DNA of 61,555 bases, the filler included, from Stramenopiles sp. TOSAG23-6 (lineage: Eukaryota), in the NCBI GenBank assembly GCA_900128565.1. It is 2 parts of 2 records of this genome, joined end to end, with 100 filler letters (N's around TTAATTAATTAA, not from the genome) between each part and the next. Parts side by side here need not be neighbours in the genome. Positions count along the whole stretch, not along the records: positions 1 to 30,741 come from LT635964.1; positions 30,842 to 61,555 come from LT635965.1. The stretch is one strand, 5' to 3'. Shown here in pieces: positions 1 through 61,555 of the stretch. The translations under genes were made by a program, and so were the position numbers. Numbering within the stretch: position 1 is the first letter of the stretch; every line of letters starts with the position of its first letter. Below the pieces are notes generated by a model that saw only the letters and a list, made by a program, of their open reading frames with translations, had not been told where the DNA came from and did not search any database.

Positions 1-99
1 TGAAAAAATATTTCAAAAAAAAAAACTTAAATTTGTTAGGTACAAAATTTCGTACAAAACAAAATTCGATTTTTTTGTTAAAAAAAAAATAAAACATAC
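1..99 (-). mobile_element. Introner-type intron (3' end outside window)
   Basis: AT|GTATGT donor, family core and CCTAAC branch site. Confidence 0.85.
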
Positions 100-3000
100 A
101 TATTAAATGGACATAACCAAGGCGAGCCTATATGATGGTCGCCTAATGCAGCTGCAACGGATAATGCGGAGCAGGAGTAAAACATATCCACGTATTTTGG
201 AAAAATATTTGAAAAAAAAAATCATTAGGTACAAAATTTCGTACGAAAAAAAATTCGAAGTTGAAAAAAAATAAAACGTACACTTCCAAATGTTTGTTAA
301 TATGATGATGATGGAGTCTTTCATACAAGGTTGTCAGATGACTTAAACTCCGAAATAAAGTATGTATTTTGGAAAAATATTTGAAAAAAAAATCGTTAGG
401 TATGAAATTTCGTATGAAAACAAATTCGATTTTTTTGTTAAAAAAAAAAATAAAAATATTTGAAAAAAAAATCGTTAGGTACAACATTTCGTATGAAAAA
501 AAAATTAAATTAGAAATTCATATAAAACGTACATTATCTTCATCCCATTCTTTACTTCTATTCAGTGTAATATGTTCAACTATAAAACGAAAACGCCGAA
601 AATCTCTAGTCAGAATTTCCAAAACTGTTTTACTACATACATTGCGTTTACAATGTTTTTTGGAAAAATATTTCAAAAAAAATCTAAACACAATTGTTAG
701 GTACAAAATTTTTTTACCAAAAAAAAAAATAAATTTGAAATTGAAAAAAAATAAAACATACATGCTGTTTGCTATTTTGATTGCTACCATCCTTACCATC
801 ACAAAATGAATTAGAATTCTGAGCTTGATGAAGGATTCCATTTGAATTATTTTGTCTACCATTGTCATAATTAAAAAGAGATTTTGGTTCAATTTCTGAA
901 CAAACTGAGCTGATATTATCATAAGTATTCATACTTAATTTTGCAATCATGACTAACGGAAATTGTAATAATGAATCCGATGTATTTTGGAAAAATATTT
1001 CAAAAAAAATCTAAAACATTTTGTTAGGTACAAAATTTCGTACGAAAAAAAAATGTAGACAAAAAATTGAAAAAAAATAAAACATACATGCTCCAGAATC
1101 ACTTATATGAGAATCTTGTACCATTTCTTCCGGCATAAAAATAACTCGCCAATCCGTTAATAGCAAGGTACCAATTTTTAGTTCGTTAGGAGTAGGGTCA
1201 GGACAAGAACCCAATATCGCAAGAATATGTATTGTGAAAAAATATTTTGTGAAAAAAATCGTTAGGTACGGAATTTCGTACGAAAAAAAAACTTGAATTT
1301 GAAATTCATTATGAAATTGTACATGAGGAATAACCAGTTCTGGGAGTTCTGTGGCTTTGGGTGGAAGAGAAAGAACTCTAGCCTGGGAAGCACGCTGATC
1401 TTTTGATGCATCAAGTAGTAACTTCACACGGCGTTTTCTGAAAAAGTCATTACGAAATTTTGATGCATACGTATTGCAAAAAAATATTGCAAAACAAAAA
1501 AATCGTTAGGTACAAAATTTCGTACGAAAAAAATAAATTCGAAATTGAAAAAAAAAACGTACACTGTGTACATATAAAATGATCCCATGCAATGCGAAGC
1601 GACATCAACTCACCGAAATTAAAAAACGTTTTCATTGCAAATTCTGCAACAGCATTTTGTAATTGAGTCCGTCTCGATGTATTTTGGAAAAATATTTCAA
1701 AAAAAAAAAATTAATTTTTGTTAGGTACAAAATTTCGTACGAAAAAAAATTCGATTTTTTGTTTAAAAAAAAAGATAAAACATACATGCTGCTAAAGATC
1801 TTGCACTGAACGGTTGGCGTGATTCCAACATTCCGCCCTCTCCTTTTTTTAATTCCATCTCTTCAATCGCTTTTACAAATATATTTTGGAAAAATATTTC
1901 AAAATTTACTATAAAAAAATTTGTTAGGTACAAAATTTTCAAAAAAAAAAAATCAATTTTTTGTTAAAAAAAAAAAATAAAACATACATAATTCAAAACT
2001 TCCTGGGGAAAAAATGGGTTTTTCTCCTTCAGTATTTTTAGTATTTTTAGTATTTTTAGTATTTTTAGTATTTTTAGATTGTTCACTCACCCACTTGCGA
2101 AGAACCTTTCGAGACCATCGAGATAGTTGGGCACCTGAAAGGTTTACAATTGTATTTTCATTACTAGTTGTAGAAAAATGAAAACCACGTTTTGCCGCTG
2201 CAGCTACGAAACGCCGAGTGACGTCATCAACTGCTTCTAGATTGGATCCAAGTCGAGTTTTTTCCACATTTGCTAAATTTTCAGCTCTTATATCAGCATC
2301 TATTTGAGCAACTTCTGCTTCTTTTTTTGCTGCATCTAACAAATCAATGTGTATTTTGGAAAAATATTTCAAAAAAAATCTTAAAAAATTGTTAGGTACA
2401 AAATTTCCTATGGAAAAATAAATTCAATTTCAAATTTAAAAAAAAAAAAAAAACATACATTTGTTTTTTCTAGATCCAAACACTTTTCAATATATAATTT
2501 ATCACTTGCAGAATCGTTAGGGTTAGGATTTTGGAGGCTAAAAGGAAGCGCCAATCTACCTTCGCTTCGAATATTTCGTATGAATTGTGGAAAAATATTT
2601 CAAAAAAATCTAAAAACATTTGTTAGGTACAAAATTTCCTATGAAAAAATAAATTCGAAATTGAAAAAAAATAAAACATACATTGATTCGTGAACAATAT
2701 TTTCACTCGGAGATATCGAACAAATGGCCTCAACCAAAATTTCTCCAGTCACATATAATGAAAAGAAATATTTCCAAAAATTGATTTTTTTGTTAGGTAC
2801 GAAATGTTCTATGAAAAACAAACTTAAAATTCATGATAAATAAAAACGAATATAATAAAAACGAATATAATAAAAACGAATAGTATATAAAAACTCAAAA
2901 AAAAATCTTTTTTGTTTTTTTTGTTTTTTTTTGTTTTTTTTTGTTTAGGTACGAACTTTCCTATGAAAAAAAATAATAAATGAAAACATACATGCTTTGA

Positions 3001-3804
3001 ACGTTTCGTCCGTTTGCCTAAGGGAAGCCATTCAGAACAGATGGTGCACGCAGATAGTGAACATATACTCATGTATTGTGAAAAAATATTTCAAAAAAAA
3101 ATTAATTTTTGTTAGGTACAAAATTTCGTACGAAAACAAATTCAAAATTGAAAAAAAAATAAAACATACATAGCAGCTTTCCCAAGAAATTTTCCAGTGC
3201 CAATTATAGATCGTTTGTGAAAAACTTCGACTTCAATAAAAGAGTGTAACCCTTGAGACAACGGAAATACAAACATCATGTCCCAACTAGGGTTAATACC
3301 CCCCTTCTTCTCACCCTCAATCTTATGGTCCAGTGTACATGTATTGTGAATTTTTTTTTTATAAAATTTGTTAGGTACAAAATTTCGTACAAAAAAAACA
3401 AAAATTTGAAATTGATAAAACGTACAGGCTTTTCCGCTACCAACACGTACTTCACAATATGGATTTAATGTTCCAACAGTTCCTTTGGAAGTCAAGTTTC
3501 GGGCGCTAGAAATTTTTACAACGATAAAAGGACCAAGGTCTTGCTGTTTGTGCCGAAGTGAAGACAACTCAAAGAACTCCTTTAATCCTCCTTGCGATCT
3601 ATAAAGTCGAACTGCAAGAGCTGGACGCTTTCTACACGATGCACGGGAATTAACTATAGGTACTATGTCTTCTACTGTAGGTGTATCTTGACCACCACCT
3701 TGATTTATTACAGTCTTCTTAGAATGAAAGTCACTATCAGACGAAGTTTCAACAGAAGGACAGGCATTTCGTTTTTTTCGTGAAAATGGGTTCCAACTCT
3801 TCAT
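1..3804 (-). CDS. C2-domain + PH-GRAM protein, probably myotubularin-related; 14 non-canonical introns, 3' end outside the window
   Basis: Removing 14 repeat introns gives one continuous frame from ATG 3804. C2 motifs: VKISSARNL..LNPYCEV..NPSWD..FVF..EVEVF..FLGKA..EWLPL..VTGEI. GRAM-like motifs: GTLLLTDWRVIF, FPLVMIAKL, LEILTRDFRRFRF. Confidence 0.75.
190..281 (-). mobile_element. Introner-type intron, GT-GT
   Basis: GT|GTACGT...CCAAAATAC-GT; 2-nt duplication GT/GT; frame restored (HLEVDMF). Confidence 0.85.
362..532 (-). mobile_element. Dimeric introner-type intron, GT-AT
   Basis: Two family cores with two CCTAAC sites inside one pair of termini; AT/AT duplication. Confidence 0.8.
653..761 (-). 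mobile_element. Introner-type intron, GT-AT
   Basis: AT|GTATGT...CCAAAAAAC-AT; joins SKQH to CKRN in frame. Confidence 0.85.
980..1087 (-). mobile_element. Introner-type intron, GT-AT
   Basis: Consensus termini; restores SGASDSLLQFP. Confidence 0.85.
1227..1322 (-). mobile_element. Introner-type intron, GT-AT (96 nt, stop-free in frame)
   Basis: AT|GTACAA...CACAATAC-AT; family core; reads as a 32-aa F/Y-rich insert in ORF 1011..1427. Confidence 0.8.
1469..1562 (-). mobile_element. Introner-type intron, GT-GT
   Basis: GT|GTACGT...TGCAATAC-GT; restores CTQYASKF. Confidence 0.85.
1677..1785 (-). mobile_element. Introner-type intron, GT-AT
   Basis: Consensus termini; frame restored (LAASRRTQ). 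Confidence 0.85.
1879..1987 (-). mobile_element. Introner-type intron, GT-AT
   Basis: Ends CCAAAATAT-AT; restores SFELFVKA. Confidence 0.85.
2031..2077. repeat. 9-bp coding tandem repeat (KNT)x~5
   Basis: (tagtatttt)n seen directly. Confidence 0.9.
2349..2458 (-). mobile_element. Introner-type intron, GT-AC
   Basis: AT|GTATGT...CCAAAATAC-AC; restores EKTNIDLL. Confidence 0.8.
2580..2681 (-). mobile_element. Introner-type intron, GT-AT
   Basis: Ends CCACAATTC-AT; nearly identical to the PRMT5 intron at 44436. Confidence 0.85.
2753..2991 (-). mobile_element. Long degenerate dimeric introner-type intron, GT-AT
   Basis: Two degenerate cores plus internal short tandem repeats; removal restores C2 end RSKH|VTGEILV. 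Confidence 0.75.
3071..3169 (-). mobile_element. Introner-type intron, GT-AT
   Basis: Consensus termini; restores FLGKAAMSI. Confidence 0.85.
3339..3425 (-). mobile_element. Introner-type intron, GT-AT (87 nt, stop-free in frame)
   Basis: CT|GTACGT...CACAATAC-AT inside the C2 domain. Confidence 0.8.
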
Positions 3805-4194
3805 ATCACTTTCTACTACAAACTACAAACTACAACGTAAAGTAAAGTAAAGTAAAGCAAAAAGGTACAATGGTGTTGTGGAAGTTACAGGTGTGAAAAT
3901 AGTGGTGCATTCCAAAAATGTTTCGTATGGGATGACCTATACCTACAAGTATATTAGTATCGATAAAGCGCGTGAAATGAAAAAATTCGACCTGAAATCC
4001 AAAAAATAGCAAATTTGAAAAAGTCGATCCCGGTAATCCATCGGTTAAAAAAACGGAAATTTGAAATTTCTCTTTTTATACCCTTCGGCATTTGCCTAAA
4101 CGTTTCACATTATTCTGGAACATCGAAATCTACGCCGATCAATAGTGATTTATATGTGCACACGATTCAATATCCTGCATAATATACTTTGGTA

Positions 4195-4995
4195 ATGGTC
4201 AAGACTAAATCAAAGTCGAAAAAAAGTAAGCCTACTTGGGTCACGAAACTTGATGAAGGCATTGAAACACTAGATTTATCCACCTACAACTTTAGCGGTG
4301 AACGTACCAAAAAACTTGCTAAAAAATTAGTGCAAAACAATACATTGACTTTTCTCGACATGTATCGATCACGGTGTGGTCCAGTGGGTTGCACTGCTAT
4401 TGCTGATGCCCTGGGAAAGAATCATACCCTCCAGCATTTGCATTTACGAAGTAACGGTGTCAAACCAGATGGAGTACTATATCTATCAAAAGCATTAGCA
4501 CATAAGAGTTGTGCTCTCTTATCCCTTGATTTGTCATATAATCTACTGAAAGATGAAGGTATGATTGAAATTGGGAGATCTCTGAGAGGTAATCAATCAC
4601 TCATTCGATTATTTCTCTCTGGTAACGGTATTGGTGCCAAAGGCGTCGAAGCACTAACTAAACCACTACGTAAAAATGTGACGTTGACGGAACTAGATCT
4701 ATCGTGTAATCGTCTTGGGGGTAGTAGTGGGACGCTGGCAGCAGAATGCATCGTGGTACTACTTCAAGAAAATAAACATTTACTTTCGCTCAACTTAGAC
4801 ACGAACAAACTTGGTAACGATGGTGCGCATATAATTTCCGGTGCTATTTCTGGAGACACAGCACTAACATATCTTGACATGTCTGCTAATTTTTTAAAAG
4901 AAGATGGGGCGAATGCGTTGAGTGTTGCGGCTAGAGGCGCAATACAGTTAACAGTTTCAATGCAAGATAATAATCTACCTATAAAGAAGTTTTAA
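4195..4995 (+). CDS. Ribonuclease-inhibitor-like leucine-rich repeat protein
   Basis: Repeated NxTLxxLxLxxNxIGxxG 28-aa units; intronless; ATG at 4195. Confidence 0.9.
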   Translation: MVKTKSKSKKSKPTWVTKLDEGIETLDLSTYNFSGERTKKLAKKLVQNNTLTFLDMYRSRCGPVGCTAIADALGKNHTLQHLHLRSNGVKPDGVLYLSKALAHKSCALLSLDLSYNLLKDEGMIEIGRSLRGNQSLIRLFLSGNGIGAKGVEALTKPLRKNVTLTELDLSCNRLGGSSGTLAAECIVVLLQENKHLLSLNLDTNKLGNDGAHIISGAISGDTALTYLDMSANFLKEDGANALSVAARGAIQLTVSMQDNNLPIKKF

Positions 4996-5070
4996 TCTAA
5001 GTAAGATATTTCAGTAGAGTCAAATTATTTTTCTAATTTTATTATTTTGTGGGAAATTAAGGTTTTGAAA

Positions 5071-8000
5071 TCATTTGCCCTGAACATCAGTGTCGTCGTC
5101 GGTTTTAGACCTCCTGCGCCTCCTACGGCGTTCATCTTTTTGGTTCTTCCGTTTAGCAGCCATCAACTTTGCTTGATCTTCATGCTCATCCCTGGCTCGT
5201 GATTCTTCCTCGGCATCTTCAAGCAATGCATCGGTATCTTTCTTGTTTGTTGCTTTTTGCATAGCTTGTTCCCTTGCTGCATGACCAATCGCAGTATTCT
5301 CATCATGCACCTTCATCGACTGTTGCTTTCTTCTTTTTAGTTCCTCTCGTTTACGTTTTCGCCTATTGAAATCATCATCATTTAATTTGCTCTTCTTTCG
5401 TGCTATACCGCCTACTCCTTTTTTATTGTTTTCATTTGTAATAGTGGTAATTACATCCGTAACGTCGCCATCTCTATCAATGTGTAATATCCTACCATCT
5501 TTAGATGCTATGTTCATACTCTTCATACTCTTTATAGTACCATCTCCATGTGATTCTGTATTTTTTACATCAATAGGATCACTCCAAACTATATCCCCAG
5601 TAACTGAATTAACCCAATAAGGAGCATCTTTAGAACGAGAGTAACTCTTGCGCCAATTCTGAACGGAGGATATAGGAACTACTGTACCTTTTTTCTTATT
5701 TTTAGACTTTTTGCACCATTCAAGTAGCGGCTCGGCGAATCTGTCCCGCATACAAGGAATCATACAAATCATAAGGAGAGCGCCAAATATCAAAACACTA
5801 ATGTTAGAAATGACGAGTAATTGTCCCAAAAATTCATTGTTTGAACATGATGTAGAAGTAGATATTAACAACCCACTGAAAAAGATAAAGAATAACACCA
5901 TTAGTAGACATTGTTGTAGTACGTCATCGACATCTGTTTCATACGGTCTCGTATTCATTGCTAGAAGCATAAATAGCACCACTAACAATACACCTAAAAT
6001 ACAACGCTCAACTGGCGTTCCTGCTAAAGACAGAAAGCCAGTCATCATCGCTTTTCTTAACATTTCTATTAGTTCAAACCACCAATATTGTCGCTCGTAT
6101 TGTTCAAATAAAGATCCGTACACGCGTTTTGTGCGATGATAATGCCTATTTCTAATAAGTTCGGCCTCCGTACCAGATCCTGACAATGCCTTTGTATTAA
6201 CCAAGTATTCGCGGCGGGAGTACAATATACAGACATATATAATAGGAATGCCAAAAACGTACAGAGCTATAAAAAGCATAGAAGCTGCTGCAAGTGCTCC
6301 GTATATCTCATCATTCATATTACAAACAATACTAGAATCATCACGAAGGTAACTTATTCCGTTGACATCAAAACAATTAAATACACGAAAACATCTTGTT
6401 GCTAGCCCAGGATATAAAAGAAAAACAACGAGATTAAACATTTTCACTGCATTATCTGAAACACTAAGCTTAGAGAATTGTGCCTCGGGGTTTACAGCTT
6501 TCAAACAACGACATAATATCACTGCACAGATTAAAATCATTGTAAATAGAGGTAAAACCATCATATACACATAAAACTTTGTGTCGTATTTTGTTGAAAA
6601 GTCACATGTAGAAAAACCTGCAAGAAGATTCATGAAATCTAGATTAATCACTTTGAAAAGGCGAAATAGATCGTCGAAGGCTTGGGGAAATTTGACGCCT
6701 AATGAGAAATCTAGCTGTGACATAATTTGCAAATGTCCTACTACCTGTCTAAGTGTTGCCGCCATTGCAGCAATATCAGCAAAGCCAAGTCCGCTGCCTC
6801 CAATACCACCAGTCATTGACAACATGTCATCTTTTTTTGTCATTATGTCATCTGCTTGTGTATATCCATCCTCCATTGATCTTTTCGTTTTGTTCTTTAA
6901 ATTTTCAGGATTACGAGTTTTCCCTACAGAAGATGCTGCAATATCGATCTCAGCTAAAACATTAACGTTGCGTACAAATTTTGAACCTTTTAAGGATCTT
7001 TTACGTTTTAGTCCTTTAGAAACAGTAGGTGTCTCATGTACATGTTTCTTCATTTGCATCTTGGACCATGTTTTTTCCATTTCTATAGCCCTTATCCACT
7101 CAGTGAAAGAAATTGCCCCATTATGGTCTGTGTCAACAGCCTCTACCATCGCACTTGCAAGTCGACTATCCATTCCTTTTTTTGACAAGACGTAAAAATA
7201 ATTCATCTAATCCAACAACGCCATTACCATCAATATCAATATCATTAAAAATGTCATATAAATCCATGTCAGATGCATCGACCTCTTCAAACGGAGGACG
7301 TCTACTGACGTACCAAAATGATACCCAAAATGTTATAAAACACACTAAAATGAATAAATATGTAGCTCCGTCAGAACTTCCTCCGCCCTCACAAAGTACA
7401 CAACTGACCTCATCTCCACCTCTTACATAACTTTCAGCACATACACCACAAAGGGGTCCCTCATAACCAACCTTGCAAGTACCCCATGCGCCACCACCAT
7501 TGCAAGCTTCGTGAGTTAAGTCTTCCACGAATGTAGTATTTGTTGAAGCTGTAGCAGTTGCTTCACATTCGTCATTGTCGTTTGATTCTAATGTATAAGC
7601 ACCATTAATATTCTTACACGTGCGCATTCTTGCTGTTGCGGGTTTCAGTTTGAAGTATGGTCTCTCCTGCCAATAACCTTTCAAAATATGTATTTGCATA
7701 TTAGGATCATTTGTCATAAATGCAAGACCTGGTTTCGTGCAATTCATTCCCGTGGTGCACATTGTACATGAAATTGCCAAGGTTTCATCGGATGAAAGAT
7801 CTTCAATAAGCATATCTGTAGCCGGTTTACCATATTTCTGCTGAAAATATGCTGAGTTAAATTGTTCATAACCTTGTACAGGTGGCTCATAAAGATCGAC
7901 ATCGCCTAAATGAGCATAGTACGATACTGGGCACTGGCAACGATCTTTTGTTTCATTCGTTGTTGCTATAGGATGCCAACAACTATAAGGTGCCTTCGAT

Positions 8001-11000
8001 CCTGCTGGACAAAATTGGCCTTCTGTACATGGAACGATACTACTCTCATCTTGACAATACGATCCTGCAGGGCATTTAGTTCTTTCATACGCTCCCTCTG
8101 CACAACTGTATGCAATAGGTCCTTGTACAGTGCAACTCTTTTTCTCTGCCGGTGTTGTGCAATAAAACCCTCTAGGGCACGGAGAGAATTCCCAGCTTGC
8201 TTCTGGGCAATATTGAGCTGTTGTAGTTCCCCCACAAGCTACTTTAGAATCGCCGCTACTACAATAATAACCTTTTGGGCACTTTTTTGGACTCGTGACG
8301 CCTGTATCACAAAACCATGAATCGACTTCGGCAGGGTCATATATAAAAGGATCTTGGGGCTCTCCTTCCGCTGGTTCTTCGTATTTGCATAGCTTCCTTT
8401 TTGAAGGCGAAGCACAATAGAAACCTTTAGCACATGGGGTTTCTTTAGATGAACCTTCTGGACAGTACATGCCTATTTCACAATCTATCTCAGTTTTTGA
8501 CGCTTCATTTGGACAATACTTACCCGCGCTACAAAGTGTTGCTGATGTTGAACCTTCAGAACAATATTTACCTGCAGAACATGCGCTCTTTTCACTACCA
8601 TTGCTGCACCAATATCCAATAGGACACATCTTGGGATATTGCGTTCCTTCTTCGCAATAATATGACTTACCCTTTGTCATATACGGATCTTCTGATGTTG
8701 ATGGGTTGTCACATGTTACCTGCTGTGAAGGTGTTGGGCAGTAGTGTCCTTTTTTACAATTACTTTGAGAAATAGAGCCTGGTGGGCAGTATTGTGCCGT
8801 ATTCTCATCTAAAGCACATGCTGTTTCACTCGTCGCACCTGCCTTTTCACAAAAGTGACCTGCACTACAACGGCTACCATTGATACTGGTACCATTTTGT
8901 TTATTGGTTCCTCCACTACAAAATTTACCAGCAACACATTCAGTTTTTGCATTGCCATTTTCACACCAGTGTCCTATTGGGCAAAGCAGTGGTTCTTGTG
9001 GTTTTGCTCTCTCCGCAAGACAAAGCCACGCTGTCCCTTCTTGAAGTTGAAGATCAGTGACCTGAAATGTGTCTTGAGGTGGAGCTTCCACTTCTTCGCC
9101 CAAATACCAAATTTTGCCGGTAGTACAAGAAACTTTTGCACTTGGTATTGGGCAATACCAGCCTTCAGGACAATTTTCTTCATTCTTTCGATTAGTTGCG
9201 CTTTCATTTGCATGAAGTACACAATACTTTCCTGCATTGCAAGCTTTTTTTGTGGCAGTGTTTTCACAATAAAATCCAGGAGGACAAATACCTTCTTCTT
9301 GTCTTTCTTTTAACTTTGCTAATCTTTCTTCATTGCTTAGATTCTCGAGTTGAGTATCTGTTAAAAGCGGGCAAAATGAACCTTCTGAGCAAACTTCACG
9401 AGAATTTGGCTGAGCACAGAAATATTTCCCAGGGCAATGTGCCTGGTTTGAAGTTCCCAGTGGGCAATAATAACCACTTTCACACTGATTAGCTTCTGTT
9501 GATTGGACATCTGGACATTCGAAGTTTGCAGGACATTTTGTTGGAACTTCTCGATCAATGCTTTCCTTTGATTTAACAGGAACTTCCGAACAAATATAAC
9601 CAGAGTTACATTTGTTCTTTCGAGACGTGTCAGAACAGTAATATGTTCCCGGGCATGACATGCTTCTCTCTCTTTCCTGCCCAGATGCCTTGGGGCAATA
9701 AGTACCTCGTTTACATTTAGTACGGATTACAGAATTATTGTTTGTAGTACATATCCACCCAGCAGGACAGTCCTGTTCATATGTCCGATCTTGGCGATCC
9801 GCGTCACACTTCCCTTGTGTATCACAACGTTTAACTTCCTCGCCAAATATATTTATACATTCACCCACTTGTGAATTCTCTTTATTTACAAGCCAAAAGT
9901 TTGGCCCATTACTCCATATTGCTGGGGATTCACAATCATCTTTAGCTCGTGTTTGGTCATTAGCATTAGGATCCTCCACCGCTGAAGTATTTTTGGTGAA
10001 TGCTCCATTACTACAGACATCCGCACGTAGTCTTTGTATACGGGCATTTGAACCAAATCCCACACATGAATCATCAGCTTGATTATATCCAACACATTGT
10101 GCATCGTTCAAACATTTTTTGGCACAATCCATTGCTCCATTTATTGTCACGGTATTATCTCCATCTGCGACGTAACAATATGATTTTTTCAGGATATTTT
10201 ATGAAATCACCAAAGTCCCGACATGTCCCACGGCTGCTACAGTATGTACCAGGACCACATACCGTTTTACTACTTGTAGTTGGACAATAAAATGAATCAG
10301 GACATTCTTGTTGTTGAGTTTGTCCGGTTGGACAGTAGTAACCGATGTCACAAGATTCAGGTTCTTTTGTGCTTACCGGGGGTTTCCATTCTGTTCCTTC
10401 AGAGTCACAAGAATCGTATACATTGCTAATCTCCTCATTTGAGTTTTTATCCACACAATATCCCTCTGCCCCAATCATTTCTTCAGGACAATATTTCCCT
10501 GCAGGACATTCAGTTTCTCCCGTTGAACCCTCAATACAGAAAAATCCAGCCCTGCAGTTTTCCTTTAATAGTGTTGTTTTACAAAAATAACCTGCGGGGC
10601 ATTTTACTTGCTCGTAACCCGAGCCACCACCACGCAATTTTCGGAAATTTACACGATCCTCGCCACAATAATGCCCAGGGGTACATTGCTCTTTTGTGTT
10701 AGGTTCTACGCAATAATATCCGGCTGGACAAGGTTGTTCTTTTGTACGCGATGAGTGATCACCATAATTGTTTGCAGCGGCTCCTCCAGAAACTTTTGCG
10801 GCTCCTCCAGAAACTGCGGCTCCTGCTGAAACTGCTGAGTTAGCGGCCACCGCTGAGTTACCGGCCGCCGAGGAGTGCGTTTTACAATACGAGCCTTGAC
10901 TGCATGTTTGAGGTTCAGCATCTGGTGTAGGACAATAACTTCCTTCTGGACAATCTAATGGTCGAGTTCTTATTTCTCCTCCGGGACAATACATTCCATC

Positions 11001-14000
11001 GGGGCATTTACTAAGTTGAATAGAACTTTGGCAAAAGTAACCAGCTTTACATTTTCCTTCCTTTTCGGCATCTTTTGTATCTCGCTCAATCATTCTACAA
11101 ATTTTTCTTTCACCCTCTGAGTCTTGTACTTTGTGGGTATATTCAAGGCATGCTAACCTGTTTTGTTGGTGGCATATTTCACTCAGACCTGCTTGTGCTT
11201 CACAGGATGCGACCCAAATTCTTTCCGTAACCGACCTTTTAAAAACACCGTTGCAAGAATTTTCTGTGGTTTTACTACTATCATTGCATGTGTTGTTAGT
11301 ATAATCCCATACTCTATCAAAATCTTTCATAAAAGGCCCACCTTTGCAATCTGTCTCTGTAGTTTCATTAGGGTCATTACAAGAAAATACCTTTGTGCAG
11401 TGAGTTGGACACAATACATTTCCTTCTACAATAGTACTGGGACAATCCATAACTTCACATAAACCGGAACAAAAAGCACCTGCTTGACATACATCGGAAT
11501 CATGAGTTTGTGCTCGATTAGGACAGAATCTGCCATCTCTACATGGTCTACAAGTAGGAGTGTGAATTAATGCGCTGAATTTTCCAGCTTCACATTCTTC
11601 ACACTTGAAACTACCATCATCCTTTTGTGTATAATGCTCACCTGGACCACATGTTAAAGCCAACTTTGCTTCACTAAAATCACCTTTACCTTTATCATTT
11701 TCGGCTTGAACGCGTACAGAAATATTTGTCGTTCTGTTGACAGTCATAGTATGAACTACATTAAAAATACGCTCTGCGCCAGAAGAACAACCCCCAACAT
11801 TTGTTTCGCCAGATGCACCAACATTGAAATTGAACCCAGATATCATAGCCCCTCCATTTTCCGGGCACGTATACTTTACTTCAATGGTCAGTCGTGTTGA
11901 TGAGTCAGTTGTCGTGGCTGATTTTATAAAAGCTCTCAATATTGTTGGTGTTTTAGGAACAGTTGCGTCTAACGCTACATTGAATTCTGCCGTTAAATCT
12001 GTCCTTCCTAGACTATTTTCACCCCATGCAGTTATTTTGGCACCTCTAGTTCCCTCTTCAAGTCTAGTGACTGCAATTGATGACCCTGTCTCTACACTAA
12101 GCCACAACTTGTATTCACTTGATGATGTACACGAACAACTAGAATTGTTCCAGCTACATGCCGAATCACTATTGCAATCAGACTCCTCCAAAGAAGTGCA
12201 GCTACATGGCTTATCCTCAAGAGTTGGGTTAAATGTGCCCGTTGTAACATCTCCGCTGCGAGAAGTAGTAATCATGGCTAACTCCCCCATCCGTTTTCCA
12301 GATAAGAATTGTACAAGTAAGTTTTTATGGTCATCATTTGTGTCTGGATCAATATACGCACCTAATTCAAACGCATCGAGTTCAGTGTCAATAAGTGTTC
12401 CACTCAAATCACCATTGATAAATGTGTGAAATATAACATACTTGTCAGATTCGTCCTTTCCAAATGCCTTACCATCTTCGTTCACTCCATACAAGGCTGG
12501 CAACTCGTACACAACTATAGTTCCAGCAGCAGCAATATATTGAATTTGAGGTTTTGTGTATTTACCCACACGCCCATCCGGTTCCCAGAGAGGTACAGAT
12601 GCAAGAACACACACTTGATTATCTGCATCATACGTAAATATAATTCCTGCATCAACACATTTGGAAATTTTTTCTTCAATATCTAAATCTTCTTCGACAT
12701 CTCCGCATTCACCGGCATTGATAGCAAATAGTGAACATTCCTCTTTACAATGATCTTCATTGTAGTCGCCATCGTGTTCTAAATAACAACGACGCTGATT
12801 CCATACATTGTGAAAAAATATTTCAAAACAAAATCGTTAGGTACGAAATTTCGTACAAAAATTAAATTCGTAATTGAAAAAAAAATAAAACAAACATGGT
12901 TTCTCTTCTCCAACATTTAGCGTATGTGTAATAGATTCTTGAGATGATCCCCAACATACATTATAGTTCCTATCTATTGGTGCAATCTTGCAAGAGTTTC
13001 CTAAAACACTTAAACAATTGGACACATTCTGATTTGGACATTTATCTGAACACACGTCATCGACCCATTCACAAGCACTCCCTATATCAAGACAATCACT
13101 ACTGTTTAGGTGTGCATAACAAGGAATATGATATTTTCTTATACATTGTGGTGAAATATTAATCAACCCAATATCGTTACTAGAAAATTCAACTTGTTGT
13201 GTCATTCCTGGGGCTTCAATACCGAAAATAGTATAACTTATGGTAGTGTCCTCAATATCGGAAATTATTGGGGCATCCCACGTAACGGTAATTGTACTGC
13301 GCTCTGCGGTTGTGCTGCTGGTGGTTATTTTTGAAAAATATAGAATACTGTCAACAGTAAACTTAAACTTCCAACCAACGTAGTGATGCAGCGTAGGATT
13401 GAATAGGAAATTTTCTGGTGCATCAAGTATTGTAGACATGCGGTTTGCGCATCCCGATATTTTAGGGCATATTTCTTTACTCATCGTACTACACTGACAA
13501 TTATTTACATCATATGTGTTGCATTCACATGTTTCATCATTGGAATTATATGTACAATTGTCGTCACTTGAGCATTCTGAGACACTTTTGCTCTCACAGG
13601 CACATGTTGTTGAGCATTTACACGATTCATCCCAATGACAACCACCAGTGGTGTCACATTCAGATTCATCATATTGTTCACAAGTACAACTGCAATTACC
13701 AAAACAACGACTTTCAATATTTGAAAGTGATCCTGAAATACCTGTGACAGCTTTGTCACACGGCGCAGTAGTTACTTTGACATATGGCCTTGGCGAAGTT
13801 TCTTCAAAATAGTCAATAATGAAATGCATTTTATGTGTTTTAGTAGGAGAAAGAATTTTGTCCTGTTTTGACCAACCAAACATATCATCAATCATTGGAA
13901 CCCTGGTGATCTGTAAAGGGGTATCTTCTGAAATAGCATTATAAAATTCGTTATCATTCTCTAAAAGTTTATAGCAAACAGACACGTGGTCATCTTCGTC

Positions 14001-17000
14001 TTTATTTTCGCTACTCCATTCACTTAGATCTACTCGATCTAATGTAACTCTAGCTTCTGAATCGTTTATATATTCCAAACGCTCGTCGTGGGCTACCTCT
14101 CTAGAATCTTCGTCACATATGCTATTATTTTGATTCCCCATTGCTGCAATTTCTACATAAGGCATATTATCTTCAATGACATTTTTAACCGTGAATGTCA
14201 AAACAGACGGCCATCCGTCTGCGAAGGATCCTCCAGAATATGTAACAGAAGGTGGTGGCTTTACTGTTATCGTTTTATCTACGATTTTTTTCCCATGTAG
14301 AAAAATCAACTTGGCGAAACTGATAACAAATTGAAAGAATTTTTTCTTCAACAGTTGGTGGCACAACAAATCGACCTGGTTTTAATGCGGTCATTTTTAC
14401 AGCGTCGGTGTCCTCGTACTCAGTTATTCCAGCCATGCTTGGAAAACCGGGTTCATTATTACAATTACTATTCACAAATTTCACGGCTGGTAAAACTCCA
14501 GCAGAATCAAAATTCTCGCCACTGAATATAATTTCGTTGTCATATAGGGATGCTACTTCATCCGCGTCAAATGTTTCTATAGATGGAAGAGTTTTCACTT
14601 CAATGTCTATTCCACTTTGTTCTATATATTGGCCACCTTCAATTTTGATACATATATTATATGTCCCGATACTCACATTATCGCTATCAGCAGACAGCGT
14701 AACACTTCCAGTGTTTGCGAATTCGAAATTTATTTCCCCTTCAATAACTGAGTCGTCAGAGCATTCATCTTCTTCAGAAACGATTTTCACGTATACCGGA
14801 AAAGTATCATCTGGAAAGTTCTCCATTTGGAATAGAAAACTTGTGTCTACATCTTGATACATCACTGGTGTTCTTGATTCTTCAGTATTTCCAACCCATA
14901 ATATATAATCACTTGAATTATCGCTGTTGCCTTCTGGTGATATTTTGGTTTTGAATATCAATTCATTTCTATTTTCATTGAAGTGTGCTGGATGTAATGT
15001 GTTAACTCGAATTCCACTAGTGAACTGAACTGTTATTTCTTCATATGTGTTGCTTCCCTCGATGTAATAAAACAAATTATCAGTGTATGTGATCTTATCT
15101 ACGTCATCATCTGACAATGTTCTAGATTCAAAAAGATGACTCTTTGTAGGCATGTATAAAATATCATCGATGGTAGGTGCGTCTCGTATATCAAGAGTAT
15201 CTCTCAACAATATAAAATCATCAACACTGCATGGATTATCATCAGGAGTGTAACAATAACATATTTGAAAACCCATTCCTGCCACCGCAGGCACCGGTGT
15301 AAGTGTAAATGTCCAGGTGGACGAATCGGCATCGTATACAAGTAATCCTTCAACATGATCAGATGAGTTGTCAGTTACGCCTGATCCTGTTACTTTTCCT
15401 GGTAAGCTAGACTCTGATCTCGAATCATTGCATTTTTTTCCCTTTTGGAGGACCCTCAAATGTATTGATGGAGATGATTCATCTCTCATATTTACATCAA
15501 AAGTTAATTCCGTACTTGCGTTCTTTTTTACTATAGATAAACCATTAATTCCTATCACTCCTGGTTTTACTTTACTGTCATTAAGTTTGGAACAATTACC
15601 CTTTGATCCTACTTTTCCATTTGAATTTACAGCATATACACATAAATGTGTATAATCTATAATAGTACCATCTTGTTCATCTCTTAAATTTGTATTGTCT
15701 GGTATGGTAATTGTAAAGTCAGAACTATCTGCTACAGATAATGGATCACCAATAGCCTTAGCAGCAAGACCCATATCATCTAGTGCTACGTACGCTTGAT
15801 ATGCAGCTACATTATTTTCACTCAAATCAGTTCGCTCTTCCTGGCTAATGATATCAGCAATTTGTTCTTTCGATAAAGCATAATCATATAATTCTGCCAT
15901 GTATAAATCCATCTCTACATTTGGAGCATCTACGAACTCCATTGAGTTTGATAATACATCGTTTATATTTTGGTTTTGGTGTGCCCATAAAGCTAACACT
16001 TGATCTATTTTAGAGATGTTGCCTTTTCCAAATTTTACAAAAAAATTTGAATCTTTGCTTATTGTATTTTCGCCGTATGCAATGCTAGGCATTGTATGTA
16101 ATTTCCCACACCCCTGAGGATGTGCCTCTTGACTGGAAGGACAACAATGCATGAGAGGTAATACTTTATCTGGAAATATTCCATTTATAGAAGTATTCTC
16201 GTTTGCACAACATTCACCATTTTTACCGCTTTTTACATCATCTGAACAGTTTTGTGAAACTTTATAAAATTTCCCGTAGCAGTAGCAATTACAAGAGAAA
16301 CACCAATCAGTATCTTTTGGATTATAAGTATAACTAGTTAATGTTTTACGTTCTACCGATTGCTGTGACTCAAAATTATTGTGTGTTTTACTGTATATAT
16401 TTATATCTCCATTTGCTTTATATGTGATTGCTGTCAAAGAAACATCTTCATCTGATGGTATATCCAAAGTAGTAGAAGTAGTTCGGTCTTTATATATACT
16501 TCCAGGGAATATTTCGCGATTACTTGCATCCAATGACAATGAATCATAATTGGTTTGAAAATGACCAGTGAAACCTTTCACTGTAGTAGCTGTCGTATAT
16601 AATCCATACTTTATTGTTTCATAATTATTTTCAGTTGGCTCTTCAAGAATATCATCAAGACTATTTCCATCCATCATACATAGATGAAATTCAAAACCAT
16701 CGCTTTCACTCTGAATAATAAAGTGATCACCGGCTTTATATTCTTGTTTGGTCCCAAATAACGTACAATCTGTAGTATCACATTTACAATAAGGCTGGCC
16801 GTTAATTAAGAGCCACCCATGCCGTTTTTTATTTGAAGTTAATCTTCTACGGCGTTTCTGGGCTAGAGGTTCCAGATCCTCCTCTATGGTGTTTTGCGCC
16901 CTTCGTCGACCATTCGCGTTCCCGTCCCCGTCCACAGAACAATTTCCTTCACCTCGGCGACACTCGCGGGTCTCTCCATGCCAATGAGGACACACAATAC

Positions 17001-20000
17001 CACCATTGTCTTCTTCTTGTGTTATTTTATATGTCCTTTCATCATCACAGTCCCCACAATGACCATCCCAATGGCCATGACAATGAACAGGCGGCTTTTC
17101 GGGGAAACTACCACTAACATGATTTAATCCCCATGATCTTTGTATACCAATGTCTTCTTTAATACGAAAACCACATGTTTTCCCACTGCTTATCCGGATA
17201 CATTGTAATGCTGCTTTATTCCCGTCGGCATCAATTATTTTATCCTCTATTGTTTCGAATGTACATTTTGATAAAGGAGCTAACTTAAATTTGTCAAGAG
17301 AATCTCCACCTTTGAGAATAATTTTAGCATCACCCATTACAGGTAAAACCGCATTATGGCCAACACATGTGTGTCGCACACCCGGACCTGTACCTGTACA
17401 TTCTGTATTTAATTCTATATTTAAATTTAAATATCTACTTTTAGGGAATTTTTCAGTTTTAATTTTTCGAACAGCTTCGTTCCATGTATCATCGAGATCT
17501 TCTTTTGATAATTGCATTGAACTTGTCAACTCACAAAATGTTCCAGTATGAAATTTACCACGTGTATAGTACTCCTCCATTGGTATATGCATTGGTGAAA
17601 GCAGTGTTATTGCTTCACTAACGTATGCATCTGTAAGCTCATCGTCAGTTTTGATTAACACAACCCCAAGATTTCCTTTGGATTGAATAATGCATGGGTC
17701 ATCATCATAACCAGGAAAACTTATAGAGTTAACATCATTTATATCACAGTCATCTGGATTAAATTTATCCTCATGAGGAGGGGATGGACACAACCGAAAT
17801 GATATAGTAGTATTTTGCATATATTCTTCGACGTCAACGTGTACAGTATTATCCTCATCACATTTACAATATATAGTTTCATTTCCCAAATATAATCTCT
17901 GCCCACAACAAGAAATGAAAGGTTTATACTTATCGTCTGCACTAGTGTCTCCGTCAGAAACCTCTAAAAAGAGACCAGTACCTGATAAATAATCAGTTAA
18001 TGATGGAGCGGGAATATACCCAAAGACACAATTAAACGAAGACTTGCTATTGAATAAAACACAACCATCTTCTTCATCTACATCACATGCCCGTATCGGA
18101 CAAACTTCAAATTGGGGAGTTTGATAATGCCAAAAATCATTATCATTTGTGATTGTAAATATATCTCCATCATTATGCCTTATAGTATTAGGGCGATTGG
18201 GAGGATTGGGAGGGCGATTGGGAGAATACCAGCATTCATCTTCAGGGCAAATAGTTTTTCCATGACTTATAGACGTGTAACAAAATTTTCTGGAATAATC
18301 CCATTGACAAATACTATTTTCAAAACACCCATTTCGATCAGTCAATAAGTTGCAGGGATCAAGGCAGGATTGAATAGTTCTTAAAGCATCCAGTGGCAAG
18401 CATACCTGTGTATCTTCGGCCCATTCGCAACCATTTCCCCCCATCTTACATTTTTCTGAGCTTTTGAAAATGCATTCAGTTGGGATAGTAGCAATATCAT
18501 AATCTGGTGATTGGTAATATTTTCTCCTATGCTCGCAATCTGAATTATAAGGAGCACACCCACCGTGACCATCCCCGTAACACATCTTTGCATTTGCTTT
18601 TTTCAACCTTACCGGAGCCATGGTGATGTTTCATAGTAATTCTTGTGAAACCCGTTCCGAAAGGAGTTCTTTTTTCGTGCGAGGTAGCATCCCCAAGGAA
18701 ATATAAACGAAGCATTCCGGTGCCATTTGCCTTGAATTTACATGAAAATCGTTTATGTTTCGCGAGTTTTTCTGTAAAGGAGATACATTGTGTGTCAGGA
18801 TTGACTGGGCACTCAATTGCATGCTCGAAAGATGAGTATATATTTCTAGATAAACCATGAACTCCCATTATTTCTGCAGTAGTCTCGGGCGTATCATTGA
18901 ATGTACTTGGAAAACTCACCCACGCTAAAAGACTTCTCTCTTTCAAAGTCACGTTGTGATTACTTGGCTCGCTCATTAAAGATAAATTATTACCCGATTC
19001 TCCAGTGAATGAAATGAAATCGCCATAATTATCACTACTTTGTTTAGTATAGCACATAGATTTAGGAACCCAAGTATATGATTCGGTTTCACAATCTTCT
19101 TTAGTGGTAAGAGAACTATCACCATTACAAGTACCATAGTTGCAATTGGCCACACTCAAATGCAAATTGCCGAGAGAATCTTCCATAGTCTTTTCTCCAT
19201 TCCTTTCAAATGTCCATCGACTTATTGGTGGTGGCGGTGCAGACATAAAAACAGATGGATCAAGACGACTTTCGATCGTGCTTTTTACATCTTCAAAATT
19301 AAGTTCTCCCCCAATCTGAGTCTCATCGCCATCTGTATCTGAAAATGTGAGATGACCTGGATAAAGATCAAATAAAATTGAACCGTCATCAATACAAGAA
19401 ATACAACGGGTACTTATCTCTTGACCAGAAGCAGAAAAAACTACTAATACATATATAATCATAGCCGTCAGGTTTACTAGTATTCTCTGGTATATCAATT
19501 GAATAATCAGTGTTTGTGGCAGGAATAATCGTTTTATACGCAATGGTTTTAACGGCGAAAGCAGGGCTATCCATTGCATTCCGAGTTGCAAGGAATACTT
19601 CAAATTTAACAATCCCAGCAACACTGTTATATGTGCTGAAATTGAATGCCCCCTTTATTTGACCCGTGTGCCCATCTAAGTCTTCGAATGACAATGTAGT
19701 CATTTGTAAATTTGAACATTCTCCATATATACTTTTATGCGACTGTGTAATCGCTAAATCTGAGTCTTGACACGCATGACACATTTGCGAATTCTCTAAT
19801 TCCCCACACCCATCACAAGAAGCACTACATTTCAAATCAGTCCATGTTCCTTCTTTCATATTCTCACAATGATATTTCAGATTTTCTTTACTAAATACAT
19901 TGCTAAAACTTTGTTTTATAGCTGCATAGTCTTGATTGGAAAAAGAAACATCACAATATCCTGATCGGATTTCAATAGGGTTTGATTTTACAGTAAAAGC

Positions 20001-23000
20001 TGCGGAGGGAACTTGTGTGACTTCCAATAAATATTCAAGAGGGTTTGCTGCACCCCAATCGTAAGCAATATGTTCATTAATAGCAAGCTTACAGGCCGTT
20101 GTTTCGGTAAAAACAAACTGCACGGTTTTATTAGGTTGTACACAGAATGAACTCCGCCAAGCTTTTGTTACACATACTTCATTTATAAGGGTACATTCAC
20201 TAGTACATTGAGTAGGACTTCGGTTAAAACAAGGATCCCTACATTGTGTTTTACCAGCTATCTCTACTCTATCGCACAAAATGCCTTCAGGACCAGTGTA
20301 CAATACAGGGCATTTGCTTACTGAAAATGCTGAGCATGGATCACATGTAACAAACATTTCTACCCGGTTCGATGCATTTGTGCCCTTGTTTTTCCCACTT
20401 TTTACAACTTTAGTTGAGGTTGCACCCATTGTATGTCCGACAATGTCACAAACCGCATTATTCTCCCCCTCAAAAGTTGTTTTACCCAGTGACGATTTTA
20501 GCCTAAGTACATGTTGCCGGAAAAGACCTGTTGGATTTGGCTTATACGGAGTTTGGAATGTAAAATATAATTTTGTTGGCCGAATGTTAGATTCAATAGT
20601 ACTTAGTTGGGCAATTGCACCCATCTTGATATCGTCTACATCTATATAACCAAGGCACGATCCAACATTTTCGCTGTTTTGGTTTAGAACCAATAAATTA
20701 TTCTCAGTATCCAATGCACATGAAGTGCATGAATCCGCTTTATTGGCTTCAATGCAGGTGTTACACGTTGAATGACACGCGCCCGCAGCAAACACCTCAG
20801 CAGACCTGACAGTAACATCATGGCTTTGTCCCCAATAGAAAGAAAAATCGATGTATTGTTTCTTCTTGATGAAGCATCCATTTGAAGATTTCCTTGGCTC
20901 TATTCCATTTTCGTCAATGTCTACATTATTAGCTTTGCGAATAATCCAGGAATGTTGTTCTGCTTCTGCAGTAAACGATCCGTACAGTGCACATCCCTTC
21001 CAGTAATCGAGACCATATTGTCCAGCACCAGACCCAGCAACATATGCCTGACATTTTGGATTATCATTACATAGTTGCCGACATTCTTCAGATGAAGTCA
21101 CAGAGCCCAATGTAGCAGTTGGATTTGGACAGATTGGATATGGCCTACGTAATAAACCCTTGTATGTTTTTTCCAATGGTACACACGAATTTCCTGTAAA
21201 GCTACAGCATGAATTTTCCTTTGCTGGGATAGATTGGCATATCGAGAATTTATCTACGACACTAGATGAAATTCTTGATTGCTTCACTTCACATGTGTCT
21301 TGATAATCTGAGCCATTTGTACAATCATCCTCGTCTTCCATTTCACATGATCCATCATCACCGAAACGGCAACATCGATCAGCTTCACTTAGATTATTAC
21401 ACGATTGCAATGTTGTAGGATTTCTTTTTGTGGGACATAAGAGATCCACATCTGCGACATTTGTTATGTAGCTCTCGAGAGGGCGCGTAGAGCCATTTAA
21501 AGATATACCTTTGCAAACACCAAGTTGTCCATTACTTGACGCAATATATCCTTCGATACTTTCGTGACTTTTGAACTTACAGTGCGATCCACTTTTAATT
21601 ACAACTTTTATCGGAGCTCCATGTGGGAGATTGTCATTCAGCGATATTGAAATGCTCTCTTCTTTTTCGGCAAGCATACAGTCACTTGAATTTGTGATAA
21701 TCTCATATCCGTACTTGCAGAAATAATAAAAATCTTCAGAACATTTTTTTCTACCCAATGCACTGCAATCTGGGTCATTCATACACTTAGTCTTAGCATC
21801 TTCTAAAGAATCAAACTCTTGGAAGTTGTACTGATGAGGAGCATCATGTATTGTGGAAAAATATTTAAAAAAAAAAATCATTAGATACAAAATGTAGTAG
21901 AAAAAAATATTTAGGTAAAAATTGAAATGAAAACATACACACGACAAATTCATCGATTCCATAAATAAATAAGCTATATTTGCGGTATCAAAATACTCTT
22001 CATCGTCACCATTGACATTCTTAACACTGACGTCACACTGACTTTCACCAATTGGTAAACCTTTACCTTGGCTATCGATAAAAAAGGGAATATTTGCTTG
22101 GGATTCATCACAGGGTTTGACAGTGTAATATTTCCAGCTCAGACCAAAAGATGGTGCATTGGACAGTGATACATTAGAATTATTGAAGACAATACATTCT
22201 TTCTCTTTCGGATTATATAATATTGCATTACATATACTACCCCAATTCGAGCATATATTGAAACAACTTTCAATAGTGGAGTGATTATTTTTCACTTTAC
22301 TTGCTTTACCTTGTGATATTTGTTGTTGATGAGAATTTGAACCACTTGGATGAAAGAAAGAACTCCCCTCAAAACGGGGGCAATTCACATCTACGAATGA
22401 AAACTTTCGTTTATGAACCATAAAATGTATGTTTGATGTATTCTGCGATACTCTGAATTTTGTAGAGATAGTTGTGGGTGCATGATCTGGACCAAATTGT
22501 AAGGAATCCATAAAAACACTCAGTTGACATTTACCTACGATATCACTAACTTCAGTTAGTGACAGTTCCCCATTACAATTTCCACAACGAGTTGCATCAT
22601 TTTTATTATTACAACCATTGCAGGTTTCGTGACAATCATTTAGTCCAATGCTTTGCAACGACTCTCTCTTGTGTTGTTCATCGGTAAAATAATGATTCCA
22701 CTCCCTATAATAACTTCCGCCATTTCCGTCAGAATATTTATGTCTCCATCGAATACCAAGACCTCTGTTATCATCATCGGCGGAATCAATTTCCCTAAAT
22801 CTACAATCACTGTCATCATTTTCGTCTGATTGCATTATAATGGTTAACACTTCTCGATTTTGGGGAAATAAAGCAGTGGTTGAAAATTTGGCCAATATTG
22901 AAACATCTTTAGTGGCTAGATACATCTCTTCATGTTCTTCATCTGGATTAAGTGAAGGACATTTTTCATCATCTTCATCCAATGTTATGAAACCACTCTC

Positions 23001-25021
23001 ATAATTTGATCCAGGATTTGCAATTTCACACCACGTAATATCACCATTATGAAAACATACATTAAGTGTCATTCCAGTACCTTCGCCACCTTTTGTTGCT
23101 ACACCTTGAAAACATTCATTTTGGACGTCATATCTTCCCTCATTATCACCATTATCATCCCGACAAGAAATCAAAGGTACAAATTCTAATTCAGGATTTT
23201 CATCATTTTCAGGGCGGATTTCATTTAAGAGAAATTGTTTTCTTGGAAATGATGAACCTGCAATGTAGGATTCAAATTTACACCTACTCGATTGTTCGTC
23301 GGAGTCTAAAATAGATTGTTCAATTGCTGAAGATTCAGTTACATAAATCTCAGTACTTAAAATGTTTTGATCACTCCGATAATGCATTGTATTATCAGGC
23401 ATTATTGAAATTTGTGCACTTGTTGGAGTAGTCTCTTCCTGTAAAGTGTTAAAAGTTGCCAAAATCTCTGGACACATTCCAACAATTTGAATCGGGGGCC
23501 AATTGCCGTCATGGTAGCTCAAACTACTAACACTCGGATTTAGAAAGTCAATATTACACGCATGACAGCTATGACTATCATGCTGGGCATTGCACGAATC
23601 AAAGGCACAACTTCTTGGGCACCTCCCAGACTCAAGAAAATCGAGGGAGAAATAAAATTCAACATCGTCGTCTTCAATGTTTGCGTAAAATTCCATATTT
23701 GAAGAAGGATTTGAATTCATTGAGCAGATACTAGTGAACCGAATAACGATAACAAGCGTCTGATTTTTATTAACACTTTCAGATAAAGTGATTGTGAGTT
23801 TATCTGAGGAGTCTACAGTGATACATATATTGTGAAAAAATATCTTTTTGTAAAATTTGTTAGGTACGAAATTTCGTACAAAAAAAAAATTCGAAATTAA
23901 AAAAAATAAAACATACTCTCCGCAATATTTGTTTCGTGTGGATAGTTTCCGCGGACATCCAGAATACTGCAGTTCTCAATATAGTCTGGAAATATCCTAT
24001 TTGCAGAATTGCCATTTATATCATGTCTTATGAAGATTTTGTCACCAGCAGATAAACTTTGACTCGTTTCAAACTCGGCGTAGAAAACATTTGGTACGCG
24101 ACCAATTACTTGATTATCAAATTTTACTCGAAAGTTGCCATTATTACCACCATTACCATTATTACCACCATTACCATTATTACCACCATTACCATAACCA
24201 TCACTATCATCATTACCACCACCACCTGCACCTCCATCATTATAATCATTACCTCCACCACCTGCAGCACCTCCATTATCATTGACTTCACATACACCAG
24301 TTGATCCATTATTGTGATTATATCCCACACACTTTGGCTTGTCACTAGGGCACTGGCNCTGTGAGCTAACAGAGGAAGGATAAGACTGTCCACAGCAAGG
24401 TGAACTGGATTCGAAGTCTGCCTGGCAACCTTCATCATCTGCACCTCCACCACCTCCATTATTATTGACTTCACAAGCACCCCACGTATGTTGCGAAGAA
24501 CTTGAACTTTGAACATACCCCGTACACTTTGGCTTGTCAGTAGGACACTGGTACTGTGAGGGAACATTAGAAGGAATAGACTGTCCACAGCAAGGTGAAC
24601 TTGAGGAGTAGTCAGCCATACAATCTTGATTGCAAGCACCCCACGTGAATTCATTTGCATTTAAACTATAAACATACCCCATACACTTTGGCTTGTCAGT
24701 AGGACACCGGTACTGTGAGGAAACAGTCTGAGGAACAGACTGTCCACAGCAAGGTGTAGTTGAGGAGTAGTCAGCCATACAACCATTATTATTGACTTCA
24801 CAAGCACCCAACGTTTCTTGCAAAGAAGTTCTAACATATCCCACACACTTTGGCTTGTTAGAAGGACACCGTTTCCCTGAGGGAACATACTGAGGATCAG
24901 TCTGTCCACAGCAAGGTGAACTTGAGCCGTAGTCAGCCTTGCAACCGACCATTGCATCAACCGCAACTAAATGAATTAAGCAAAACAATACATATATTCT
25001 TCTGAACATGTGATTCGACAT
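5071..25021 (-). CDS. Giant (~6,500 aa) Cys-rich cell-surface multi-pass protein: signal peptide, Cys repeats, PAN/apple-like, FN3-like, many GCC2/GCC3 (CPxGxYC) repeats, EF-hand pair, multi-TM region, WW domain
   Basis: Eight same-strand ORFs are joined by introns at 23825 and 12803 and by five +1 frameshifts; a third intron at 21846 lies in frame inside one ORF. One EF-hand pair (DIDGNGVVGLDE / DTDHNGAISFTE) straddles a break. WW motif WRKSYSRSKDAPYWVNSVTGDIVWSDP. Confidence 0.75.
12803..12895 (-). mobile_element. Introner-type intron, GT-AT
   Basis: AT|GTTTGT...CACAATGT-AT; joins EKPW-NQRRC in frame into ORF 10155..12614. Confidence 0.85.
21846..21938 (-). mobile_element. Degenerate introner-type intron, GT-AT (93 nt, stop-free)
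   Basis: GT|GTATGT...CCACAATAC-AT; reads as a 31-aa F/Y-rich insert. Confidence 0.75.
23825..23916 (-). mobile_element. Introner-type intron, GT-AT
   Basis: GA|GTATGT...CACAATAT-AT; restores AESITVDSS in frame into ORF 19389..23720. Confidence 0.85.
24285..24945 (-). repeat. Four ~50-aa six-cysteine coding repeats (CxADYxSSSPCCGQ..CPxDKPKCxGY..GAC)
   Basis: Directly visible at DNA and protein level; followed by GGNNGN microrepeats at about 24140-24200. Confidence 0.9.
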
Positions 25022-25267
25022 TTTAATAGTTTCTACTGAAGATTCATCAAACCAACCAGTTAGATATTTATGCAAGTACACCGTCGTTTTTTGTCAGTTT
25101 CTGTCAGTTACAAAACCGAAAAACCGCCAATATCTCCATATATTATTTCGTGCACAGCGGATTATTTTTTGTTGTCATAGACACCAAGAAAGAAGAGTAA
25201 TAAGTAGTCAGCTACAAGTCATTATATTATTATAAGCATCGAAACTTAGTTAAACAGTATATCTTTA

Positions 25268-26541
25268 ATGTCAAAGGAACCACACCCGGGCGACTGGGAA
25301 TGTCCCGGGTGTTTACTGGTAGTGTTTGCACATCGTAGTGAATGCATACGTTGTGGTTTTGCCAAGCCAGGTGAGTATACTGTACCAAAGAAGTTACGAG
25401 CAAAGGTATCGAGACCATTGGCCAAGGAGGAAACAATCTCAACGAAATGTAATAATAGTTTAGAAAAAGGAACACAATCCAAGACAATTCACAAACAATC
25501 ACAACGAAGCCGTCACAATAAAAAACGGCGTCTTCGTCAAAGTGCTAGGAAGCCTCGCTTTGCAGCGTTTGCTCGTTGGATAAAGGAAAAGTTTGGTAAT
25601 GTGATGCTCCCAGGTTGTTCTGTCCTTGATGTGGCTGGTGGTTCAGGAGGCCTGTGTTGGGAATTGGTTGCCCCGTTATCAACAATAGATTCAATTAGAT
25701 GTACTGTGATAGATCCAAATCCCGTCCGATTTAGTAGAAGAAAGACTGAAAATCTCATTCGCGCTGCCTTAGTTAGAGTTAATGATTGCAATTTCAGTGT
25801 GACCAAAGTTGAAAATGTCACCAAAATAGACTCTCAGATAAAGGTGGCACTCGACATCAAGTGCTTAGACAAGACAGTCATTGATAAGGCTTCAGATGTT
25901 GTAAGCGATACAGCTGTAAATATTCTTCAAAAACGTGGCGCCCAGCAGCTAAAAACTCTTTTTAATGCAGACTTTTGTTCTGGTCAAAATCCGAATGGGT
26001 CTGAAATCTCGAAAGATTTGTGGCAAAAATGTGTGTTGGTAGTTGGCTTACACCCAGACCAAGCAACGGATTCAATCGTAGACCTCGCACTGAAGCATCA
26101 AAAGCCTTTCGCTGTCGTTCCATGTAGGTTTTTTTATCATTACGTTTCACCTCTCTATTTTTTTTTATACCAAAATTTGTACCTAACAAATTTTTTACAA
26201 AAAAAAAAAAAAATATTTTCCACAAAATATGCTGTGTATTTCCAACACTCTTTAAAAAACGTCGTCTTCCTGGTGAACTAAAAGTACGTACGCGTGAAGA
26301 ATTATGTGAATTTTTGAGGTTAAAATCTCCGACTTATATACATATATGTTTTATTTTTGTTTCAGTTTCGAATTTATTTTTTTCATAAAATTTTGTACCT
26401 AACGATTTTTTTTTGAAATATTTTTCCAAAATACATGTAGATACAATACCTGATTTACCTGGTCCTTGTAATACGGTAGTTTGGTGTTGTGACTATTCTG
26501 TACCAACTTTATCAACTGAAGACAATATTGTAAAAGTATAA
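25268..26541 (+). CDS. RanBP2-type zinc finger + SAM-dependent methyltransferase-like protein (3 exons)
   Basis: GDWECPGC..FAHRSECIRC; VLDVAGGSG; VVGLHPDQATD; splicing restores PFAVVPCCVFP; stop at 26539-26541. Confidence 0.8.
26124..26230 (+). mobile_element. Diverged introner-type intron, GT-AT
   Basis: AT|GTAGGT...TACCTAAC...CACAAAAT-AT; restores VVPCCVFP. Confidence 0.85.
26344..26436 (+). mobile_element. Introner-type intron, AT-AT
   Basis: AT|ATATGT...CCAAAATAC-AT; contains an in-frame TAA; the nearby AG (26439-40) changes frame. Confidence 0.75.
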
Positions 26542-26770
26542 AATATAAATATAATACATAATAATATTTTTTGTTAAAATTGATACCTACATTTTGTTTC
26601 ATCATAAAAATATCGAGTAAAAAATGGCACAAACCTGATCTTGTCCCCCAAGGGAGCGCGCATTTTGAGTCAGTTCGAATGCTTGGTAATTACTGGGCCA
26701 CACGTCGCAATTACTTGCCTGCTTGTACGGAGTATAGCTAGTCCTAAAACTCAAACAAAACAAAAAGGAA

Positions 26771-28736
26771 ATGAAGATTCTATCACTACTAACACTATTT
26801 GTTTCAGCATCTTTTGTATACGGAGGCGATCCTGTGCCTGTTCACGATGAAGGCTTTAAGCGTTTTCAAGGAAAAATTAAAGGAGCGCCCTTTGAGCTTA
26901 TGCTTCTGACACAGCATGTTCCCACCACATCAGGCGTCGATGCAGCTCTAGTCAAGAGTGAGAACGGACGTGTGATGATGTTTATTCCATATTTGGAGAA
27001 TCTGCATTATAAACTTACAGGGCTTGACCTTATCGTCACGTCATCAAATATTGTAAGTGTTTATGCCGCAAAGGGACCCATGGGAAGGTTGGAAGAGTTC
27101 GAGATAACTTTTTCTTCGACTGAAATAGCCAAAAGCTTTGTAACTGCTGTAGAAGCTGTATTTAATCCGACCACTGCAATTACCAAAAGTGAATCAAGTG
27201 CATTTCATATTCCAACAAGCCGTCAAGAATCTAAAGCTCCCGGTTATGCTTCAATCAATGAATCGGCACAGACTAACAACCAGCAGATTAAACCACATCT
27301 TCAAGATCTTCAAGTGCTCACAGCTAAAGACATAGACACTGGTTTTGAGCGACCTAAATTGACGAAAGAATCTTCAGCTGAGCTCCCCGGTAAGATTCAT
27401 CTAATAAAAGACAAATCACTTCAAGATTTGTATGAGTCAGATTCAACTTCAAGAGGAACTGCGTGGCAAACACGTGCAGGTGTGGCGGACTTCAGGACCA
27501 AGGAAGAAACCAAATCTTTTCTTGAGTTAGTAAAAGAAGGCAAACAACGTTATGATGACGTTGCGGACGATAAACACTCAGACCAGTACTATGAAGCTAA
27601 CTATACCCACGATGAATATCACTGTTATGAACAGATTGTAAAAGATGTTCCAGATCGAGTGGCTGCAACTGATCAAGAAAAAGAAGCACTGACAAGAATA
27701 TTATGTGCTTATTCCGTGTTTGATCAACGACTCCGGTTTTGTCAGGGAATGGATAATATTGCACTTACGCTTCTCAGACTCCCAATATCAGGAAACACAG
27801 ATGAGGGGAAACAAGATGGAGGGAAAACAAGCAAAATTTCTGAAGAGGATGCATTTTGGTTATTAGCAACAATATATCATGATAAAAAGTACAAATTATC
27901 AAATTATGCACGTATTGACGATGGTGGAACAGTAGCAGAAACTGTCGCAGAGGCTGTGGAAAATTTGATGGAGTTACAGGAAGGTAATGATGCATTACAG
28001 AAGATGCTTGAGTTTCCCAAAGCCATGAACAATTTGACTTTTTTTGTGTACAGTTTGACACATAAAATTTTCCAAATGTTTGAAGGGTTTGCAGTTAAGC
28101 TTGACATCTATGACATGTTTATTGAAAGTGGGTGGCCAGGTTTAGTAAGAGCCATCGTTGCTCTTGTTAATTTTGCAAGGTAAGTGAAAATATATCATAT
28201 TTTATTTTATGGAAATCTCGAAATCACAAATTTATATATACTAACTAATCAAAATTTCTATTTTTACCACATAATTCAACAGTACTTTGCTTTTGGAAAA
28301 ATTTGGAGCAGCAAACAACTGGAAAATTGGTGAAATGGAAAATGATGCACAAGAAATATTTGAAGCGTTGCCCAAAACGTGTACACAGAAAAGATTTCGA
28401 GAGAGCCTTAAAGCGATTAAGCCATTTGAAGAATTTGATACAATTTATTTAAGAAAGTTGCATGATATTTTTTATGAATCGAAGTCACCACGAAAAATGT
28501 CAACAACTCAGAGACGTAGAAAATATCAAAAAGCTCGAATGTCTCAAATGCGGGGGCATTCACTGCCTGCAATGCCAAGAGAGCCAATGGAAGGCATGAA
28601 CGTATCAGTACCGCGGCGATCCAAAAGCGCCAACGGCAGAGGAAGATCGATATCGCCAAAACCTATGTCAAGAGAGGCAGACACCGGGTCACTTTCATCA
28701 TTTTTGTCTTTCTTCAAAAAATCTTCCGGAGAATAG
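26771..28736 (+). CDS. TBC (RabGAP) domain protein with N-terminal signal-peptide-like sequence (2 exons)
   Basis: QIVKDVPDR, LTRILCAYS, FCQGMDNIA, EEDAFWLL motifs; canonical intron joins the two ORFs in frame. Confidence 0.8.
28180..28282 (+). other. Canonical GT-AG spliceosomal intron
   Basis: AG|GTAAGT...TACTAAC...CAACAG|; in-frame join FASTLLL. Confidence 0.9.
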
Positions 28737-28876
28737 GGGGTTCTAATGATAACAATTATAGCCAGCCTTCATTCGCACTAGAAGCATATTCTAGCAAAAA
28801 CTTGCACATATTTTGTATATAATTATAAAAGATCATCAATTTGACTAATATATGACAGTATATTTCAATACTTTTA

Positions 28877-30686
28877 TTACAATTTTCTTATTTCTTTTAC
28901 AACAAGACGAATAAGGCATGCAGAAGCCATTAAACAGCAAAACATCAAAAAGTAAAATACATAATTCCATCCGAAATACGTTGAAATTGCACCAATAGCA
29001 ACGCCTTGGATTGCAGCACCTATTGAACCTGTACCATCTACTATACCAGTTACGGTAGCCATTAATTTACCTTTTGAATAGTTTGAATGTTCATAATCTA
29101 TGTTTGCAGATTCTGAATTGCTCAGAGAGGGATGACAACCGAGATCAGCTGAAACTGCTGTAGTAATGTATTTTGGAAAAATATTTCAATTGGTTTTTCT
29201 TTAGGTACAAAATTTCGTACGAAAAATAAATGTGAAATTGAAAAAAAAAAATAAAACATACATGAGTGCGTAAGGACCATTAATTAATACTCCAACAAAT
29301 AGCATGAGGAATACATTTGGTAGCAACTTATCGCCAATCTCAATAGATATATATCTGTATGTAAGTAATCCAGGGATTGAAAGTATCAGAAATCCAAAAG
29401 AGACACAAGCAGGTTTACGTGTCATATCTCGTAAAAGTCCAGCAAGGATACTCCCAAATATGCCACCAATATCAACAAAAGTACACAGATATCCCGCATG
29501 TACAACGGAAAAACCATTATGCACTAAATAATATGGTGTCCAAAAAATAAAAGTATACGCAACTAATTTAACAAATAACAGACATACAGAAAATTCAATT
29601 ACTCCAGGGATGTGTTTTGGAAAAATATTTCAAAAAAAAAATTTTCAATTTGTTAGGTACAAAATTCCGTACGAAAAAAAAAACGAATTTGAAAAAAAAT
29701 AAAACATACATACACAATGCTTTGTAAAAATTAGACAATGACTGTTTACGCTTTGGGTTTTGTTTCATATTGTCTGCGGATAACACTTGACTTTCATTAT
29801 TTCTGAAAGATGACAAATTTGGATGTACATTATTTGACACATTTTCTGGATTTGTCTGTAAACGAACTTGCCATACCCCGCTTTCTCGAGTGCTTACACT
29901 ATGTAGTTGTCCAGTACTTGACATCAAATCAGAGTCGTTTAATTCTTCTTCATTGAGTCGTTGAGAATACATGTATTTTGGAAAAATATTTCAAAAAAAA
30001 ATCGTTAGGTACAAAATTTATGNAAAAAAANAANTTCGAAACTGAAAAAAAAATAAAACATACATATTCCTAATGCCAGTTTCAGTTGATGATATTATTT
30101 GATCTCCGATATTTTCTTGAGAAATGACATCAAGATCACCTGTTGGAAATCCAAGTTTCGAAGGATATGGAATGATAAAAATAAAGACAGTTATTGTAGA
30201 TATAAACATTACAACACCCGCAATAACAAAAGCCATTGGCCATGTATTTTGGAAAAATATTTTTAAAAAAAGTAGTTAGGTACAAAATTTCGTACGAAAA
30301 AAACCTTCGAATTTGAAAAAAAATAAAACATACATGAAACATTGTTTTTTCCTAATTCACCAGTCCATAGAGGGAAGCTTAAAGCTGCAGTACCCAATAT
30401 ACTCCCAATGATATTACCAGTACTAGTGTGAGCATTCCAAATACCCATGACTAGACCTCTTTCATGTTTTCCATACCAATTACCAACGATTGATACAACA
30501 GCAGGCCAACCTGAAGACTGAAAAATACATGTCCGAGAAAAAATATGTCAATCACAAAAAATATTATTAGAAACGGATACAGAATGTTTTGAAAATAAGA
30601 AAAACAAATGGATTTCAGTCTGAAGAAAGTACCTTGTACTGCATAGATAGAAATAAAGTAAATCAGAGAGTGTTCTTTGAACCAGT
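28877..30686 (-). CDS. SLC37-type (glycerol-3-phosphate/sugar-phosphate exchanger) MFS transporter, 5' part lost in gap
   Basis: After splicing: QGIFQSSGWPAVV, GIWNAHTSTGNIIG, IPGVIEFS, NGPYALITTAVSADLG, ATVTGIVDGTGSIGAA. Confidence 0.92.
29166..29261 (-). mobile_element. Introner-type intron, GT-AT
   Basis: Restores NGPYALITTAVSADLG. Confidence 0.92.
29610..29709 (-). mobile_element. Introner-type intron, GT-AT
   Basis: Ends CCAAAACAC-AT; restores ALCIPGVIEFS. Confidence 0.9.
29971..30063 (-). mobile_element. Introner-type intron, GT-AT
   Basis: Consensus termini; contains n bases; frame restored (RNMYSQ). Confidence 0.8.
30242..30333 (-). mobile_element. Introner-type intron, GT-AT
   Basis: Restores NVSWPMAFV. 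Confidence 0.88.
30529..30632 (-). other. Highly diverged GT-AT intron
   Basis: AG|GTACTT...TTCTAAT...GACATATTTTTTCTCGGACAT|; restores VQGIFQSSGWP. Confidence 0.78.
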
Positions 30687-30741
30687 ATGTATTTTGGAAA
30701 AATATTTCAAAAAAAAATCTTAAAAAATTTGTTAGGTACAA
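30687..30741 (-). mobile_element. Introner-type intron, 3' half only (runs into gap)
   Basis: CCTAAC...CCAAAATAC-AT followed by SLC37 exon. Confidence 0.8.
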
Positions 30742-30841
30742 NNNNNNNNNNNNNNNNNNNNNNNNNNNNNNNNNNNNNNNNNNNNTTAATTAATTAANNN
30801 NNNNNNNNNNNNNNNNNNNNNNNNNNNNNNNNNNNNNNNNN
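30742..30841. other. Assembly gap (100 nt) containing a TTAATTAATTAA six-frame stop linker
   Basis: N-run with ttaattaattaa at 30786-30797. Confidence 0.95.
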
Positions 30842-30901
30842 TTGTTAGGTACAAAATTTCGTACGAAAAAAAATAAATTCGAAATTGAAAAAAAAACATA
30901 C
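30842..30901 (-). mobile_element. Introner-type intron, 5' half only (TERT intron 2)
   Basis: AT|GTATGT donor and core up to the branch site, then gap. Confidence 0.8.
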
Positions 30902-31794
30902 ATTGGAAATGTCCCGTTTTTATTTTTTTTAGTAGAATTAGGTTTTTCGTGTTTCTCATATAATTCCTTATAATTAGGAATGTTTGATTTTATTATTGAG
31001 TTTGCAGGAATACCAGTTAACTGTATAAATGCACCATTAGACATTCTCAATAATAATATCTTGTGTAATAATAAATAATGTACTATAAAAAATACGTCAA
31101 ATGAAAAAATTCGTTAGAAAAAAAATGAAATTGAACAAAATGAAATTGAACAAAATGAAATTGAACAAAATGAAATTGAACAAAATGAAATTGAACAAAA
31201 TGAAATTGAACAAAATGAAATTGAACAAAATATTTGAAATGAATAATGAAAAAATACGTGCATCATTTCGTCGCCAATCCGAGAAAGGAGAAAACACCAT
31301 GCCTTTTGTGTTACAATATTCACTATTGTGTTAGGAAAATGACACATTAGTCCGGGAAGACCTATTATACCATTGTTTTCACCGGGTCGCTGTTTTTGAT
31401 AACCCCGAGTGAGAAGATGCATTTCATGTTGCTTCTGTGACATTTTTGACGATTTGAAAGCACACGCAATGACGCGATTAACTACTTCATTTTGAGTTTG
31501 TTCTGGCGGACGAAACTTTGGCAAAAAACGGCATTCGCGAGCAGTTCCATTCGTTTTAGTCTCGGCAACATAACAGTCACGCAGTAAATCTAGGTATTCT
31601 TTTGGATCATTTGGACGTCGAAGCCGTGACGTTGCCGTTGGATTGCACTTCACATTTGTCGAAGATTTTGTCGAAGACATTGAAACAGAACGCTTACCAG
31701 AACTAATATTCTGTTGTTGTGCTTCATATTCTTCAAGATATTTTCCAAGAGATTGAAAACTACCAAATATATGCCGTGCAACAGAGTTCTGCAT
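30902..31794 (-). CDS. TERT: Telomerase reverse transcriptase, N-terminal TEN domain (remainder lost in gap)
   Basis: Spliced product EVVNRVI..HLLTRGY..HFPNT..AWCFLLSRIGDEMMHYLL..NGAFIQLTGIP follows the TERT TEN/GQ pattern (ELVARVL..NVLAFGF..YLPNT..WGLLLRRVGDD..YQVCGPP). Confidence 0.85.
31078..31257 (-). other. GT-AT intron in TERT carrying a minisatellite
   Basis: AC|GTATTT...TTCTAAC...GACGTATTTTTTATAGTACAT|; the AG 5 nt upstream of the end gives a frameshift and stop. Confidence 0.8.
31126..31230. repeat. 15-bp tandem repeat x7 (tgaaattgaacaaaa)
   Basis: Seven exact units inside the TERT intron. Confidence 0.95.
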
Positions 31795-32080
31795 TGCACA
31801 ATATGAGGAGTTTCTTTCTTTTAGACTGTGTTTGTGACATGTCATATTACCAAAATCAAATCTGAATTTGTCAGGAAAACACGAAATCCAAAATTTAGAG
31901 GAGCTTTGATCGAAAAAATAAATCGTATCTGCGTACACACACACAGTTTTAGGATATTGAAAAATCCCACAACAAATTATTAAATTATTGACATTTTGAA
32001 GTCACTTGTGTTATTGGCATTGTTAGTGTGTTTATATTACAAAGACCTATTTATTAAAGCTATCATTACATTGGTGTGAA

Positions 32081-35000
32081 ATGCTTCCTGATTTGCTGGC
32101 AGGCGCACCACATGATAGTAACTGTATCGTCGCTTCCGAATGCGGTTTGCGCGCTATAATTCGATACGTTGTTTATCTAGACGGGAAACCTGTTGATTGT
32201 GATACGGCACGCGGTGGAGTTGTGTCAGTTTTAGGATTTCTCGATGGTAGTGTATTATATTCCGTGTATGCGCAGGATATACATGTATCACCTCAGCTTT
32301 CCTTATTATTTGACTCTCTTGACAGTGTTGAGAAAGATCTCCACTCAAGTTTAATTCCGTGTTTTCCATTAGTTGGTGAGTCTCTGCGGTCACCTCCATC
32401 GTTTCTATCTACATGTTGGTCACCACCATTACCAAGTGCGAGAGGTGGTGCTTTATGTAGTTTGTTAACGACAGTTACGTCTCTAGGCACTGCTTCAATT
32501 CACAAACCAATATCTGTTTGTGGTGGAATTCGTGGTCTCATTTCCTCCGTTGAAGAACTTGTGAATATTTCGGATATGCTAGGTACATACCTGTCTACAT
32601 CTGTATGGTCGGAAAGAAGTGACAATGTTGTTCATTCGTCAAATAGTGATAATAGTAATAGTAATATCGAGTCAAAGCAAAGTCATGATTCCAACCCTAG
32701 TATTCTATCCTACAAGGAGAAGAGAAAAAGAATTGATTCACTTTCCGTACAATGTGCTTCATGGACTTCAAAATTATATCCTGACTCGGATAAAAAATCT
32801 GTATATACTGGCCAAGTCATTTTAAGTATAGGAAGTAAAGATGGCTGTGTAACTTTGTTTAATTGGTCTGCTTCAGATTTTATGTGTAACCTTAACTCAA
32901 ACACTAATGAGACTATAAAAACAAAATTATTGTCCAATGCTAGAGTAAAACAATTTTCTGCATATACGTGTGGTTGGGTATCAAATATTAGTTTTGGGGG
33001 TATTATTGAAGAATCTTCAACAACAAATACAGTCAAAACTGTGCTTGCCACAGCTTCCTGTCAGGGTAGTATAAAAATTTGGAATATTCTTTTAAAGAAA
33101 AACTCGAGTACTTTTTCTATGTCATGTACACAAAGAGCTGTTGTCACTGTAAATGACTGGCAGACAATAGACTCTTTATCATGGTACAATCCTGTGAATA
33201 ACTGCCCTTCCATTGGTTCATTGCTTTCAATAGTCCAATCAAAGAAACCAAAAATTTGGTCTTTACATGCAGATGCATTTATTTCTCATGATGACTTCCA
33301 GAATGTGGGAAATATAGCTTCAACTGTGTGGTTACAACCTAGATCATTAACTCGCATAACTTCTAAAGCTCTTAGTAGTGAAAACTTTAATTCATCTATG
33401 AGTACAACACTTGGAATATCTCAGTCAAATACGGATGGAATGATGCCTTCATCGTATTTGTTGAACGCAAATTCTAATGACCAGACTTCTAGCGAAAAAC
33501 CAAAGACAAGTGATGATGTTTTCATCAATACTCCCGATCTCATTGAAGACATTTCTAAAGAAGCACGTATATTACTTGAACAAAATAAGAAAAATGATAA
33601 TAATAATAGATTGAACACTTCAAGTAACACTCAACAAACTCGAAATTCATTAGATACACAATTAGGAATGGATCCAAATAAAGCTTTTTTATGTATTGTA
33701 CGAAATATTCAATCAAAGTTTCAAAACAATGTCATGGGAAAATTTAATGGTAACAGTGTTGTTGAGTGGTGGGAGTGTACACATAATAATAATACATATT
33801 CTTTACAACGTAAATCATCTCACCCGTTACTGTCAGAGGATGGACCTGTAGCCGGCTTGTGCCTTTCAACATCTGGAATAAATCAAACTATTGTACATAG
33901 CGCTTCTATTTCTACTTTCGAGCGTCATAAAGTAATGCTATATAGTAGACCTCATATACATATCCGCTTGATGCCTTCCGTAATTTCCAATTCATTTCAA
34001 AACTCTGAATTGGTGATCAATGCATTTGAACACTACGTAAACGGTACAACTCAGCAGCAACAAGAATCAAAGTCTAATTTGCCAAGTTCCATGCCTCTTA
34101 TTCTATGGGATTCTATAGAAATGTTAAACAGAAATTTAAATGTATTATTACAAAAGGAATCTTTGATATCTTCGCGAAAGTTTTGGTGTCTTGAGGAATA
34201 TGAAAATTTCAAAAAAACTATGCTTAATTTGTTACATGAAAGTCCTACATCTACAAGTAGAAATGTATCAACATCTACGAAACGTTTAGGTCATATTCTT
34301 CGATGGATTAAATTATGGAAGTTTATATTAATATGGATGGATCGATCACGAATTCCATTTGATGAATGGCCTCCTCCTCTTCGAAGTATGCTTGGTGCGA
34401 ATAAGCATCGTGAAATTTTGATACAAAGATTGGATAACATTATCAAATGTACTTGGCTCATTCAGGTAATGAATACTATTTTGTCTAATACAAAAAGAGG
34501 CAATTTGTTAAACGATAATGAGAATTCTCTTGCTGAATCGATTGCACATTCAGCATTACACGAAATCAGTCAAGTTTCAAATTTATATTCGAATGTGGAT
34601 AGTAAGAAGGAGAATTCACAATATGTAAAAAAATCGTCAAATTCTCTTGTATCTGTCATGAAAGATTTTGCAGATTTGATTTTGAAACGTTTTTCTTCTT
34701 CAGGGAATAACCACAAAACAATTGATATGGATGTATGTTTTATTTTTTTTCAATTTCGAATTTAGTTTTCGTACGAAATTTTGTGCCTAACGATTTTATT
34801 TTTGAAATATTTTTCCAAAATACATTGGTATATCAATGAAAATGAAGGTTCATGTTGTAATCGTAGTTTATTCACTTTACTGCCGCTAGATGAAAAGGTA
34901 AGAAATAATGGTATGAATCATAATATTTGGTTTCGTTGTCCAAGTTGCTCAAGAGAAGCCAAATGTAACGTAAACACTCAGGAAAAAAACAACAGTAATT

Positions 35001-35092
35001 TTATTCTTACTATTATCAAAAATAATTGTATGAATAATGATGTTTTATTATGTCCCTTTTGTGATGTTGAATTGCAATCAGTCACAAATTGA
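32081..35092 (+). CDS. TFIIIC subunit delta / GTF3C4-like (beta-propeller + C-terminal Cys zinc finger), 2 exons
   Basis: CWSPP..LLTTVTS, WD-like GSKDGCVTLFNW and TASCQGSIKIWN; C-terminal RSLFTLLPL..CPSC..CPFCD. Confidence 0.65.
34733..34825 (+). mobile_element. Introner-type intron, GT-AT
   Basis: Consensus termini; internal in-frame TAG; joins DMD to WYINE. Confidence 0.88.
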
Positions 35093-35222
35093 TGTATTAA
35101 TTGACTATTTTATAGATAAAAGATAACTTGTAAAAATGTTTGTTATGTCACATTTTCAATATAAAAAAAACATTTTTTTATGATTTAAACTTCTTCTTCT
35201 TTGAACATTTTCAGTTGGTATG

Positions 35223-37983
35223 CTACGATGTGATGTTGCTATCGGAATCTCCAAAAGATGTTAGATTTGTTAATCTTGCAACTTCATCGGCCAGTCGCTC
35301 ATTCCAAGCTTCATTACTCGAATTTTGTTCAATATTTTGAACGTCATTTCTTGAATTTTCTGAAAATATTTGATTATTCATTTGATCGTATTGTGAAGGT
35401 AAAGAGGTGTTATATGCAGAAGGAAATTTTTCATCTTGTGTATACGCTACATCATCATAATTATTATAAAAATTCGGTACATTCGGTACATATGAAGATT
35501 TTGCCATGAAATTCATTTGTCCATTCATTTGTCCATTCATTTGTCCATTCATTTGTCCATTCATTTGAGATATTGAAGTTGTACCAACATTAGGACCATT
35601 GACAAATGAATCATTCAGAAAATTACTATTTGGATTATTCAGAAAATTACTATTTGGATTATTCAATCTTTCAGAATTATGAGAAATATTCTGCGAAGTT
35701 GTTTTATCATAACTTGCACTTATTTTTGCGGTAATAACTTCTGCTGGAGTTTTACTCCGATGTAAATTTGAGTTGATATTACTACTACTATCATTTGTTG
35801 TTGTTGCTACATTAGTTAACCACTGTTCCCTAAGTTTACCGAGTTGAATTTTCAATGATAATTCTGCATCATTATCAACACCAACTGTAGATGTTTCAGA
35901 AATATTTGTACCAAATTTCGTACCTAATAAATTCAAGTAATTAGTATTCATATTTGAATTAGTATTCATATTTGAATTAGTATTCATATTTGAAGTAGTA
36001 TTCATATTTGAATATCTATTAGAACCAGGTAACACATTGGAAGCATTTATACTAGAATTTCTTACTTGAGCAGGTGATAAATTCTGCGCGTCATTAGTAA
36101 AAGATTGATTATTACCATTATACTGTTGATTTGAATTAGAATGCATTGAATCATTAAACACTGTATTTGTATAATTTGGGCGATTATTATTATTATTCGA
36201 ATTTGTTGAAGGGTTAGGGTTATTTTTGTGAGACGAAATATCATGAGAAAATCGGCATTTTTTTCCTTTTTTACAGCGACCTTTGGCAAAATAAGTACAC
36301 ATAGGCTTTTGTTTCTTCATATTTGTTTTTGTATATTTTGTATTTCGATTTGAAATATTATTATTATTCATATTATGAGCACCTTGAAAGCCTGCATTGA
36401 GATCGGTTTGTGTATCATGAGGATATACGCCTGATGAATCGTTTTTCCATGATGAAAATTGTTTTTTTGGTGATACAAATCGATTTTTTGGATTAGGGTT
36501 AGGGTTTGGTGATACAAATCGATTTTTTGGATGAGTTGTATTACCTCTACTTGGAGAAAACTGTTGATAATTATTCGTTTTTTGCTTCTGCTTTCTTAAT
36601 TGTTCAGAACGAGTTTTTGCTAGTAAATTTTGTAGATCGTTTTTTGATCCATTTTGTTGTTGTTTCAATCGATTCATTTCTTGTATTTTTTGCATTTGTT
36701 GTCTCTGAGATTCCCTTTCAAGTTTTAGAGATTCTGAGATAGCCAAGCTCAGATCATCTTCCTCCTTTTTACGTCGCGCTATTTCTAATTTATGAAGTCT
36801 CTCACGATCTCGTCTTTGAATTCGCTGTTTTTCGGCTAATTCTTGTTTTTTAAGTGCTTCTTTGAGGTCTTTCTGTTTCTTCTGTTTTTTAAGTGCTTCT
36901 TTGAGGTCTTTCTGTTTCTTCTGTGCAGATAGAACATGTTGTAGTGAACGTTTTACACTCTTTTCTGAGTGATTTGATGCTCGTCTTGCACACTGTGCTG
37001 CATGTTGAGTAGCAAACTTCACTTTTTGCCTTTTTTTCATTTTTCTCTCGTTCTACAAGTTTTAACGATGATGCTAGAGCAGCTTTCATACTCAATTCTT
37101 CTTGTTTTTTAATTCGAATTTCATCTGCACGTGCTTGTTCACGCTTTCTTTCGGCATCTTCCTTTGCTTTTCGTTCTATTTCTCTAGCTTTTTTTTGAGA
37201 TTTTTCAAGATTGATTCGTTTTTGTTCAGCTATTTTCTTTTTTTCTTCATCTTTGGCCTTCGCTTTGGCTGCTTTAGCCAGTTCACGTTCTTTCTTTTTT
37301 TCCATTTGTCGTTTTTTCTTTCTGTCTTTCTTACGCTGTTTCTTAGTTCGTTTATCTTTCTCTTTTTCCTCTTCTCTTAGTAACTCTTCAGCAGCTTTGT
37401 CCGCCGCAGCACTTCTTTCAGCAAAACTTTCTTGAGGTTTTTCACTTTCTTGAGAACTTGCTCTACGGCATCGATTACTTGAATTATTATGGTATGATCT
37501 ACTATAGTAGTATTCGTCTTCTGATTCCTCATCGTCACTAGCAAACATCATTTCTCCCATCATTCCAATAGGAATTGGCATACCGTTCATAAATACAAAA
37601 GGAATCCCTGGAGAACTATCGCGTCCATATTGACCTCTTCTTCTTCGACTACGACGATTACCCTGGTGAAATACGTTACGAAGTTTCATTTCCATCATCA
37701 TTTCGAATATATGAGACATAAACTCTTCCCCATCTATGCAACAGTCATCTTCATCAGTTTCCTCACCCCGCAGTTCTTCAGTCTCTAATCTCTGAAAGGC
37801 TTCACTAAGTGCCTGGAATTTCTCAGTTGCTACATCTGTTGGGTCTGCCGTATTTTTATCAGGATGCAACTGTAACGCTCTAGTACGATATGCTTTTTTT
37901 ACGGCTGAATCAGAATTTGCGCTGTTGGGCGACAACTGTAGTATTTCGAGCGCTTCACTGCGGCTCATGCGATCCGCTGCCAT
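35223..37983 (-). CDS. J-domain protein with coiled coil, CCCH zinc finger and Asn-rich tail; one +1 frameshift near 37035
   Basis: VKKAYRTRALQLHPDKN..FQALSEAF; CTYFAKGRCKKGKKCRFSH; the two ORFs overlap and share the LAxSLKLE coiled-coil repeat. Confidence 0.8.
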
Positions 37984-38552
37984 TTTTATACGGTGACTAT
38001 ATCTAAATCAACTATACTCAATAAAGTTAAAACAGGAGTAGTAACTATGCCTACAAATGATTCACCGACTTAAATTGAATAAAGCCAGATGACCAATGTA
38101 CACTATATGAGTTGTTACAGAATTGGAAAAAATATNCCTGCCACTAGTCACTCACAACGTGTAGAAGTATGATATTGAGTCAGTGCAGCCCGCACACAAT
38201 TGACCGCACATCATTAGGTACGGATATTCGTACCAAATCCAAATTTAAATCACGAAAAATATTAGAAAGAAATGGTAAATAAATTAGTAAATTGGCTTCA
38301 ATCAAGTAAAAAACCTAAAAACCGCTAAAAACCCCCAAAAAAAGTTTAAAAAACCAAAAAAAACAAAAAATTCAAGAAAAAATTCAAGAACAATTTCAAA
38401 CAATTTGCAAAATTTCAAAAATATCATGGTTGATAATTTATAAATATATGATAAACCAATTTAATGAAAAATTGGAATTTTAATTACGAAAAAATGGTAG
38501 GAACAATGTTCAAATGTTTACGAATGTTCAACAACGACTTGCTAACTTTGCT

Positions 38553-39272
38553 CTAACTTTGATTTATGTGATCAAGTACCATTTGTAGCATACGCTGTGC
38601 AAAAACATCAATAGTATCACCTATGGGACCAAAAGTAGCACCCATTTCCTCTCTAACTTGCATTAAATTATGTCGGGTGATTAAGATTTCGTTCTTTGAC
38701 AATTTTTTATCGCCATTTAAGTCAGCAAAGCGAAAAAGAATTTGAGGCCATTTTTCTCTAGTTATATCGTACACAGTGATGTGGTTGTCATTATTTGTAT
38801 CAATTGCATGAAATAATCTTTGGAAACTTCGTTTTAATAGTGAAGGTTGTGAAAGACTTGGTGGTGTCGGTGCTGTCGCTGTTGGTGCTTTTTCATTCTT
38901 TTTCTCGTTTTTCTCGCCTGTTTTCTTCTCGCTCTCGTTTTTATGGTTTTTATCACCTTTAGTTGATGTTTTCTCTGTTTTCTTATCATCTGTTTTCTTT
39001 TCAGTGCTACCTTCGGTTGATTCACCTTTATCTTCATTTGTTCCCACTGCTTTTCTTCTAGCAAACCGAAGTACATGGCCAAAGTCGTCCAACTCTGATA
39101 ATACCTCAGTAGTCGCTACAGTCAACCTGTTTCGTGACCGTGCCACCGTTTCTTTTTGTTTCGGTTTTGTGGTTTTTGCTGTAGATAGAGCAGACAAACG
39201 AAGCCGTGGGCGAGCATATGTAACGCTGGTAATAGTTAAAAGATACAAGGAAAACGTACCAGGGAATCTCAT
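38553..39272 (-). CDS. Secreted EF-hand protein
   Basis: N-terminal hydrophobic signal; DTNNDNHITVYD and DLNGDKKLSKNE loops. Confidence 0.75.
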   Translation of the reverse strand: MRFPGTFSLYLLTITSVTYARPRLRLSALSTAKTTKPKQKETVARSRNRLTVATTEVLSELDDFGHVLRFARRKAVGTNEDKGESTEGSTEKKTDDKKTEKTSTKGDKNHKNESEKKTGEKNEKKNEKAPTATAPTPPSLSQPSLLKRSFQRLFHAIDTNNDNHITVYDITREKWPQILFRFADLNGDKKLSKNEILITRHNLMQVREEMGATFGPIGDTIDVFAQRMLQMVLDHINQS

Positions 39273-39621
39273 TATTTAATGCTCACAACAGAATAATTAT
39301 CTTTATCTTACAAAACTTTCTCTCAGGCTTTTTTTTCAATTTTGAATTCCAAAAAAATTCAAATTTTTTTCGATTTTAAAATTTTTTTTTCAACATCATG
39401 CAACAGAGCAGGTCTGTTCCGTTTTTTCCCCTTTTTTTTTCCTTTTGTCTTTTTGTTTCTCTCAAAAATTTTCGAAGATACGATTTGAGAGATTGTACTA
39501 CAGTGGTAAAGATATCGGATATTCTACGTAGTATCACGACTCTGTTGAATAAAGTAGAAGAATAGGCTCTACAACTTTTGGCAACAACACAAAAAAATAT
39601 TAACATTATTTAAAAAAAGGT

Positions 39622-41214
39622 ATGGCGAGTATTGGAGTGAATGCTTTATTGACAAAAGCAAAGAAATCTATGGGTATTGAGAAAAAATGTTTAGCTGAAG
39701 TTTTAGACATGAAAGAAAAGATGGAACAATTAGAACTATCTAATCAGGTATTAAGAGAAGATTGTGAGGCATTATTGAAAGAATCAAAAGCAATAAAAGA
39801 ATCTTTTGATGCAGATACGACATCCAAAAATAAAGCAAGTGAAATAGTAGAAGAAGGTTATGAAAGGGAAATGAAAAATATGAAGACGGAAGCTAGTTCC
39901 ATATTGTGGCATTTATACGCACAGGAAGCACTAGCACTTGAAAGTGCCAATACTTTACAACGTGATTATGAGATTGCATATTCAAAAAAGTGTGAAGCCT
40001 TAGAAATTTCAAATGCTTGTGTTGAGTTGCTAGAAGAAGAAATAACGGAGATGGGGTCTCTTGTTTCCAATCGCTCTGAAGTTCTTCAAAGATCGGCTTT
40101 ACACGCACTAGAGGAAGTTGAAAAGAAACGAAGAGCTTTTGGGCGCGATACCGATGCTAAAATAGCAGAGTTCATCGCAGAAAATGAAGCCAATATTCTT
40201 GTTTCTAATGCAACTAGATATGCAGAAAGTGAAATGATTATTGCTGACGAAGCAGAAGAAAGTAAAAATAGAGCTTTGGTTTTGGCTAAAAAGTTAAAAG
40301 TTTTATTTGAAAGAGCAGAAAATGAAGCTCAATTGGAATGCAGAAGAGTTGATATTGCCTTCAATGAAGTAAATGAAGCTAAAAAGGCTGAAGCTTCAAT
40401 GTATCGATTATTACAAGAGAGTAAAGAGGAAGACGAGCTAAAAGCTCTCACTCGACAAAAGAGCCTTGAAGCAATGATGAAAATTGCAAACAACGAAGCA
40501 ATGGCAGTCTCTGAGCAAAGGCTGACTGTAACAAATATGCTTGAAAAAAAAGCTGAATCAACGAGAGTATTAAAAAATACACATTCTCGTAATATTGAAG
40601 AGTTGGAAGAAAAATATCATCGAGAAATGGGTGAAAAATTAGAAAATTTACAACGAGAGTTCAGAGTTGCTCGACATCGTGAGACTACAAATACGAACCG
40701 AACAAATACGCGTAAAATAAAAGCATTGAAAAAAGAACTCCGTGATGCAACGACAGCTTTACAGCTATGCAAGCGTAAAGATAAGTTAGCCAGTGAGGCT
40801 GAAAACGAAAGAGAAAACAATGAAGAAAATAGAATAATAGCCAAGAGACACTTAGAAGCGTTAGAGAGACAAGCGGAGCGTCATCGAAATGAACTTCAAA
40901 AGCTTGAAGCTCAAAAACATGAATCTAAAGAAGCAACACATTTAATAAAGACATTGCAGAATGAAATTATATCAATGAGAGACAATGAAGCACTCACAAT
41001 GAAAAATATGGAAAAAACGATTTCATCACAAAAAGCGAAAATGACAACATGGGAAGCCATGTCTCAGTCAATTGCTCAATCAGTGAAAGAAACAACTCTT
41101 TCTCATGAAAAAGAACTTTCAACATTAAAAAGTGAACACAAAAAAATATTAGAAAACCAATTATTACTAGCGAAACAAAAACATGAAGATAAATTGACAA
41201 GTGTTGTAAAATAA
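39622..41214 (+). CDS. Long coiled-coil protein, function unknown
   Basis: 530-aa E/K/A/L-rich ORF. Confidence 0.8.
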   Translation: MASIGVNALLTKAKKSMGIEKKCLAEVLDMKEKMEQLELSNQVLREDCEALLKESKAIKESFDADTTSKNKASEIVEEGYEREMKNMKTEASSILWHLYAQEALALESANTLQRDYEIAYSKKCEALEISNACVELLEEEITEMGSLVSNRSEVLQRSALHALEEVEKKRRAFGRDTDAKIAEFIAENEANILVSNATRYAESEMIIADEAEESKNRALVLAKKLKVLFERAENEAQLECRRVDIAFNEVNEAKKAEASMYRLLQESKEEDELKALTRQKSLEAMMKIANNEAMAVSEQRLTVTNMLEKKAESTRVLKNTHSRNIEELEEKYHREMGEKLENLQREFRVARHRETTNTNRTNTRKIKALKKELRDATTALQLCKRKDKLASEAENERENNEENRIIAKRHLEALERQAERHRNELQKLEAQKHESKEATHLIKTLQNEIISMRDNEALTMKNMEKTISSQKAKMTTWEAMSQSIAQSVKETTLSHEKELSTLKSEHKKILENQLLLAKQKHEDKLTSVVK

Positions 41215-41431
41215 AATTTGAATAAATATTAAATCGAATTTTAAATTTAAAATTTCGAATTTAAATTTCGAATCTCAAATCGACTAAAAAATACCTTTTT
41301 TTTTTTAGTTTTTTTACCCGTGGACCCAAGAAATACAACTTTTAGCAGTCTTCCTTGAGCATCGCTCTTTCTCAATTTATATTTATTGAATTGATGCTTT
41401 TACGATAAAAAAACGTTAAACGTATTCTCAA

Positions 41432-41737
41432 ATGACGTCTAATGTAACACAGATAGAAAAATGCTCGACAGATACATTGTTTTCTTTGATGTTGATGGAC
41501 AAAATTAGCACGAAAGGTACAACAGAAAAACCATCTTTAGCGTCATCTTCTTGTTCAAACTTTTCCAAAGTCACAAAACGTTTTGAGGATACTGGGAAAG
41601 AGTTATCATCCTTAATACCATCATTAGATTATAAGCACGAACAATCAAGACAATGCAGTGTTTCAAAATACAACTATGCAGAGTTACAATATGACTTATT
41701 GCAACAAAAGTTCGATAGTGTCAAAAATAGTAGTTAA
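41432..41737 (+). CDS. Possible small hypothetical protein
   Basis: 101-aa ATG ORF filling an intergenic space; no recognisable motif. Confidence 0.3.
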   Translation: MTSNVTQIEKCSTDTLFSLMLMDKISTKGTTEKPSLASSSCSNFSKVTKRFEDTGKELSSLIPSLDYKHEQSRQCSVSKYNYAELQYDLLQQKFDSVKNSS

Positions 41738-41783
41738 AAAAAATATTAATCAAATAAAGTCTCTTTTAGTACGTAAAAAGTAT

Positions 41784-43400
41784 TTATTTTAAAACACAAA
41801 CAACTGTTGATAAAATTCCGGCAATAGAACCACCGATTAGAAGAGTCCAAGTAGCCACACGATGAAACTTTGATCTCTTCATGACGTTAGGGTCATTATC
41901 TAACTTGATGGCAAATAATGCAGGCAACACAAAACAAACAAATGCAGACGCAGTACTCCCCATCAATTCGAATACATAAGACAATTCTGGTACAAATAAC
42001 GCAACGACTAAGGCGCCAGTACAAAGTATCAGTGTAAGAATAATATGTCGAGTGTGCGAAAATGGAGGATTAGATTCTTTTCCACGTAAAGCATACTTAT
42101 AAATCATCACATCAAAGGTATAGCGACAAGGGAAAATATTCAACGGGAACGCCAGAACGACTGTAGTAGCAAACGCTGCAAAACCAATAGCCATCATAGG
42201 CTGTTTTTGTGGATCAAAATTAAGTAAAATATCATCTTGTGTGTATTGTGCAAAGTCTAAGTAACCAGCCAACCCAATTAAGACATATAATGAAAACGTT
42301 AATAAGACAGAACGGTTCACTACTTTATTCATACGTCTTTCCGAAGGACGTTCTAATTCATTCTGTATTTGAAACACATTTACTTGGCACGTGAATGCAA
42401 ACATCATTATTGGCATAGCTTTAAAAATATCCCAATCTAATCGACCCCATCCGTGAATCTCAGGTTGAGTATCTAGAGGATAGTCCGAACCACCACCAAA
42501 TGAATGATTATGACTAAAATCACCAATTGAGTGTACTACAGTTGCCATGACAACATATATAATAGATAATACACCTATCAAGGACGTGTATCGAAGAGAA
42601 TTCATCTTTTCTACAAATGAAAGAGGAAGCATGATCAATAACCAGAAAAAAACAGTAGCGAGCGTCAGAGTTCCACATTGTTCATTTGTTAGCAGATGAT
42701 TATCTTTATTGCTGCTACAGTATGGTGATGAAAAGAAGTGCCAGCTATTAAACGGGTGCATGACTACAATTGTTTTTCCCATGTCATTTACGGTTTTAAT
42801 ATATGCTGCTGAAGTACCGAAACAGAATATGATTATATTAAGTTCAACAATGACGCCCATAATTTTTCCAAACATAAACACAGTAAGTTCTTCATAAGAC
42901 TTAAGTTTTGTAACTCTACGAACGTATAACATTAATCGTATGGAATAAATTGTAGCAATAACACTAACAATTAATAAACCAAGTCCAAGGCAAATCCCGC
43001 ATTCTCTAAATGTGTTAGGTAACGCAAGACAACCTGCACCAAGAGTGGCAGAACATAAATTAAATACACTACCACGAATACTACCTTTTCGCATGTAATC
43101 AGAACATGTACGTTTCTCACCCGTTTCCTCATCAACAACACCTCGAAACACGTCCAAGAACGGCGTCGGTGGAATCACGGGAGAAGCGAAAGCAGACATT
43201 TGTCGTTCTTTATCACCTTCGATATATCTTTCAATCTCTTCTGGATCATCTGGATTAAAAAGTGGTTCTAATTGCGATGAGTATGCAATTACAGCAGCGT
43301 TATTTGGAGGTGTTCGGGAACCTCTGGGACCACGGTAAGAAGACGGCCTCGAGTTGGACTCTATCGCAGAAATTAGTGGCTCGTTAAGGTTTTTTGACAT
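41784..43400 (-). CDS. AAAP/SLC38-type amino acid transporter
   Basis: GSVFNLCSATLGAGCLALP, MFAFTCQVN, multiple TM helices. Confidence 0.92.
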   Translation of the reverse strand: MSKNLNEPLISAIESNSRPSSYRGPRGSRTPPNNAAVIAYSSQLEPLFNPDDPEEIERYIEGDKERQMSAFASPVIPPTPFLDVFRGVVDEETGEKRTCSDYMRKGSIRGSVFNLCSATLGAGCLALPNTFRECGICLGLGLLIVSVIATIYSIRLMLYVRRVTKLKSYEELTVFMFGKIMGVIVELNIIIFCFGTSAAYIKTVNDMGKTIVVMHPFNSWHFFSSPYCSSNKDNHLLTNEQCGTLTLATVFFWLLIMLPLSFVEKMNSLRYTSLIGVLSIIYVVMATVVHSIGDFSHNHSFGGGSDYPLDTQPEIHGWGRLDWDIFKAMPIMMFAFTCQVNVFQIQNELERPSERRMNKVVNRSVLLTFSLYVLIGLAGYLDFAQYTQDDILLNFDPQKQPMMAIGFAAFATTVVLAFPLNIFPCRYTFDVMIYKYALRGKESNPPFSHTRHIILTLILCTGALVVALFVPELSYVFELMGSTASAFVCFVLPALFAIKLDNDPNVMKRSKFHRVATWTLLIGGSIAGILSTVVCVLK

Positions 43401-43760
43401 GCTAACGTTTTAACGTTCAACGCAATACGTCGAATACTGTGCCACTTAGAGAATGTCTTTCAAATGTGTGTGTTACGTGGTGGACTTGGCAATTCAAATG
43501 AATTTTCTATAGAGGAGAGAAATGGCGTGAATGCGGGTATTCCTTTGACAGTTTGCTTTCGCAAAGAATATAGACTAGGCGGAGAAAGTGATGCGAAAGT
43601 GATTGACCTTTTTTCCAAAAACACAATTATAACAACTTTTGCTACCTTGTCATAATTTTTAATTCATTTGCTCCTACAAATGGTACCCGGATCCATACTT
43701 GCATAAATTAAATGAATTTCAACAGTTTTTTGTAGTTTTGTATGTACATTTTTATTATTA

Positions 43761-45849
43761 TTAAAGTCCTATCCAATGCGACTGACCATTTACATTATGT
43801 ACACTTGACAATACAGGTGTCACTACTGACCATTCGTACCAAACTTTTGTACTTGAAACACAACGCCACATATGAAGTTCGATTTCTTCACCCTTTTTAC
43901 AATAAAATGGTGTTTTTAAAGGTAAGTACAATGGGAACCAACTAAACATTCCTAAAGAAAAAGTCTTTGGATTAATTGATATAAAAGCATCACAATCCTC
44001 TGGAGATAAAATTTCATAATTTTGTTCAATTGATTTTTTTGATTTTGGTACGGAATTTTGTACTATTTTACTTTTACTTTCTTGTCGTTGGTGTAAAGGA
44101 GATTCAAAATAACCAGCAAAGCCATGAACCATTGTCCCTTCTTTTTGTTTGAATTTTAAAATTTTGTACCTGTTATTATTTATATCACTTATAGGACGTA
44201 AAGGATGATTAAATGTAAAACAAGGTTTTGCTTCAGCTAATTGTTTAAAATTATGCATTTTAACCACATATCCAGTTTCAAATGGTTTTTTTGTTGGATG
44301 GGAATGAGCCCGCACCTTATTCCATAATTTTGATGATGTTATTGGTGCAACAAATGATGTATATTGACAAGGAATACTGACACCCGTATCTTTCAAAAAT
44401 GTTTGAACACCATATAAACATTCAGGTGAAAGCTCATGAATTGTGGAAAAATATTTCAAAAAAATCTAAAAAAATTTGTTAGGTACAAAATTTCTTATGA
44501 AAAAATAAATTCGAAATTGAAAAAAAAGTAAAACATACATTATCACTAAAGGAACCTAGTAATTCACTAATCATTATATCTGCCTTGACAGGTGCGTTCC
44601 AATGACGCATATCACAGGACACAATAACGACGTCTTCACCCCACTGTAAATCATTATGAAGGCTTTTTAATGTAACTACTGCATTTTGATTTTTTTCAAC
44701 TGCATAAATCTTCACTTTTTGGCCGACTTTCTCAGAAGCTCTTAATGCAGCTCTTATGAGTGGACCTCTACCAGCACCAACAACCATGATGATTGGTACT
44801 AATGTACCTGTTCCCTCTCTTATATGACGTTTTTTAAGTTCTTCTAAAGCATGAAAAGTCGCATTTTCATACTCTTTATATTTGACTGGATCACGCTCAA
44901 ATACTTCATACGTCGCCGATTCTAAATTGTCCATTAAAGGCTGTAGTGGAGCTTGCAACACATCATAATACGGTTCCTCAAATAAATCAGCTTCTGTAGG
45001 TACATCCTGAGTCTTACTCATATGATTGATATATAATGCATACACTCCTAATCCGTTATTGTGAAGACTATTACCTCGAATAAGCACCTGAACTTTAGAA
45101 CTCATTAAAGCTCTTAAAATTTTTTGGTGTTGACGAGACAAAGTTGGAAAACCAGAGGAATTTGTCAGAAAAATTTCTGTTGGAATAACTACTGCTTTTA
45201 TAGGTTCAGATAGCCAACGGGTTTGTTCTTCCCATGAAGGTAGATTTTTAGTGAATACTAGACACACAAAAAGACTTGGGGAGTGGTTGCACATACAACG
45301 AAAACGATTCCACGCTTCCCAAGGGTCAGCCGATACGTCAAGAGAAGGTTGGTTGTCATTAGACATATCAGATATATCACTTGTCAATGTATTCCTATAT
45401 GCCAGTGGTACTTCTACCCACATTTGAGCATGTCCAGGTATTGCAACCTTTTGGCTGATACAGCGAGCATAGTTTATACAGTTGTAGTAAAGAGGTGGAA
45501 GGAGAATAGCTGGAACGGATAAGTGTGTGGCCCACGCCAACTCTTGAAATAAAGTTTTCTCAGCAGTGGCACGGACATTATCTGAAACAGAGTCCAAATT
45601 AAACCATCGAGATATTTTACCTACTATCATAGTGGTCCATTGTCCACTAGGCATCACTTTATCCGTTCGTGTAAATGGGCCTTGGCGTCCCGCTGATATG
45701 CCGTTGTCATCCCGATGGAAACGAGGATGCACTAATGGAGCTACAACAAAATCAAAGTGTTCCTTTACGGCATTATTTAAACTTTCCACTAAATCAGGGC
45801 AACAGTGCAGGTCTAATCCAGTGAATGTCCGAGGGCGACTTGCAGTCAT
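43761..45849 (-). CDS. PRMT5: Protein arginine N-methyltransferase 5 (2 exons)
   Basis: LQAPLQPLMDNLESATYEVFERDPVKY, VVGAGRGPL, SELLGSFSDN|ELSPECL, GMFSWFP, KVWYEW. Confidence 0.97.
44436..44538 (-). mobile_element. Introner-type intron, GT-AT
   Basis: Precise removal restores the double-E loop GSFSDNELSPECL. Confidence 0.95.
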
Positions 45850-46063
45850 TGCTCGTAAAGTACTACTTTTTGTAGTAGAGGTAGGTAAACTTAACACTAC
45901 TACCTGGTGGATGATCATTGATCTGTCACCCGGTGACACGTGTTCACACATGAAATCAATCGCAATCCACCGAGCTTCCGAGCTCGCTCTCGTCTCGTCT
46001 ACTCATTTGATAATAAAAATAGTACTTTTTTGAAATTTCTTTGAAAATCGAAAGACGGTTCTA

Positions 46064-49007
46064 ATGCTTCGAGTTATCCTTCTTTGTATTTGTTTGAAAA
46101 ATGCCAATGGTAATATGAGTATGATGTGGCCTACTGGTGAAGTAAACTTTAATTATGGCAACAACGGGCTCACATCATGGTCATTTTACATTAGAGCTTT
46201 CAATCTTGCCCCAGGTGGTTTTGGGGATGCCGAGTTTGGGTGGGGTCAGTGGTCGAAACCATCATCCACAGATATAAACTTTAATGATGTTTGTGCGATC
46301 AATCCGTTAGGTTTTACTTGTGAGGATGGTGAGAATGGAGGCGCAGGTTGCATCACATATGACCGCGAGTCACTGCCAAATACTCAAACGGCATGTGAAA
46401 AGTCGTGTAAAAATGAAAGTGACGAAGAGAAGAACGGGGTTTCGAACTGCCTAAAGTCCCAATGGACAGACAATTTAAAACAATTTTGTGGTTCAGCTGA
46501 TTATTCTGAACGTGAGAAATGTGAATATTGGATTTGTGGAAATGATAATAAGGGAGGTGTCGTTGGTTCTATTGAGGGAGGAATGGGTTATTGGCCATAT
46601 ACTTTAGAGAAGAAACAGGTAACGTGGATGCTTCCAGGTGCTACAACATCTAATTATGAAATGTTTGCTGGAACATTCCTTGTATGTTTTTTTTCTATTT
46701 CGTGGTTTTGAATGCTTTTTGTGGTGAGGTTCAATTGGACGATTCACTTTTAAAAAAAAAGAATTGTAGAGCAAATTTCATACCTAACAAATTTCGAATT
46801 TGACATATTTTTTCAGAATACTTGCTGATCAAGCACAGCCATGTAATAATTTGGGCGGGGCTGTTCGAATATCAAACCATCTTCTTGTACCAAGTGATAT
46901 GGTGAGCTTTGAAGGTGGTGATGTGATAGATGGATTTTTAGGATATATGCTTGCTGATACACCAATAGGAAAACGTAGTGAAACTGATGATGTGAATAAT
47001 TGGACTATTATCATTGATACTGAAAACTTTTCTGGTCCTGTACTTTACATTTCAAATTGGTTTTGGGAAACACGAGTAAATTGGCATCCTAAATCAAAGA
47101 GTTGGAGTCACCCTAATGCAAAAGTTGGTTACATTGCACGTGGGGCTGAAGGTAAAATTATGGGTAAAATTTCAAATACCATAAAAAACTCAAATGATGA
47201 ATATTGGGCATATACTACACGATGGGGATTACCTAAAGATTCCACAAAAATAAATGAAGAATATACTTCAACAATAATGACTGGGCATTCTCAGTATGAG
47301 GAACCAACTCAAGCAGGTGAGAAAAATTGGATTGAAAACACAATTGAACCAATTCTTAGTGGTAACAAAACAGTAGAAACAATGCCTTCAGATGAAATTT
47401 TAAATAAATCAAAATCTGCTCGAATTCAACCAAAATGTAATCAAGTTGATCGCTCTGGTATTTCAAAGGGTGAAATGCATTTAATACATGAAAACACCAA
47501 AACAACTTTTGTAGGTTTTGGGGTCAATTACGATGATCCATCAGATTCAGATAATAAAACAAATGGATGTCCTATCCGGTATAAGCTTGATAAAACAATA
47601 ATGGATTGTACAACGAGAAGTGATTTATGTCTTGCACCGAAATATCTCACCATCAAAAATACTTCTGGAGAAGCAGAGCATCTTTCCACTGTTAAAAAGG
47701 ATAGTGATGTCCCAACAGATGTGAAGTCACAATTAGAGAAGGAAAATCCGCTTCCAAAAGGTGATTCGCGAGGTCTTCGGAATGCAACAGGGTATTACTA
47801 TGAGCCAGCAAATGAGGAAAAACGATGTTTCAATGATCCTGGTCCATCAGATCAAAAATTATATTGTGTACGAACCAACACAAAAAGTTGGATTGGGTAT
47901 AAATGGTATAAATTTGTTGATCAACCAGAATTAACAAATATTTTTGCATCAATTCCGACACCTGAAGAAAGAAAAAAAGTAAAGGACTTTATGCAAGCTC
48001 GAATTGAAAGACTTCATTCTTATCAAAATTCAGTTAAGGGTGGAGTTCAATGGTTTGATGCACCTGGTCAATTACCTTCGAAAAAAGTAAAGATTGACGA
48101 AAATTTACTAATACAACCACCTGCTGGAATGGAAATTGGATATGTTCCAATTCCTATTTATCAAAAACTTAGAAAAAAGCCGAAAAATTGTGATGTTGTT
48201 ATTGGATCAAAAACAACAGAACCTGATCCATTGCCAAATGATTATTTTTCAAAATATCCTGGACAAACAAGAGATCGAGAAAAATTTACTTGTAAAAATG
48301 ATGCAAACGCAAAGAGTTTGAATCCAGCTAAATTTTATCCCGGTACAATTTTTCCAACTCCACCAAAAGGTACAACAGCTACCGTCCAAGAACGGATTGC
48401 ATATAAATATGAAGTACCTACATTAGGTAGTGATGACGTAATAAAAAAAGATGATACCGGTAGTGATGACGTAATAAAAAAAGATGATACCGGTAGTGAT
48501 GACGTAATAAAAAAAGATGATACCGGTAGTGATGACGTAATAAAAAAAGATGATACCAGTAAAGATGCAGAAAAGGAATTCAATCCAAACGCAAAAATAT
48601 CATTTAGTGCTGACATGACAGTCACATACAATATGGAATATGATCCTAGTGTTAACACTGCAAAACTTAAGAGTGAGATTGTGACTGCAGTTGAAACGGG
48701 AGGTCTACTATCCGTGAAAAATGGTACAAATGGAGTGAATATTTATGATGGTTCTCTCAAAGCAGATTTTACTGTACAGATGACTGCTCCCGAATCAGAG
48801 AAAAGTGAACTTCAGTTGTTGGGAAAAGAAATGGAAGCACTAACAAAAGATCGATTGTTACTGGCGAGGGTCAATAATGGTTTAGTTCCATCTGTTACTG
48901 CACAAAATGTAAGAGTGTCTCCATTGCGTGCTAATGAAACTTCATCGAAAGAATTTAGATCATACGCTAGTTTAAGCTTTTGTATTATTTTAATGTTTAC
49001 CTTCTAA
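46064..49007 (+). CDS. Secreted, possibly GPI-anchored protein of unknown function (2 exons)
   Basis: Signal peptide, W/G/Y-rich body, repeat stalk, hydrophobic C-terminus. Confidence 0.75.
46682..46823 (+). mobile_element. Diverged introner-type intron, GT-TT
   Basis: TT|GTATGT...TACCTAAC...TTCAGAATAC-TT; TT/TT duplication; using the upstream CAG gives TGA after 3 codons. Confidence 0.8.
48426..48557 (+). repeat. 33-bp coding tandem repeat x4 (GSDDVIKKDDT)
   Basis: Four near-exact units. Confidence 0.95.
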
Positions 49008-49241
49008 TATTCAGTAAATATTATGAAGATTTGGACGGTATCCCCAAAGTTTTGTTTTGTGAAATATAGCTAAAAAATGATTCCTCGCGAAAACACGAAA
49101 TCTCAAAAAAATGAGTTCCTTCGAGTCAGTTGACCTTAAACACTAATACCTTGGCACGTCACTGGCTTGATAAACTTCCAAGAAGAAGATAAATCAAAGA
49201 ATAAAGCATTTAAATCAGATTGTAAACACATTTAGTCTAGA

Positions 49242-50660
49242 ATGATTGAAGTTGTGACACCAAATAACAGCGAAGCGTTACTTACGAGCAACACGGAAGA
49301 GAATGTTAAAGTGAACCCTACTACTGAACCAGAAACTCCTAAAACGGTATCATTAACAAAGTCCATATTTGGTTTGTCCAATGTGACAATTGGTGTTGGC
49401 ACTTTGGCTTTTCCATTTTACTTTGCTCAAACTGGTTTGATTTTCGGAATTATTTTACTTGCATTTTTGGGATATTGTGCATACTTTTCCTTGGATCTCT
49501 TGACGCGTGCAAAATTTATTACCGGTAAAAACAATTATGTTGACATCGCCGAAGCTACCTTTGGAAAATTTGGAAAAACGACAACTCAAATATCGATGTT
49601 TCTCCTATGTTTGGGAGGCTGTACAGCTTACCTGCTTTTCATTGGTTTGTTTTTACAGAAAGCTCTTGGTGGTATGCTTAATGATGATGTTGTACTTCCA
49701 TTTTATGCTTCGCAAACCGCCATTGCAGGCTTCTGTCTTTTAACAATGATATTCCCTCTCACGCTCATGAAAGACTTATCTGGTTTGGCTTTTGCGAATA
49801 TGTTTGGTTTATTGGCTATATTGAGTGTTGTATTATTTGTTGTCATTGATTCGATATATAATGCAGCTTCTCCAAACGGTATTATTGCTGGTTCTAGAGG
49901 AATCGAATATTTCACACTTGGTCCTAGTTTTTTCGCAGTACTAGGCGCAACTGGTCTTGGATTTGTAAACCAAACAAGTGTTTACGAAATTTTAGATGAC
50001 TTGGAAAACCCAACAAAAAAGCGTTCATATGATGTAATTAGGTATACAACTTGTATATGTGTTGCATCATATGCCTTGATTGGTATTTTTGGATATTTAC
50101 GTTTTGGAACTGAAATGAAAGAAATCATTCTCAACACTTACTCGGGTAGTATCCCACTGATAATGGTTCAGGTTCTTTTCAGCGTTTCGTTAATATTGAG
50201 TTTACCTATGCTTTTTTTTCCATGTCGCGCTTCATTACACTCAATATTGAGTGATTATGTTTTGACACCAACTCAAATCAAATCCAAAATTATTTTCTAC
50301 ATTGAAACGATCACCTTATTGGCTATCCAGTTTACTTTGTCACAGACTGTGCCTGGAGCAATGGATGTGTTTGGTCTTACTGGAGGTGTCACAGGATCAA
50401 TGATTATTTATATTCTGCCTGCATGTTTCATGTGGAAGTTACTTCATACCGAAAAAGAGAAAAATGCTGACATTGTCACGAAAGAAATTGTTGTATCTGG
50501 ACAGGCAGTAAAAACAGTGAATGATATCGAAGGCGCTGTAATCCCTTCTGTTTCTAATACGTTCTTATTGATTTCGTGTGGTATGATGATTTTTATTGGT
50601 ACCTTGATCATGATAACATCGGCGATAGGTGTAATCTATCCTTCTGCTTTGAAATTTTAG
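49242..50660 (+). CDS. AAAP/SLC38-type amino acid transporter
   Basis: SIFGLSNVTIGVGTLAFP, GIFGYLRFG, multiple TM helices. Confidence 0.9.
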   Translation: MIEVVTPNNSEALLTSNTEENVKVNPTTEPETPKTVSLTKSIFGLSNVTIGVGTLAFPFYFAQTGLIFGIILLAFLGYCAYFSLDLLTRAKFITGKNNYVDIAEATFGKFGKTTTQISMFLLCLGGCTAYLLFIGLFLQKALGGMLNDDVVLPFYASQTAIAGFCLLTMIFPLTLMKDLSGLAFANMFGLLAILSVVLFVVIDSIYNAASPNGIIAGSRGIEYFTLGPSFFAVLGATGLGFVNQTSVYEILDDLENPTKKRSYDVIRYTTCICVASYALIGIFGYLRFGTEMKEIILNTYSGSIPLIMVQVLFSVSLILSLPMLFFPCRASLHSILSDYVLTPTQIKSKIIFYIETITLLAIQFTLSQTVPGAMDVFGLTGGVTGSMIIYILPACFMWKLLHTEKEKNADIVTKEIVVSGQAVKTVNDIEGAVIPSVSNTFLLISCGMMIFIGTLIMITSAIGVIYPSALKF

Positions 50661-50972
50661 TGATGATTGTCGTAATTTACCCTTTTGTTTAATATTTAAA
50701 TCGATTTATTTCATATGAGGGAATTGGTATTATATTTTATGAAAAAAATATTTATTCTTAAAGAAAGTGTTCAAAACAAATGTTTTTGTTAGGTATAAAG
50801 TTGTCTGGGAAAAAATAAATTTTGAATAATTTCAAATTATTATATATTATTTTACTTGTTTGAACACTCTAGCTAGAGACGTAGGTGCTATTACATGTAT
50901 AGGAAACTGAGTAGAAAAACAATTTCAAATTATTATATTGTTTTATTTGTTTGAATAGGGTACTACTGAATA

Positions 50973-51599
50973 TCACCGAGAAGTTCCCAATAAGTTTGAT
51001 TGAGTACCATCAAAGCACCCCGCGTATTGTTTATTTGGAAGACCAAGACAATTCCAACAGATATATTTAGGAGGACAAGGGAATCTCGTTCCACCACCTT
51101 CATTACAAGTACCGGTAATAAATTCAGGACAGTTACTAGTTAACTTACATGCATAATGCTTACATAAATCTACAAGATGAGCCGGAGCGTTATGACAAAG
51201 TGCCGAGTAGTGCCATTTCCAATTCCATCGAAAGCTATTCCGCACAATGAGGTCACATATAGAACATTTTTCGCCTCCAAATATTGACATGATGTTTTTA
51301 GGTTCTTTCATAGAAATTACAGGACACTCACTTGGAACTAAATCATTGGGAGAAAACTTACGGTTGAAATATTTAGTCATTTCTGCATTGAGTTTTCTAG
51401 ATAATGGTGGGGGTTGTCCTCTTACGTCTGGCGTTTTATCATATGTTTCAGTGGAAGAGGGTAACGGTGAAAGCATCATCATTTGGGGAGGCTGTGTTTC
51501 AAGGGAATGTTCAACATTGACAGACACTGCGTCGACAAATTTTCTAACTGAGAGTGATAAAATAATACTAATCTTTAAGATCAATGTATTTCCTATCAT
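50973..51599 (-). CDS. Secreted Cys-rich protein, possibly saposin-like
   Basis: Signal-like N-terminus; CSICDLIV..LC..DLC..PKYIC spacing. Confidence 0.6.
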   Translation of the reverse strand: MIGNTLILKISIILSLSVRKFVDAVSVNVEHSLETQPPQMMMLSPLPSSTETYDKTPDVRGQPPPLSRKLNAEMTKYFNRKFSPNDLVPSECPVISMKEPKNIMSIFGGEKCSICDLIVRNSFRWNWKWHYSALCHNAPAHLVDLCKHYACKLTSNCPEFITGTCNEGGGTRFPCPPKYICWNCLGLPNKQYAGCFDGTQSNLLGTSR

Positions 51600-51842
51600 T
51601 GCAAACAACAACGTAGTCTTGTATATTCTTTTTTCGAAGTAATTGTACGGCTGATCTTTTTTTCCTACTACGTATTTGCGGTCTACAAAAGTACTGGAGT
51701 TCTAGTGTCCGCTCCTACAAAGAATCGAATTTATTAATTTAATTACGATTTCGACGGTTGAAATTTGCGTTGAAATTAAAACGTATTCTTTTCTTAAGAT
51801 ACTATATACTATACAATACCTACGTATATCACTACAGTACCT

Positions 51843-51909
51843 ATAGCTAGTAATACAGTACCTAACTAGTAATAGCTAGTAATACAGTACCTAACTAGTA
51901 ATAGCTAGT
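51843..51909. repeat. 29-bp tandem repeat x2.3 in a divergent intergenic region
   Basis: atagctagtaatacagtacctaactagta repeated. Confidence 0.9.
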
Positions 51910-52026
51910 GCTACGCTATTCCGAATATTGAGAAAGAAGTCGGTATTACTTTTCGATATCTCTATTAAATTTAAATATGCTTTATAATTTCAAACTAGGA
52001 TGTTAGGGGAGTGAGATAAATTCAAA

Positions 52027-54611
52027 ATGGTTACTTCAGAAAATACGTCAAGTGGTGCATTTGCAACGAAAACATTTTCAGCAACGATTGAAAGTGTAAA
52101 CACAAGATTTAAAACGGACCAAAATAAACGTATAGTTCAACTTCAACATCGCTCCAAAGCGATATCGACAGATGTAGAAAAAATGCGTCACGTGAAACTG
52201 AAAGAACGGGAAATATCATTTAAAAAAAAGGATAAGCTAGTTTGTTTACAACAAAAATATAGTGAATATCGCAGGCAACTAGAAAAAAAAGACAGTTCTA
52301 TTAGAAGACTTAAACAGCAGATAGCAACCGTCAATGCAAAAATTCAGCAACATCAATCGAACCACGAGCTTTATAGTAGCAAGTCACACAGTTCACAGAG
52401 TAGCTTATATGGAAACGTACGAAATGATCTGTATAGAATTAAAAGCAATGTAAGCCAAGAGAGAACTACTCAGTCTGATTTACTTGACAATTTGAAAATA
52501 TCAGATGAAGAGCGCGTGAAACTTCAAACAATGTCTTTACAGGTATATTCATCTTTTTTAGATGATAAAAAAAAGAAAATGAAGCAGGACATTATAATTG
52601 ATTCTTTACTAGATGAATGTATAGAATTAGAAAAAGATATCAAAAAAGTTTCAGAAAAAAAAATTAAATTGCTAGAAAAAAAACACATTCTTTCAAATTT
52701 ATTTTCGATATTAACTGATAAAGCAGAAGCATTTACACATAGTTCAAAAAACTTAATGAATAGTCGAGTTAAAGATGTTGAAATAGGTAAAGAAAAACTT
52801 CAGAAATCAAGACTAATATGTTTTATTTTTTTTCAAATTCGAATTTTTTTTTCATACGTAATTTCGTACCTAACGATTTTTTTTTGAAATATTTTTCCAA
52901 AATACAAGTATACGTAGAAATGAAACATTTTGCAAATATGTTAAAGAATGCAAAAAGTCCAACTATGAAGGAAATACGACATAAACGTAATATCATAACT
53001 GAATATAAACAAAAATTGTTTAATTGTAAGCAACATAATGCTGTATTGTATGACATTTTGTTGAAGCAAACTAATAATAGAAAAAGTGATTATACTAATT
53101 GTACAGAAAAATCAAATTCATTGGATACTCAGCAGTTAGAATGTGTAACCCTAACCACTAAAAAGAATATACAGGTAGAAAAAGGAAAATTAGAAAATTG
53201 TGTTTCACAATTTGAAGCAACAAAGAAAACACTTGTAGAGGCACGTTTTTTAGCTAGCAAATTATGTACAAAATTAGATATCAAAACAAGTCGTGTGGAA
53301 CGAATTGATGGGCAAATAAAGAAATCATGTAGTCGTAAGGAACATTTAGAAACAAAAATAAAATCAACCATAGAAAACACATTACATTACAGAAAGAAAC
53401 ACAAAAATTTAAAAAAGAAATTTTTATTAGATTATAAGCAATGTGAAAAACTGCAGTCAATTATTGATGCTGCAAAATATCGTATTAAAAATGTTGAGTC
53501 TACTATAACACAGAGAATGATATCCTTACAATGTAAAACACAAAATGTAATGAAGGTAAAGCGCAACAATTCACAGAAATCAAAATTGTTAGACAATTCT
53601 AAAGAAAGTAATTTAATGATCAGTAAGAAAAAATTAAATTTAAAAAGTAAAATAAAACAATATGAAGAACTGGAATCATATGCACTGACGAACCACACAA
53701 AGTTTTCATTGCGTTTGGATGAAATGAAGGAAACAATATCAAAGTTATACAAAAGTACGGAAAGTTATACAGATATATTGCAACGCAAGGTAAATCGCGC
53801 TTCCGATATAAATTGTCAAATAAAGCAGTGCAAACTTGAACAATACAACTGTTTGGAAATTTATAAAATACGAAAAACACTATGTGAAGCTTTAGTTGGC
53901 CAGCATTTGAAGTGCAAAGAAAGTCAAAGAGTTACTTTAGAAAAAATGAATACATCTTTGAATACCTACCAAAGAGAATTGCAAAAGTTGAAAGAAAAAA
54001 CAGTTTCATTCGGTGTAAAGCTTCAATATGTAAATGTATCAAAACAGAATTGTGATAAAATTCGTAGATTATCTCAAACATGTATGAGAGAGGCCCAAAA
54101 AAATCATTTTGCAGTATTAAAAGAATCATCTAGCACTATGACACCCGCATCGTTGGAATCGAATATTGCTCGTTGTGACAATAAAAATTCTACAATTGAT
54201 AAAAATTATGTTTTATTAATACAAACACTAAGAAAAAGAGAGGAAAGTTCCATTTTAACAAATACGTTTCTAAAGAAAAATATACAAAACAATGAGAAAA
54301 TGAGACATCGGTTGGGTCAAGTACAAATAATAAAAAAGAAATTGTTGGAGGATTGTGGAAATTCAACAATTGAATGGCAAAATAAAATATCAAAAATGAA
54401 GATAAAAACTCTAAAGATTAAATCACAAATTGGCCGTATAAAGTCCAGAGAATCTAACTTAAAGAAAATGCTCGATGAGGAAAATCAAATTTCAAAACAT
54501 TTAGAGTTTTTCGCAAAAAAATGGAAAAAAAAAGAAAAAGCAATTCTAAGAAAACTTGAAATACTTGAAAATAGTACCACTCCTAACCCTAGTAGTAACG
54601 TCTACCCGTGA
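52027..54611 (+). CDS. Lys-rich coiled-coil protein (2 exons), function unknown
   Basis: ORFs 52027 and 52818 join in frame on removal of 52816-52907. Confidence 0.75.
52816..52907 (+). mobile_element. Introner-type intron, AT-AA
   Basis: TA|ATATGT...CCAAAATAC-AA|GTA; removing 92 nt joins the two long ORFs. Confidence 0.75.
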
Positions 54612-54777
54612 TAGTACAAAAACCCTAACCCTAATTCTGGGTTCTACACTTTAAAAAAATTGTAACTACAAATTTTCAAAACTTTATTATAAATTGTATA
54701 ATTTTATAATTTCATTACTAAAGACGATTTTCACTCTTAAATATATTGTACTATTCATTATACTATAAGTAGTATTT

Positions 54778-56016
54778 CTACTTCATTTCAATACCAACAT
54801 GGATCAGGTTTGTTCCTAAAAAAGTATTTGTAGTCGTCGAAATATTATCCCCGGATCCAACTTTAACAATAGCTCCTTGAAGCAAACCATTAGGGTTAGG
54901 GTTACTATCATCATTTTTTCCCCCCCCACTATCAGAGTTTACTCCTGATGTCTCATTAATTATAGACTCTAATTCTTTGAGAAGATGTGAATCAGCAAAT
55001 AATATATTTCGTGACATGTTCTTTTTGTGGGAAATATTATTTTTTATAGTATTTTCCTCACAAGTACTATTAAGTTGTGCAGATGTCATGGAGGCTTCTA
55101 AAGCAGCAAGGGTTAGTTTTGCATCAGGAATTGGGCTAGGTAGGACAATAGATGCACCTGTCGTTAAAGCAGAAATAAAACCAAAACCCATACCAAATGA
55201 ATGGTTCAAAGGCACTGAAAGACAAATAACATCGTCCGGTGTTAAATCTAGTGAATTGGCAGCTTTTTGTCCCATGTGTTGAAGAGCTTCCTGACTAAAA
55301 CCATGAGAAAAATTATAAAATGCCATCGTACTCTGTCGAGAACCGCGACCTCCCATCATCCATACACCACTATTTTGGCAATCATGAAAATCCCATACTT
55401 GTTCAGCTCCTTGAGCTACATTATTATCAACTTCAACTTCTGGCTGTTGTTCTCGTGGGAGATCGCCAAGAGCATGAGCTTTCCCTTTCACTCCCCACGC
55501 ACCATGTACCACTACTGTTGGTGCCTGAGCACCTGCTGAAACAGCAATATCTTTAGCAACGTGAGAATCTTCTATCGATACCACGACACCTTTGCACCTA
55601 CTACCCCAAGTATCAAAACACTTCCGTAGGCCACATTCGTCTTTTACTGTTGCTATAGCTACACCTATTTGGGCAGCGGCAAGTTGAGTCAAAATATTCT
55701 CAACACAATTTGGAAGCCACATAACCAATACATCACCTTCTACTAAATCCATTTCATCCTCCATTATCGATGATAACGCAGATGAGCGTTCAAAAACGTC
55801 CGTGAATGAAAGAGTTTCTTGCTGATGATGACTTGTCAAGAATGAGGACTGATCCAACTCGCTGGAAACACGCCATACTGTCTGAGCAAGAGGTTCTGTT
55901 TCAAGACAAGGATTTGGAATCCACGACGTCATTGACCTGTAAAATGGACGATATCTATACTGTGGTAATCTCTTCGAACATTGAGCCAAATGGCTCAACA
56001 TAATTCGAAAAGACAT
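54778..56016 (-). CDS. Truncated AMP-binding (acyl-CoA synthetase-like) protein, likely organelle-targeted
   Basis: GDVLVMWLPNCVE..QLAAAQIG, DDVICLSVPLNHSFGM..GASIVLP; no TSGTTG P-loop and no C-terminal domain. Confidence 0.7.
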   Translation of the reverse strand: MSFRIMLSHLAQCSKRLPQYRYRPFYRSMTSWIPNPCLETEPLAQTVWRVSSELDQSSFLTSHHQQETLSFTDVFERSSALSSIMEDEMDLVEGDVLVMWLPNCVENILTQLAAAQIGVAIATVKDECGLRKCFDTWGSRCKGVVVSIEDSHVAKDIAVSAGAQAPTVVVHGAWGVKGKAHALGDLPREQQPEVEVDNNVAQGAEQVWDFHDCQNSGVWMMGGRGSRQSTMAFYNFSHGFSQEALQHMGQKAANSLDLTPDDVICLSVPLNHSFGMGFGFISALTTGASIVLPSPIPDAKLTLAALEASMTSAQLNSTCEENTIKNNISHKKNMSRNILFADSHLLKELESIINETSGVNSDSGGGKNDDSNPNPNGLLQGAIVKVGSGDNISTTTNTFLGTNLIHVGIEMK

Positions 56017-56302
56017 TGTATGTGTTCCTACGGACCTATTTACCTACTAACTTCGCGTGTTTTTAAGAGAACTATGAACACACATGTCGATGTACGACTT
56101 GGCCAAAATTGCCAAAAAAAAAAAAAATTCCCTAGGCTAGGGTTGGGGGTTAGGGTTAATTACATCCGTTATTTATCGGCAAAATAAAGATACTAAAAAA
56201 TGGAGACTATATCATATTGTATATTGATACACAAAGGATACGCGTATAAAATTAAAAAATATATTTTGTGTGTGCTTAATTTTCGCAAATTCATATTATT
56301 AA

Positions 56303-57643
56303 ATGGGCTTTATTTCATTTTTAAAGGAGACCTTTGGAACAGTTGGTGGCTCGGCTTTAATCTCAATTATTCCAGCCACAGCAATGTTGATAGGTTATTT
56401 CGTTGAGTTAGGTATCAATCCTGGAAATTCAACGCACGCAGCTATCCAGAATTTTTCTGCTGGACTTATTATTGCTAGTGTATCAATTGAATTGTTTCCT
56501 CTTTTAGAATTAGAAGTCAGGAAGAAATTCGACAATGAAATTGCTTCGATTATAGGTTTTGGGTTGGGAATATTTTTTATGGTTGCTATAGACCAGTTTG
56601 TTCGCCTCAGTAGAGAAGTCACTAAAATTACACCCGTCACAGATGTTGAACACGCAAGCAAAAAAAACAATTCTCCCGATCGAGACTACGAAACAGATAC
56701 TCCTTTACTACTTGAACATTTTCAATCAAAATATTATTCAAAAGTAGAATGTAAATACAAACTCATGGAACAATTCAAGAAAACTTCTCAATTCATAAAA
56801 AACGTTGACCTGGAGGACCGCACAAGTATATCAGAAAATACCTCCCTTATAAATATAGCGTTACAGTACACTCGTCGTAGTCTCGACGAACATAACGGAA
56901 AATATAAGTTAGCCGCTAGTGATATTAACATTATGCGACATTTATTCAACGAAATTTCTAAACATATTACGAAATTAGAACAAAACGTTATGCAAATAGA
57001 CTCAAAAGCTGGAGTCTTGGCAATACCTGAAAAATCTCATATAAACAAAGCATTAGATGATATTGAAAAACTGATCGATAAATTACAAGCTCATGTACAC
57101 CCATCTGCTTCACGAGCGAGGAGGTGGTTTAAACCTGTCATAATTACAAAAACTGATTCTCATTTAGAAGCTATAAATTGGGATTTTATACTTGGTGTTT
57201 GTGTGGATGCATCTGTTGATGGATTTCTATGTTCTTTCGTATTTGTAGAAAAAGAAAAAAATGGACTAACTATGGCGATAACAACTTGTTTAGAAATGGC
57301 TTTCCTTGCAATAACATTTGCTACATATATACGAAATGGAACCAAAAGTGTGGCAAAAATTATTTCGATTTGTTCTTTACCTCCTCTTTTTCTCATACTT
57401 TTTGGTATACTCGGAGCATACCTAGGAACCGTTACCTCATCGCATACTCCTTTATTTCAAGGATTAATCTCGTTCCATATAATGACACTTTTATATTTAG
57501 TGACCCAAGAATTACTTATTGAAGCACACATGACTGAACTAGGAGAAAATACACATATCAATGCATTTATTTTTTTAGGAATGATATTTGCAGTAATTGT
57601 TGACCGATGTCTCTTTTATGAATTCGGGTTTGACTTTAAATAA
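56303..57643 (+). CDS. ZIP (ZupT/GufA-like) metal transporter
   Basis: 3 TM + long loop + 5 TM; NFSAGLIIASVSIELFP, VDASVDG, LLYLVTQELLIEAH. Confidence 0.75.
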   Translation: MGFISFLKETFGTVGGSALISIIPATAMLIGYFVELGINPGNSTHAAIQNFSAGLIIASVSIELFPLLELEVRKKFDNEIASIIGFGLGIFFMVAIDQFVRLSREVTKITPVTDVEHASKKNNSPDRDYETDTPLLLEHFQSKYYSKVECKYKLMEQFKKTSQFIKNVDLEDRTSISENTSLINIALQYTRRSLDEHNGKYKLAASDINIMRHLFNEISKHITKLEQNVMQIDSKAGVLAIPEKSHINKALDDIEKLIDKLQAHVHPSASRARRWFKPVIITKTDSHLEAINWDFILGVCVDASVDGFLCSFVFVEKEKNGLTMAITTCLEMAFLAITFATYIRNGTKSVAKIISICSLPPLFLILFGILGAYLGTVTSSHTPLFQGLISFHIMTLLYLVTQELLIEAHMTELGENTHINAFIFLGMIFAVIVDRCLFYEFGFDFK

Positions 57644-57865
57644 TTCCGGGAAATCTGATTGTTGATCTCAATTATCCAAATTAAGTGTTAATGAATATTA
57701 ACAAACTCTACGGTAGTATATTCCAGTGAATCTCTGTATTGATTTCCTATAGTCACAAATCACTTCAAAGCGATGCTACTTTAAAAAAATAATTTTCTAG
57801 TAGAGAAATATATAAAATACATCTTATACGATTGATTCTTTATTCTCTCAAATACTTTCAAAGAA

Positions 57866-59880
57866 TCAATTTTCAATACAGTTTACTCTATAACAATGGA
57901 ATCTGTTTGCTAATTTCCGTACGTTGTTTAATTTTGTGCGTGTTTCGGTTTCTTCTGCGATTAACACGTGGCATTGTTTTGAACATTTGTAGCAAGACAT
58001 AAGCTTTACTGCCCAGGCTCCTGACTTTATTCTATTTGTATTTTTCCCCTCTGTTCCAGTATAAAACCATTGAAATAAATCTTTTACAGAACTATTACAT
58101 ATATTTGATGAAAGAGTAAACTTGGTATACCAAATTGCTAAATCACTCAAAAGACTAATGGTGGAATTAATAGTGGCAAGTGAATCACAAAGCCACTTTT
58201 TATATTCCATATGTAAAAAATCTATTTGCTGCATTTGTTGAATTTTTATATCATTTATATTGATTGATTGATTGTCAATATTTTCTAAAATTTCTATTTG
58301 GGAAAAGGCAAAGTGACTGAAATCATTAAATATTTCAAAACCTTTCATACATAAAACACTCAATTGTTTTTTTTTGAAAGGTGATATATTAACATTAGTG
58401 AGATTATCATTGGCATTTGATTTTTTTGATTGCTTTGTTAAAGGTGAAAGAATTTCTGTGCGTTGATTCATCGTGTTCCTAGATTTTATGTCGTTAGATT
58501 TCATCTTAGTCTTTGGTATTGATTCTTCAATATTGACTTTACTAGATTCTTCAAATTCTTCAATATTACTTGATTCTTCAATATTGACTTTACTAGATTC
58601 TTCAAATTCTTCAATATTACTTGATTCTTCAATATTGACTTTACTAGATACTTCAAATTCTTCAATATTACTCGATTCTTCAATATTGACTTCACTCTCA
58701 GAATTCAGTTCTGCCCAAGACTCCATCATATCATCATCATCATCATCATCATCTTCATATGTTTCATTTTCATCATCTTCTTGTGCACTACTACTTGACT
58801 CATTATCACTATCATGTAATGCTTTTACCGTTTCTAATATTTCCACAAGCTTTCGACGAGCCAACCAAACTTTACCTTTCAAGGAGTCGTTAATATATTT
58901 TGTGAAAAAATATTTTTTTTTTTGTAAAAATATTTGTTAGCTATGAAATTTCGTATGAAAAAAAAATTATGAAAAAAAAATCGATTTTTAAAACGTACAT
59001 AGGCATGCTGTAATAATTCACCTGATGTCGGTCTATCAGCTGGATCCTTCTGTAAACATATCTCAAGAAAACTGGACAATAATGTACCTGCCATTTCTTC
59101 ATCTCGTAGTCTAGGTGAAGGTAAAGAAGGGATTTTTGTAAGTGCTTGCATGGGAACCAAATCAAAGTTGGGTGGTTCCATTTCAGCCATTTCGATGGCA
59201 GTTACAGCGAGTGACCAAATATCGGCAGATGCATCATATTCATTTCCATCTATGACTTCAGGAGCCATCCAATACGGAGTTCCAACAAATGTGCTACTTT
59301 TTGCTACGTTGCCACTCAGCATTGTAGAAACACCAAAATCTGCCATTTTGGCTACTCCACCAGAAGCTAATAAAATATTTCCGCCCTTGATATCTCGGTG
59401 TATAATTTTCTTACTATGTAGATATGAAAGACCACGCAAACTATCTTGTAATATTATTGAAATTTCATTAGGTGTAAACGGAATACCACGGCGATTGTAT
59501 ATGTCACTGACAGAGCCGTAAACACATTGCTCCATTGTGATCCAAACAGCATTCTCTTTATAATAAGTACCTATGTACCGTACAATATTAGGATGAGAAC
59601 ATGCTCGTAACATTTCGATTTCGTCTTTCATCCCTACAAGTTCTTCACGTCTTCGACCCTTGTGTGTGGGAAGTCGAATGACTTTAATTGCAACAATCTG
59701 ATTTGTCTCTAAATGCTCAGCCTGATAAACAGCGCCAAATGAACCTTTTCCTAGGCGATCAAGAAGTTTAAATAGAAGTGTTGGGTCAGTCCGACTCAAT
59801 GGGATACCTCGCTTTAACAAAGATGTGCGGCGAGCCATTGACTCGCGGGCCGGCTTGATTCGGCGCTTTCCTCGCTTCAT
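57866..59880 (-). CDS. STE20-family Ser/Thr kinase (2 exons; start codon uncertain)
   Basis: GKGSFG, VAIK, HRDIKGGN, DFG, GTPYWMAPE; acidic tail after splicing. Confidence 0.92.
58520..58691 (-). repeat. 48-bp coding tandem repeat x~3.5 (SKVNIEESSNIEEFEE)
   Basis: Seen directly. Confidence 0.9.
58895..58998 (-). mobile_element. Introner-type intron, GT-AT
   Basis: AT|GTACGT...CACAAAAT-AT; restores kinase end ELLQHAYI. Confidence 0.85.
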
Positions 59881-60258
59881 TTGGTCTAGTTTTGTTATGA
59901 TAAGTAATGCATTCAATTTTAAACTTCAGAAGTTCATTCATGAATAATTCATTTTGATTTGAGAGATTTGAAGAAGTTTGAAGAAGTTGACGCGAAGTCA
60001 GACATCAACTCAAGTTTCGAATTTCTAATTTAATTTGAAACACGAAAAAATCTGAAAATAGTAATGTCAAAAAACGAGGGTGGCAAATATTTTGCTTTTC
60101 TTTCTCCTCTTGCAATTAACTTTTTATTCACTGTATTGTTGAAATTTTTTGAGGAAATTTTGACACAAACACCACAACAAACAAAAGCAAAAGTTGAAAA
60201 AAACAAGGAGAACTTTTCTTTTTTGAAGGTACGAAGAACGCATCATAAAACGTCCAAA

Positions 60259-61555
60259 ATGTCAAATTCTCCACCAGCGGACAAGCTAACATCTGTTGAT
60301 TTAAGTAGGCCACATTACTCAATGGATAGTGCCATCCGTGAAAGAACACGAAGTAACTCTTTTACCGAGTCATTACGTCCTTCTCCACCTATTGCCTACA
60401 ATTGGACATCTGTTGCTGTGCCAAGAACTGCATATAATGTGCGCTTGTACTGTATACCTCACGCGGGTGCGTTTGGCACGAATCCTTATTCTAATTGGGG
60501 GAAACTCCTTCCTGAAACAATTGAGCAAGTCACAATTTTACCTGGTGGAAAAGCGCGACGTGACTCTATCTCTGATGGGCGACAAGACTATGAAAACGAT
60601 GCCACGTCTATAGTTGCAGGAATCATTCAAATATTAGCAATGTGTGATAGACCATTTTGTCTTTTTGGTCACTCTGCGGGAGCTACTTTGGCTTTACAAG
60701 TTGTGATATCGCTTCAGCGCCAAGGTGCAGTATTGCCTATTAAACTATTTTTATCAGGATGCTCTCCACCACAAAAATACATTCCATTGCGATCCGATTG
60801 GAAAGAAGAAAAAGTTTTATGCAAATTAATTCGTGAGTGGGGAGGAACACCAGAAGATGTTTTACAAGATATCGAACTCAAAAAATTGTTGTTGAATCGT
60901 CTTCGAGCCGATCTCGCTTGCGCGGAACAATCATCTAGACTCATAAAACATGCTCTCGCCAAAATGTCAATACAGTGTGATGTTACCATTATTGGTGGGA
61001 AAGATGATCGAACGGTACCAGTAGCAGAATTAATTCACTGGGAATCTCATATTGGTGATGAACAAACCTGCTGTACAATGAAAATAAAAATCTTTCCGGG
61101 TGGTCATTTCTATCTTGATGAAACATCTCAATTGTCAAATTCAATTTCTAATTTACATAAATGGTTAAATGACGAAATTAGATTTGCTTTACAAAATGAA
61201 CTTGAACGTGCAAATTCACAAATTGAGCTATGGAATTCAAATACTATGGAATATGTATGTTTTATTTTTTTTCAAATTAGATTTTTTTTTTCGTACGAAA
61301 TTTTGTACCTAACGATTTTTGTTTTCAAATATTTTTCCAAAATACATACACCATATACACCGAAATATGATAGGAAGAAGATGCGTGTTCCTGCTTGGTG
61401 TGATCGAATATTATGGAAAGAAAAGAATAACAATACTAATAATAATAATAACAATAATAATACTATTCATAATAATAATTCAAAAGTTGAACTTTTACAT
61501 TATGTATGTTTTATTTTTTTTCAAATTCGAATTTTTTTTTCGTACGAAATTTTGT
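60259..61555 (+). CDS. Type II thioesterase domain followed by an inositol 5-phosphatase C-terminal motif; runs off the window (absent from the ORF track)
   Basis: Hand translation from ATG 60259: RLYCIPHAG, FGHSAG, LFLSGCSPP, LRADL, GGKDD, FPGGHFYL, then RVPAWCDRILWK. Confidence 0.82.
   Translation, partial: MSNSPPADKLTSVDLSRPHYSMDSAIRERTRSNSFTESLRPSPPIAYNWTSVAVPRTAYNVRLYCIPHAGAFGTNPYSNWGKLLPETIEQVTILPGGKARRDSISDGRQDYENDATSIVAGIIQILAMCDRPFCLFGHSAGATLALQVVISLQRQGAVLPIKLFLSGCSPPQKYIPLRSDWKEEKVLCKLIREWGGTPEDVLQDIELKKLLLNRLRADLACAEQSSRLIKHALAKMSIQCDVTIIGGKDDRTVPVAELIHWESHIGDEQTCCTMKIKIFPGGHFYLDETSQLSNSISNLHKWLNDEIRFALQNELERANSQIELWNSNTMEYVCFIFFQIRFFFSYEILYLTIFVFKYFSKIHTPYTPKYDRKKMRVPAWCDRILWKEKNNNTNNNNNNNNTIHNNNSKVELLHYVCFIFFQIRIFFSYEIL
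61255..61347 (+). mobile_element. Introner-type intron, GT-AT (93 nt, stop-free)
   Basis: Consensus termini and core. Confidence 0.85.
61504..61555 (+). mobile_element. Introner-type intron (cut by window end)
   Basis: AT|GTATGT donor and TTTCGTACGAAA core. Confidence 0.8.

What the first reader, a model, noticed from the sequence alone, without database searches (positions are those of the whole stretch)
1..61555. Window-wide intron system without a 3' AG: GT-AT (also GT-GT, GT-TT, GT-AC, AT-AT, AT-AA) introns dominate
Seen: 34 related insertions in 11 genes, versus one GT-AG intron. Of 31 visible 3' ends, 26 are AT, 2 GT, 1 TT, 1 AC, 1 AA and none AG. Removal restores conserved motifs exactly: PRMT5 SFSDN|ELSPECL, SLC37 NGPYAL|ITTAVSADLG and ALC|IPGV, VVP|CCVFP, kinase LLQHAY|I, plus 13 consecutive complete junctions in one gene. 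Established: GTATGT and CTAAC are U2-type donor and branch signals, the U12 donor is RTATCCTT (absent here), and the 3' AG is nearly invariant. Mass non-canonical introns are known in a few lineages (Fritillaria, Amoebophrya, euglenids), as far as I recall with other end patterns. Inference: this organism has a spliceosome with relaxed 3' splice-site recognition, and these essential genes need it.
Basis: partly seen in the sequence, partly recalled or inferred. Interest (0 to 1): 0.95.

Follow-up and report, generated by a model that had tools for sequence, protein, structure and literature searches.

The report
Transposon-like introns lacking 3' AG
A marine protist's genes are interrupted by dozens of copies of one small transposon-like element that appears to be spliced out of the RNA without the usual AG at its end, as already described in the tunicate Fritillaria but apparently not in this kind of organism.

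Summary
The window carries 29 complete and 2 end-truncated copies of one AT-rich element (87-239 nt, most 92-110), all sense-oriented inside coding frames of 10 genes. Each starts GTATGT-like, carries an ACCTAAC branch-like box 32-45 nt from its 3' end, and none ends in AG (24 AT, 2 GT, 1 TT, 1 AC, 1 AA). Removal at family-aligned ends keeps frames open in 29 of 29 (controls 4 and 6 of 28). Three junction sides match solved homologs to the residue. One poly(A) metatranscriptome contig skips one copy exactly, while DNA contigs run into it. The inserts are an introner family with inverted-repeat-like ends. The 3' dinucleotide copies the last two exon bases (24 of 29, permutation P=1.4e-4), like a target-site duplication. 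The same design (YAY triplets, 3' AT commonest) is published for Fritillaria, with a related transposon-derived design (TIRs, 3-5 nt TSDs) in Amoebophrya. The closest protein label points to an uncultured marine stramenopile, where I found no such report. So this is a new member of a known kind. Only one junction is seen in RNA, and the splicing machinery could not be examined.

The parts
1..99 (-). Element copy cut by the window start (5' GTATGT at 99, preceded by TAT), in gene 1
190..281 (-). Insert, GT-GT, upstream exon also ends GT; gene 1 (C2-domain protein)
362..532 (-). Composite insert (about one and a half elements, two branch boxes), GT-AT; gene 1
653..761 (-). Insert GT-AT; internal TAG 31 nt before the cut is out of frame; gene 1
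980..1087 (-). Insert GT-AT; gene 1
1227..1322 (-). Insert GT-AT with divergent head (GTACA); gene 1
1469..1562 (-). Insert GT-GT, upstream exon also ends GT; gene 1
1677..1785 (-). Insert GT-AT; gene 1
1879..1987 (-). Insert GT-AT; gene 1
2349..2458 (-). Insert GT-AC (upstream exon ends AT); gene 1
2580..2681 (-). Insert GT-AT; gene 1
2753..2991 (-). Composite insert GT-AT (3' end set by hand at 2753); gene 1
3071..3169 (-). Insert GT-AT; an AG 3 nt downstream is an in-frame alternative; gene 1
3339..3425 (-). Insert GT-AT inside the C2 domain coding region; upstream exon ends CT; gene 1
12803..12895 (-). Insert GT-AT (head GTTTGT) in the giant gene (frames 5071-25093); the one copy seen removed in RNA
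   Evidence: (X7 record 17 joins 12895 to 12801; DNA X3 record 9 runs to 12836)
21846..21938 (-). Insert GT-AT, 93 nt, open in frame; upstream exon ends GT; giant gene
23825..23916 (-). Insert GT-AT; upstream exon ends GA (no repeat); giant gene
26124..26230 (+). Insert GT-AT (head GTAGG); restores VVP|CCVFP; RanBP-type zinc-finger gene
26344..26436 (+). Insert AT-AT (head ATATGT); same gene
29166..29261 (-). Insert GT-AT in the SLC37-like gene; both flanking exons align without a gap to SLC37A2 residues 407 and 409, and the split codon supplies 408
29610..29709 (-). Insert GT-AT, SLC37-like gene; downstream exon starts at SLC37A2 P295
   Evidence: upstream side found no match
29971..30063 (-). 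Insert GT-AT, SLC37-like gene (holds single N's)
30242..30333 (-). Insert GT-AT, SLC37-like gene; no AG from the branch box to +30
   Evidence: homology unresolved
30687..30901 (-). Insert with both ends visible (GT-AT) and two N runs inside; true length unknown
34733..34825 (+). Insert GT-AT in an unassigned gene (32027-35092)
44436..44538 (-). Insert GT-AT in PRMT5, between N and E of the conserved DNELSPECL
46682..46823 (+). Insert GT-TT, upstream exon also ends TT; a TTTTTTCAG ending at 46816 would give a stop after 3 codons
52816..52907 (+). Insert AT-AA in an unassigned gene (52015-54611)
58895..58998 (-). Insert GT-AT at the end of a protein-kinase domain (LLQHAY|I)
61255..61347 (+). 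Insert GT-AT in a thioesterase-domain gene
61504..61555 (+). Element copy cut by the window end (preceded by TAT), same gene

Best explanation
The inserts are copies of one short, non-autonomous, transposon-like element (an introner) that has spread into the coding exons of a marine protist. By the label of its closest database protein, the protist is an uncultured marine stramenopile. Each copy brings its own U2-type 5' splice site (GTATGT) and a branch box (ACCTAAC) but no 3' AG. It is removed from the pre-mRNA, most likely by the major spliceosome, with the first cut before GTATGT. The second cut falls two bases past the element's own end (...ATAC), so one copy of the duplicated target dinucleotide (usually AT) leaves with the intron and the original frame is restored. 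On this reading the 3' dinucleotide is not a recognised signal but whatever the target site was (AT, GT, TT). The cut would be placed by something else in the conserved 3' arm, or by distance from the branch point (inferred). Shown: the family, its ends, sense orientation, frame restoration, residue-exact junctions, and one exact removal in poly(A) RNA with the element present in DNA. Inferred: the spliceosomal mechanism, the DNA-transposon origin, and genome-wide spread.
For: One family: 29 complete and 2 truncated copies, mean pairwise identity 0.79 (range 0.59-0.98), GC 0.19 against 0.35 for the window. All 31 are in sense orientation relative to the flanking frames. Frames are restored in 29 of 29 against 4 and 6 of 28 in shifted controls. 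Gene 1 opens to 732 codons after 13 removals. Homology: PRMT5 exon 1 ends at human N443 and exon 2 begins at E444, and 7 of 7 homologs keep DNELSPECL. SLC37A2 residues 407 | 408 (split codon) | 409 are contiguous across 29261-29166, and the next exon upstream starts at 295. RNA: X7 record 17 (8157 nt, poly(A) metatranscriptome) joins 12895 to 12801 with no letters between. The four equivalent cuts are AT..GT, TG..TA, GT..AT and TT..TG, none of them AG. The DNA contig X3 record 9 extends 35 nt into that element at the same depth as the flank. Family-wide: 7191 contigs of the DNA run were laid, nearly all on elements, against 67 of the poly(A) run, although the poly(A) run covers the unique gene at depth 18.7 against 9.4. 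Signals: +1 G 27/29, +2 T 29/29, +5 G 28/29, ACCTAAC 24/29. Target-site duplication: the last 2 exon bases equal the last 2 insert bases in 24 of 29, permutation mean 18.45, P=1.4e-4, with GT/GT twice and TT/TT once. AT precedes 22 of 29 copies against a background dinucleotide frequency of 0.115. Ends read GTAT...ATAC. Precedent: Fritillaria and Amoebophrya (PMC13326754 sections 4 and 21; PMC11282704 section 6).
Against: Only one junction is seen in RNA. That contig differs from the DNA contig at 12719, so an allele that never received the insert cannot be excluded for that single case. Contig depths are poor measures (one search says so). The inverted repeat is short and imperfect (4 bases, then a T/A run). 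No transposase lies in the window and no empty site was found. Five of 29 copies break the 2-nt repeat. Two copies start with AT, which is unusual for a U2-type site. Five copies carry a TAG about 30 nt before the cut, and one a TTTTTTCAG 7 nt before it, which a conventional spliceosome would be expected to use. The branch box is neither TACTAAC nor CCTTRAC. Two searches for transcript-derived proteins crossing junctions found nothing. The lineage assignment rests on a database label.
Confidence: 0.72

Rival explanations
1. The inserts are removed by a minor (U12-type) or U12-derived spliceosome, which places its 3' cut with little regard to the terminal dinucleotide.
For: The termini seen here (GT-AT 23, AT-AT 1, AT-AA 1; R at +1, TAT at +2 to +4) overlap the published non-canonical U12-type repertoire: AT-AN and GT-AT are splicing-competent, and AT-AA, AT-AT and GT-AT are listed (PMC1557818, passages read). 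In Physarum, U12-type introns seem to have been spread by a transposon with inverted repeats and a 2-nt direct repeat (preprint 10.1101/2020.10.12.336362, passages read). Upstream AGs are bypassed.
Against: None of 29 copies has the CC at +5 and +6 of RTATCCTT; 28 of 29 have G at +5, as in U2-type sites. No copy has CCTTRAC. The branch A lies 32-45 nt from the 3' end, longer than the short spacing I recall for U12-type introns. Whether the organism has U11, U12, U4atac or U6atac could not be checked.
Confidence: 0.12
2. Same splicing, different origin: the family spreads by reverse splicing and retro-insertion of excised introns, not as a cut-and-paste DNA element. The 3' AT would then be part of the element and the upstream AT a preferred proto-splice site.
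For: All 31 copies are in genes and in sense orientation. No transposase in the window. The inverted repeat is weak. Most of the 2-nt identity follows from both positions being mostly AT (expected 18.45 of 29).
Against: The three non-AT ends GT, GT and TT match their upstream exon bases (P=1.4e-4 overall), which an intrinsic 3' end does not predict. The structure AT-GTAT...ATAC-AT is symmetrical. Sense-only copies are also expected from selection, in a window that I estimate by eye to be about nine-tenths coding.
Confidence: 0.15
3. The inserts are cut out of the DNA (as ciliate internal eliminated sequences are), or the transcribed allele simply lacks them.
For: The RNA contig alone cannot tell RNA splicing from an insert-free template. 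A marine ciliate is reported to have replaced introns by DNA-level elimination (preprint 10.64898/2026.07.09.736142, abstract and outline seen).
Against: DNA contigs of an independent metagenome run into the elements at the depth of the flanks (X3 records 9, 12, 13, 14, 15). All copies are sense-oriented and carry conserved 5' and branch signals, which DNA excision does not need. Frames are open under the standard code, and PRMT5 ends in TAA where its homologs end.
Confidence: 0.03
4. Ordinary GT-AG splicing at nearby AGs, with small insertions or deletions in the proteins, as the public CDS model of the PRMT5 gene assumes.
For: Nine of 29 sites have an in-frame, open AG alternative. The public model P0001 uses the AG 3 nt downstream in PRMT5.
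Against: Twenty of 29 sites have no such AG, and 4 have no AG at all from the branch box to +30. The RNA-verified junction is not at an AG; the nearest are 8 and 24 nt downstream and out of frame. In PRMT5 the AG choice deletes the E of DNELSPECL that 7 of 7 homologs and the solved structures keep.
Confidence: 0.03
5. Non-spliceosomal RNA excision guided by pairing of the intron ends, as proposed for euglenid nonconventional introns.
For: The ends GUAU and AUAC can pair, and do so in the minimum-energy fold of 12 of 24 copies.
Against: Folding energies are no better than shuffles (mean z -0.62). Conserved GTATGT and ACCTAAC signals are not expected in such introns (PMC11282704 section 6).
Confidence: 0.04

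Closest known systems
Non-canonical introns of the larvacean tunicates Fritillaria borealis and F. pellucida (PMC13326754, sections 4 and 21 read; Henriet et al. 2019 known only through that paper and the review PMC11282704, section 6)
   Same: Introns derived from small transposons with inverted repeats and target-site duplications. A YAY triplet stands before the 5' site and forms the last three intron bases; here that is 16 of 29 upstream and 25 of 29 at the 3' end. 3' AT is the commonest 3' end there (44% and 34%). AG is not needed. The introns sit at lineage-specific positions in otherwise intron-poor genes.
   Different: The main F. borealis classes start with AG (AG/AC, AG/AT); here 27 of 29 start with GT inside a yeast-like GTATGT. 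The host here is a protist by its proteins, not a chordate. One family accounts for every non-canonical insert found in this window. Whether U2AF is duplicated, as in F. borealis, could not be tested.
Non-canonical introners of the parasitic dinoflagellate Amoebophrya (PMC7789003, seen in search listings only; summarised in PMC11282704 section 6)
   Same: A marine protist in which multi-copy transposon-derived introns with TIRs and TSDs have non-GT-AG borders.
   Different: TSDs of 3-5 nt with variable borders and an apparent lack of U1 snRNA are reported there. Here the 5' site is a strong U1/U6-type consensus and the repeat is 2 nt.
Canonical introners of Micromonas, Aureococcus and many aquatic eukaryotes (PMC9860276 and PMC12130899, passages read)
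   Same: Near-identical elements that create introns on insertion; some have TSDs and TIRs; one splice site is carried by the element and the other involves the target duplication.
   Different: Those families are spliced GT-AG (or GC-AG). The 2025 survey states that families with mainly non-canonical sites were discarded unless RNA alignments supported them.
U12-type introns, including the transposon-driven expansion in Physarum (PMC1557818 and preprint 10.1101/2020.10.12.336362, passages read)
   Same: R at +1, tolerance of GT-AT, AT-AT and AT-AA, and in Physarum inverted repeats with a 2-nt direct repeat.
   Different: The 5' and branch consensus of U12-type introns are not met, and the branch-to-3' distance is long.
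Ciliate internal eliminated sequences (preprint 10.64898/2026.07.09.736142, abstract and outline seen)
   Same: Short AT-rich intervening sequences with a repeated dinucleotide at the borders, removed precisely.
   Different: Those are removed from DNA and need no orientation. Here the elements are in bulk DNA, all in sense orientation, and carry splice signals.

Membership tests
Introner (multi-copy, transposon-like element that forms spliceosomal introns) | Many near-identical copies | tested here: met
   31 copies in 61.5 kb, mean pairwise identity 0.79; 7191 contigs of a DNA metagenome run laid, mostly on the elements
Introner (multi-copy, transposon-like element that forms spliceosomal introns) | Copies lie in genes, in sense, and exact removal restores the coding frame | tested here: met
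   29 of 29 against 4 and 6 of 28 in controls; 732-codon frame after 13 removals; residue-exact junctions
Introner (multi-copy, transposon-like element that forms spliceosomal introns) | Removed from RNA while present in DNA | tested here: inconclusive
   Met for 1 of 29 copies (12803-12895); the other 28 were not covered by a bridging RNA contig in the rows shown
Introner (multi-copy, transposon-like element that forms spliceosomal introns) | Terminal inverted repeats and target-site duplication (DNA-transposon subclass) | tested here: inconclusive
   2-nt repeat in 24 of 29, P=1.4e-4; ends GTAT...ATAC but short and imperfect; no empty site, no autonomous partner
Fritillaria-type non-canonical introns | YAY triplet upstream of the 5' site and as the last three intron bases; non-AG 3' end | tested here: met
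   16 of 29 upstream, 25 of 29 at the 3' end, 0 of 29 AG
Fritillaria-type non-canonical introns | 5' AG termini of the main F. borealis classes; larvacean host | tested here: not met
   GT 27, AT 2. The best protein hit carries a marine-stramenopile-type label, and no tunicate appears among the best 120 PRMT5 hits listed
Fritillaria-type non-canonical introns | Removal by the U2-type spliceosome with duplicated, divergent U2AF | not testable with these tools
   No genome held
U12-type (minor) introns | 5' RTATCCTT | tested here: not met
   At most 5 of 7 positions match; +5 and +6 are GT, not CC, in 28 of 29
U12-type (minor) introns | Branch box TCCTTRAC close to the 3' end | tested here: not met
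   CCTTRAC in 0 of 29; ACCTAAC at 32-45 nt
U12-type (minor) introns | U11, U12, U4atac and U6atac snRNAs present | not testable with these tools
   No genome held; no Rfam match in the window
Ciliate-type internal eliminated sequences | Absent from the bulk (somatic) DNA | tested here: not met
   DNA contigs enter the elements at flank depth
Euglenid nonconventional introns | Stable secondary structure that brings the ends together; no conserved spliceosomal signals | tested here: not met
   Mean z -0.62 against shuffles, end pairing in 12 of 24; conserved GTATGT and ACCTAAC

The most novel reading that the evidence does not exclude
This free-living marine stramenopile has independently evolved a second splicing step that is blind to AG. 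It passes over a polypyrimidine-CAG 7 nt upstream and TAGs 30 nt upstream, and cuts two bases past the end of the element whatever those bases are. Nearly all of its introns (thousands) are of this kind, so the public gene catalogues of the lineage are systematically mis-spliced.
Probability: 0.4. Interest if true: 0.8.

Novelty: new member of a known kind. Interest (0 to 1): 0.62.

Why it matters
Why GT-AG is almost universal is an old question, and lineages that break the rule on a large scale are few. Fritillaria and Amoebophrya are the transposon-borne cases summarised in the review I read. A further, unrelated lineage would allow a comparative test of what has to change in the machinery. 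It keeps a textbook 5' site and a branch box with the CTAAC core and drops only the 3' AG, in a small unicellular genome. The finding that the 3' dinucleotide simply copies the target site suggests that the cut is placed by position and not by sequence. There is also a practical side. GT-AG-only gene callers get these genes wrong. The public CDS of this PRMT5 lacks the conserved glutamate at the junction and six further in-frame pieces. Such errors would affect functional and metatranscriptomic work on uncultured marine protists.

Tried and rejected
**Origin ideas dropped**
- Tunicate origin. I suspected it after reading PMC13326754; one search rejected it (best hit carries a stramenopile-type label, others 40-52% across eukaryotes).
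- Ciliate or Mesodinium-type DNA elimination. Rejected.

**RNA and protein searches**
- RNA evidence for more junctions. Parts without RNA cover say nothing.
- Transcript-derived proteins crossing junctions. Searches found nothing, which is weak evidence.

**Wider occurrence**
- A 17-nt core of the element gave 64 metagenome and 6 viral loci. The full profile matched none of the 70 except one weak partial hit, so these were chance matches.

**Negative scans**
- Rfam scan of the window: no match.
- Transposase in the window: none.

**Mechanism tests**
- RNA structure: weak.
- Rule 'first CAT after the branch box': holds for all 18 CAT-ending copies but cannot explain the TAT, GT, TT, AC or AA ends.
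- AT-AC reading (cut 2 nt upstream): permitted in 23 of 28 copies but gives AC in only 16 of them, and AT-GT for the RNA-verified copy.

**Homology checks that gave nothing**
- Junction 30333-30242, and the upstream side of 29709-29610: unresolved. One search was an out-of-frame slip.
- The 32-residue extra stretch in PRMT5 (43992-44087) is in-frame coding sequence, not an element.

**Unavailable**

Full report
**What is there.** The window is AT-rich (GC 0.27-0.42 in 2-kb steps). It has long open frames under the standard stop codons, up to 1528 codons. A profile built from them finds 36 non-overlapping hits.

I merged two composite copies and one copy split by N runs, and set aside two weak partial hits (35905-35937, antisense inside a coding frame; 50764-50822, between genes). 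That leaves 29 complete copies and 2 cut by the window ends. They are 87-239 nt long, most 92-110, with GC 0.19 against 0.35 for the window and mean pairwise identity 0.79.

The copies lie in 10 genes:
- a C2-domain gene at 1-3822 (14 copies);
- a giant gene whose frames run from 25093 to 5071 (3);
- a RanBP-type zinc-finger gene (2);
- an SLC37-like sugar-phosphate exchanger (5);
- PRMT5 (1);
- a protein kinase (1);
- a thioesterase-domain gene (2);
- three unassigned genes (1 each).

Every copy is on the strand of its host frame.

**Is it more than chance?** I fixed each insert's ends by alignment to the family (first base of GTATGT, last base of ...ACAT), not by reading frame. Six ends were corrected by hand from the printed sequences. 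Removal then leaves at least 30 open codons on both sides in 28 of 28, and also in the copy at 46682-46823. With the 3' end moved by 1 or 2 nt, only 4 and 6 of 28 pass. Removing the 13 complete inserts of gene 1 gives one open frame of 732 codons over all 2198 nt, against 226 codons unspliced. The SLC37-like gene is open for 429 codons across four inserts.

The ends are GT-AT 23, GT-GT 2, GT-AC 1, GT-TT 1, AT-AT 1 and AT-AA 1; none is AG.

**Could nearby AGs do the job?** An in-frame AG that keeps the frame open exists at 9 of 29 sites. At 4 sites there is no AG at all between the branch box and 30 nt into the exon. Five copies hold a TAG about 30 nt before the cut. It is out of frame or meets a stop in three of them, and in PRMT5 it would add 10 residues inside a conserved loop. 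At 46682-46823 a TTTTTTCAG ends 7 nt before the family-aligned cut; using it gives a stop after 3 codons, whereas the GT-TT cut joins more than 100 open codons to more than 200.

**Homology.**
- *PRMT5.* Exon 1 aligns to human PRMT5 up to N443 (numbering of 4gqb), and exon 2 from E444. The nine codons before it have no counterpart. Seven of seven homologs read DNELSPECL.
- *The public model.* P0001 is a public CDS of this same gene (584 of 589 aligned residues identical). It reads SFSDN|LSPECL, so it uses the AG 3 nt downstream and loses that glutamate. It also lacks six other in-frame internal pieces.
- *SLC37-like gene.* The exon from 29608 aligns to SLC37A2 (9ucm) residues 295-407. The next exon starts at 409, and the split codon supplies 408. 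A rice homolog gives 398 | 399 | 400.
- *Unresolved.* The junction at 30333-30242 and the upstream side of 29709-29610 could not be resolved.

**RNA and DNA.** Twelve public runs hold part of 26000-35999, five of them RNA. I laid three RNA runs from three studies and one DNA metagenome run on 10023-30022.
- One poly(A) metatranscriptome contig (X7 record 17, 8157 nt, 29 differing letters over the 3186 bases laid) joins 12895 directly to 12801. It therefore skips 93 nt.
- The four equivalent placements of that cut are AT..GT, TG..TA, GT..AT and TT..TG, and the frame stays open.
- The DNA contig X3 record 9 runs 35 nt into the same element at the depth of its flank. Four other DNA contigs likewise end inside elements.
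- The DNA run gave 7191 laid contigs, nearly all on elements, with element-bearing bins at depths of about 250 to 16,500 against 5-10 elsewhere.
- The poly(A) run gave 67 laid contigs, although it covers the unique gene more deeply (18.7 against 9.4).

This suggests thousands of copies in the genome and removal of the family from mature RNA, but contig depths are rough. One caveat is that the RNA contig differs from the DNA contig at 12719, so an insert-free allele is not excluded for that one case.

Single-base differences at 10184, 14285, 18598 and 19435 lie in homopolymers, and DNA contigs of X3 show all four; RNA contigs also show those at 10184, 14285 and 18598. They explain the frame changes of the giant gene. 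Two further breaks sit at A7 runs.

**What the inserts are.** The best-conserved parts are the 5' GTATGTTTT, a GTACCTAAC box and a 3' arm ...ATATTTTTCCAAAATAC-AT. The ends read GTAT...ATAC.

The two bases before the element equal its last two bases in 24 of 29 copies. Because both positions are mostly AT, the expected number is already 18.45. The excess is still significant (P=1.4e-4), because the two GT-ending copies follow GT and the TT-ending copy follows TT. AT precedes 22 of 29 copies, against a background frequency of 0.115.

I read this as a 2-nt target-site duplication of a small transposon-like element. Each intron is then the element plus one copy of the duplicated dinucleotide. That explains both the exact restoration of frames and the absence of AG. 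It also means that for 23 of 28 copies the product cannot tell GT...AT from a cut 2 nt upstream. That reading gives AT-AC in 14, other pairs in 9, and AT-GT for the RNA-verified copy. GT at the 5' end is therefore the one rule common to nearly all copies. The last intron base is T in 27 of 29.

**Mechanism.** G at +5 in 28 of 29 copies, together with GTATGT, fits U1/U6 pairing. CTAAC fits the general CTRAY branch consensus; both consensus statements are recalled. The branch A lies 32-45 nt from the cut, in two modes that follow two length variants, and the conserved ATAT lies 15 nt from the cut in 21 of 28. I infer that a U2-type spliceosome makes the second cut at a position set by the 3' arm or by distance, not by the dinucleotide.

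The main rival is a minor-type spliceosome. GT-AT, AT-AT and AT-AA are published U12-type variants, and Physarum shows transposon-borne U12-type introns (PMC1557818 and 10.1101/2020.10.12.336362, passages read). The U12 5' and branch consensus are not met here, however. End pairing in the RNA is weak. DNA-level excision is contradicted by the DNA contigs and by the sense-only orientation.

**Organism.** The best hit of PRMT5 exon 1 is P0001, whose source label begins GSMAST32. Another good hit is labelled INCI739, which I recall as a cultured relative of the MAST-3 group. The rest are 40-52% identical and spread over eukaryotes, with no tunicate among the best 120 listed. The DNA occurs in seawater metagenomes. 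I therefore take the host to be an uncultured marine stramenopile. This rests on labels, not on a tree.

**Comparison with what is known.** Soo et al. 2026 (PMC13326754, sections 4 and 21 read) describe Fritillaria introns with a YAY triplet before the 5' site and as the last three bases. They report 3' AT in 44% (F. pellucida) and 34% (F. borealis) of introns, and link this to duplicated U2AF. A review (PMC11282704, section 6 read) attributes these introns to MITEs with TIRs and TSDs, and describes similar introns in Amoebophrya. Here YAY occurs in 16 of 29 copies upstream and 25 of 29 at the 3' end. The design is the same; the 5' end (GT, not AG) and the host are not.

**Novelty searches.** Four genome papers on this protist group say nothing of splice sites or unusual introns in their main text (PMC5778133, PMC12614181, PMC8163842, 10.64898/2026.04.17.719054; term searches). 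Two introner surveys do not mention the group. A search for GT-AT introns returned only rare single cases and U12-type lists. Supplements were closed. Within these searches the case is unreported.

**Verdict.** The finding is best filed as a new member of the known kind 'transposon-derived non-canonical introns', found in a new lineage and with its own end pattern.

Noticed in passing
window 43761-46002 (-) versus P0001: The public CDS model of this PRMT5 gene lacks, besides the junction glutamate, six internal in-frame pieces of 7-26 residues that are ordinary coding sequence here. They look like spurious short introns called by a GT-AG-trained predictor.
   Followed up: partly
window 10184, 14285, 18598, 19435; also 7166-7206 and 36889-37052: Single-base length differences in homopolymer runs break long frames. 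At the first four, contigs of the sequencing runs (DNA for all four, RNA for three) read one base shorter than the window. The giant gene is probably one frame of about 6,600 codons with three inserts.
   Followed up: partly
window 362-532 and 2753-2991 (-): Two composite inserts hold one and a half to two element units with two branch boxes: nested or tandem insertions that still restore the frame when removed as one piece.
   Followed up: partly
window 35905-35937 (+) and 50764-50822 (-): Two weak partial profile hits. One is antisense inside the coding frame of a CCCH zinc-finger gene, the other lies between genes. They could be decayed fragments or chance.
   Followed up: no
window 43992-44087 (-): PRMT5 carries a 32-residue lysine- and serine-rich stretch with no counterpart in human PRMT5. 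It is in frame and is not an element copy.
   Followed up: partly
all element copies, just upstream of the branch box: A small hairpin (GUACGAAAUUUUGUAC) recurs in the minimum-energy folds immediately before CUAAC. Its 3' arm overlaps the branch box.
   Followed up: no
window 41784-43409 (-) and 49236-50660 (+): Two amino-acid transporter (Aa_trans) genes lie 6 kb apart and hold no insert, as do several other genes in the window.
   Followed up: no
run X9: An RNA library labelled 'other' holds 974 element-bearing contigs at depths far above the unique exons, unlike the poly(A) run. This could be pre-mRNA, excised introns or DNA carry-over.
   Followed up: no

What the first reader, a model, noticed from the sequence alone, without database searches (positions are those of the whole stretch)
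190..61347. The introns are a mobile introner family with a 2-nt target-site duplication that supplies the acceptor
Seen: consensus GTATGTTTTATTTTTTTTCAATTTCGAATTT(T)nTTCGTACGAAATTTTGTACCTAAC(G/A)A(T)nGAAATATTTTTCCAAAATAC with short inverted termini GTAT...ATAC. In 23 of 30 complete copies the 2 nt after the element equal the 2 nt before it. These co-vary (AT/AT mostly, GT/GT at 190 and 1469, TT/TT at 46682), as expected for a TSD rather than a fixed signal. Established: algal introners co-opt a TSD-derived AG or GT as one splice site. Inference: here an NT duplication of varied sequence is tolerated as the acceptor, so insertion is scarless at many more sites. No transposase is in the window.
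Basis: partly seen in the sequence, partly recalled or inferred. Interest (0 to 1): 0.85.

Follow-up and report, generated by a model that had tools for sequence, protein, structure and literature searches.

The report
Transposon-like introns lacking the AG end
Nearly all introns in this stretch of a marine protist genome are copies of one ~90-base mobile-looking element that is spliced out without the usual AG end, using a duplicated two-base flank instead, which also explains why the one public gene model compared here is mis-spliced.

Summary
The window, from a marine stramenopile-type eukaryote, holds 31 loci of one ~90-nt element: 29 complete copies and 2 cut by the window ends. All 29 complete copies lie in sense orientation in 10 genes.

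Removing the element plus exactly 2 nt restores the reading frame. Thirteen introns of one gene then give a single 732-aa ORF; other offsets give 153 aa or less. RNA contigs from two studies skip exactly 93 nt (91+2) at copy 12803-12895. In PRMT5, only this junction keeps the DNELSPE motif, found in 116 of 119 homologues. None of the 29 inferred junctions ends in AG. The last three bases are CAT/TAT in 24 of 29.

The 2 nt after the element repeat the 2 nt before it in 24 of 29 copies (permutation p = 1e-4). Three of these are non-AT pairs (GT/GT twice, TT/TT once; p = 3e-4). The rebuilt empty site is palindrome-like, c-AT-g.

My reading is a MITE-type introner with a 2-bp duplication, as ISL2EU transposons make, that supplies the acceptor.

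Not shown:
- an empty site;
- a transposase;
- the exact splice register (GT…AT or AT…AC).

I rate it a new variant of a known kind.

The parts
1..99 (-). 5' part of a copy cut by the window end (preceded by AT)
190..281 (-). copy, 92 nt with the 2-nt repeat; flanks GT/GT; starts GTACGT
362..532 (-). composite copy, 171 nt (two partial units in tandem); AT/AT
653..761 (-). copy, 109 nt; AT/AT; element ends AAAC
980..1087 (-). copy, 108 nt; AT/AT; internal TAG must be skipped
1227..1322 (-). copy, 96 nt; AT/AT; degenerate 5' part (GTACAA)
1469..1562 (-). copy, 94 nt; GT/GT; starts GTACGT
1677..1785 (-). copy, 109 nt; AT/AT
1879..1987 (-). copy, 109 nt; AT/AT; element ends ATAT
2349..2458 (-). 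copy, 110 nt; flanks differ, AT/AC
2580..2681 (-). copy, 102 nt; AT/AT; 98% identical to the PRMT5 copy
2753..2991 (-). composite copy, 239 nt with internal short repeats; AT/AT
3071..3169 (-). copy, 99 nt; AT/AT
3339..3425 (-). copy, 87 nt; flanks differ, CT/AT; inside a C2 domain
12803..12895 (-). copy, 93 nt; AT/AT; starts GTTTGT, element ends ATGT; splicing seen in RNA
   Evidence: a 93-nt skip in RNA runs X7 and X13, none listed for DNA run X3
21846..21938 (-). diverged copy, 93 nt; flanks differ, GT/AT
23825..23916 (-). copy, 92 nt; flanks differ, GA/AT
26124..26230 (+). diverged copy, 107 nt; AT/AT; starts GTAGGT
26344..26436 (+). copy, 93 nt; AT/AT; starts ATATGT (A at +1)
29166..29261 (-). 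copy, 96 nt; AT/AT; in a transporter gene
29610..29709 (-). copy, 100 nt; AT/AT
29971..30063 (-). copy, 93 nt; AT/AT
30242..30333 (-). copy, 92 nt; AT/AT
30687..30901 (-). copy interrupted by an assembly gap (N runs and a linker); AT/AT; length unknown
34733..34825 (+). copy, 93 nt; AT/AT
44436..44538 (-). copy, 103 nt; AT/AT; splits the DN|ELSPE motif of PRMT5; junction fixed by homology
46682..46823 (+). diverged copy, 142 nt; TT/TT; a TTTTTTCAG lies 7 nt before the inferred 3' end
52816..52907 (+). copy, 92 nt; flanks differ, TA/AA; starts ATATGT
58895..58998 (-). diverged copy, 104 nt; AT/AT; at the end of a protein kinase domain
61255..61347 (+). copy, 93 nt; AT/AT
61504..61555 (+). 5' part of a copy cut by the window end (preceded by AT)
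28180..28282 (+). for contrast: the one ordinary intron established (GTAAGT...TACTAAC...CAG, 103 nt)
   Evidence: removing it joins the TBC-domain ORF

Best explanation
The element is a short, non-autonomous, transposon-derived intron (an introner). SHOWN: it occurs at 31 loci in the window, and all 29 complete copies are sense to the ORF they interrupt (the two end-cut copies cannot be tested for this). The cell removes the element plus exactly the next 2 nt from mRNA, so the message is restored without a scar. The element carries a standard donor (GTATGT), a standard branch site (TACCTAAC) 32-45 nt from the 3' end, a T-rich tract and a conserved 3' block (GAAATATTTTTCCAAAATAC). It carries no AG. 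The 2 nt that close the excised unit repeat the 2 nt before the element, mostly AT, and co-vary with them. INFERRED: (1) the repeat is a 2-bp target-site duplication made by a staggered cut in a palindrome-like c-AT-g target, as DDE transposases of the ISL2EU type do; (2) cleavage is at |GTATGT, so the downstream repeat copy is the acceptor (YAU| in place of YAG|), with GU and UU also accepted; (3) the spliceosome places the 3' cut by the conserved 3' block or by distance and not by AG, because upstream AGs must be skipped in 10 of 29 copies.
For: Family: 34 profile matches; consensus as described. Introns: element+2 is the single best frame-restoring offset at 26 of 29 copies, with 2 ties within one codon and 1 copy untestable because of an N gap. 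Splicing all 13 introns of the first gene as element+2 gives one 732-aa ORF, against 153, 137 and 152 aa for +0, +1 and +3. Four transporter introns give 429 aa against 136-141. RNA: contigs of runs X7 and X13 (two studies) skip 93 nt = 91+2 at 12803-12895. DNA run X3 has no such joint, and one of its contigs runs into the intron. Homology: the element+2 junction in PRMT5 gives DN|ELSPE, and 116 of 119 homologues have DNE|LSPE. The AG 3 nt further on would delete the E. Repeat: 24 of 29 match, p=1.1e-4; 3 non-AT matches, p=2.9e-4; exactly 2 nt long. Target: C at -3 in 13 of 29 (p=4e-4) and G at +3 in 14 of 29 (p=6e-4). Recent copying: copies 2580-2681 and 44436-44538, in different genes 42 kb apart, are 98% identical. 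Abundance: DNA run X3 laid 7014 contigs, and its summed depth is 1557-10638 in the intron-rich bins against about 9 in unique sequence (not a copy number). ISL2EU elements make 2-bp duplications, typically AT (PMC4122938, passages).
Against: No empty site was seen: where DNA contigs of X3 are listed (records 16 and 20) they end inside introns, so the introns are present there too. No transposase is in the window. The inverted termini are only GTAT/ATAC, and RNA folds are no better than shuffles (z from -1.8 to +0.35). Five of 29 flanks differ, and two of these (GA/AT, TA/AA) need two changes. Of the 4 mismatched copies whose upstream pair is not AT (CT, GT, GA, TA), 3 still have AT downstream, which also fits an AT that belongs to the element. 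Only three non-AT pairs carry the co-variation. Only one junction is seen in RNA, and it is an AT/AT copy whose cut position is ambiguous by 3 nt. The TT acceptor rests on one frame match plus a signal peptide upstream and a hydrophobic tail downstream.
Confidence: 0.7

Rival explanations
1. Shifted register. The intron is xyGTATGT...ATAC, cut 2 nt upstream of GTATGT, so most copies would be AT...AC introns. The duplication would then supply the donor end, and the element its own AC acceptor.
For: Both registers give the same mRNA at all 24 repeat-flanked copies, and the RNA joint is ambiguous by 3 nt. The element ends in AC in most copies (18 of 29 excised units end CAT). In 4 of the 5 mismatched copies the register would end in AC. 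At 2349-2458 the difference T/C is a silent exon change under this register.
Against: The 5' end would then be AT 22, GT 3, CT, GA, TT, TA, while G of GTATGT is kept in 27 of 29 copies and fits the ordinary donor. The RNA-confirmed copy would be AT...GT in this register. At 3339-3425 the silent-change argument points the other way.
Confidence: 0.12
2. There is no duplication. The terminal AT belongs to the element as a fixed non-AG acceptor, and the upstream AT only reflects a preferred insertion or exon-end context.
For: AT closes 24 of 29 copies. Of the 4 mismatched copies whose upstream pair is not AT, 3 still end in AT.
Against: Both copies that end in GT follow GT, and the one that ends in TT follows TT (p=2.9e-4). 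The symmetric c-AT-g context is not a splice-signal pattern.
Confidence: 0.1
3. The element spreads through RNA. Excised introns reverse-splice into other transcripts and are copied back into DNA, as proposed for fungal introner-like elements.
For: All 29 complete copies are genic and sense. There are no long inverted ends and no transposase in the window. Copies are strongly clustered: 13 in 2.2 kb of exon of one gene where 1.1 are expected.
Against: Reverse splicing makes no direct repeat and has no reason for a palindrome-like target. Only about 8% of the window is intergenic by my rough sum of the gaps between the ORFs listed, so finding no intergenic copy is weak evidence. Sense bias is expected from selection alone.
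Confidence: 0.1
4. The copies are minor-spliceosome (U12-type) introns, whose 3' ends are known to be flexible.
For: From recall, not from a call here: U12-type introns can end in AC, AT or AA, and their 3' site is set by distance from the branch site. The TTCCAAAA block lies about 10 nt from the 3' end.
Against: The donor is GTATGT, not RTATCCTT. The clear branch motif CTAAC lies 32-45 nt from the 3' end. A T-rich tract is present.
Confidence: 0.03

Closest known systems
Introners of marine algae and protists (Micromonas, Aureococcus, Chrysochromulina, Symbiodinium and others; Gozashti et al. 2022, PMC9860276, passages read)
   Same: Many near-identical short introns in unrelated genes. Direct repeats at the borders. 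One splice site is carried by the element and the other taken from the duplication (described for Chrysochromulina: carries the 5' site, co-opts the 3' site). Removal leaves the mRNA length unchanged.
   Different: The passages read give 3-9 bp repeats for previously characterised families and 4 bp in the examples, and the co-opted site is a canonical AG or GT. Here the repeat is 2 bp and the co-opted acceptor is AT (also GT and TT), not AG. The 2025 follow-up survey (PMC12130899, methods passage) discarded families with unfamiliar splice sites that lacked transcript support, so a family like this could be missed.
Introner elements of Amoebophrya (Farhat et al. 2021, PMC7789003, passages read)
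   Same: Repeated, transposon-like introns with non-canonical ends and short direct repeats that overlap the exon/intron borders, in a marine protist.
   Different: Amoebophrya elements have 8-20 nt inverted repeats that form a hairpin, 3-5 nt direct repeats, no fixed terminal dinucleotides, and no detectable U1. Here the donor and branch site are textbook, the inverted ends are 4 nt, folding is weak, and only the 3' end departs from the rule.
Non-canonical introns of the tunicate Fritillaria borealis (Henriet et al. 2019, seen only as cited in the review PMC11282704, passages; Soo et al. 2025 preprint, abstract only)
   Same: Recently gained MITE-derived introns that a U2-type spliceosome removes despite non-GT/AG ends. 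The 3' site is formed with help of the duplicated target.
   Different: Fritillaria ends are mostly AG-AC and AG-AT, so both ends are non-canonical. That change is tied to duplicated U2AF subunits. Whether this organism has altered U2AF could not be tested here.
ISL2EU transposons of the PIF/Harbinger-ISL2EU-Spy group (PMC4122938, discussion passage; PMC4482050, passages)
   Same: They make a 2-bp target-site duplication, typically AT, and prefer AT-rich targets.
   Different: No ISL2EU transposase, THAP or YqaJ gene was available to test, and the element's ends were not compared with known ISL2EU ends. This is a lead, not a membership.
Euglenid nonconventional introns (review PMC11282704, passages)
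   Same: Non-canonical borders with repeats like target-site duplications at the junctions.
   Different: Those lack a pyrimidine tract, rely on pairing of the intron ends, and leave as circles. Here a donor, a branch site and a T-tract are present, and end pairing is negligible.

Membership tests
Introner (transposon-derived intron family) | Many highly similar introns at unrelated gene positions | tested here: met
   29 complete and 2 cut copies in 10 genes. Mean pairwise identity 78% over 26 copies (the 3 composite or gapped copies above 145 nt were left out); best pair 98%.
Introner (transposon-derived intron family) | Copies are removed from mRNA | tested here: met
   RNA joint at 12803-12895 in 2 runs. 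ORF chains of 13 and 4 introns. PRMT5 junction by homology. Direct RNA evidence exists for one copy only.
Introner (transposon-derived intron family) | Target-site duplication that matches within a locus but not between loci | tested here: met
   24 of 29 match; 3 non-AT matches, p=2.9e-4; the repeat is exactly 2 nt. The sample is small.
Introner (transposon-derived intron family) | Terminal inverted repeats | tested here: inconclusive
   Only GTAT...ATAC (4 nt; about 7 nt if one bulge is allowed, by eye). Folds are not better than shuffles.
Introner (transposon-derived intron family) | Presence/absence between strains or species (empty sites) | tested here: inconclusive
   The DNA contigs of run X3 that are listed end inside introns, so those introns are present. 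No skip of one intron's length is among the 15 joints shown for X3, and 259 further joints were not shown.
Introner (transposon-derived intron family) | A related autonomous element | not testable with these tools
   None among 30 ORFs in the window. No whole genome is held.
ISL2EU-type DNA transposon (non-autonomous derivative) | 2-bp target-site duplication, typically AT | tested here: met
   AT/AT in 21 of 29 copies, 2-nt repeat. The family trait is as stated in PMC4122938.
ISL2EU-type DNA transposon (non-autonomous derivative) | Ends shared with an element that encodes a DDE transposase (with THAP) and a YqaJ-type protein | not testable with these tools
   No genome to search. No family copies in the JGI metagenome, GTDB or IMG/VR scans.
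U12-type (minor) intron | Donor RTATCCTT, and a branch site 10-20 nt from the 3' end (motifs from recall) | tested here: not met
   The donor is GTATGT(TTTA). CTAAC lies 32-45 nt from the 3' end.
Amoebophrya-type introner element | 8-20 nt inverted repeats that form a hairpin joining the exon ends; 3-5 nt direct repeats | tested here: not met
   4-nt inverted ends and weak folds. The direct repeat is 2 nt.

The most novel reading that the evidence does not exclude
This lineage of uncultured marine stramenopiles has largely replaced its introns by one introner family: 31 of the 32 intron loci recognised here. Its spliceosome no longer needs AG. It keeps a textbook donor and branch site but places the 3' cut by the element's conserved 3' block or by a ruler. 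It passes over well-placed AGs and accepts AU, GU or UU. That would be a further independent re-tooling of 3' splice-site choice, after Fritillaria and Amoebophrya. It would be the cleanest one to study, because only the 3' end has changed.
Probability: 0.4. Interest if true: 0.85.

Novelty: new variant of a known kind. Interest (0 to 1): 0.72.

Why it matters
First, it would add a case in which a transposon makes scarless introns without providing or finding an AG. Far more sites become safe to insert into, because any c-AT-g-like site will do. That bears on how introns can multiply quickly.

Second, it isolates 3' splice-site recognition: the donor and branch site stay canonical while the acceptor is AU or NU. 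The question "what defines the 3' splice site when AG is absent" then becomes testable in one system.

Third, there is a practical point. Gene finders that insist on GT-AG will mis-model such genes. The one public model compared here (P0121, PRMT5) drops a conserved residue at this intron and removes six further in-frame pieces. Gene sets and counts for this group of abundant ocean protists may therefore be systematically wrong.

Tried and rejected
More copies from public DNA:
- Two scans of JGI metagenome contigs were run. The first found 0 stretches. The second found 118, of which the family profile matched one only weakly, so they are chance hits.
- Two scans of GTDB genomes were run. They found 0 stretches and one bacterial chance hit.
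- Two scans of IMG/VR were run. Of 31 loci, none is a family member.
- No whole genome is held for the window.

Resolving the splice register at mismatched copies:
- A search for short transcript-derived proteins over the exon 21939-23822 found nothing.
- A search of protein representatives with 21396-22505 gave two weak hits that do not cover the junction.
- Self-comparison of the giant protein and of its PAN domain was uninformative.

Read-laying:
- The intron-rich first 4 kb is swamped by cross-matches between copies.
- Only 15 of 274 joints were shown, so junctions of the first gene could not be read.
- Run X10 laid only 9 contigs.

Structure and RNA families:
- End-pairing or a hairpin as the excision guide is not supported; folds are not better than shuffles.
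- Rfam found no RNA family in the window.

Rejected by eye:
- A longer duplication (3-4 nt) or a TA duplication in another register.

Earlier notes of this scan:
- Nothing was found for this genome or this sequence.
- The two notes found by words concern ordinary Ostreococcus introns and have no bearing here.

Literature:
- Searches for introner with MAST-4, for introner with stramenopile and non-canonical splice, and for GT-AT with non-canonical introns and protist found no description of this family.
- The main texts of the two introner surveys do not mention MAST or stramenopiles. Their supplementary tables, which list Tara genomes, could not be opened and might list it.
Full report
WHAT IS THERE

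The window is eukaryotic, with long ORFs broken by short AT-rich inserts. A profile built from 8 clean copies finds 34 matches. I resolved these into 29 complete copies and 2 copies cut by the window ends.

- a donor-like GTATGTTTTA;
- a variable T-rich middle with the perfect palindrome TTTCGTACGAAA (20 matches with <=1 mismatch, 0.22 expected);
- TTTTGTACCTAAC;
- a T-run;
- GAAATATTTTTCCAAAATAC.

The three best-kept blocks are the 5' end, the branch-site block and the 3' block.

THE COPIES ARE INTRONS, AND THE EXCISED UNIT IS ELEMENT + 2 NT

All 29 complete copies are in sense orientation to the ORF they interrupt.
- Removing element+2 nt is the single best frame-restoring offset at 26 of 29. 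Two are ties within one codon (653-761, 61255-61347). One contains an assembly gap.
- The chain test is stronger. Splicing all 13 introns of the first gene (C2 domain by Pfam; a GRAM-like stretch by eye) as element+2 gives one 732-aa ORF, against 153, 137 and 152 aa for +0, +1 and +3. Four introns of a transporter give 429 aa against 136-141.
- RNA: contigs of two metatranscriptome runs from two studies (X7, X13) skip 93 nt at 12803-12895, which is 91+2. DNA run X3 has no such joint, and one of its contigs runs into the intron.
- Homology: in PRMT5 the element+2 junction gives DN|ELSPE, and 116 of 119 homologues have DNE|LSPE. An AG 3 nt further on would delete that E. An internal TAG would add ten residues inside the motif (my count from the sequence).
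- One ordinary intron is also present: 28180-28282, GTAAGT...TACTAAC...CAG. The organism therefore splices both kinds.

THE ENDS

- The last three bases of the excised unit are CAT 18, TAT 6, CGT 2, CAC 1, CTT 1 and CAA 1.
- A pyrimidine therefore stands at -3 in 29 of 29, A at -2 in 26, and T at -1 in 27. The unit never ends in AG.
- CTAAC lies 32-45 nt upstream of the 3' end (median 36).
- In 10 of 29 copies an AG lies between the branch site and the inferred 3' end and must be skipped.
- In the TT/TT copy, using the TTTTTTCAG that lies 7 nt before the end would give a stop after three codons. The upstream ORF starts with a signal peptide, and the downstream ORF ends in a hydrophobic tail. 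That suggests one gene joined at ...TT|. This is an inference.

THE 2-NT REPEAT

- The flanks are equal in 24 of 29 copies: AT/AT 21, GT/GT 2 and TT/TT 1.
- Shuffling the downstream dinucleotides gives p=1.1e-4 for 24 matches and p=2.9e-4 for 3 non-AT matches.
- Shifted registers give 1-11 matches.
- The identity is confined to two positions.
- The rebuilt empty sites show C at -3 in 13 of 29 (p=4e-4) and G at +3 in 14 of 29 (p=6e-4). The target is thus a palindrome-like c-AT-g. A symmetric target fits a DNA cut by a dimeric transposase better than it fits a splice signal.
- ISL2EU transposons make 2-bp duplications, typically AT (PMC4122938, passage). That is a lead only.

AGAINST A SIMPLE DUPLICATION

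- Five copies differ in their flanks, and two of them (GA/AT, TA/AA) need two changes.
- Of the 4 mismatched copies whose upstream pair is not AT (CT, GT, GA, TA), 3 still end in AT.
- I read this as selection keeping the intronic copy while the exonic copy drifts. An AT intrinsic to the element is the rival reading.

REGISTER

GT...AT and AT...AC give identical mRNA wherever the flanks match, and the RNA joint is ambiguous by 3 nt. I prefer |GTATGT for three reasons:
- G1 is kept in 27 of 29 copies;
- it is the standard donor;
- the RNA-confirmed copy would read AT...GT in the other register.

The three junctions that differ at the protein level could not be resolved.

MOBILITY

This is inferred, from four observations:
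- two copies in unlinked genes are 98% identical, including an atypical 3' end;
- the copies fall into sequence variants (alignment);
- summed depth is very high over intron-bearing bins in a seawater DNA run, 1557-10638 against about 9 (not a copy number);
- two copies are composite.

Copies are strongly clustered. There are 13 in 2.2 kb of exon of one gene where 1.1 are expected (p=2e-10), but only 3 in 19.7 kb of the giant gene where 9.8 are expected.

No empty site, no transposase and no copy in any other public collection searched was found.

ORGANISM AND PUBLIC ANNOTATION

The best protein match to the PRMT5 exon is a EukProt model named GSMAST32..., which is 100% identical in all aligned blocks. 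I take this as the same organism, of a MAST-3-type marine stramenopile lineage by its name. Seawater metagenomes and metatranscriptomes hold the sequence.

That model lacks seven in-frame pieces that the window encodes. One is the E at this intron, where a nearby AG was used. A paper on single-cell genomes of such lineages mentions introns only in its methods (PMC5778133, passages).

COMPARISON

Introners that co-opt a duplication-derived splice site are known (PMC9860276, passages). So are transposon-derived introns with non-canonical ends, in Amoebophrya (PMC7789003) and in Fritillaria (review PMC11282704; preprint abstract).

This family differs in combining four things:
- a textbook donor and branch site;
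- a 2-bp AT-type duplication;
- an acceptor that is never AG;
- almost no inverted repeat.

I found no description of it. The supplementary tables of the introner surveys were closed.

Noticed in passing
window 43761-46002 (-) compared with protein P0121: The public gene model for PRMT5 is identical to the window's ORF except that seven in-frame pieces are missing (14, 8, 8, 8, 7, 1 and 26 aa). It looks as if canonical introns were forced into exons, and at the family intron an AG 3 nt too far downstream was used.
   Followed up: partly
window 7177, 10184, 14285, 18598, 19435: DNA and RNA runs lack one base in the window's homopolymer runs at exactly the places where the long minus-strand ORFs change frame. 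5071-25093 is therefore probably one gene of about 6,600 aa (PAN and EF-hand matches) with only three family introns.
   Followed up: partly
window 100-3822 (-): The copies are extremely clustered: 13 in 2.2 kb of exon where 1.1 are expected. GC content and the density of AT or CATG do not explain it. Local hopping, or a chromatin or expression preference, is possible.
   Followed up: partly
window 362-532 and 2753-2991 (-): Two composite introns. One is made of two partial units in tandem. The other holds two branch-site blocks separated by short tandem repeats.
   Followed up: no
window about 30742-30840: An assembly gap (N runs around a TTAATTAATTAA linker) lies inside one intron copy, so the repeat probably broke the assembly there.
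   Followed up: no
window 1-4002, runs X7 and X13: Intron sequence has high summed depth in the RNA libraries too (218-3283 per bin). This could be unspliced transcripts, excised introns or carried-over DNA; the data cannot tell which.
   Followed up: no
window 2035-2080 (-), 31083-31334, 35930-36000: Short tandem repeats lie inside or beside coding sequence, for example a KNT repeat in the first gene's protein.
   Followed up: no
window 26344-26436 and 52816-52907 (+): Two otherwise well-kept copies begin ATATGT, with A at the first intron base. By reading frame they are still removed as element+2. How such a donor works with an AT or AA end is unexplained.
   Followed up: partly
window 36889-37052 (-): Two overlapping ORFs (DnaJ domain upstream, CCCH zinc finger downstream) change frame at an A-run. 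This is probably another one-base assembly error and not an intron.
   Followed up: no

Follow-up and report, generated by a model that had tools for sequence, protein, structure and literature searches.

The last G of the intron is near-universal, and a 104-base intron of Stramenopiles sp. TOSAG23-6, which appears to run from GT to AT, raises the question of where exactly it is cut, by which machinery, and where its unusual end comes from. The intron lies in the 3′ part of an SLC37-type gene within the window, i.e., the whole stretch of DNA analysed (61,555 nucleotides), which is AT-rich, eukaryotic DNA composed of two contigs and a linker; the genome assembly (G000) amounts to 21.1 Mb over 6236 contigs. 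Many introns of this genome belong to a family of transposon-like introns of roughly 95 bases spread through it, hereafter the family. The features of the locus are the following:

30742–30842, no strand: assembly linker (N runs flanking an all-frame stop word), with another contig past it
28877–30741, minus strand: 3′ part of the SLC37-type (glycerol-3-phosphate transporter-like) gene, from Pfam and homolog matches
30687–30741, minus strand: 3′ half of a family intron, cut at the contig end
30633–30686, minus strand: exon upstream of the 104-base intron, 54 bases, AG at its end, located by tblastn with the predicted protein
30529–30632, minus strand: SLC37 intron, 104 bases from GT to AT, interrupting an invariant Gly codon in phase 1, from homology and family profile
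30566–30570, minus strand: candidate branch motif CTAAT, the presumed branch A (30567) lying 39 bases away from the AT end
30537–30546, minus strand: U-rich ATATTTTTTC box that begins 18 bases ahead of the AT end, a spacing also seen in the family
30334–30528, minus strand: exon downstream of the 104-base intron, MFS_1 match, whose first bases GTA repeat the intron start
30518–30520, minus strand: first CAG past the AT end, out of frame, which must be skipped
30511–30513, minus strand: in-frame CAG, whose use would remove six conserved residues
30242–30333, minus strand: neighbouring family intron, 92 bases, AT/GT...AT (the slash marks the junction), removed in one RNA contig
29971–30063, minus strand: family intron of the same gene, GT...AT
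29610–29709, minus strand: family intron of the same gene, GT...AT
29166–29261, minus strand: family intron of the same gene, GT...AT

The 5′ exons of the gene appear to lie on contig C3293. On that contig (loci L096 and L140), they are followed by a family copy and then by unrelated sequence, probably through a misjoin at this repeat; duplicated sequence also occurs within contigs C13/C14, C2, and C4. Elsewhere in the window, a very long coding region (5071–25093, minus strand) changes frame near 7170, 10170, 14300, 18600, and 19500 without intron signals, these changes being either assembly errors or the mark of a decaying gene.

The ends of the SLC37 intron

The first-pass annotation had placed an intron of 104 bases at 30632–30529 of the minus strand, with GT first, AT last, and AG before it, and this was confirmed. 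Removal of GT...AT yields the junction Gln-Gly-Ile-Phe-Gln, as had been claimed, and its Gly is kept in 16/16 full-length SLC37 homologs. The splice register was scored over 1144 frame-keeping, stop-free donor/acceptor pairs against these 16 homologs, out of 29 found. The best score (234.1) is common to four registers, shifted by 0 to +3 bases (GT-AT, TA-TG, AC-GT, and CT-TA), registers +4 to +8 being near the top (233.2). Shifts of −1 and −2, the latter corresponding to the NN...AC register (here AG...AC), put Cys in place of the invariant Gly, just as predicted for NN...AC, and lower the mean score to 225.1 vs. 234.1, against each of the 16 homologs. Equally in line with the annotation, the use of the in-frame CAG located 18 bases on costs six residues and scores 199.4, again lower against 16/16, i.e., an AG acceptor with the same donor loses 35 with respect to GT-AT. 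The CAG located 11 bases on shifts the frame, as does the unspliced form. The best GT-AG option of all reaches 206.3, the best one retaining the intron's own donor 199.4, and no AG option fits the SLC37 homologs.

The statement that no duplication exists at this site did not hold, since GTA is present both at the intron start and at the start of the downstream exon. Owing to this repeat, registers 0 to +3 yield an identical mRNA, and mRNA reads are therefore unable to tell the four apart. The protein, said to fix the GT...AT register, does so against NN...AC and the AG acceptor, and does not against the three right-shifted registers. The latter, however, would be left without any donor: pairing with the U1 found in this genome (see below) involves 7/11 positions at GT vs. 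4, 5, and 4 at shifts +1, +2, and +3. GT...AT being the only top-scoring register that has a donor, it is fixed by elimination, the AG...AC register and the AG acceptor being excluded at the protein level only. Judging from homology, the 104-base intron is real, and the register first assigned to it is right with one correction.

Other signals point to the major spliceosome. The CTAAT motif is complementary to the standard U2 and lies at a usual distance from the end (39 bases, the range across the family being 33–53), so we infer that it likely serves as the branch. The GT donor pairs with U1 positions 7–8 and their neighbours, the 7/11 pairs being Watson-Crick ones. The donor is unlike the extended minor-spliceosome consensus, and neither U12 nor U6atac was found in the assembly, which is incomplete; the intron does not behave as a U12-type one on either count. 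It is best described as a putative non-canonical U2-type intron, not GT-AG.

The RNA runs containing the SLC37 gene are seawater metatranscriptomes, four of which were mapped on 30035–30741. RNA across the SLC37 intron junction was found in 0/4 runs, none of which covers 30515–30658. The depth on 30035–30741 derives mostly from family copies located elsewhere, and a contig of run X1 spans 30358–30508 of the downstream exon. In run X4, one contig (record 17, 156 bases, 78 of them on the shorter side) skips the 92-base neighbouring intron, and its joint has five equivalent registers, GT-AT and AT-AC included, none of which is AG-ended; GT-AT and AT-AC are thus not separable there. The neighbouring family intron (30242–30333) is removed without an AG in this one low-depth contig (depth 3.8) of one study.

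An introner-like family and the origin of the SLC37 intron

The family consists of many similar copies at unrelated sites, as introners do: 35 profile matches fall in the window, the 104-base SLC37 intron not being among them, and 89 copies were counted in about 623 kb of non-redundant DNA. The ends were studied in 411,555 bases, in which 137 core matches led to 84 copies with both ends called ignoring the last two bases. The called ends leave the frame open in 75/84 copies, one-base shifts doing so in only 17 and 23. Once 7 duplicates had been discarded, along with 8 copies lacking an open frame, 69 copies were left, whose terminal dinucleotides are AT (56), GT (5), TT (5), AC (1), AA (1), and AG (1). 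Judging from the flanking bases, the family end often copies the last two bases of the exon: TT is found at the end of 5/7 copies with upstream TT vs. 0/62 of the others (p = 2e-6), and, among the 20 copies with a non-AT exon end, 9 copy it, 9 end in AT, and 2 have another end. Terminal AT is lost in 2 of the 49 copies with an AT exon end. A preferential retention of terminal AT is suggestive only, the bias being not significant in this under-powered sample (9 vs. 2, p = 0.065) nor in an overlapping set of 73 copies (8 vs. 2, p = 0.11).

In the latter set, an AG between branch and end is bypassed in 22/73 copies, the U-rich box starts 19 bases before the end in 52/73 and 18 bases before it in 8/73, and a C directly precedes terminal AT in 59/73. 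The junction of the family reads AT/GTAYGTT, with a GT donor in 73 of the 79 frame-open copies. The first two bases are AT (4) or GA (2), not GT, in the following ones, and the GA...AT copy of a Rheb-like gene (L120) has to be removed to keep the frame:

26344–26436, plus strand: family copy with an AT or GA start
52816–52907, plus strand: family copy with an AT or GA start
locus L120 and contigs C1, C4, and C11: further family copies with an AT or GA start

Copies are unevenly distributed. About 16 of them crowd the first 3.4 kb of the window (1–3430, minus strand), in one C2-domain gene, some being fused or in tandem, and the adjoining genes have zero copies over many kilobases. On contig C1 (17483–17678, plus strand), two copies stand head to tail with no exon between them.

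It had also been noted that some copies vary upstream of the intron and keep the terminal AT:

3339–3425, minus strand: family copy, 87 bases, upstream CT, terminal AT, in a stop-free frame
21846–21938, minus strand: family copy, 93 bases, upstream GT, terminal AT, in a stop-free frame
23825–23916, minus strand: family copy, upstream GA, terminal AT, joining two ORFs of different frames
31078–31257, minus strand: 180-base intron of another gene, probably a decayed member of the family, with AC upstream and AT at its end

The bases reported for the first three copies were recovered, and, since those at 3339 and 21846 lie inside stop-free frames, stops do not force their removal. The fourth does have upstream AC and terminal AT, but it sits on another contig, past the linker. 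Its last 50 bases are family-like (0/100 shuffles reach their score). The ORFs flanking it gave no significant Pfam or PDB match, nor an Atlas match, and its boundaries are therefore without homology support. The gene that it splits (30907–32001, minus strand) may resemble the N-terminal GQ region of telomerase reverse transcriptase near the junction, a likeness not confirmed by the Pfam, PDB, and Atlas searches.

As for the SLC37 intron, the remark that it barely resembles the family was not borne out: it scores 12.7 bits vs. −2.5 ± 2.5 for shuffles, none of 300 reaching it. The profile was built from 69 copies, and the selected members, which score 31 or more, also trained it; the SLC37 intron stays far below them, its score coming from the shared signal boxes. 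The family signal resides in its last 50 bases (0/100 shuffles) and not in its first 54 (19/100), and the last 50 bases of 7 non-family introns never beat their shuffles (10 to 95 of 100 reach the score). Moreover, the intron aligns end to end with family copies.

Its position, suggested for comparison with the SLC37 genes of other eukaryotes, is not shared: none of 19 related loci, several of which are probably transcripts or bacterial and as such cannot show introns, has an acceptor there. Five of them, genomic loci of algal and animal-like type, have their acceptor 10 bases further upstream, and none at the Gly codon. The position is thus absent from the loci compared in other lineages, which is again a mark of introners. 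Intron sliding from the site 10 bases upstream was considered and rejected, since the shift loses the invariant Gly. Profile, shuffles, and position fit one of the two explanations offered at the outset, that of a very old copy, and the SLC37 intron is read here as a decayed family copy at a lineage-specific site. The exon-end copying seen in the family (TT-TT in 5/7 copies, a match in 9/20 non-AT cases) has a bearing on its terminus, which reads AT with AG before the intron. Since the last exon base is the first G of the invariant Gly codon, the target-site copy would have been AG; the AT now present was therefore either brought in by the element or produced later by a G-to-T change.

The other explanation, that pre-existing introns also use AT, applies to a minority. 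Non-family introns, whose positions we take to be ancient, were collected from Rab, Arf, ubiquitin-conjugating, and proteasome genes of the assembly and from one RabGAP gene of the window:

28180–28282, plus strand: non-family GT-AG intron of the RabGAP-TBC gene, with an in-frame AG and no in-frame AT, its acceptor being fixed by frame and not by homology

Among those with both ends readable, 13/15 are GT-AG and 2/15 are GT-AT (L109, Rab7-like, and L105). Six were scored on an in-genome Rab profile, eight read by eye (frames, conserved motifs), and one by frame; several single acceptors and an unclear case (L192) were left out of the 15. In L109, the best AG option scores 113.7 vs. 130.1, and L105 has no AG option in range; the ends of the two Rab GT-AT introns are fixed by homology, left-shifted registers scoring lower by 1.6 to 2.6 bits. 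The RabGAP-TBC intron is an internal control, in that AG ends persist. As both GT-AG and GT-AT occur among non-family introns, the machinery takes YAG and YAT. A de novo codon-score search for such introns was too noisy with loose filters (602 unsupported candidates), and with strict filters it missed the 104-base SLC37 intron itself; of its calls, only the RabGAP one was used.

Some of these introns have a composite appearance. Family-like inner sequence is found in GT-AG introns of L178 (contig C858), one of the 13 and family-like in its 5′ part, and of L124 (contig C315), which suggests nested insertions into older introns. L105 (contig C2105) is a Rab intron of 389 bases, whose donor is the classical GTAAGT and whose last bases are a family-like TACAT; a family copy has possibly taken the place of the original end of an old intron there.

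Splicing RNAs and proteins, and the readings weighed

The genes for U5, U2, U1, and U4 snRNAs lie head to tail within 640 bases (L004:9–645, contig C1146), and a family copy is present on the same contig. The U1 candidate, the only U1 found, matches the full Rfam model RF00003 (1–166) with 54.1 bits, below the cut-off of 69.5 (E = 7.5e-12); its fold, its Sm site, and its place in the cluster suggest that this putative U1 works like U1. Its two copies may be one locus assembled twice. The loops binding U1-70K and U1A also depart from consensus.

At its 5′ end, this U1 carries three changes relative to the Rfam consensus: position 2 lies opposite intron +7, position 5 opposite intron +4, and position 9 opposite the final base of the exon, and all three changed bases match the family junction by complementarity. 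With G-U pairs allowed, the altered base can pair in 73/73 copies at position 2, in 73/73 at position 5, and in 67/73 at position 9, the figures for the consensus bases being 0, 0, and 3; the copies were partly selected on donor sequence and not on the exon base. Over 11 positions, the U1 found pairs better than a consensus U1 in 69/69 copies (10.1 vs. 7.3). Exon-end T precedes 67/73 family copies vs. 2/15 non-family introns (p = 2e-9), 11/15 of the latter having G; position 9 is therefore suited to the invading family rather than to the old introns. Old GTAAGT donors pair worse with the altered U1 (6–8 pairs vs. 7–10 with consensus), so a further U1 of the standard type may exist outside the assembled contigs. 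With about 8/14 proteasome subunits found in it, the assembly is incomplete and could lack such a U1, as well as U2AF35 or minor snRNAs. In a search for a standard U1 gene, the consensus 5′ end gave 7 exact matches vs. 10 for a reversed control, none of which scores as U1. The SLC37 intron donor is weak and matches 1/3 U6 positions; it forms 7 pairs with the altered U1 vs. 6 with consensus, although duplex energy favours the latter (−5.6 vs. −4.4 kcal/mol). The acceptor junction of the same intron pairs with 10/11 U1 positions.

The pairing regions of U2, U5, and U6 are standard, and unchanged is also the region around the 3′ end in a Prp8 stretch aligned to human residues 1342–1700, which we take to include the part touching the 3′ end. 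A single U2AF65-like gene was found (L134, contig C433), with two similar first-type RRMs and a UHM; its product is about 27% identical to animal U2AF50, has closer relatives in other algae, and belongs to a divergent group also present in brown algae, the best named relatives being from brown and golden algae. A UHM search of the assembly recovered only this gene. U2AF35 was not among 16 CCCH finger matches, and motif searches for it gave chance matches or other genes.

The reading favoured here, with a probability of about 0.7, is that the SLC37 intron is cut as GT...AT by the major spliceosome, that it is a decayed copy of the family, and that U1 has tracked the family junction; cut positions, family origin, and U1 complementarity come from the sequence. 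We infer branch use, a positional rule, and an order of events as follows. U1, then U6, would define the GT donor in the normal register, and U2 would bind the CTAAY branch. The 3′ cut would be set by position, after the U-rich box about 18–19 bases from the end, at YAT or YAG, with a last-base check accepting U as well as G. The terminal AT of the SLC37 intron would have come with the element or from G-to-T in an AG copy, and U1 position 9 would have turned from C into A as most introns came to follow an exon ending in AT. This suggests that the splicing machinery adapted to the invading family.

An unrelated, older GT-AG intron might instead have occupied a classical AG/GT site, its last base turning into T, and its branch and U-rich box looking like those of the family for the sole reason that every AT-ending intron requires such signals. 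Both the AG/GT context and the first 54 bases, indistinguishable from many shuffles (19/100), agree with such an origin, and the two Rab introns ending in AT indicate that conversion appears possible; yet this is unlikely, given that the last-50-base test, in which the SLC37 intron beats 100/100 shuffles, is failed by 7/7 non-family introns, both GT-AT ones included, and given the end-to-end alignment with family copies and a position unlike those in other eukaryotes' loci. We regard as very unlikely that the in-frame CAG serves as the acceptor in this gene copy, or that splicing is poor, the protein being shortened or dead and the AT end never used. Even if a canonical in-frame GT-AG option exists, AG acceptors are active in 13/15 non-family introns, and the junction is missing from the RNA of the four runs, the stretch of six residues separating AT from CAG agrees with the homologs (the drop of 35 concerns 16/16 of them), as would hardly be expected of intron sequence, the out-of-frame CAG comes first, and the neighbouring intron is removed without AG.

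The ends of the whole family might also be drawn two bases to the left (AT-AC or NN-AC), for a minor spliceosome or a shifted U1 pairing. Most copies, having AT on both sides, would give the same mRNA, the RNA joint allows AT-AC, and C is common before terminal AT (59/73), but such a cut would destroy the invariant Gly in SLC37 and lower the scores of the two Rab introns by 1.6 to 2.6 bits; G at +5 occurs in 73/73 copies in the GT register, partly by selection, vs. 2/73 in the shifted one, and the failure to find U12 or U6atac, a weak point in an incomplete assembly, goes in the same direction, which makes this reading highly improbable. Hardly any credit can be given to excision guided by pairing of the inverted intron ends, as proposed for the non-conventional introns of euglenids: the family ends do form a short inverted repeat (median duplex energy −4.2 kcal/mol), but the value for the SLC37 intron is −0.7, canonical introns reach −1.2 to −5.9 by chance, and donor, branch, and U1 complementarity are all spliceosomal. 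An end-to-end hairpin as a guide was rejected for the same near-zero end pairing.

Returning to the major-spliceosome cut of a decayed family copy, a doubtful extension of it is that U1, having changed the conserved CU at positions 9–10 into AU, both binds exon-end AT at the donor and recognises the AU acceptor. The 10/11 pairing at the SLC37 acceptor would fit such a U1, and Reich et al. reportedly observed in 1992 that U1 contacts the 3′ site in fission yeast. If this were true, the intron invasion would have rewritten the junction rule from AG/G to AT/G and begun an AG-to-AT conversion, with the SLC37 intron and the two Rab introns among its products.

Comparison with known systems and meaning

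Some of the closest parallels come from tunicates. According to the available part of the report on Fritillaria borealis and F. pellucida, introns are U2-type, 3′ AT is the commonest end (44% and 34%, respectively), a YAY triplet precedes the 5′ site and recurs at the 3′ end, canonical introns are a minority, the main classes are AG–AC and AG–AT, the U2AF subunits are duplicated, and U1 shows an m6A change (PMC13326754). As in that part of the report, 3′ AT dominates here, YAY occurs at both ends, and canonical introns persist as a minority. Unlike the AG starts described there, donors are GT (73/79), and one family dominates; the 5′ sequence of U1 departs from consensus, whereas the tunicate account speaks of the m6A change and not of a dedicated U1 sequence; and the organism is a marine protist, a stramenopile. 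As to the U2AF duplication, one divergent U2AF65-like gene was found in this incomplete assembly.

In Entamoeba and Mastigamoeba balamuthi, coevolved U1 changes face intron +3 and +4, as given in the accessible part of that study (bioRxiv 10.1101/2022.06.08.495308). The ACGUAC pairing core and the matching pyrimidine at intron +4 are shared with Mastigamoeba; compared with what that part reports for the two genera, positions 9 (facing the last exon base) and 2 differ as well, and the introns that match this U1 lack AG ends. Introners, e.g., those of Chrysochromulina sp., are described in the part of the survey at hand as carrying the 5′ site, the 3′ site deriving from target-site duplication (PMC9860276). 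The present family resembles them in consisting of short, repeated introns that finish with a copy of the preceding exon's last bases (TT-TT in 5/7), but the introners described there co-opt canonical splice-site bases, whereas the bases copied here are mostly AT. The term "GT-AT" had 0 matches in the available part of the supplement of that survey, which began from annotated introns. Rare GT-AT introns occur in human and mouse, with a conserved U2-type case in DGCR2 and seven U12-type cases in the part of the account available (PMC1557818). These cases show that GT-AT ends can be spliced; among roughly half a million sites, they stand as isolated exceptions and not, as here, as a main class. 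A literature search, mostly of open-access sources, returned no GT-AT intron family or position-9 U1 change in a stramenopile.

Few features of splicing are as conserved as the last G of the intron and the U1 base opposite the end of the exon, and the exon-end G is itself conserved, as stated in the accessible part of one source (PMC8283771). This genome runs GT-AG and GT-AT introns with standard U2, U5, and U6, a standard Prp8 3′-end region, and a U1 that matches the invader. The SLC37 intron separates the AT end from the insertion footprint: as the target-site copy would have been AG, its AT end is independent of that footprint. The combination of interest is this footprint-independent AT end together with a U1 matching the family. 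Gene finders requiring AG will mis-splice many genes of the lineage, and both the adaptation of a spliceosome to an intron invasion and a role of U1 at the 3′ end are made testable.

What the first reader, a model, noticed from the sequence alone, without database searches (positions are those of the whole stretch)
31078..31257. Acceptor seems placed by a ruler from a TATTTT motif, skipping available AGs
Seen: in TERT (TTTTTTATAG-TACAT) and at 46823 (TTTTTTCAG-AATACTT) a textbook pyrimidine-tract YAG lies 5-7 nt before the frame-restoring site and leads to a stop. In the young consensus and five diverged copies I counted, the 3' end lies 17-18 nt from the start of TATTTT, while branch-to-end distance varies more. 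Inference: a factor or snRNA binding (GA)xxTATTTTT measures the 3' splice site.
Basis: partly seen in the sequence, partly recalled or inferred. Interest (0 to 1): 0.75.

Follow-up and report, generated by a model that had tools for sequence, protein, structure and literature searches.

The report
Transposon-born introns that skip AG
A marine protist's genes carry many copies of one small transposon-like intron that is cut out at its own outer end (usually ...CAT) instead of at the usual AG.

Summary
The stretch 31078-31257 (minus strand) is an intron in the TEN domain of a telomerase gene. Its reading frame is restored 5 nt after a T-rich ATAG. The 46682-46823 intron ends 7 nt after TTTTTTCAG. 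Alignments to homologues place both junctions to the codon.

These two are members or relatives of one ~95-110-nt MITE-like "introner". I found 30 complete introns of this kind in 61.5 kb, all in sense orientation. First dinucleotide: GT in 28, AT in 2. Last dinucleotide: AT in 25, AG in none. TATTT(T/C)-to-end distance: 18 nt in 26 and 17 nt in 3. One copy has no such motif yet ends at the same ACAT. CTAAY-to-end distance varies from 32 to 45 nt.

The constant spacing is therefore explained by common descent. A motif-anchored ruler is neither needed nor shown. AG-independent 3' cleavage at the element end plus a 2-nt target duplication is well supported by frames and homology. It is not supported by RNA: the laid metatranscriptome contigs gave no junctions.

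The closest protein carries a MAST-3 stramenopile label. The closest known analogues are the non-canonical introns of Fritillaria and Amoebophrya. My searches found no paper describing this in MAST-3.

The parts
31078..31257 (-). Intron in the TERT TEN-domain exon (180 nt), GTATTT...TACAT; an old relative of the element family
   Evidence: Sequence. Junction gapless in 24 of 28 TERT homologue rows. The family profile matches only weakly here (E=8).
31252..31257 (-). 5' splice site GTATTT of the TERT intron
   Evidence: Exon 1 ends ...ATG CAC in frame.
31122..31231 (-). Perfect 15-nt x 7.3 tandem repeat inside the TERT intron, which makes it 180 nt long
31113..31117 (-). CTAAC branch-like box, with its A 36 nt from the 3' end
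31088..31100 (-).
31083..31084 (-). The skipped AG (TTTTTTATAG), 5 nt before the frame-restoring end
46682..46823 (+). Second AG-skipping intron (142 nt), GTATGT...TCAGAATACTT; a diverged family copy
   Evidence: Profile hit E=2.9e-5. Junction gapless in 25 of 25 homologues.
46815..46816 (+). The skipped AG (TTTTTTCAG), 7 nt before the end
44436..44538 (-). Young family copy in PRMT5, with AGs at -30 and +3 relative to the end; neither can be the acceptor
   Evidence: Exon 1 aligns up to N and exon 2 starts at the next residue, E, of solved PRMT5 chains (N443/E444 in 4gqb numbering).
30529..30632 (-). Old family-like intron in an MFS (SLC37-like) transporter gene, ...TTGACATATTTTTTCTCGGACAT; a TTTTTCAG ending 11 nt downstream is coding
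   Evidence: The residues IFQ encoded by ATT TTT CAG align with LFQ/LVQ of solved homologues. The spliced ORF is 441 aa.
3339..3425 (-). Family copy without the TATTTT box that still ends at ...ATACAT in frame
100..3830 (-). Gene with 13 family introns; removing all of them at GT...[family end] leaves 732 open codons of 735
   Evidence: Shifting any one 3' end by 1-2 nt costs at least 43 codons for 12 of the 13.
28850..30687 (-). MFS gene with 5 family introns; spliced ORF 441 aa against 142 aa unspliced

Best explanation
The window comes from an AT-rich, gene-dense marine protist. The closest protein, at 89% identity, carries a MAST-3 stramenopile single-cell-genome label. Its genes are invaded by one MITE-like 'introner' of about 95-110 nt.

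The element brings its own 5' splice site (GTATGT), a CTAAC branch box and a T-rich tract (TATTTTT). It has short inverted ends (GTAT...ATAC) and inserts with a 2-nt target duplication, mostly AT. To restore the message, the RNA must lose the element plus one copy of the duplication. The intron therefore runs from the GT to ...ATAC+AT, and its 3' end has no AG.

The 18 nt between TATTTT and the end is simply the element's own 3' arm, inherited by every copy. The TERT, 46.7-kb and MFS introns are older copies. Drift in their arms created or left an AG nearby, and the old end is still the one that keeps the protein intact.

Shown:
- The family exists and all copies are in sense orientation.
- The ends are defined by frame and, in four genes, by homology.
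- No intron ends in AG.
- The ends carry a 2-nt direct repeat.

Inferred:
- Removal is by the spliceosome, at the RNA level.
- This lineage's 3'-site recognition accepts Y-A-Y/AT ends. This could work as in Fritillaria, by an altered U2AF-type reader of tract plus terminal triplet. Pairing of the terminal ACAU with +3..+6 AUGU of the 5' site might help.
For: Family census:
- 34 profile hits at E<1e-3. These make 28 complete introns and 4 copies cut by the window ends or the contig join. With the TERT and MFS introns, which give no significant profile hit, the window holds 30 complete introns.
- None of the hits is antisense or intergenic.

Frames:
- 21 of 23 full-length copies were in frame by script. 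The 2 misses were wrong frame picks by the script and were resolved by eye.
- The 13-intron gene gives 732 of 735 open codons.
- The MFS gene gives 441 aa spliced against 142 aa unspliced.

Homology at the codon level:
- PRMT5: N|E exactly as in solved structures.
- The 46.7-kb gene: 25 of 25 homologues gapless.
- TERT: 24 of 28 rows gapless.
- MFS: IFQ aligned to homologues.

Ends:
- Last dinucleotide AT 25, GT 2, TT 1, AA 1, AC 1, AG 0.
- Only 4 of 30 introns have an in-frame AG within 12 nt downstream.
- 2-nt direct repeat in 23 of 30 (p 0.0005), including 3 non-AT matches (p 0.00065).

No stable local fold hides the AGs (z -0.76 to +0.54).

Precedent: Fritillariidae introns most often end in AT, with a Y-A-Y triplet as the last three bases and often one before the 5' site, and they are spliced by a U2-type machinery (PMC13326754, sections 21 and 26 read).
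Against: - There is no RNA evidence. The four metatranscriptome runs gave only short contigs and no joint at any of the four introns in the laid 20 kb.
- The assembly has homopolymer frameshifts, so frame arguments carry some risk.
- The inverted ends are only 4-9 AU-rich pairs. RNAalifold predicts no consensus structure. The +4/-2 compensatory change rests on 2 copies.
- Terminal letters vary (CGT, CTT, CAA, CAC) at a constant position. A purely sequence-read 3' site does not explain that easily.
- The TTGAC(A/G)TATTTTTT box is intact in all three old introns, which hints at more than inheritance.
- Family membership of the TERT and MFS introns is by resemblance only (profile E=8 and no hit).
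Confidence: 0.7

Rival explanations
1. One reading: a protein or small RNA binds (GA)xxTATTTTT and sets the 3' cut 17-18 nt downstream, whatever the letters there.
For: - Spacing is 18 nt in 26 and 17 nt in 3 of the 29 introns with the box.
- AGs at -5, -7 and -19 lie inside the measured interval and are passed over.
- Unusual ends (CGT x2, CTT, CAA, CAC) sit at the same position.
- The last two letters derive from the target, so they cannot be an element-encoded signal (23 of 30 direct repeats).
- The box is intact in the three old introns, while the 5-7 nt between box and end have drifted.
Against: - The copies are homologous, so equal spacing needs no ruler.
- Intron 3425-3339 lacks the box and keeps the same end.
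- In all 3 of the 17-nt introns, the end follows the terminal letters rather than the count.
- The composite intron 532-362 has two boxes and only the outer end fits the frame.
- No complementary RNA locus and no Rfam hit in the window. This is weak, as it covers only 61 kb.
Confidence: 0.12
2. Distance from the true branch point. The branch A lies in TTGA(C/A) rather than in CTAAC, and the second step takes a site about 19-20 nt downstream, as minor-type introns choose their 3' ends by distance.
For: - TTGAC fits a yUnAy branch consensus (recalled) and is kept in all 3 old introns.
- Six young copies carry TTTTTTTAG about 13 nt after the CTAAC A. That AG is not used, which is what one expects if the real branch lies downstream of it.
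- A flexible 3' dinucleotide with a distance rule is known for U12-type introns (recalled, not read here).
Against: - Young copies read TTGAAAT, a poorer branch box.
- CTAAY is equally conserved in the old introns.
- The box-less copy 3425-3339 still works by frame.
- The 5' site is GTATGT, not the minor-type ATCC box.
- No lariat data.
Confidence: 0.1
3. Ordinary GT-AG splicing after all: the AGs are used with other donors or downstream AGs, and the frame reading is misled by assembly errors or pseudogenes.
For: - The assembly does have frameshifts at A/T runs.
- A published gene model of a relative (P0001) reads ...SDN-LSPEC..., as if an AG 3 nt downstream were used.
- The two copies that begin ATATGT each have an in-frame GT(+4)...AG alternative.
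Against: - 17 of 30 introns have no AG within 12 nt downstream, and only 4 have one in frame.
- Homology fixes the junctions in PRMT5, TERT and the 46.7-kb gene.
- In PRMT5 the downstream AG would delete a Glu that aligns with Glu444 of the human enzyme. I recall this Glu as part of the catalytic double-E loop (alignment).
- The 13-intron gene is open over 732 of 735 codons only with the family ends.
Confidence: 0.05
4. The same introns read two letters to the left, giving AT-AC-like boundaries (|AT GTATG...ATAC|). The known A(+1)/C(-1) pairing of AT-AC introns would then explain the missing AG.
For: The 2-nt direct repeat makes both readings give the same mRNA in 23 of 30 introns, and most copies would then end in AC.
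Against: - The 5' dinucleotide would become variable (AT, GT, TT, GA, AC, AG, CT, TA), whereas GT is present in 28 of 30 under the other reading.
- 3' AC would hold in only about two thirds of the introns.
- GTATGT is a textbook 5' site.
Confidence: 0.08

Closest known systems
Non-canonical U2-type introns of Fritillariidae tunicates (Henriet et al. 2019, known to me only through citations; Soo et al. 2026, PMC13326754, sections 21 and 26 read)
   Same: - Introns of likely MITE origin that do not end in AG.
- 3' AT is the commonest end.
- A Y-A-Y triplet forms the last three bases and often also precedes the 5' site. Here the last three bases are YAY in 26 of 30, and the three bases before the 5' site are YAY in 17 of 30.
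- A U-rich tract lies upstream of the end.
   Different: - Here the 5' end is a canonical GTATGT in 28 of 30, whereas F. borealis mostly has AG/AC and AG/AT.
- The host is a stramenopile protist, not an animal.
- One young family dominates.
- Whether U2AF is duplicated or diverged cannot be seen, as no genome is held.
- No RNA validation here.
Introner elements of Micromonas and Aureococcus (review PMC11282704, passages read; Gozashti et al. 2025, PMC12130899, passages read)
   Same: Short non-autonomous DNA-transposon-like elements with inverted ends and target duplications. They sit in genes in sense orientation, carry splice signals, and are removed together with one copy of the duplication.
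   Different: - Those families use canonical splice sites.
- The 2025 survey says it discarded families with mainly unfamiliar splice sites unless transcript data confirmed them. A GT...AT family in an unannotated genome would therefore be missed.
- The target duplication here is 2 nt, against 3 nt in Micromonas.
Non-canonical introner elements of Amoebophrya (Farhat et al. 2021, PMC7789003, passages read) and nonconventional introns of euglenids (review PMC11282704, passages read)
   Same: Repeated introns with direct repeats across the borders and inverted repeats at the ends. They lack GT-AG, and the ends are thought to be brought together by pairing.
   Different: - Those have 8-20-nt inverted repeats and variable 5' ends.
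- Here only about 4-9 weak AU pairs can form, and RNAalifold finds nothing.
- The 5' site and the branch box here are canonical.
3' site choice by distance in U12-type (minor) introns (recalled; not read here)
   Same: The 3' dinucleotide is flexible and the position relative to an upstream box matters. This is the nearest known 'ruler'.
   Different: The 5' site here is GTATGT, not ATCC-type. CTAAC lies 32-45 nt from the end, not 10-20 nt. A T-rich tract is present.

Membership tests
Introner (MITE-derived spliceosomal intron family) | Many near-identical copies located inside genes | tested here: met
   34 profile hits at E<1e-3 in 61.5 kb; 30 complete introns.
Introner (MITE-derived spliceosomal intron family) | Copies only in the sense orientation of the host gene | tested here: met
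   All 34 hits lie in sense within ORF-bearing genes; none is antisense or intergenic.
Introner (MITE-derived spliceosomal intron family) | Terminal inverted repeats | tested here: inconclusive
   GTAT...ATAC plus a few A-U pairs: 88% of cells paired, but no better than shuffles on most measures. RNAalifold predicts 0 pairs.
Introner (MITE-derived spliceosomal intron family) | Target-site duplication at the borders | tested here: met
   The 2 nt before the GT equal the last 2 nt of the intron in 23 of 30 (p 0.0005). This includes GT..GT twice and TT..TT once (p 0.00065).
Introner (MITE-derived spliceosomal intron family) | Precise removal from RNA that restores the ORF | tested here: inconclusive
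   The ORF is restored in 30 of 30 by frame and in four genes by homology. No RNA joint was seen.
Introner (MITE-derived spliceosomal intron family) | Canonical GT-AG (or GC-AG) ends, as in the described families | tested here: not met
   0 of 30 end in AG; 25 end in AT.
Fritillaria-type non-canonical U2 introns | A Y-A-Y triplet as the last three intron bases | tested here: met
   CAT 19, TAT 6 and CAC 1 give 26 of 30.
Fritillaria-type non-canonical U2 introns | A Y-A-Y triplet just upstream of the 5' site | tested here: inconclusive
   17 of 30 (cat 10, tat 6, cac 1); NAT in 22 of 30.
Fritillaria-type non-canonical U2 introns | Mostly non-GT 5' ends (AG/AC, AG/AT) | tested here: not met
   GT in 28 of 30.
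Fritillaria-type non-canonical U2 introns | Duplicated, divergent U2AF subunits in the genome | not testable with these tools
   No whole genome is held for the window.
U12-type (minor) introns | 5' site (A/G)TATCCTT | tested here: not met
   GTATGT or GTACGT. The consensus is recalled.
U12-type (minor) introns | Branch box 10-20 nt from the 3' end and no pyrimidine tract | tested here: not met
   CTAAY lies 32-45 nt from the end and a T-rich tract is present. The criterion is recalled.
Hairpin-defined nonconventional introns (Amoebophrya, euglenids) | 8-20-nt inverted repeats joining the intron ends | tested here: not met
   No consensus structure; at most 9 AU-rich pairs.

The most novel reading that the evidence does not exclude
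In this MAST-3-like stramenopile the 3' splice signal has been re-coded for the whole lineage. AG is neither needed nor read, and essentially every intron ends ...Y-A-T. The cut is placed by position relative to a conserved TTGA(C/A)xTATTTTT box, meaning a factor bound to the branch or tract, together with the terminal triplet. That would be an independent, protist-wide counterpart of the Fritillaria spliceosome, with a genuine distance component in 3' site choice.
Probability: 0.2. Interest if true: 0.85.

Novelty: new member of a known kind. Interest (0 to 1): 0.6.

Why it matters
If RNA confirms it, this is a third independent lineage, after a tunicate and a parasitic dinoflagellate, in which transposon-born introns are removed at non-AG ends. 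Here it occurs in an abundant, uncultured ocean grazer, and with a fully canonical 5' site and branch box. That isolates the 3' step as the part of splicing that changed.

It also has a practical cost. Gene callers that insist on GT-AG will mis-predict proteins in these genomes. The public model of the relative's PRMT5 lacks the Glu that follows this intron.

Tried and rejected
- RNA evidence. Only short contigs came back and no joint at 31078-31257, 34733-34825, 44436-44538 or 46682-46823, so the junctions are neither confirmed nor refuted. The listed 'joints' connect different element copies and are repeat artefacts.
- Whole genome. None is held.
- More copies from metagenomes. The pattern scan returned 119 stretches, but none matched the element profile (nhmmer --max, E<=0.1). 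The viral contig scan found 0.
- TERT identity from exon 1 alone. No Pfam family at or below E=0.001, and only FANCI_HD1 at E=0.055, below its cut-off. The only PDB hit was unrelated at E=0.22. Atlas scores were at most 0.84. The word-index search of longer proteins found nothing. Only the full HMMER search found TERTs.
- Masking of the AGs by RNA structure. Rejected.
- A consensus hairpin. Not found.
- A complementary small-RNA locus in the window. None apart from the copies themselves. No Rfam family and no tRNA.
- Earlier scan notes. Nothing on this genome. Two notes on Ostreococcus introns are unrelated.
- Literature. No paper holds both 'MAST-3' and 'introner'. The MAST single-cell genome paper mentions introns only in methods. 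The Incisomonas paper has no occurrence of intron or splice. Supplements were not seen and could hold splice-site tables.

Full report
WHAT IS AT THE COORDINATES

On the minus strand, 31257-31078 is an intron. It begins GTATTT and holds a perfect 15-nt x 7.3 tandem repeat (31122-31231). It then has a CTAAC box (31117-31113) and the box TTGACGTATTTTT (31100-31088). It ends ...TTTTTTATAGTACAT. The AG at 31084-31083 lies 5 nt before the end. With the GT donor, that AG reads into a stop after 11 codons.

The upstream exon could not be named from Pfam, PDB, Atlas or the word-index search. A full HMMER search found 28 relatives. All 6 long ones tested carry Telomerase_RBD; five also carry RVT_1, five TERT_C and five TEN_TERT. 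In an alignment of exon 1 plus exon 2 with those 28, 24 rows cross the ...GDEMMH|YLLLH... junction without a gap. The other 4 are truncated or gapped there.

The second example is 46682-46823 on the plus strand, ending ...TTGACATATTTTTTCAGAATACTT. All 25 homologues aligned, at 35-46% identity, cross ...YEMFAGTFL|ADQAQPC... with no gap. The AG 7 nt upstream therefore cannot be the productive acceptor.

THE TWO INTRONS BELONG TO A FAMILY

Printing the neighbourhood of every match to the box showed a repeated unit of about 95-110 nt. It starts GTATGTTTTA, has GTACCTAAC in its second half, then TTGAAATATTTTT, and ends CCAAAATACAT. A profile built from 21 copies finds 34 hits at E<1e-3 in the window. 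They break down as follows:
- 23 full-length copies.
- 3 partial or diverged single copies (1322-1227, 3425-3339, 46682-46823).
- 2 composite introns, with 2 hits each (532-362, 2991-2753).
- 4 copies cut by the window ends or by a contig join.

Adding the TERT intron (profile E=8 only) and the MFS intron 30632-30529 (no hit, same architecture by eye) gives 30 complete introns. All lie in the sense orientation of an ORF-bearing gene.

WHERE THE INTRONS END

The script found that cutting from the GT to the homologous ...(Y)AT end joins the longest upstream and downstream frames in 21 of 23 full-length copies. The two misses (61255-61347, 1987-1879) were wrong right-hand frame picks near a window end and in a short exon. 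By eye both are in frame.

Two multi-intron genes give a stronger test:
- Removing all 13 introns of the gene at 3830-100 leaves 732 open codons of 735. Moving any one 3' end by 1-2 nt costs at least 43 codons for 12 of the 13; the last intron is uninformative.
- Removing 5 introns from the MFS gene gives a 441-aa ORF against 142 aa unspliced. The shift test is informative for 4 of those 5.

Homology pins three further junctions:
- In PRMT5, exon 1 aligns up to the Asn and exon 2 starts at the next residue, a Glu, of solved PRMT5 chains (N443/E444 in 4gqb numbering).
- An AG 3 nt downstream would delete that Glu. I recall it as one of the two catalytic glutamates; this was not checked here.
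- In the MFS gene, the residues IFQ encoded by ATT TTT CAG align with LFQ/LVQ of solved SLC37-type transporters. A TTTTTCAG that ends 11 nt after the intron is therefore coding sequence.

CENSUS OF THE 30 INTRONS

- First two letters: GT 28, AT 2.
- Last two letters: AT 25, GT 2, TT 1, AA 1, AC 1, AG 0.
- Last three letters: CAT 19, TAT 6, CGT 2, and CTT, CAA, CAC one each.
- TATTT(T/C)-to-end: 18 nt in 26, 17 nt in 3, no such motif in 1.
- CTAAY A-to-end: 32-45 nt in two clusters, because one subfamily carries an extra stretch of about 9 nt.
- 9 introns hold an AG between the CTAAY box (+8) and the end. Six of these are TTTTTTTAG about 13 nt after the CTAAC A. The others lie at -5, -7 and -19.
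- 13 introns have an AG within 12 nt downstream, and only 4 of those are in frame.
- None of four 3' regions folds better than shuffles, so the AGs are not hidden by structure.

WHAT THE ELEMENT IS

The two exon letters before the GT equal the last two intron letters in 23 of 30 introns (permutation p 0.0005). These include GT..GT twice and TT..TT once (p 0.00065 for non-AT matches).

This is the signature of a 2-nt target duplication, mostly AT, around an element whose own ends are GTAT...ATAC. To restore the message, the element and one copy of the duplication must go. That puts the 3' cut two target-derived letters beyond the element, where there is no AG.

The inverted ends are short. A 9-pair terminal helix is 88% paired but not better than shuffles on most measures. 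A 4-pair scheme (+3..+6 with the last four letters) shows a C-G for U-A swap in 2 copies. RNAalifold finds no consensus structure. I treat pairing of the ends as a lead only.

RULER OR DESCENT

The equal spacing is expected if every copy inherited the same 3' arm, so the family cannot by itself show a ruler. The few informative cases lean against a count from the box:
- The three introns with 17 nt (26124-26230, TERT, MFS) end at the homologous terminal letters, not one letter further.
- Intron 3425-3339 has an A-run where the T-box should be and still ends in frame at ...ATACAT.
- The composite intron 532-362 has two boxes and only the outer end fits the frame.

Some points favour a positional component:
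- Odd terminal letters are tolerated at the same place.
- The last two letters come from the target.
- The 14-nt box TTGAC(A/G)TATTTTTT is intact in all three old introns, while the letters between it and the end have drifted.

That conservation is as well explained by an ordinary branch or pyrimidine-tract role. The window holds no complementary RNA locus besides the copies' own opposite strand (22 of 22 matches). It holds no Rfam family.

ORGANISM AND LITERATURE

The PRMT5 exon's best hit (89% identity; the next is at most 52%) is a EukProt entry whose label I read as a MAST-3 single-cell assembly. Runs holding parts of the stretch are seawater metatranscriptomes.

What I read or searched:
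- Soo et al. 2026, sections 21 and 26 (PMC13326754). Fritillariidae introns end most often in AT, with a Y-A-Y terminal triplet, and divergent U2AF is proposed to read such ends.
- Passages of Farhat et al. 2021 on Amoebophrya (PMC7789003).
- Passages of a 2024 review (PMC11282704).
- Passages of Gozashti et al. 2025 (PMC12130899). Its curation step discards families with unfamiliar splice sites unless transcripts confirm them.
- No paper holds both 'MAST-3' and 'introner'.
- The MAST single-cell paper and the Incisomonas paper say nothing on splice sites in their main text.

LIMITS

- No RNA junction was seen.
- The laid contigs do show the element sequence at depths of 1300-3500 against 0-6 for exons. 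This fits many genomic copies present in RNA or DNA, but it proves nothing about splicing.
- The assembly has 1-nt homopolymer errors. RNA contigs of three runs lack one base at 37023, and five frame breaks at A/T runs occur in the 5071-25093 gene.
- The window is a join of contigs at 30742-30842, so the TERT gene is cut after its second exon.

VERDICT

The ruler reading is not needed and is mildly contradicted. The underlying biology is a GT...AT introner family in a MAST-3-like stramenopile. It is a new member of the known class of transposon-born, non-canonically spliced introns, and it is worth confirming with RNA.

Noticed in passing
window 30742-30842: Two runs of N flank TTAATTAATTAA, which looks like a six-frame-stop linker (recalled convention). 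This is a join of two contigs, each broken inside an element copy. The TERT gene stops after its second exon, and an unrelated MFS transporter gene follows on the same strand.
   Followed up: partly
window 37023; about 7190, 10170, 14300, 18600 and 19450 (minus strand): Long ORFs change frame at A/T homopolymer runs with no intron signals. At 37023 the RNA contigs of three runs lack one base. These are probably assembly indel errors, so frame-based inference in this window carries some risk.
   Followed up: partly
window 31122-31231: A perfect 15-nt x 7.3 tandem repeat (unit AAAATGAAATTGAAC on the plus strand) sits inside the TERT intron. It is open in the exon-1 frame, and each unit offers a TGTTCA donor-like site.
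   Followed up: no
window 26344-26436 and 52816-52907: Two copies begin ATATGT instead of GTATGT. Each has an in-frame alternative that uses the GT 4 nt inside the intron and an AG 4 nt or 1 nt beyond the usual end. Either the machinery tolerates A at +1, or these copies have switched to GT-AG.
   Followed up: partly
P0001 (relative's PRMT5 model) against window 44436-44538: The public gene model of the 89%-identical relative lacks the Glu right after this intron site. It also lacks three short stretches that are continuous ORF here. This looks like forced GT-AG annotation around introners.
   Followed up: partly
window 34195-34861 and 44200-44866: Bins holding element copies reach summed contig depths of 1300-3500 in seawater RNA libraries, against 0-6 for neighbouring exons. 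The element sequence is very abundant in those samples.
   Followed up: no
window 281-190 and 1562-1469: Two copies share three linked changes: GT before the donor, GTACGT as the donor, and ...ACGT as the end. The changes keep both the 2-nt direct repeat and a possible +4/-2 base pair. This may be one subfamily event.
   Followed up: partly
window 46034-49007: This two-exon gene has no Pfam family. Its homologues (35-46% identity) include proteins of Myxococcota metagenome bins as well as eukaryotic transcriptomes. This could reflect gene transfer or mis-binned eukaryotic contigs.
   Followed up: no
window 29971-30063: Single N letters lie inside an otherwise ordinary element copy.
   Followed up: no
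window 24456-24946 and 5071-25093: A very large minus-strand gene with PAN domains contains a 159-nt x 3 tandem repeat and several shorter coding repeats.
   Followed up: no
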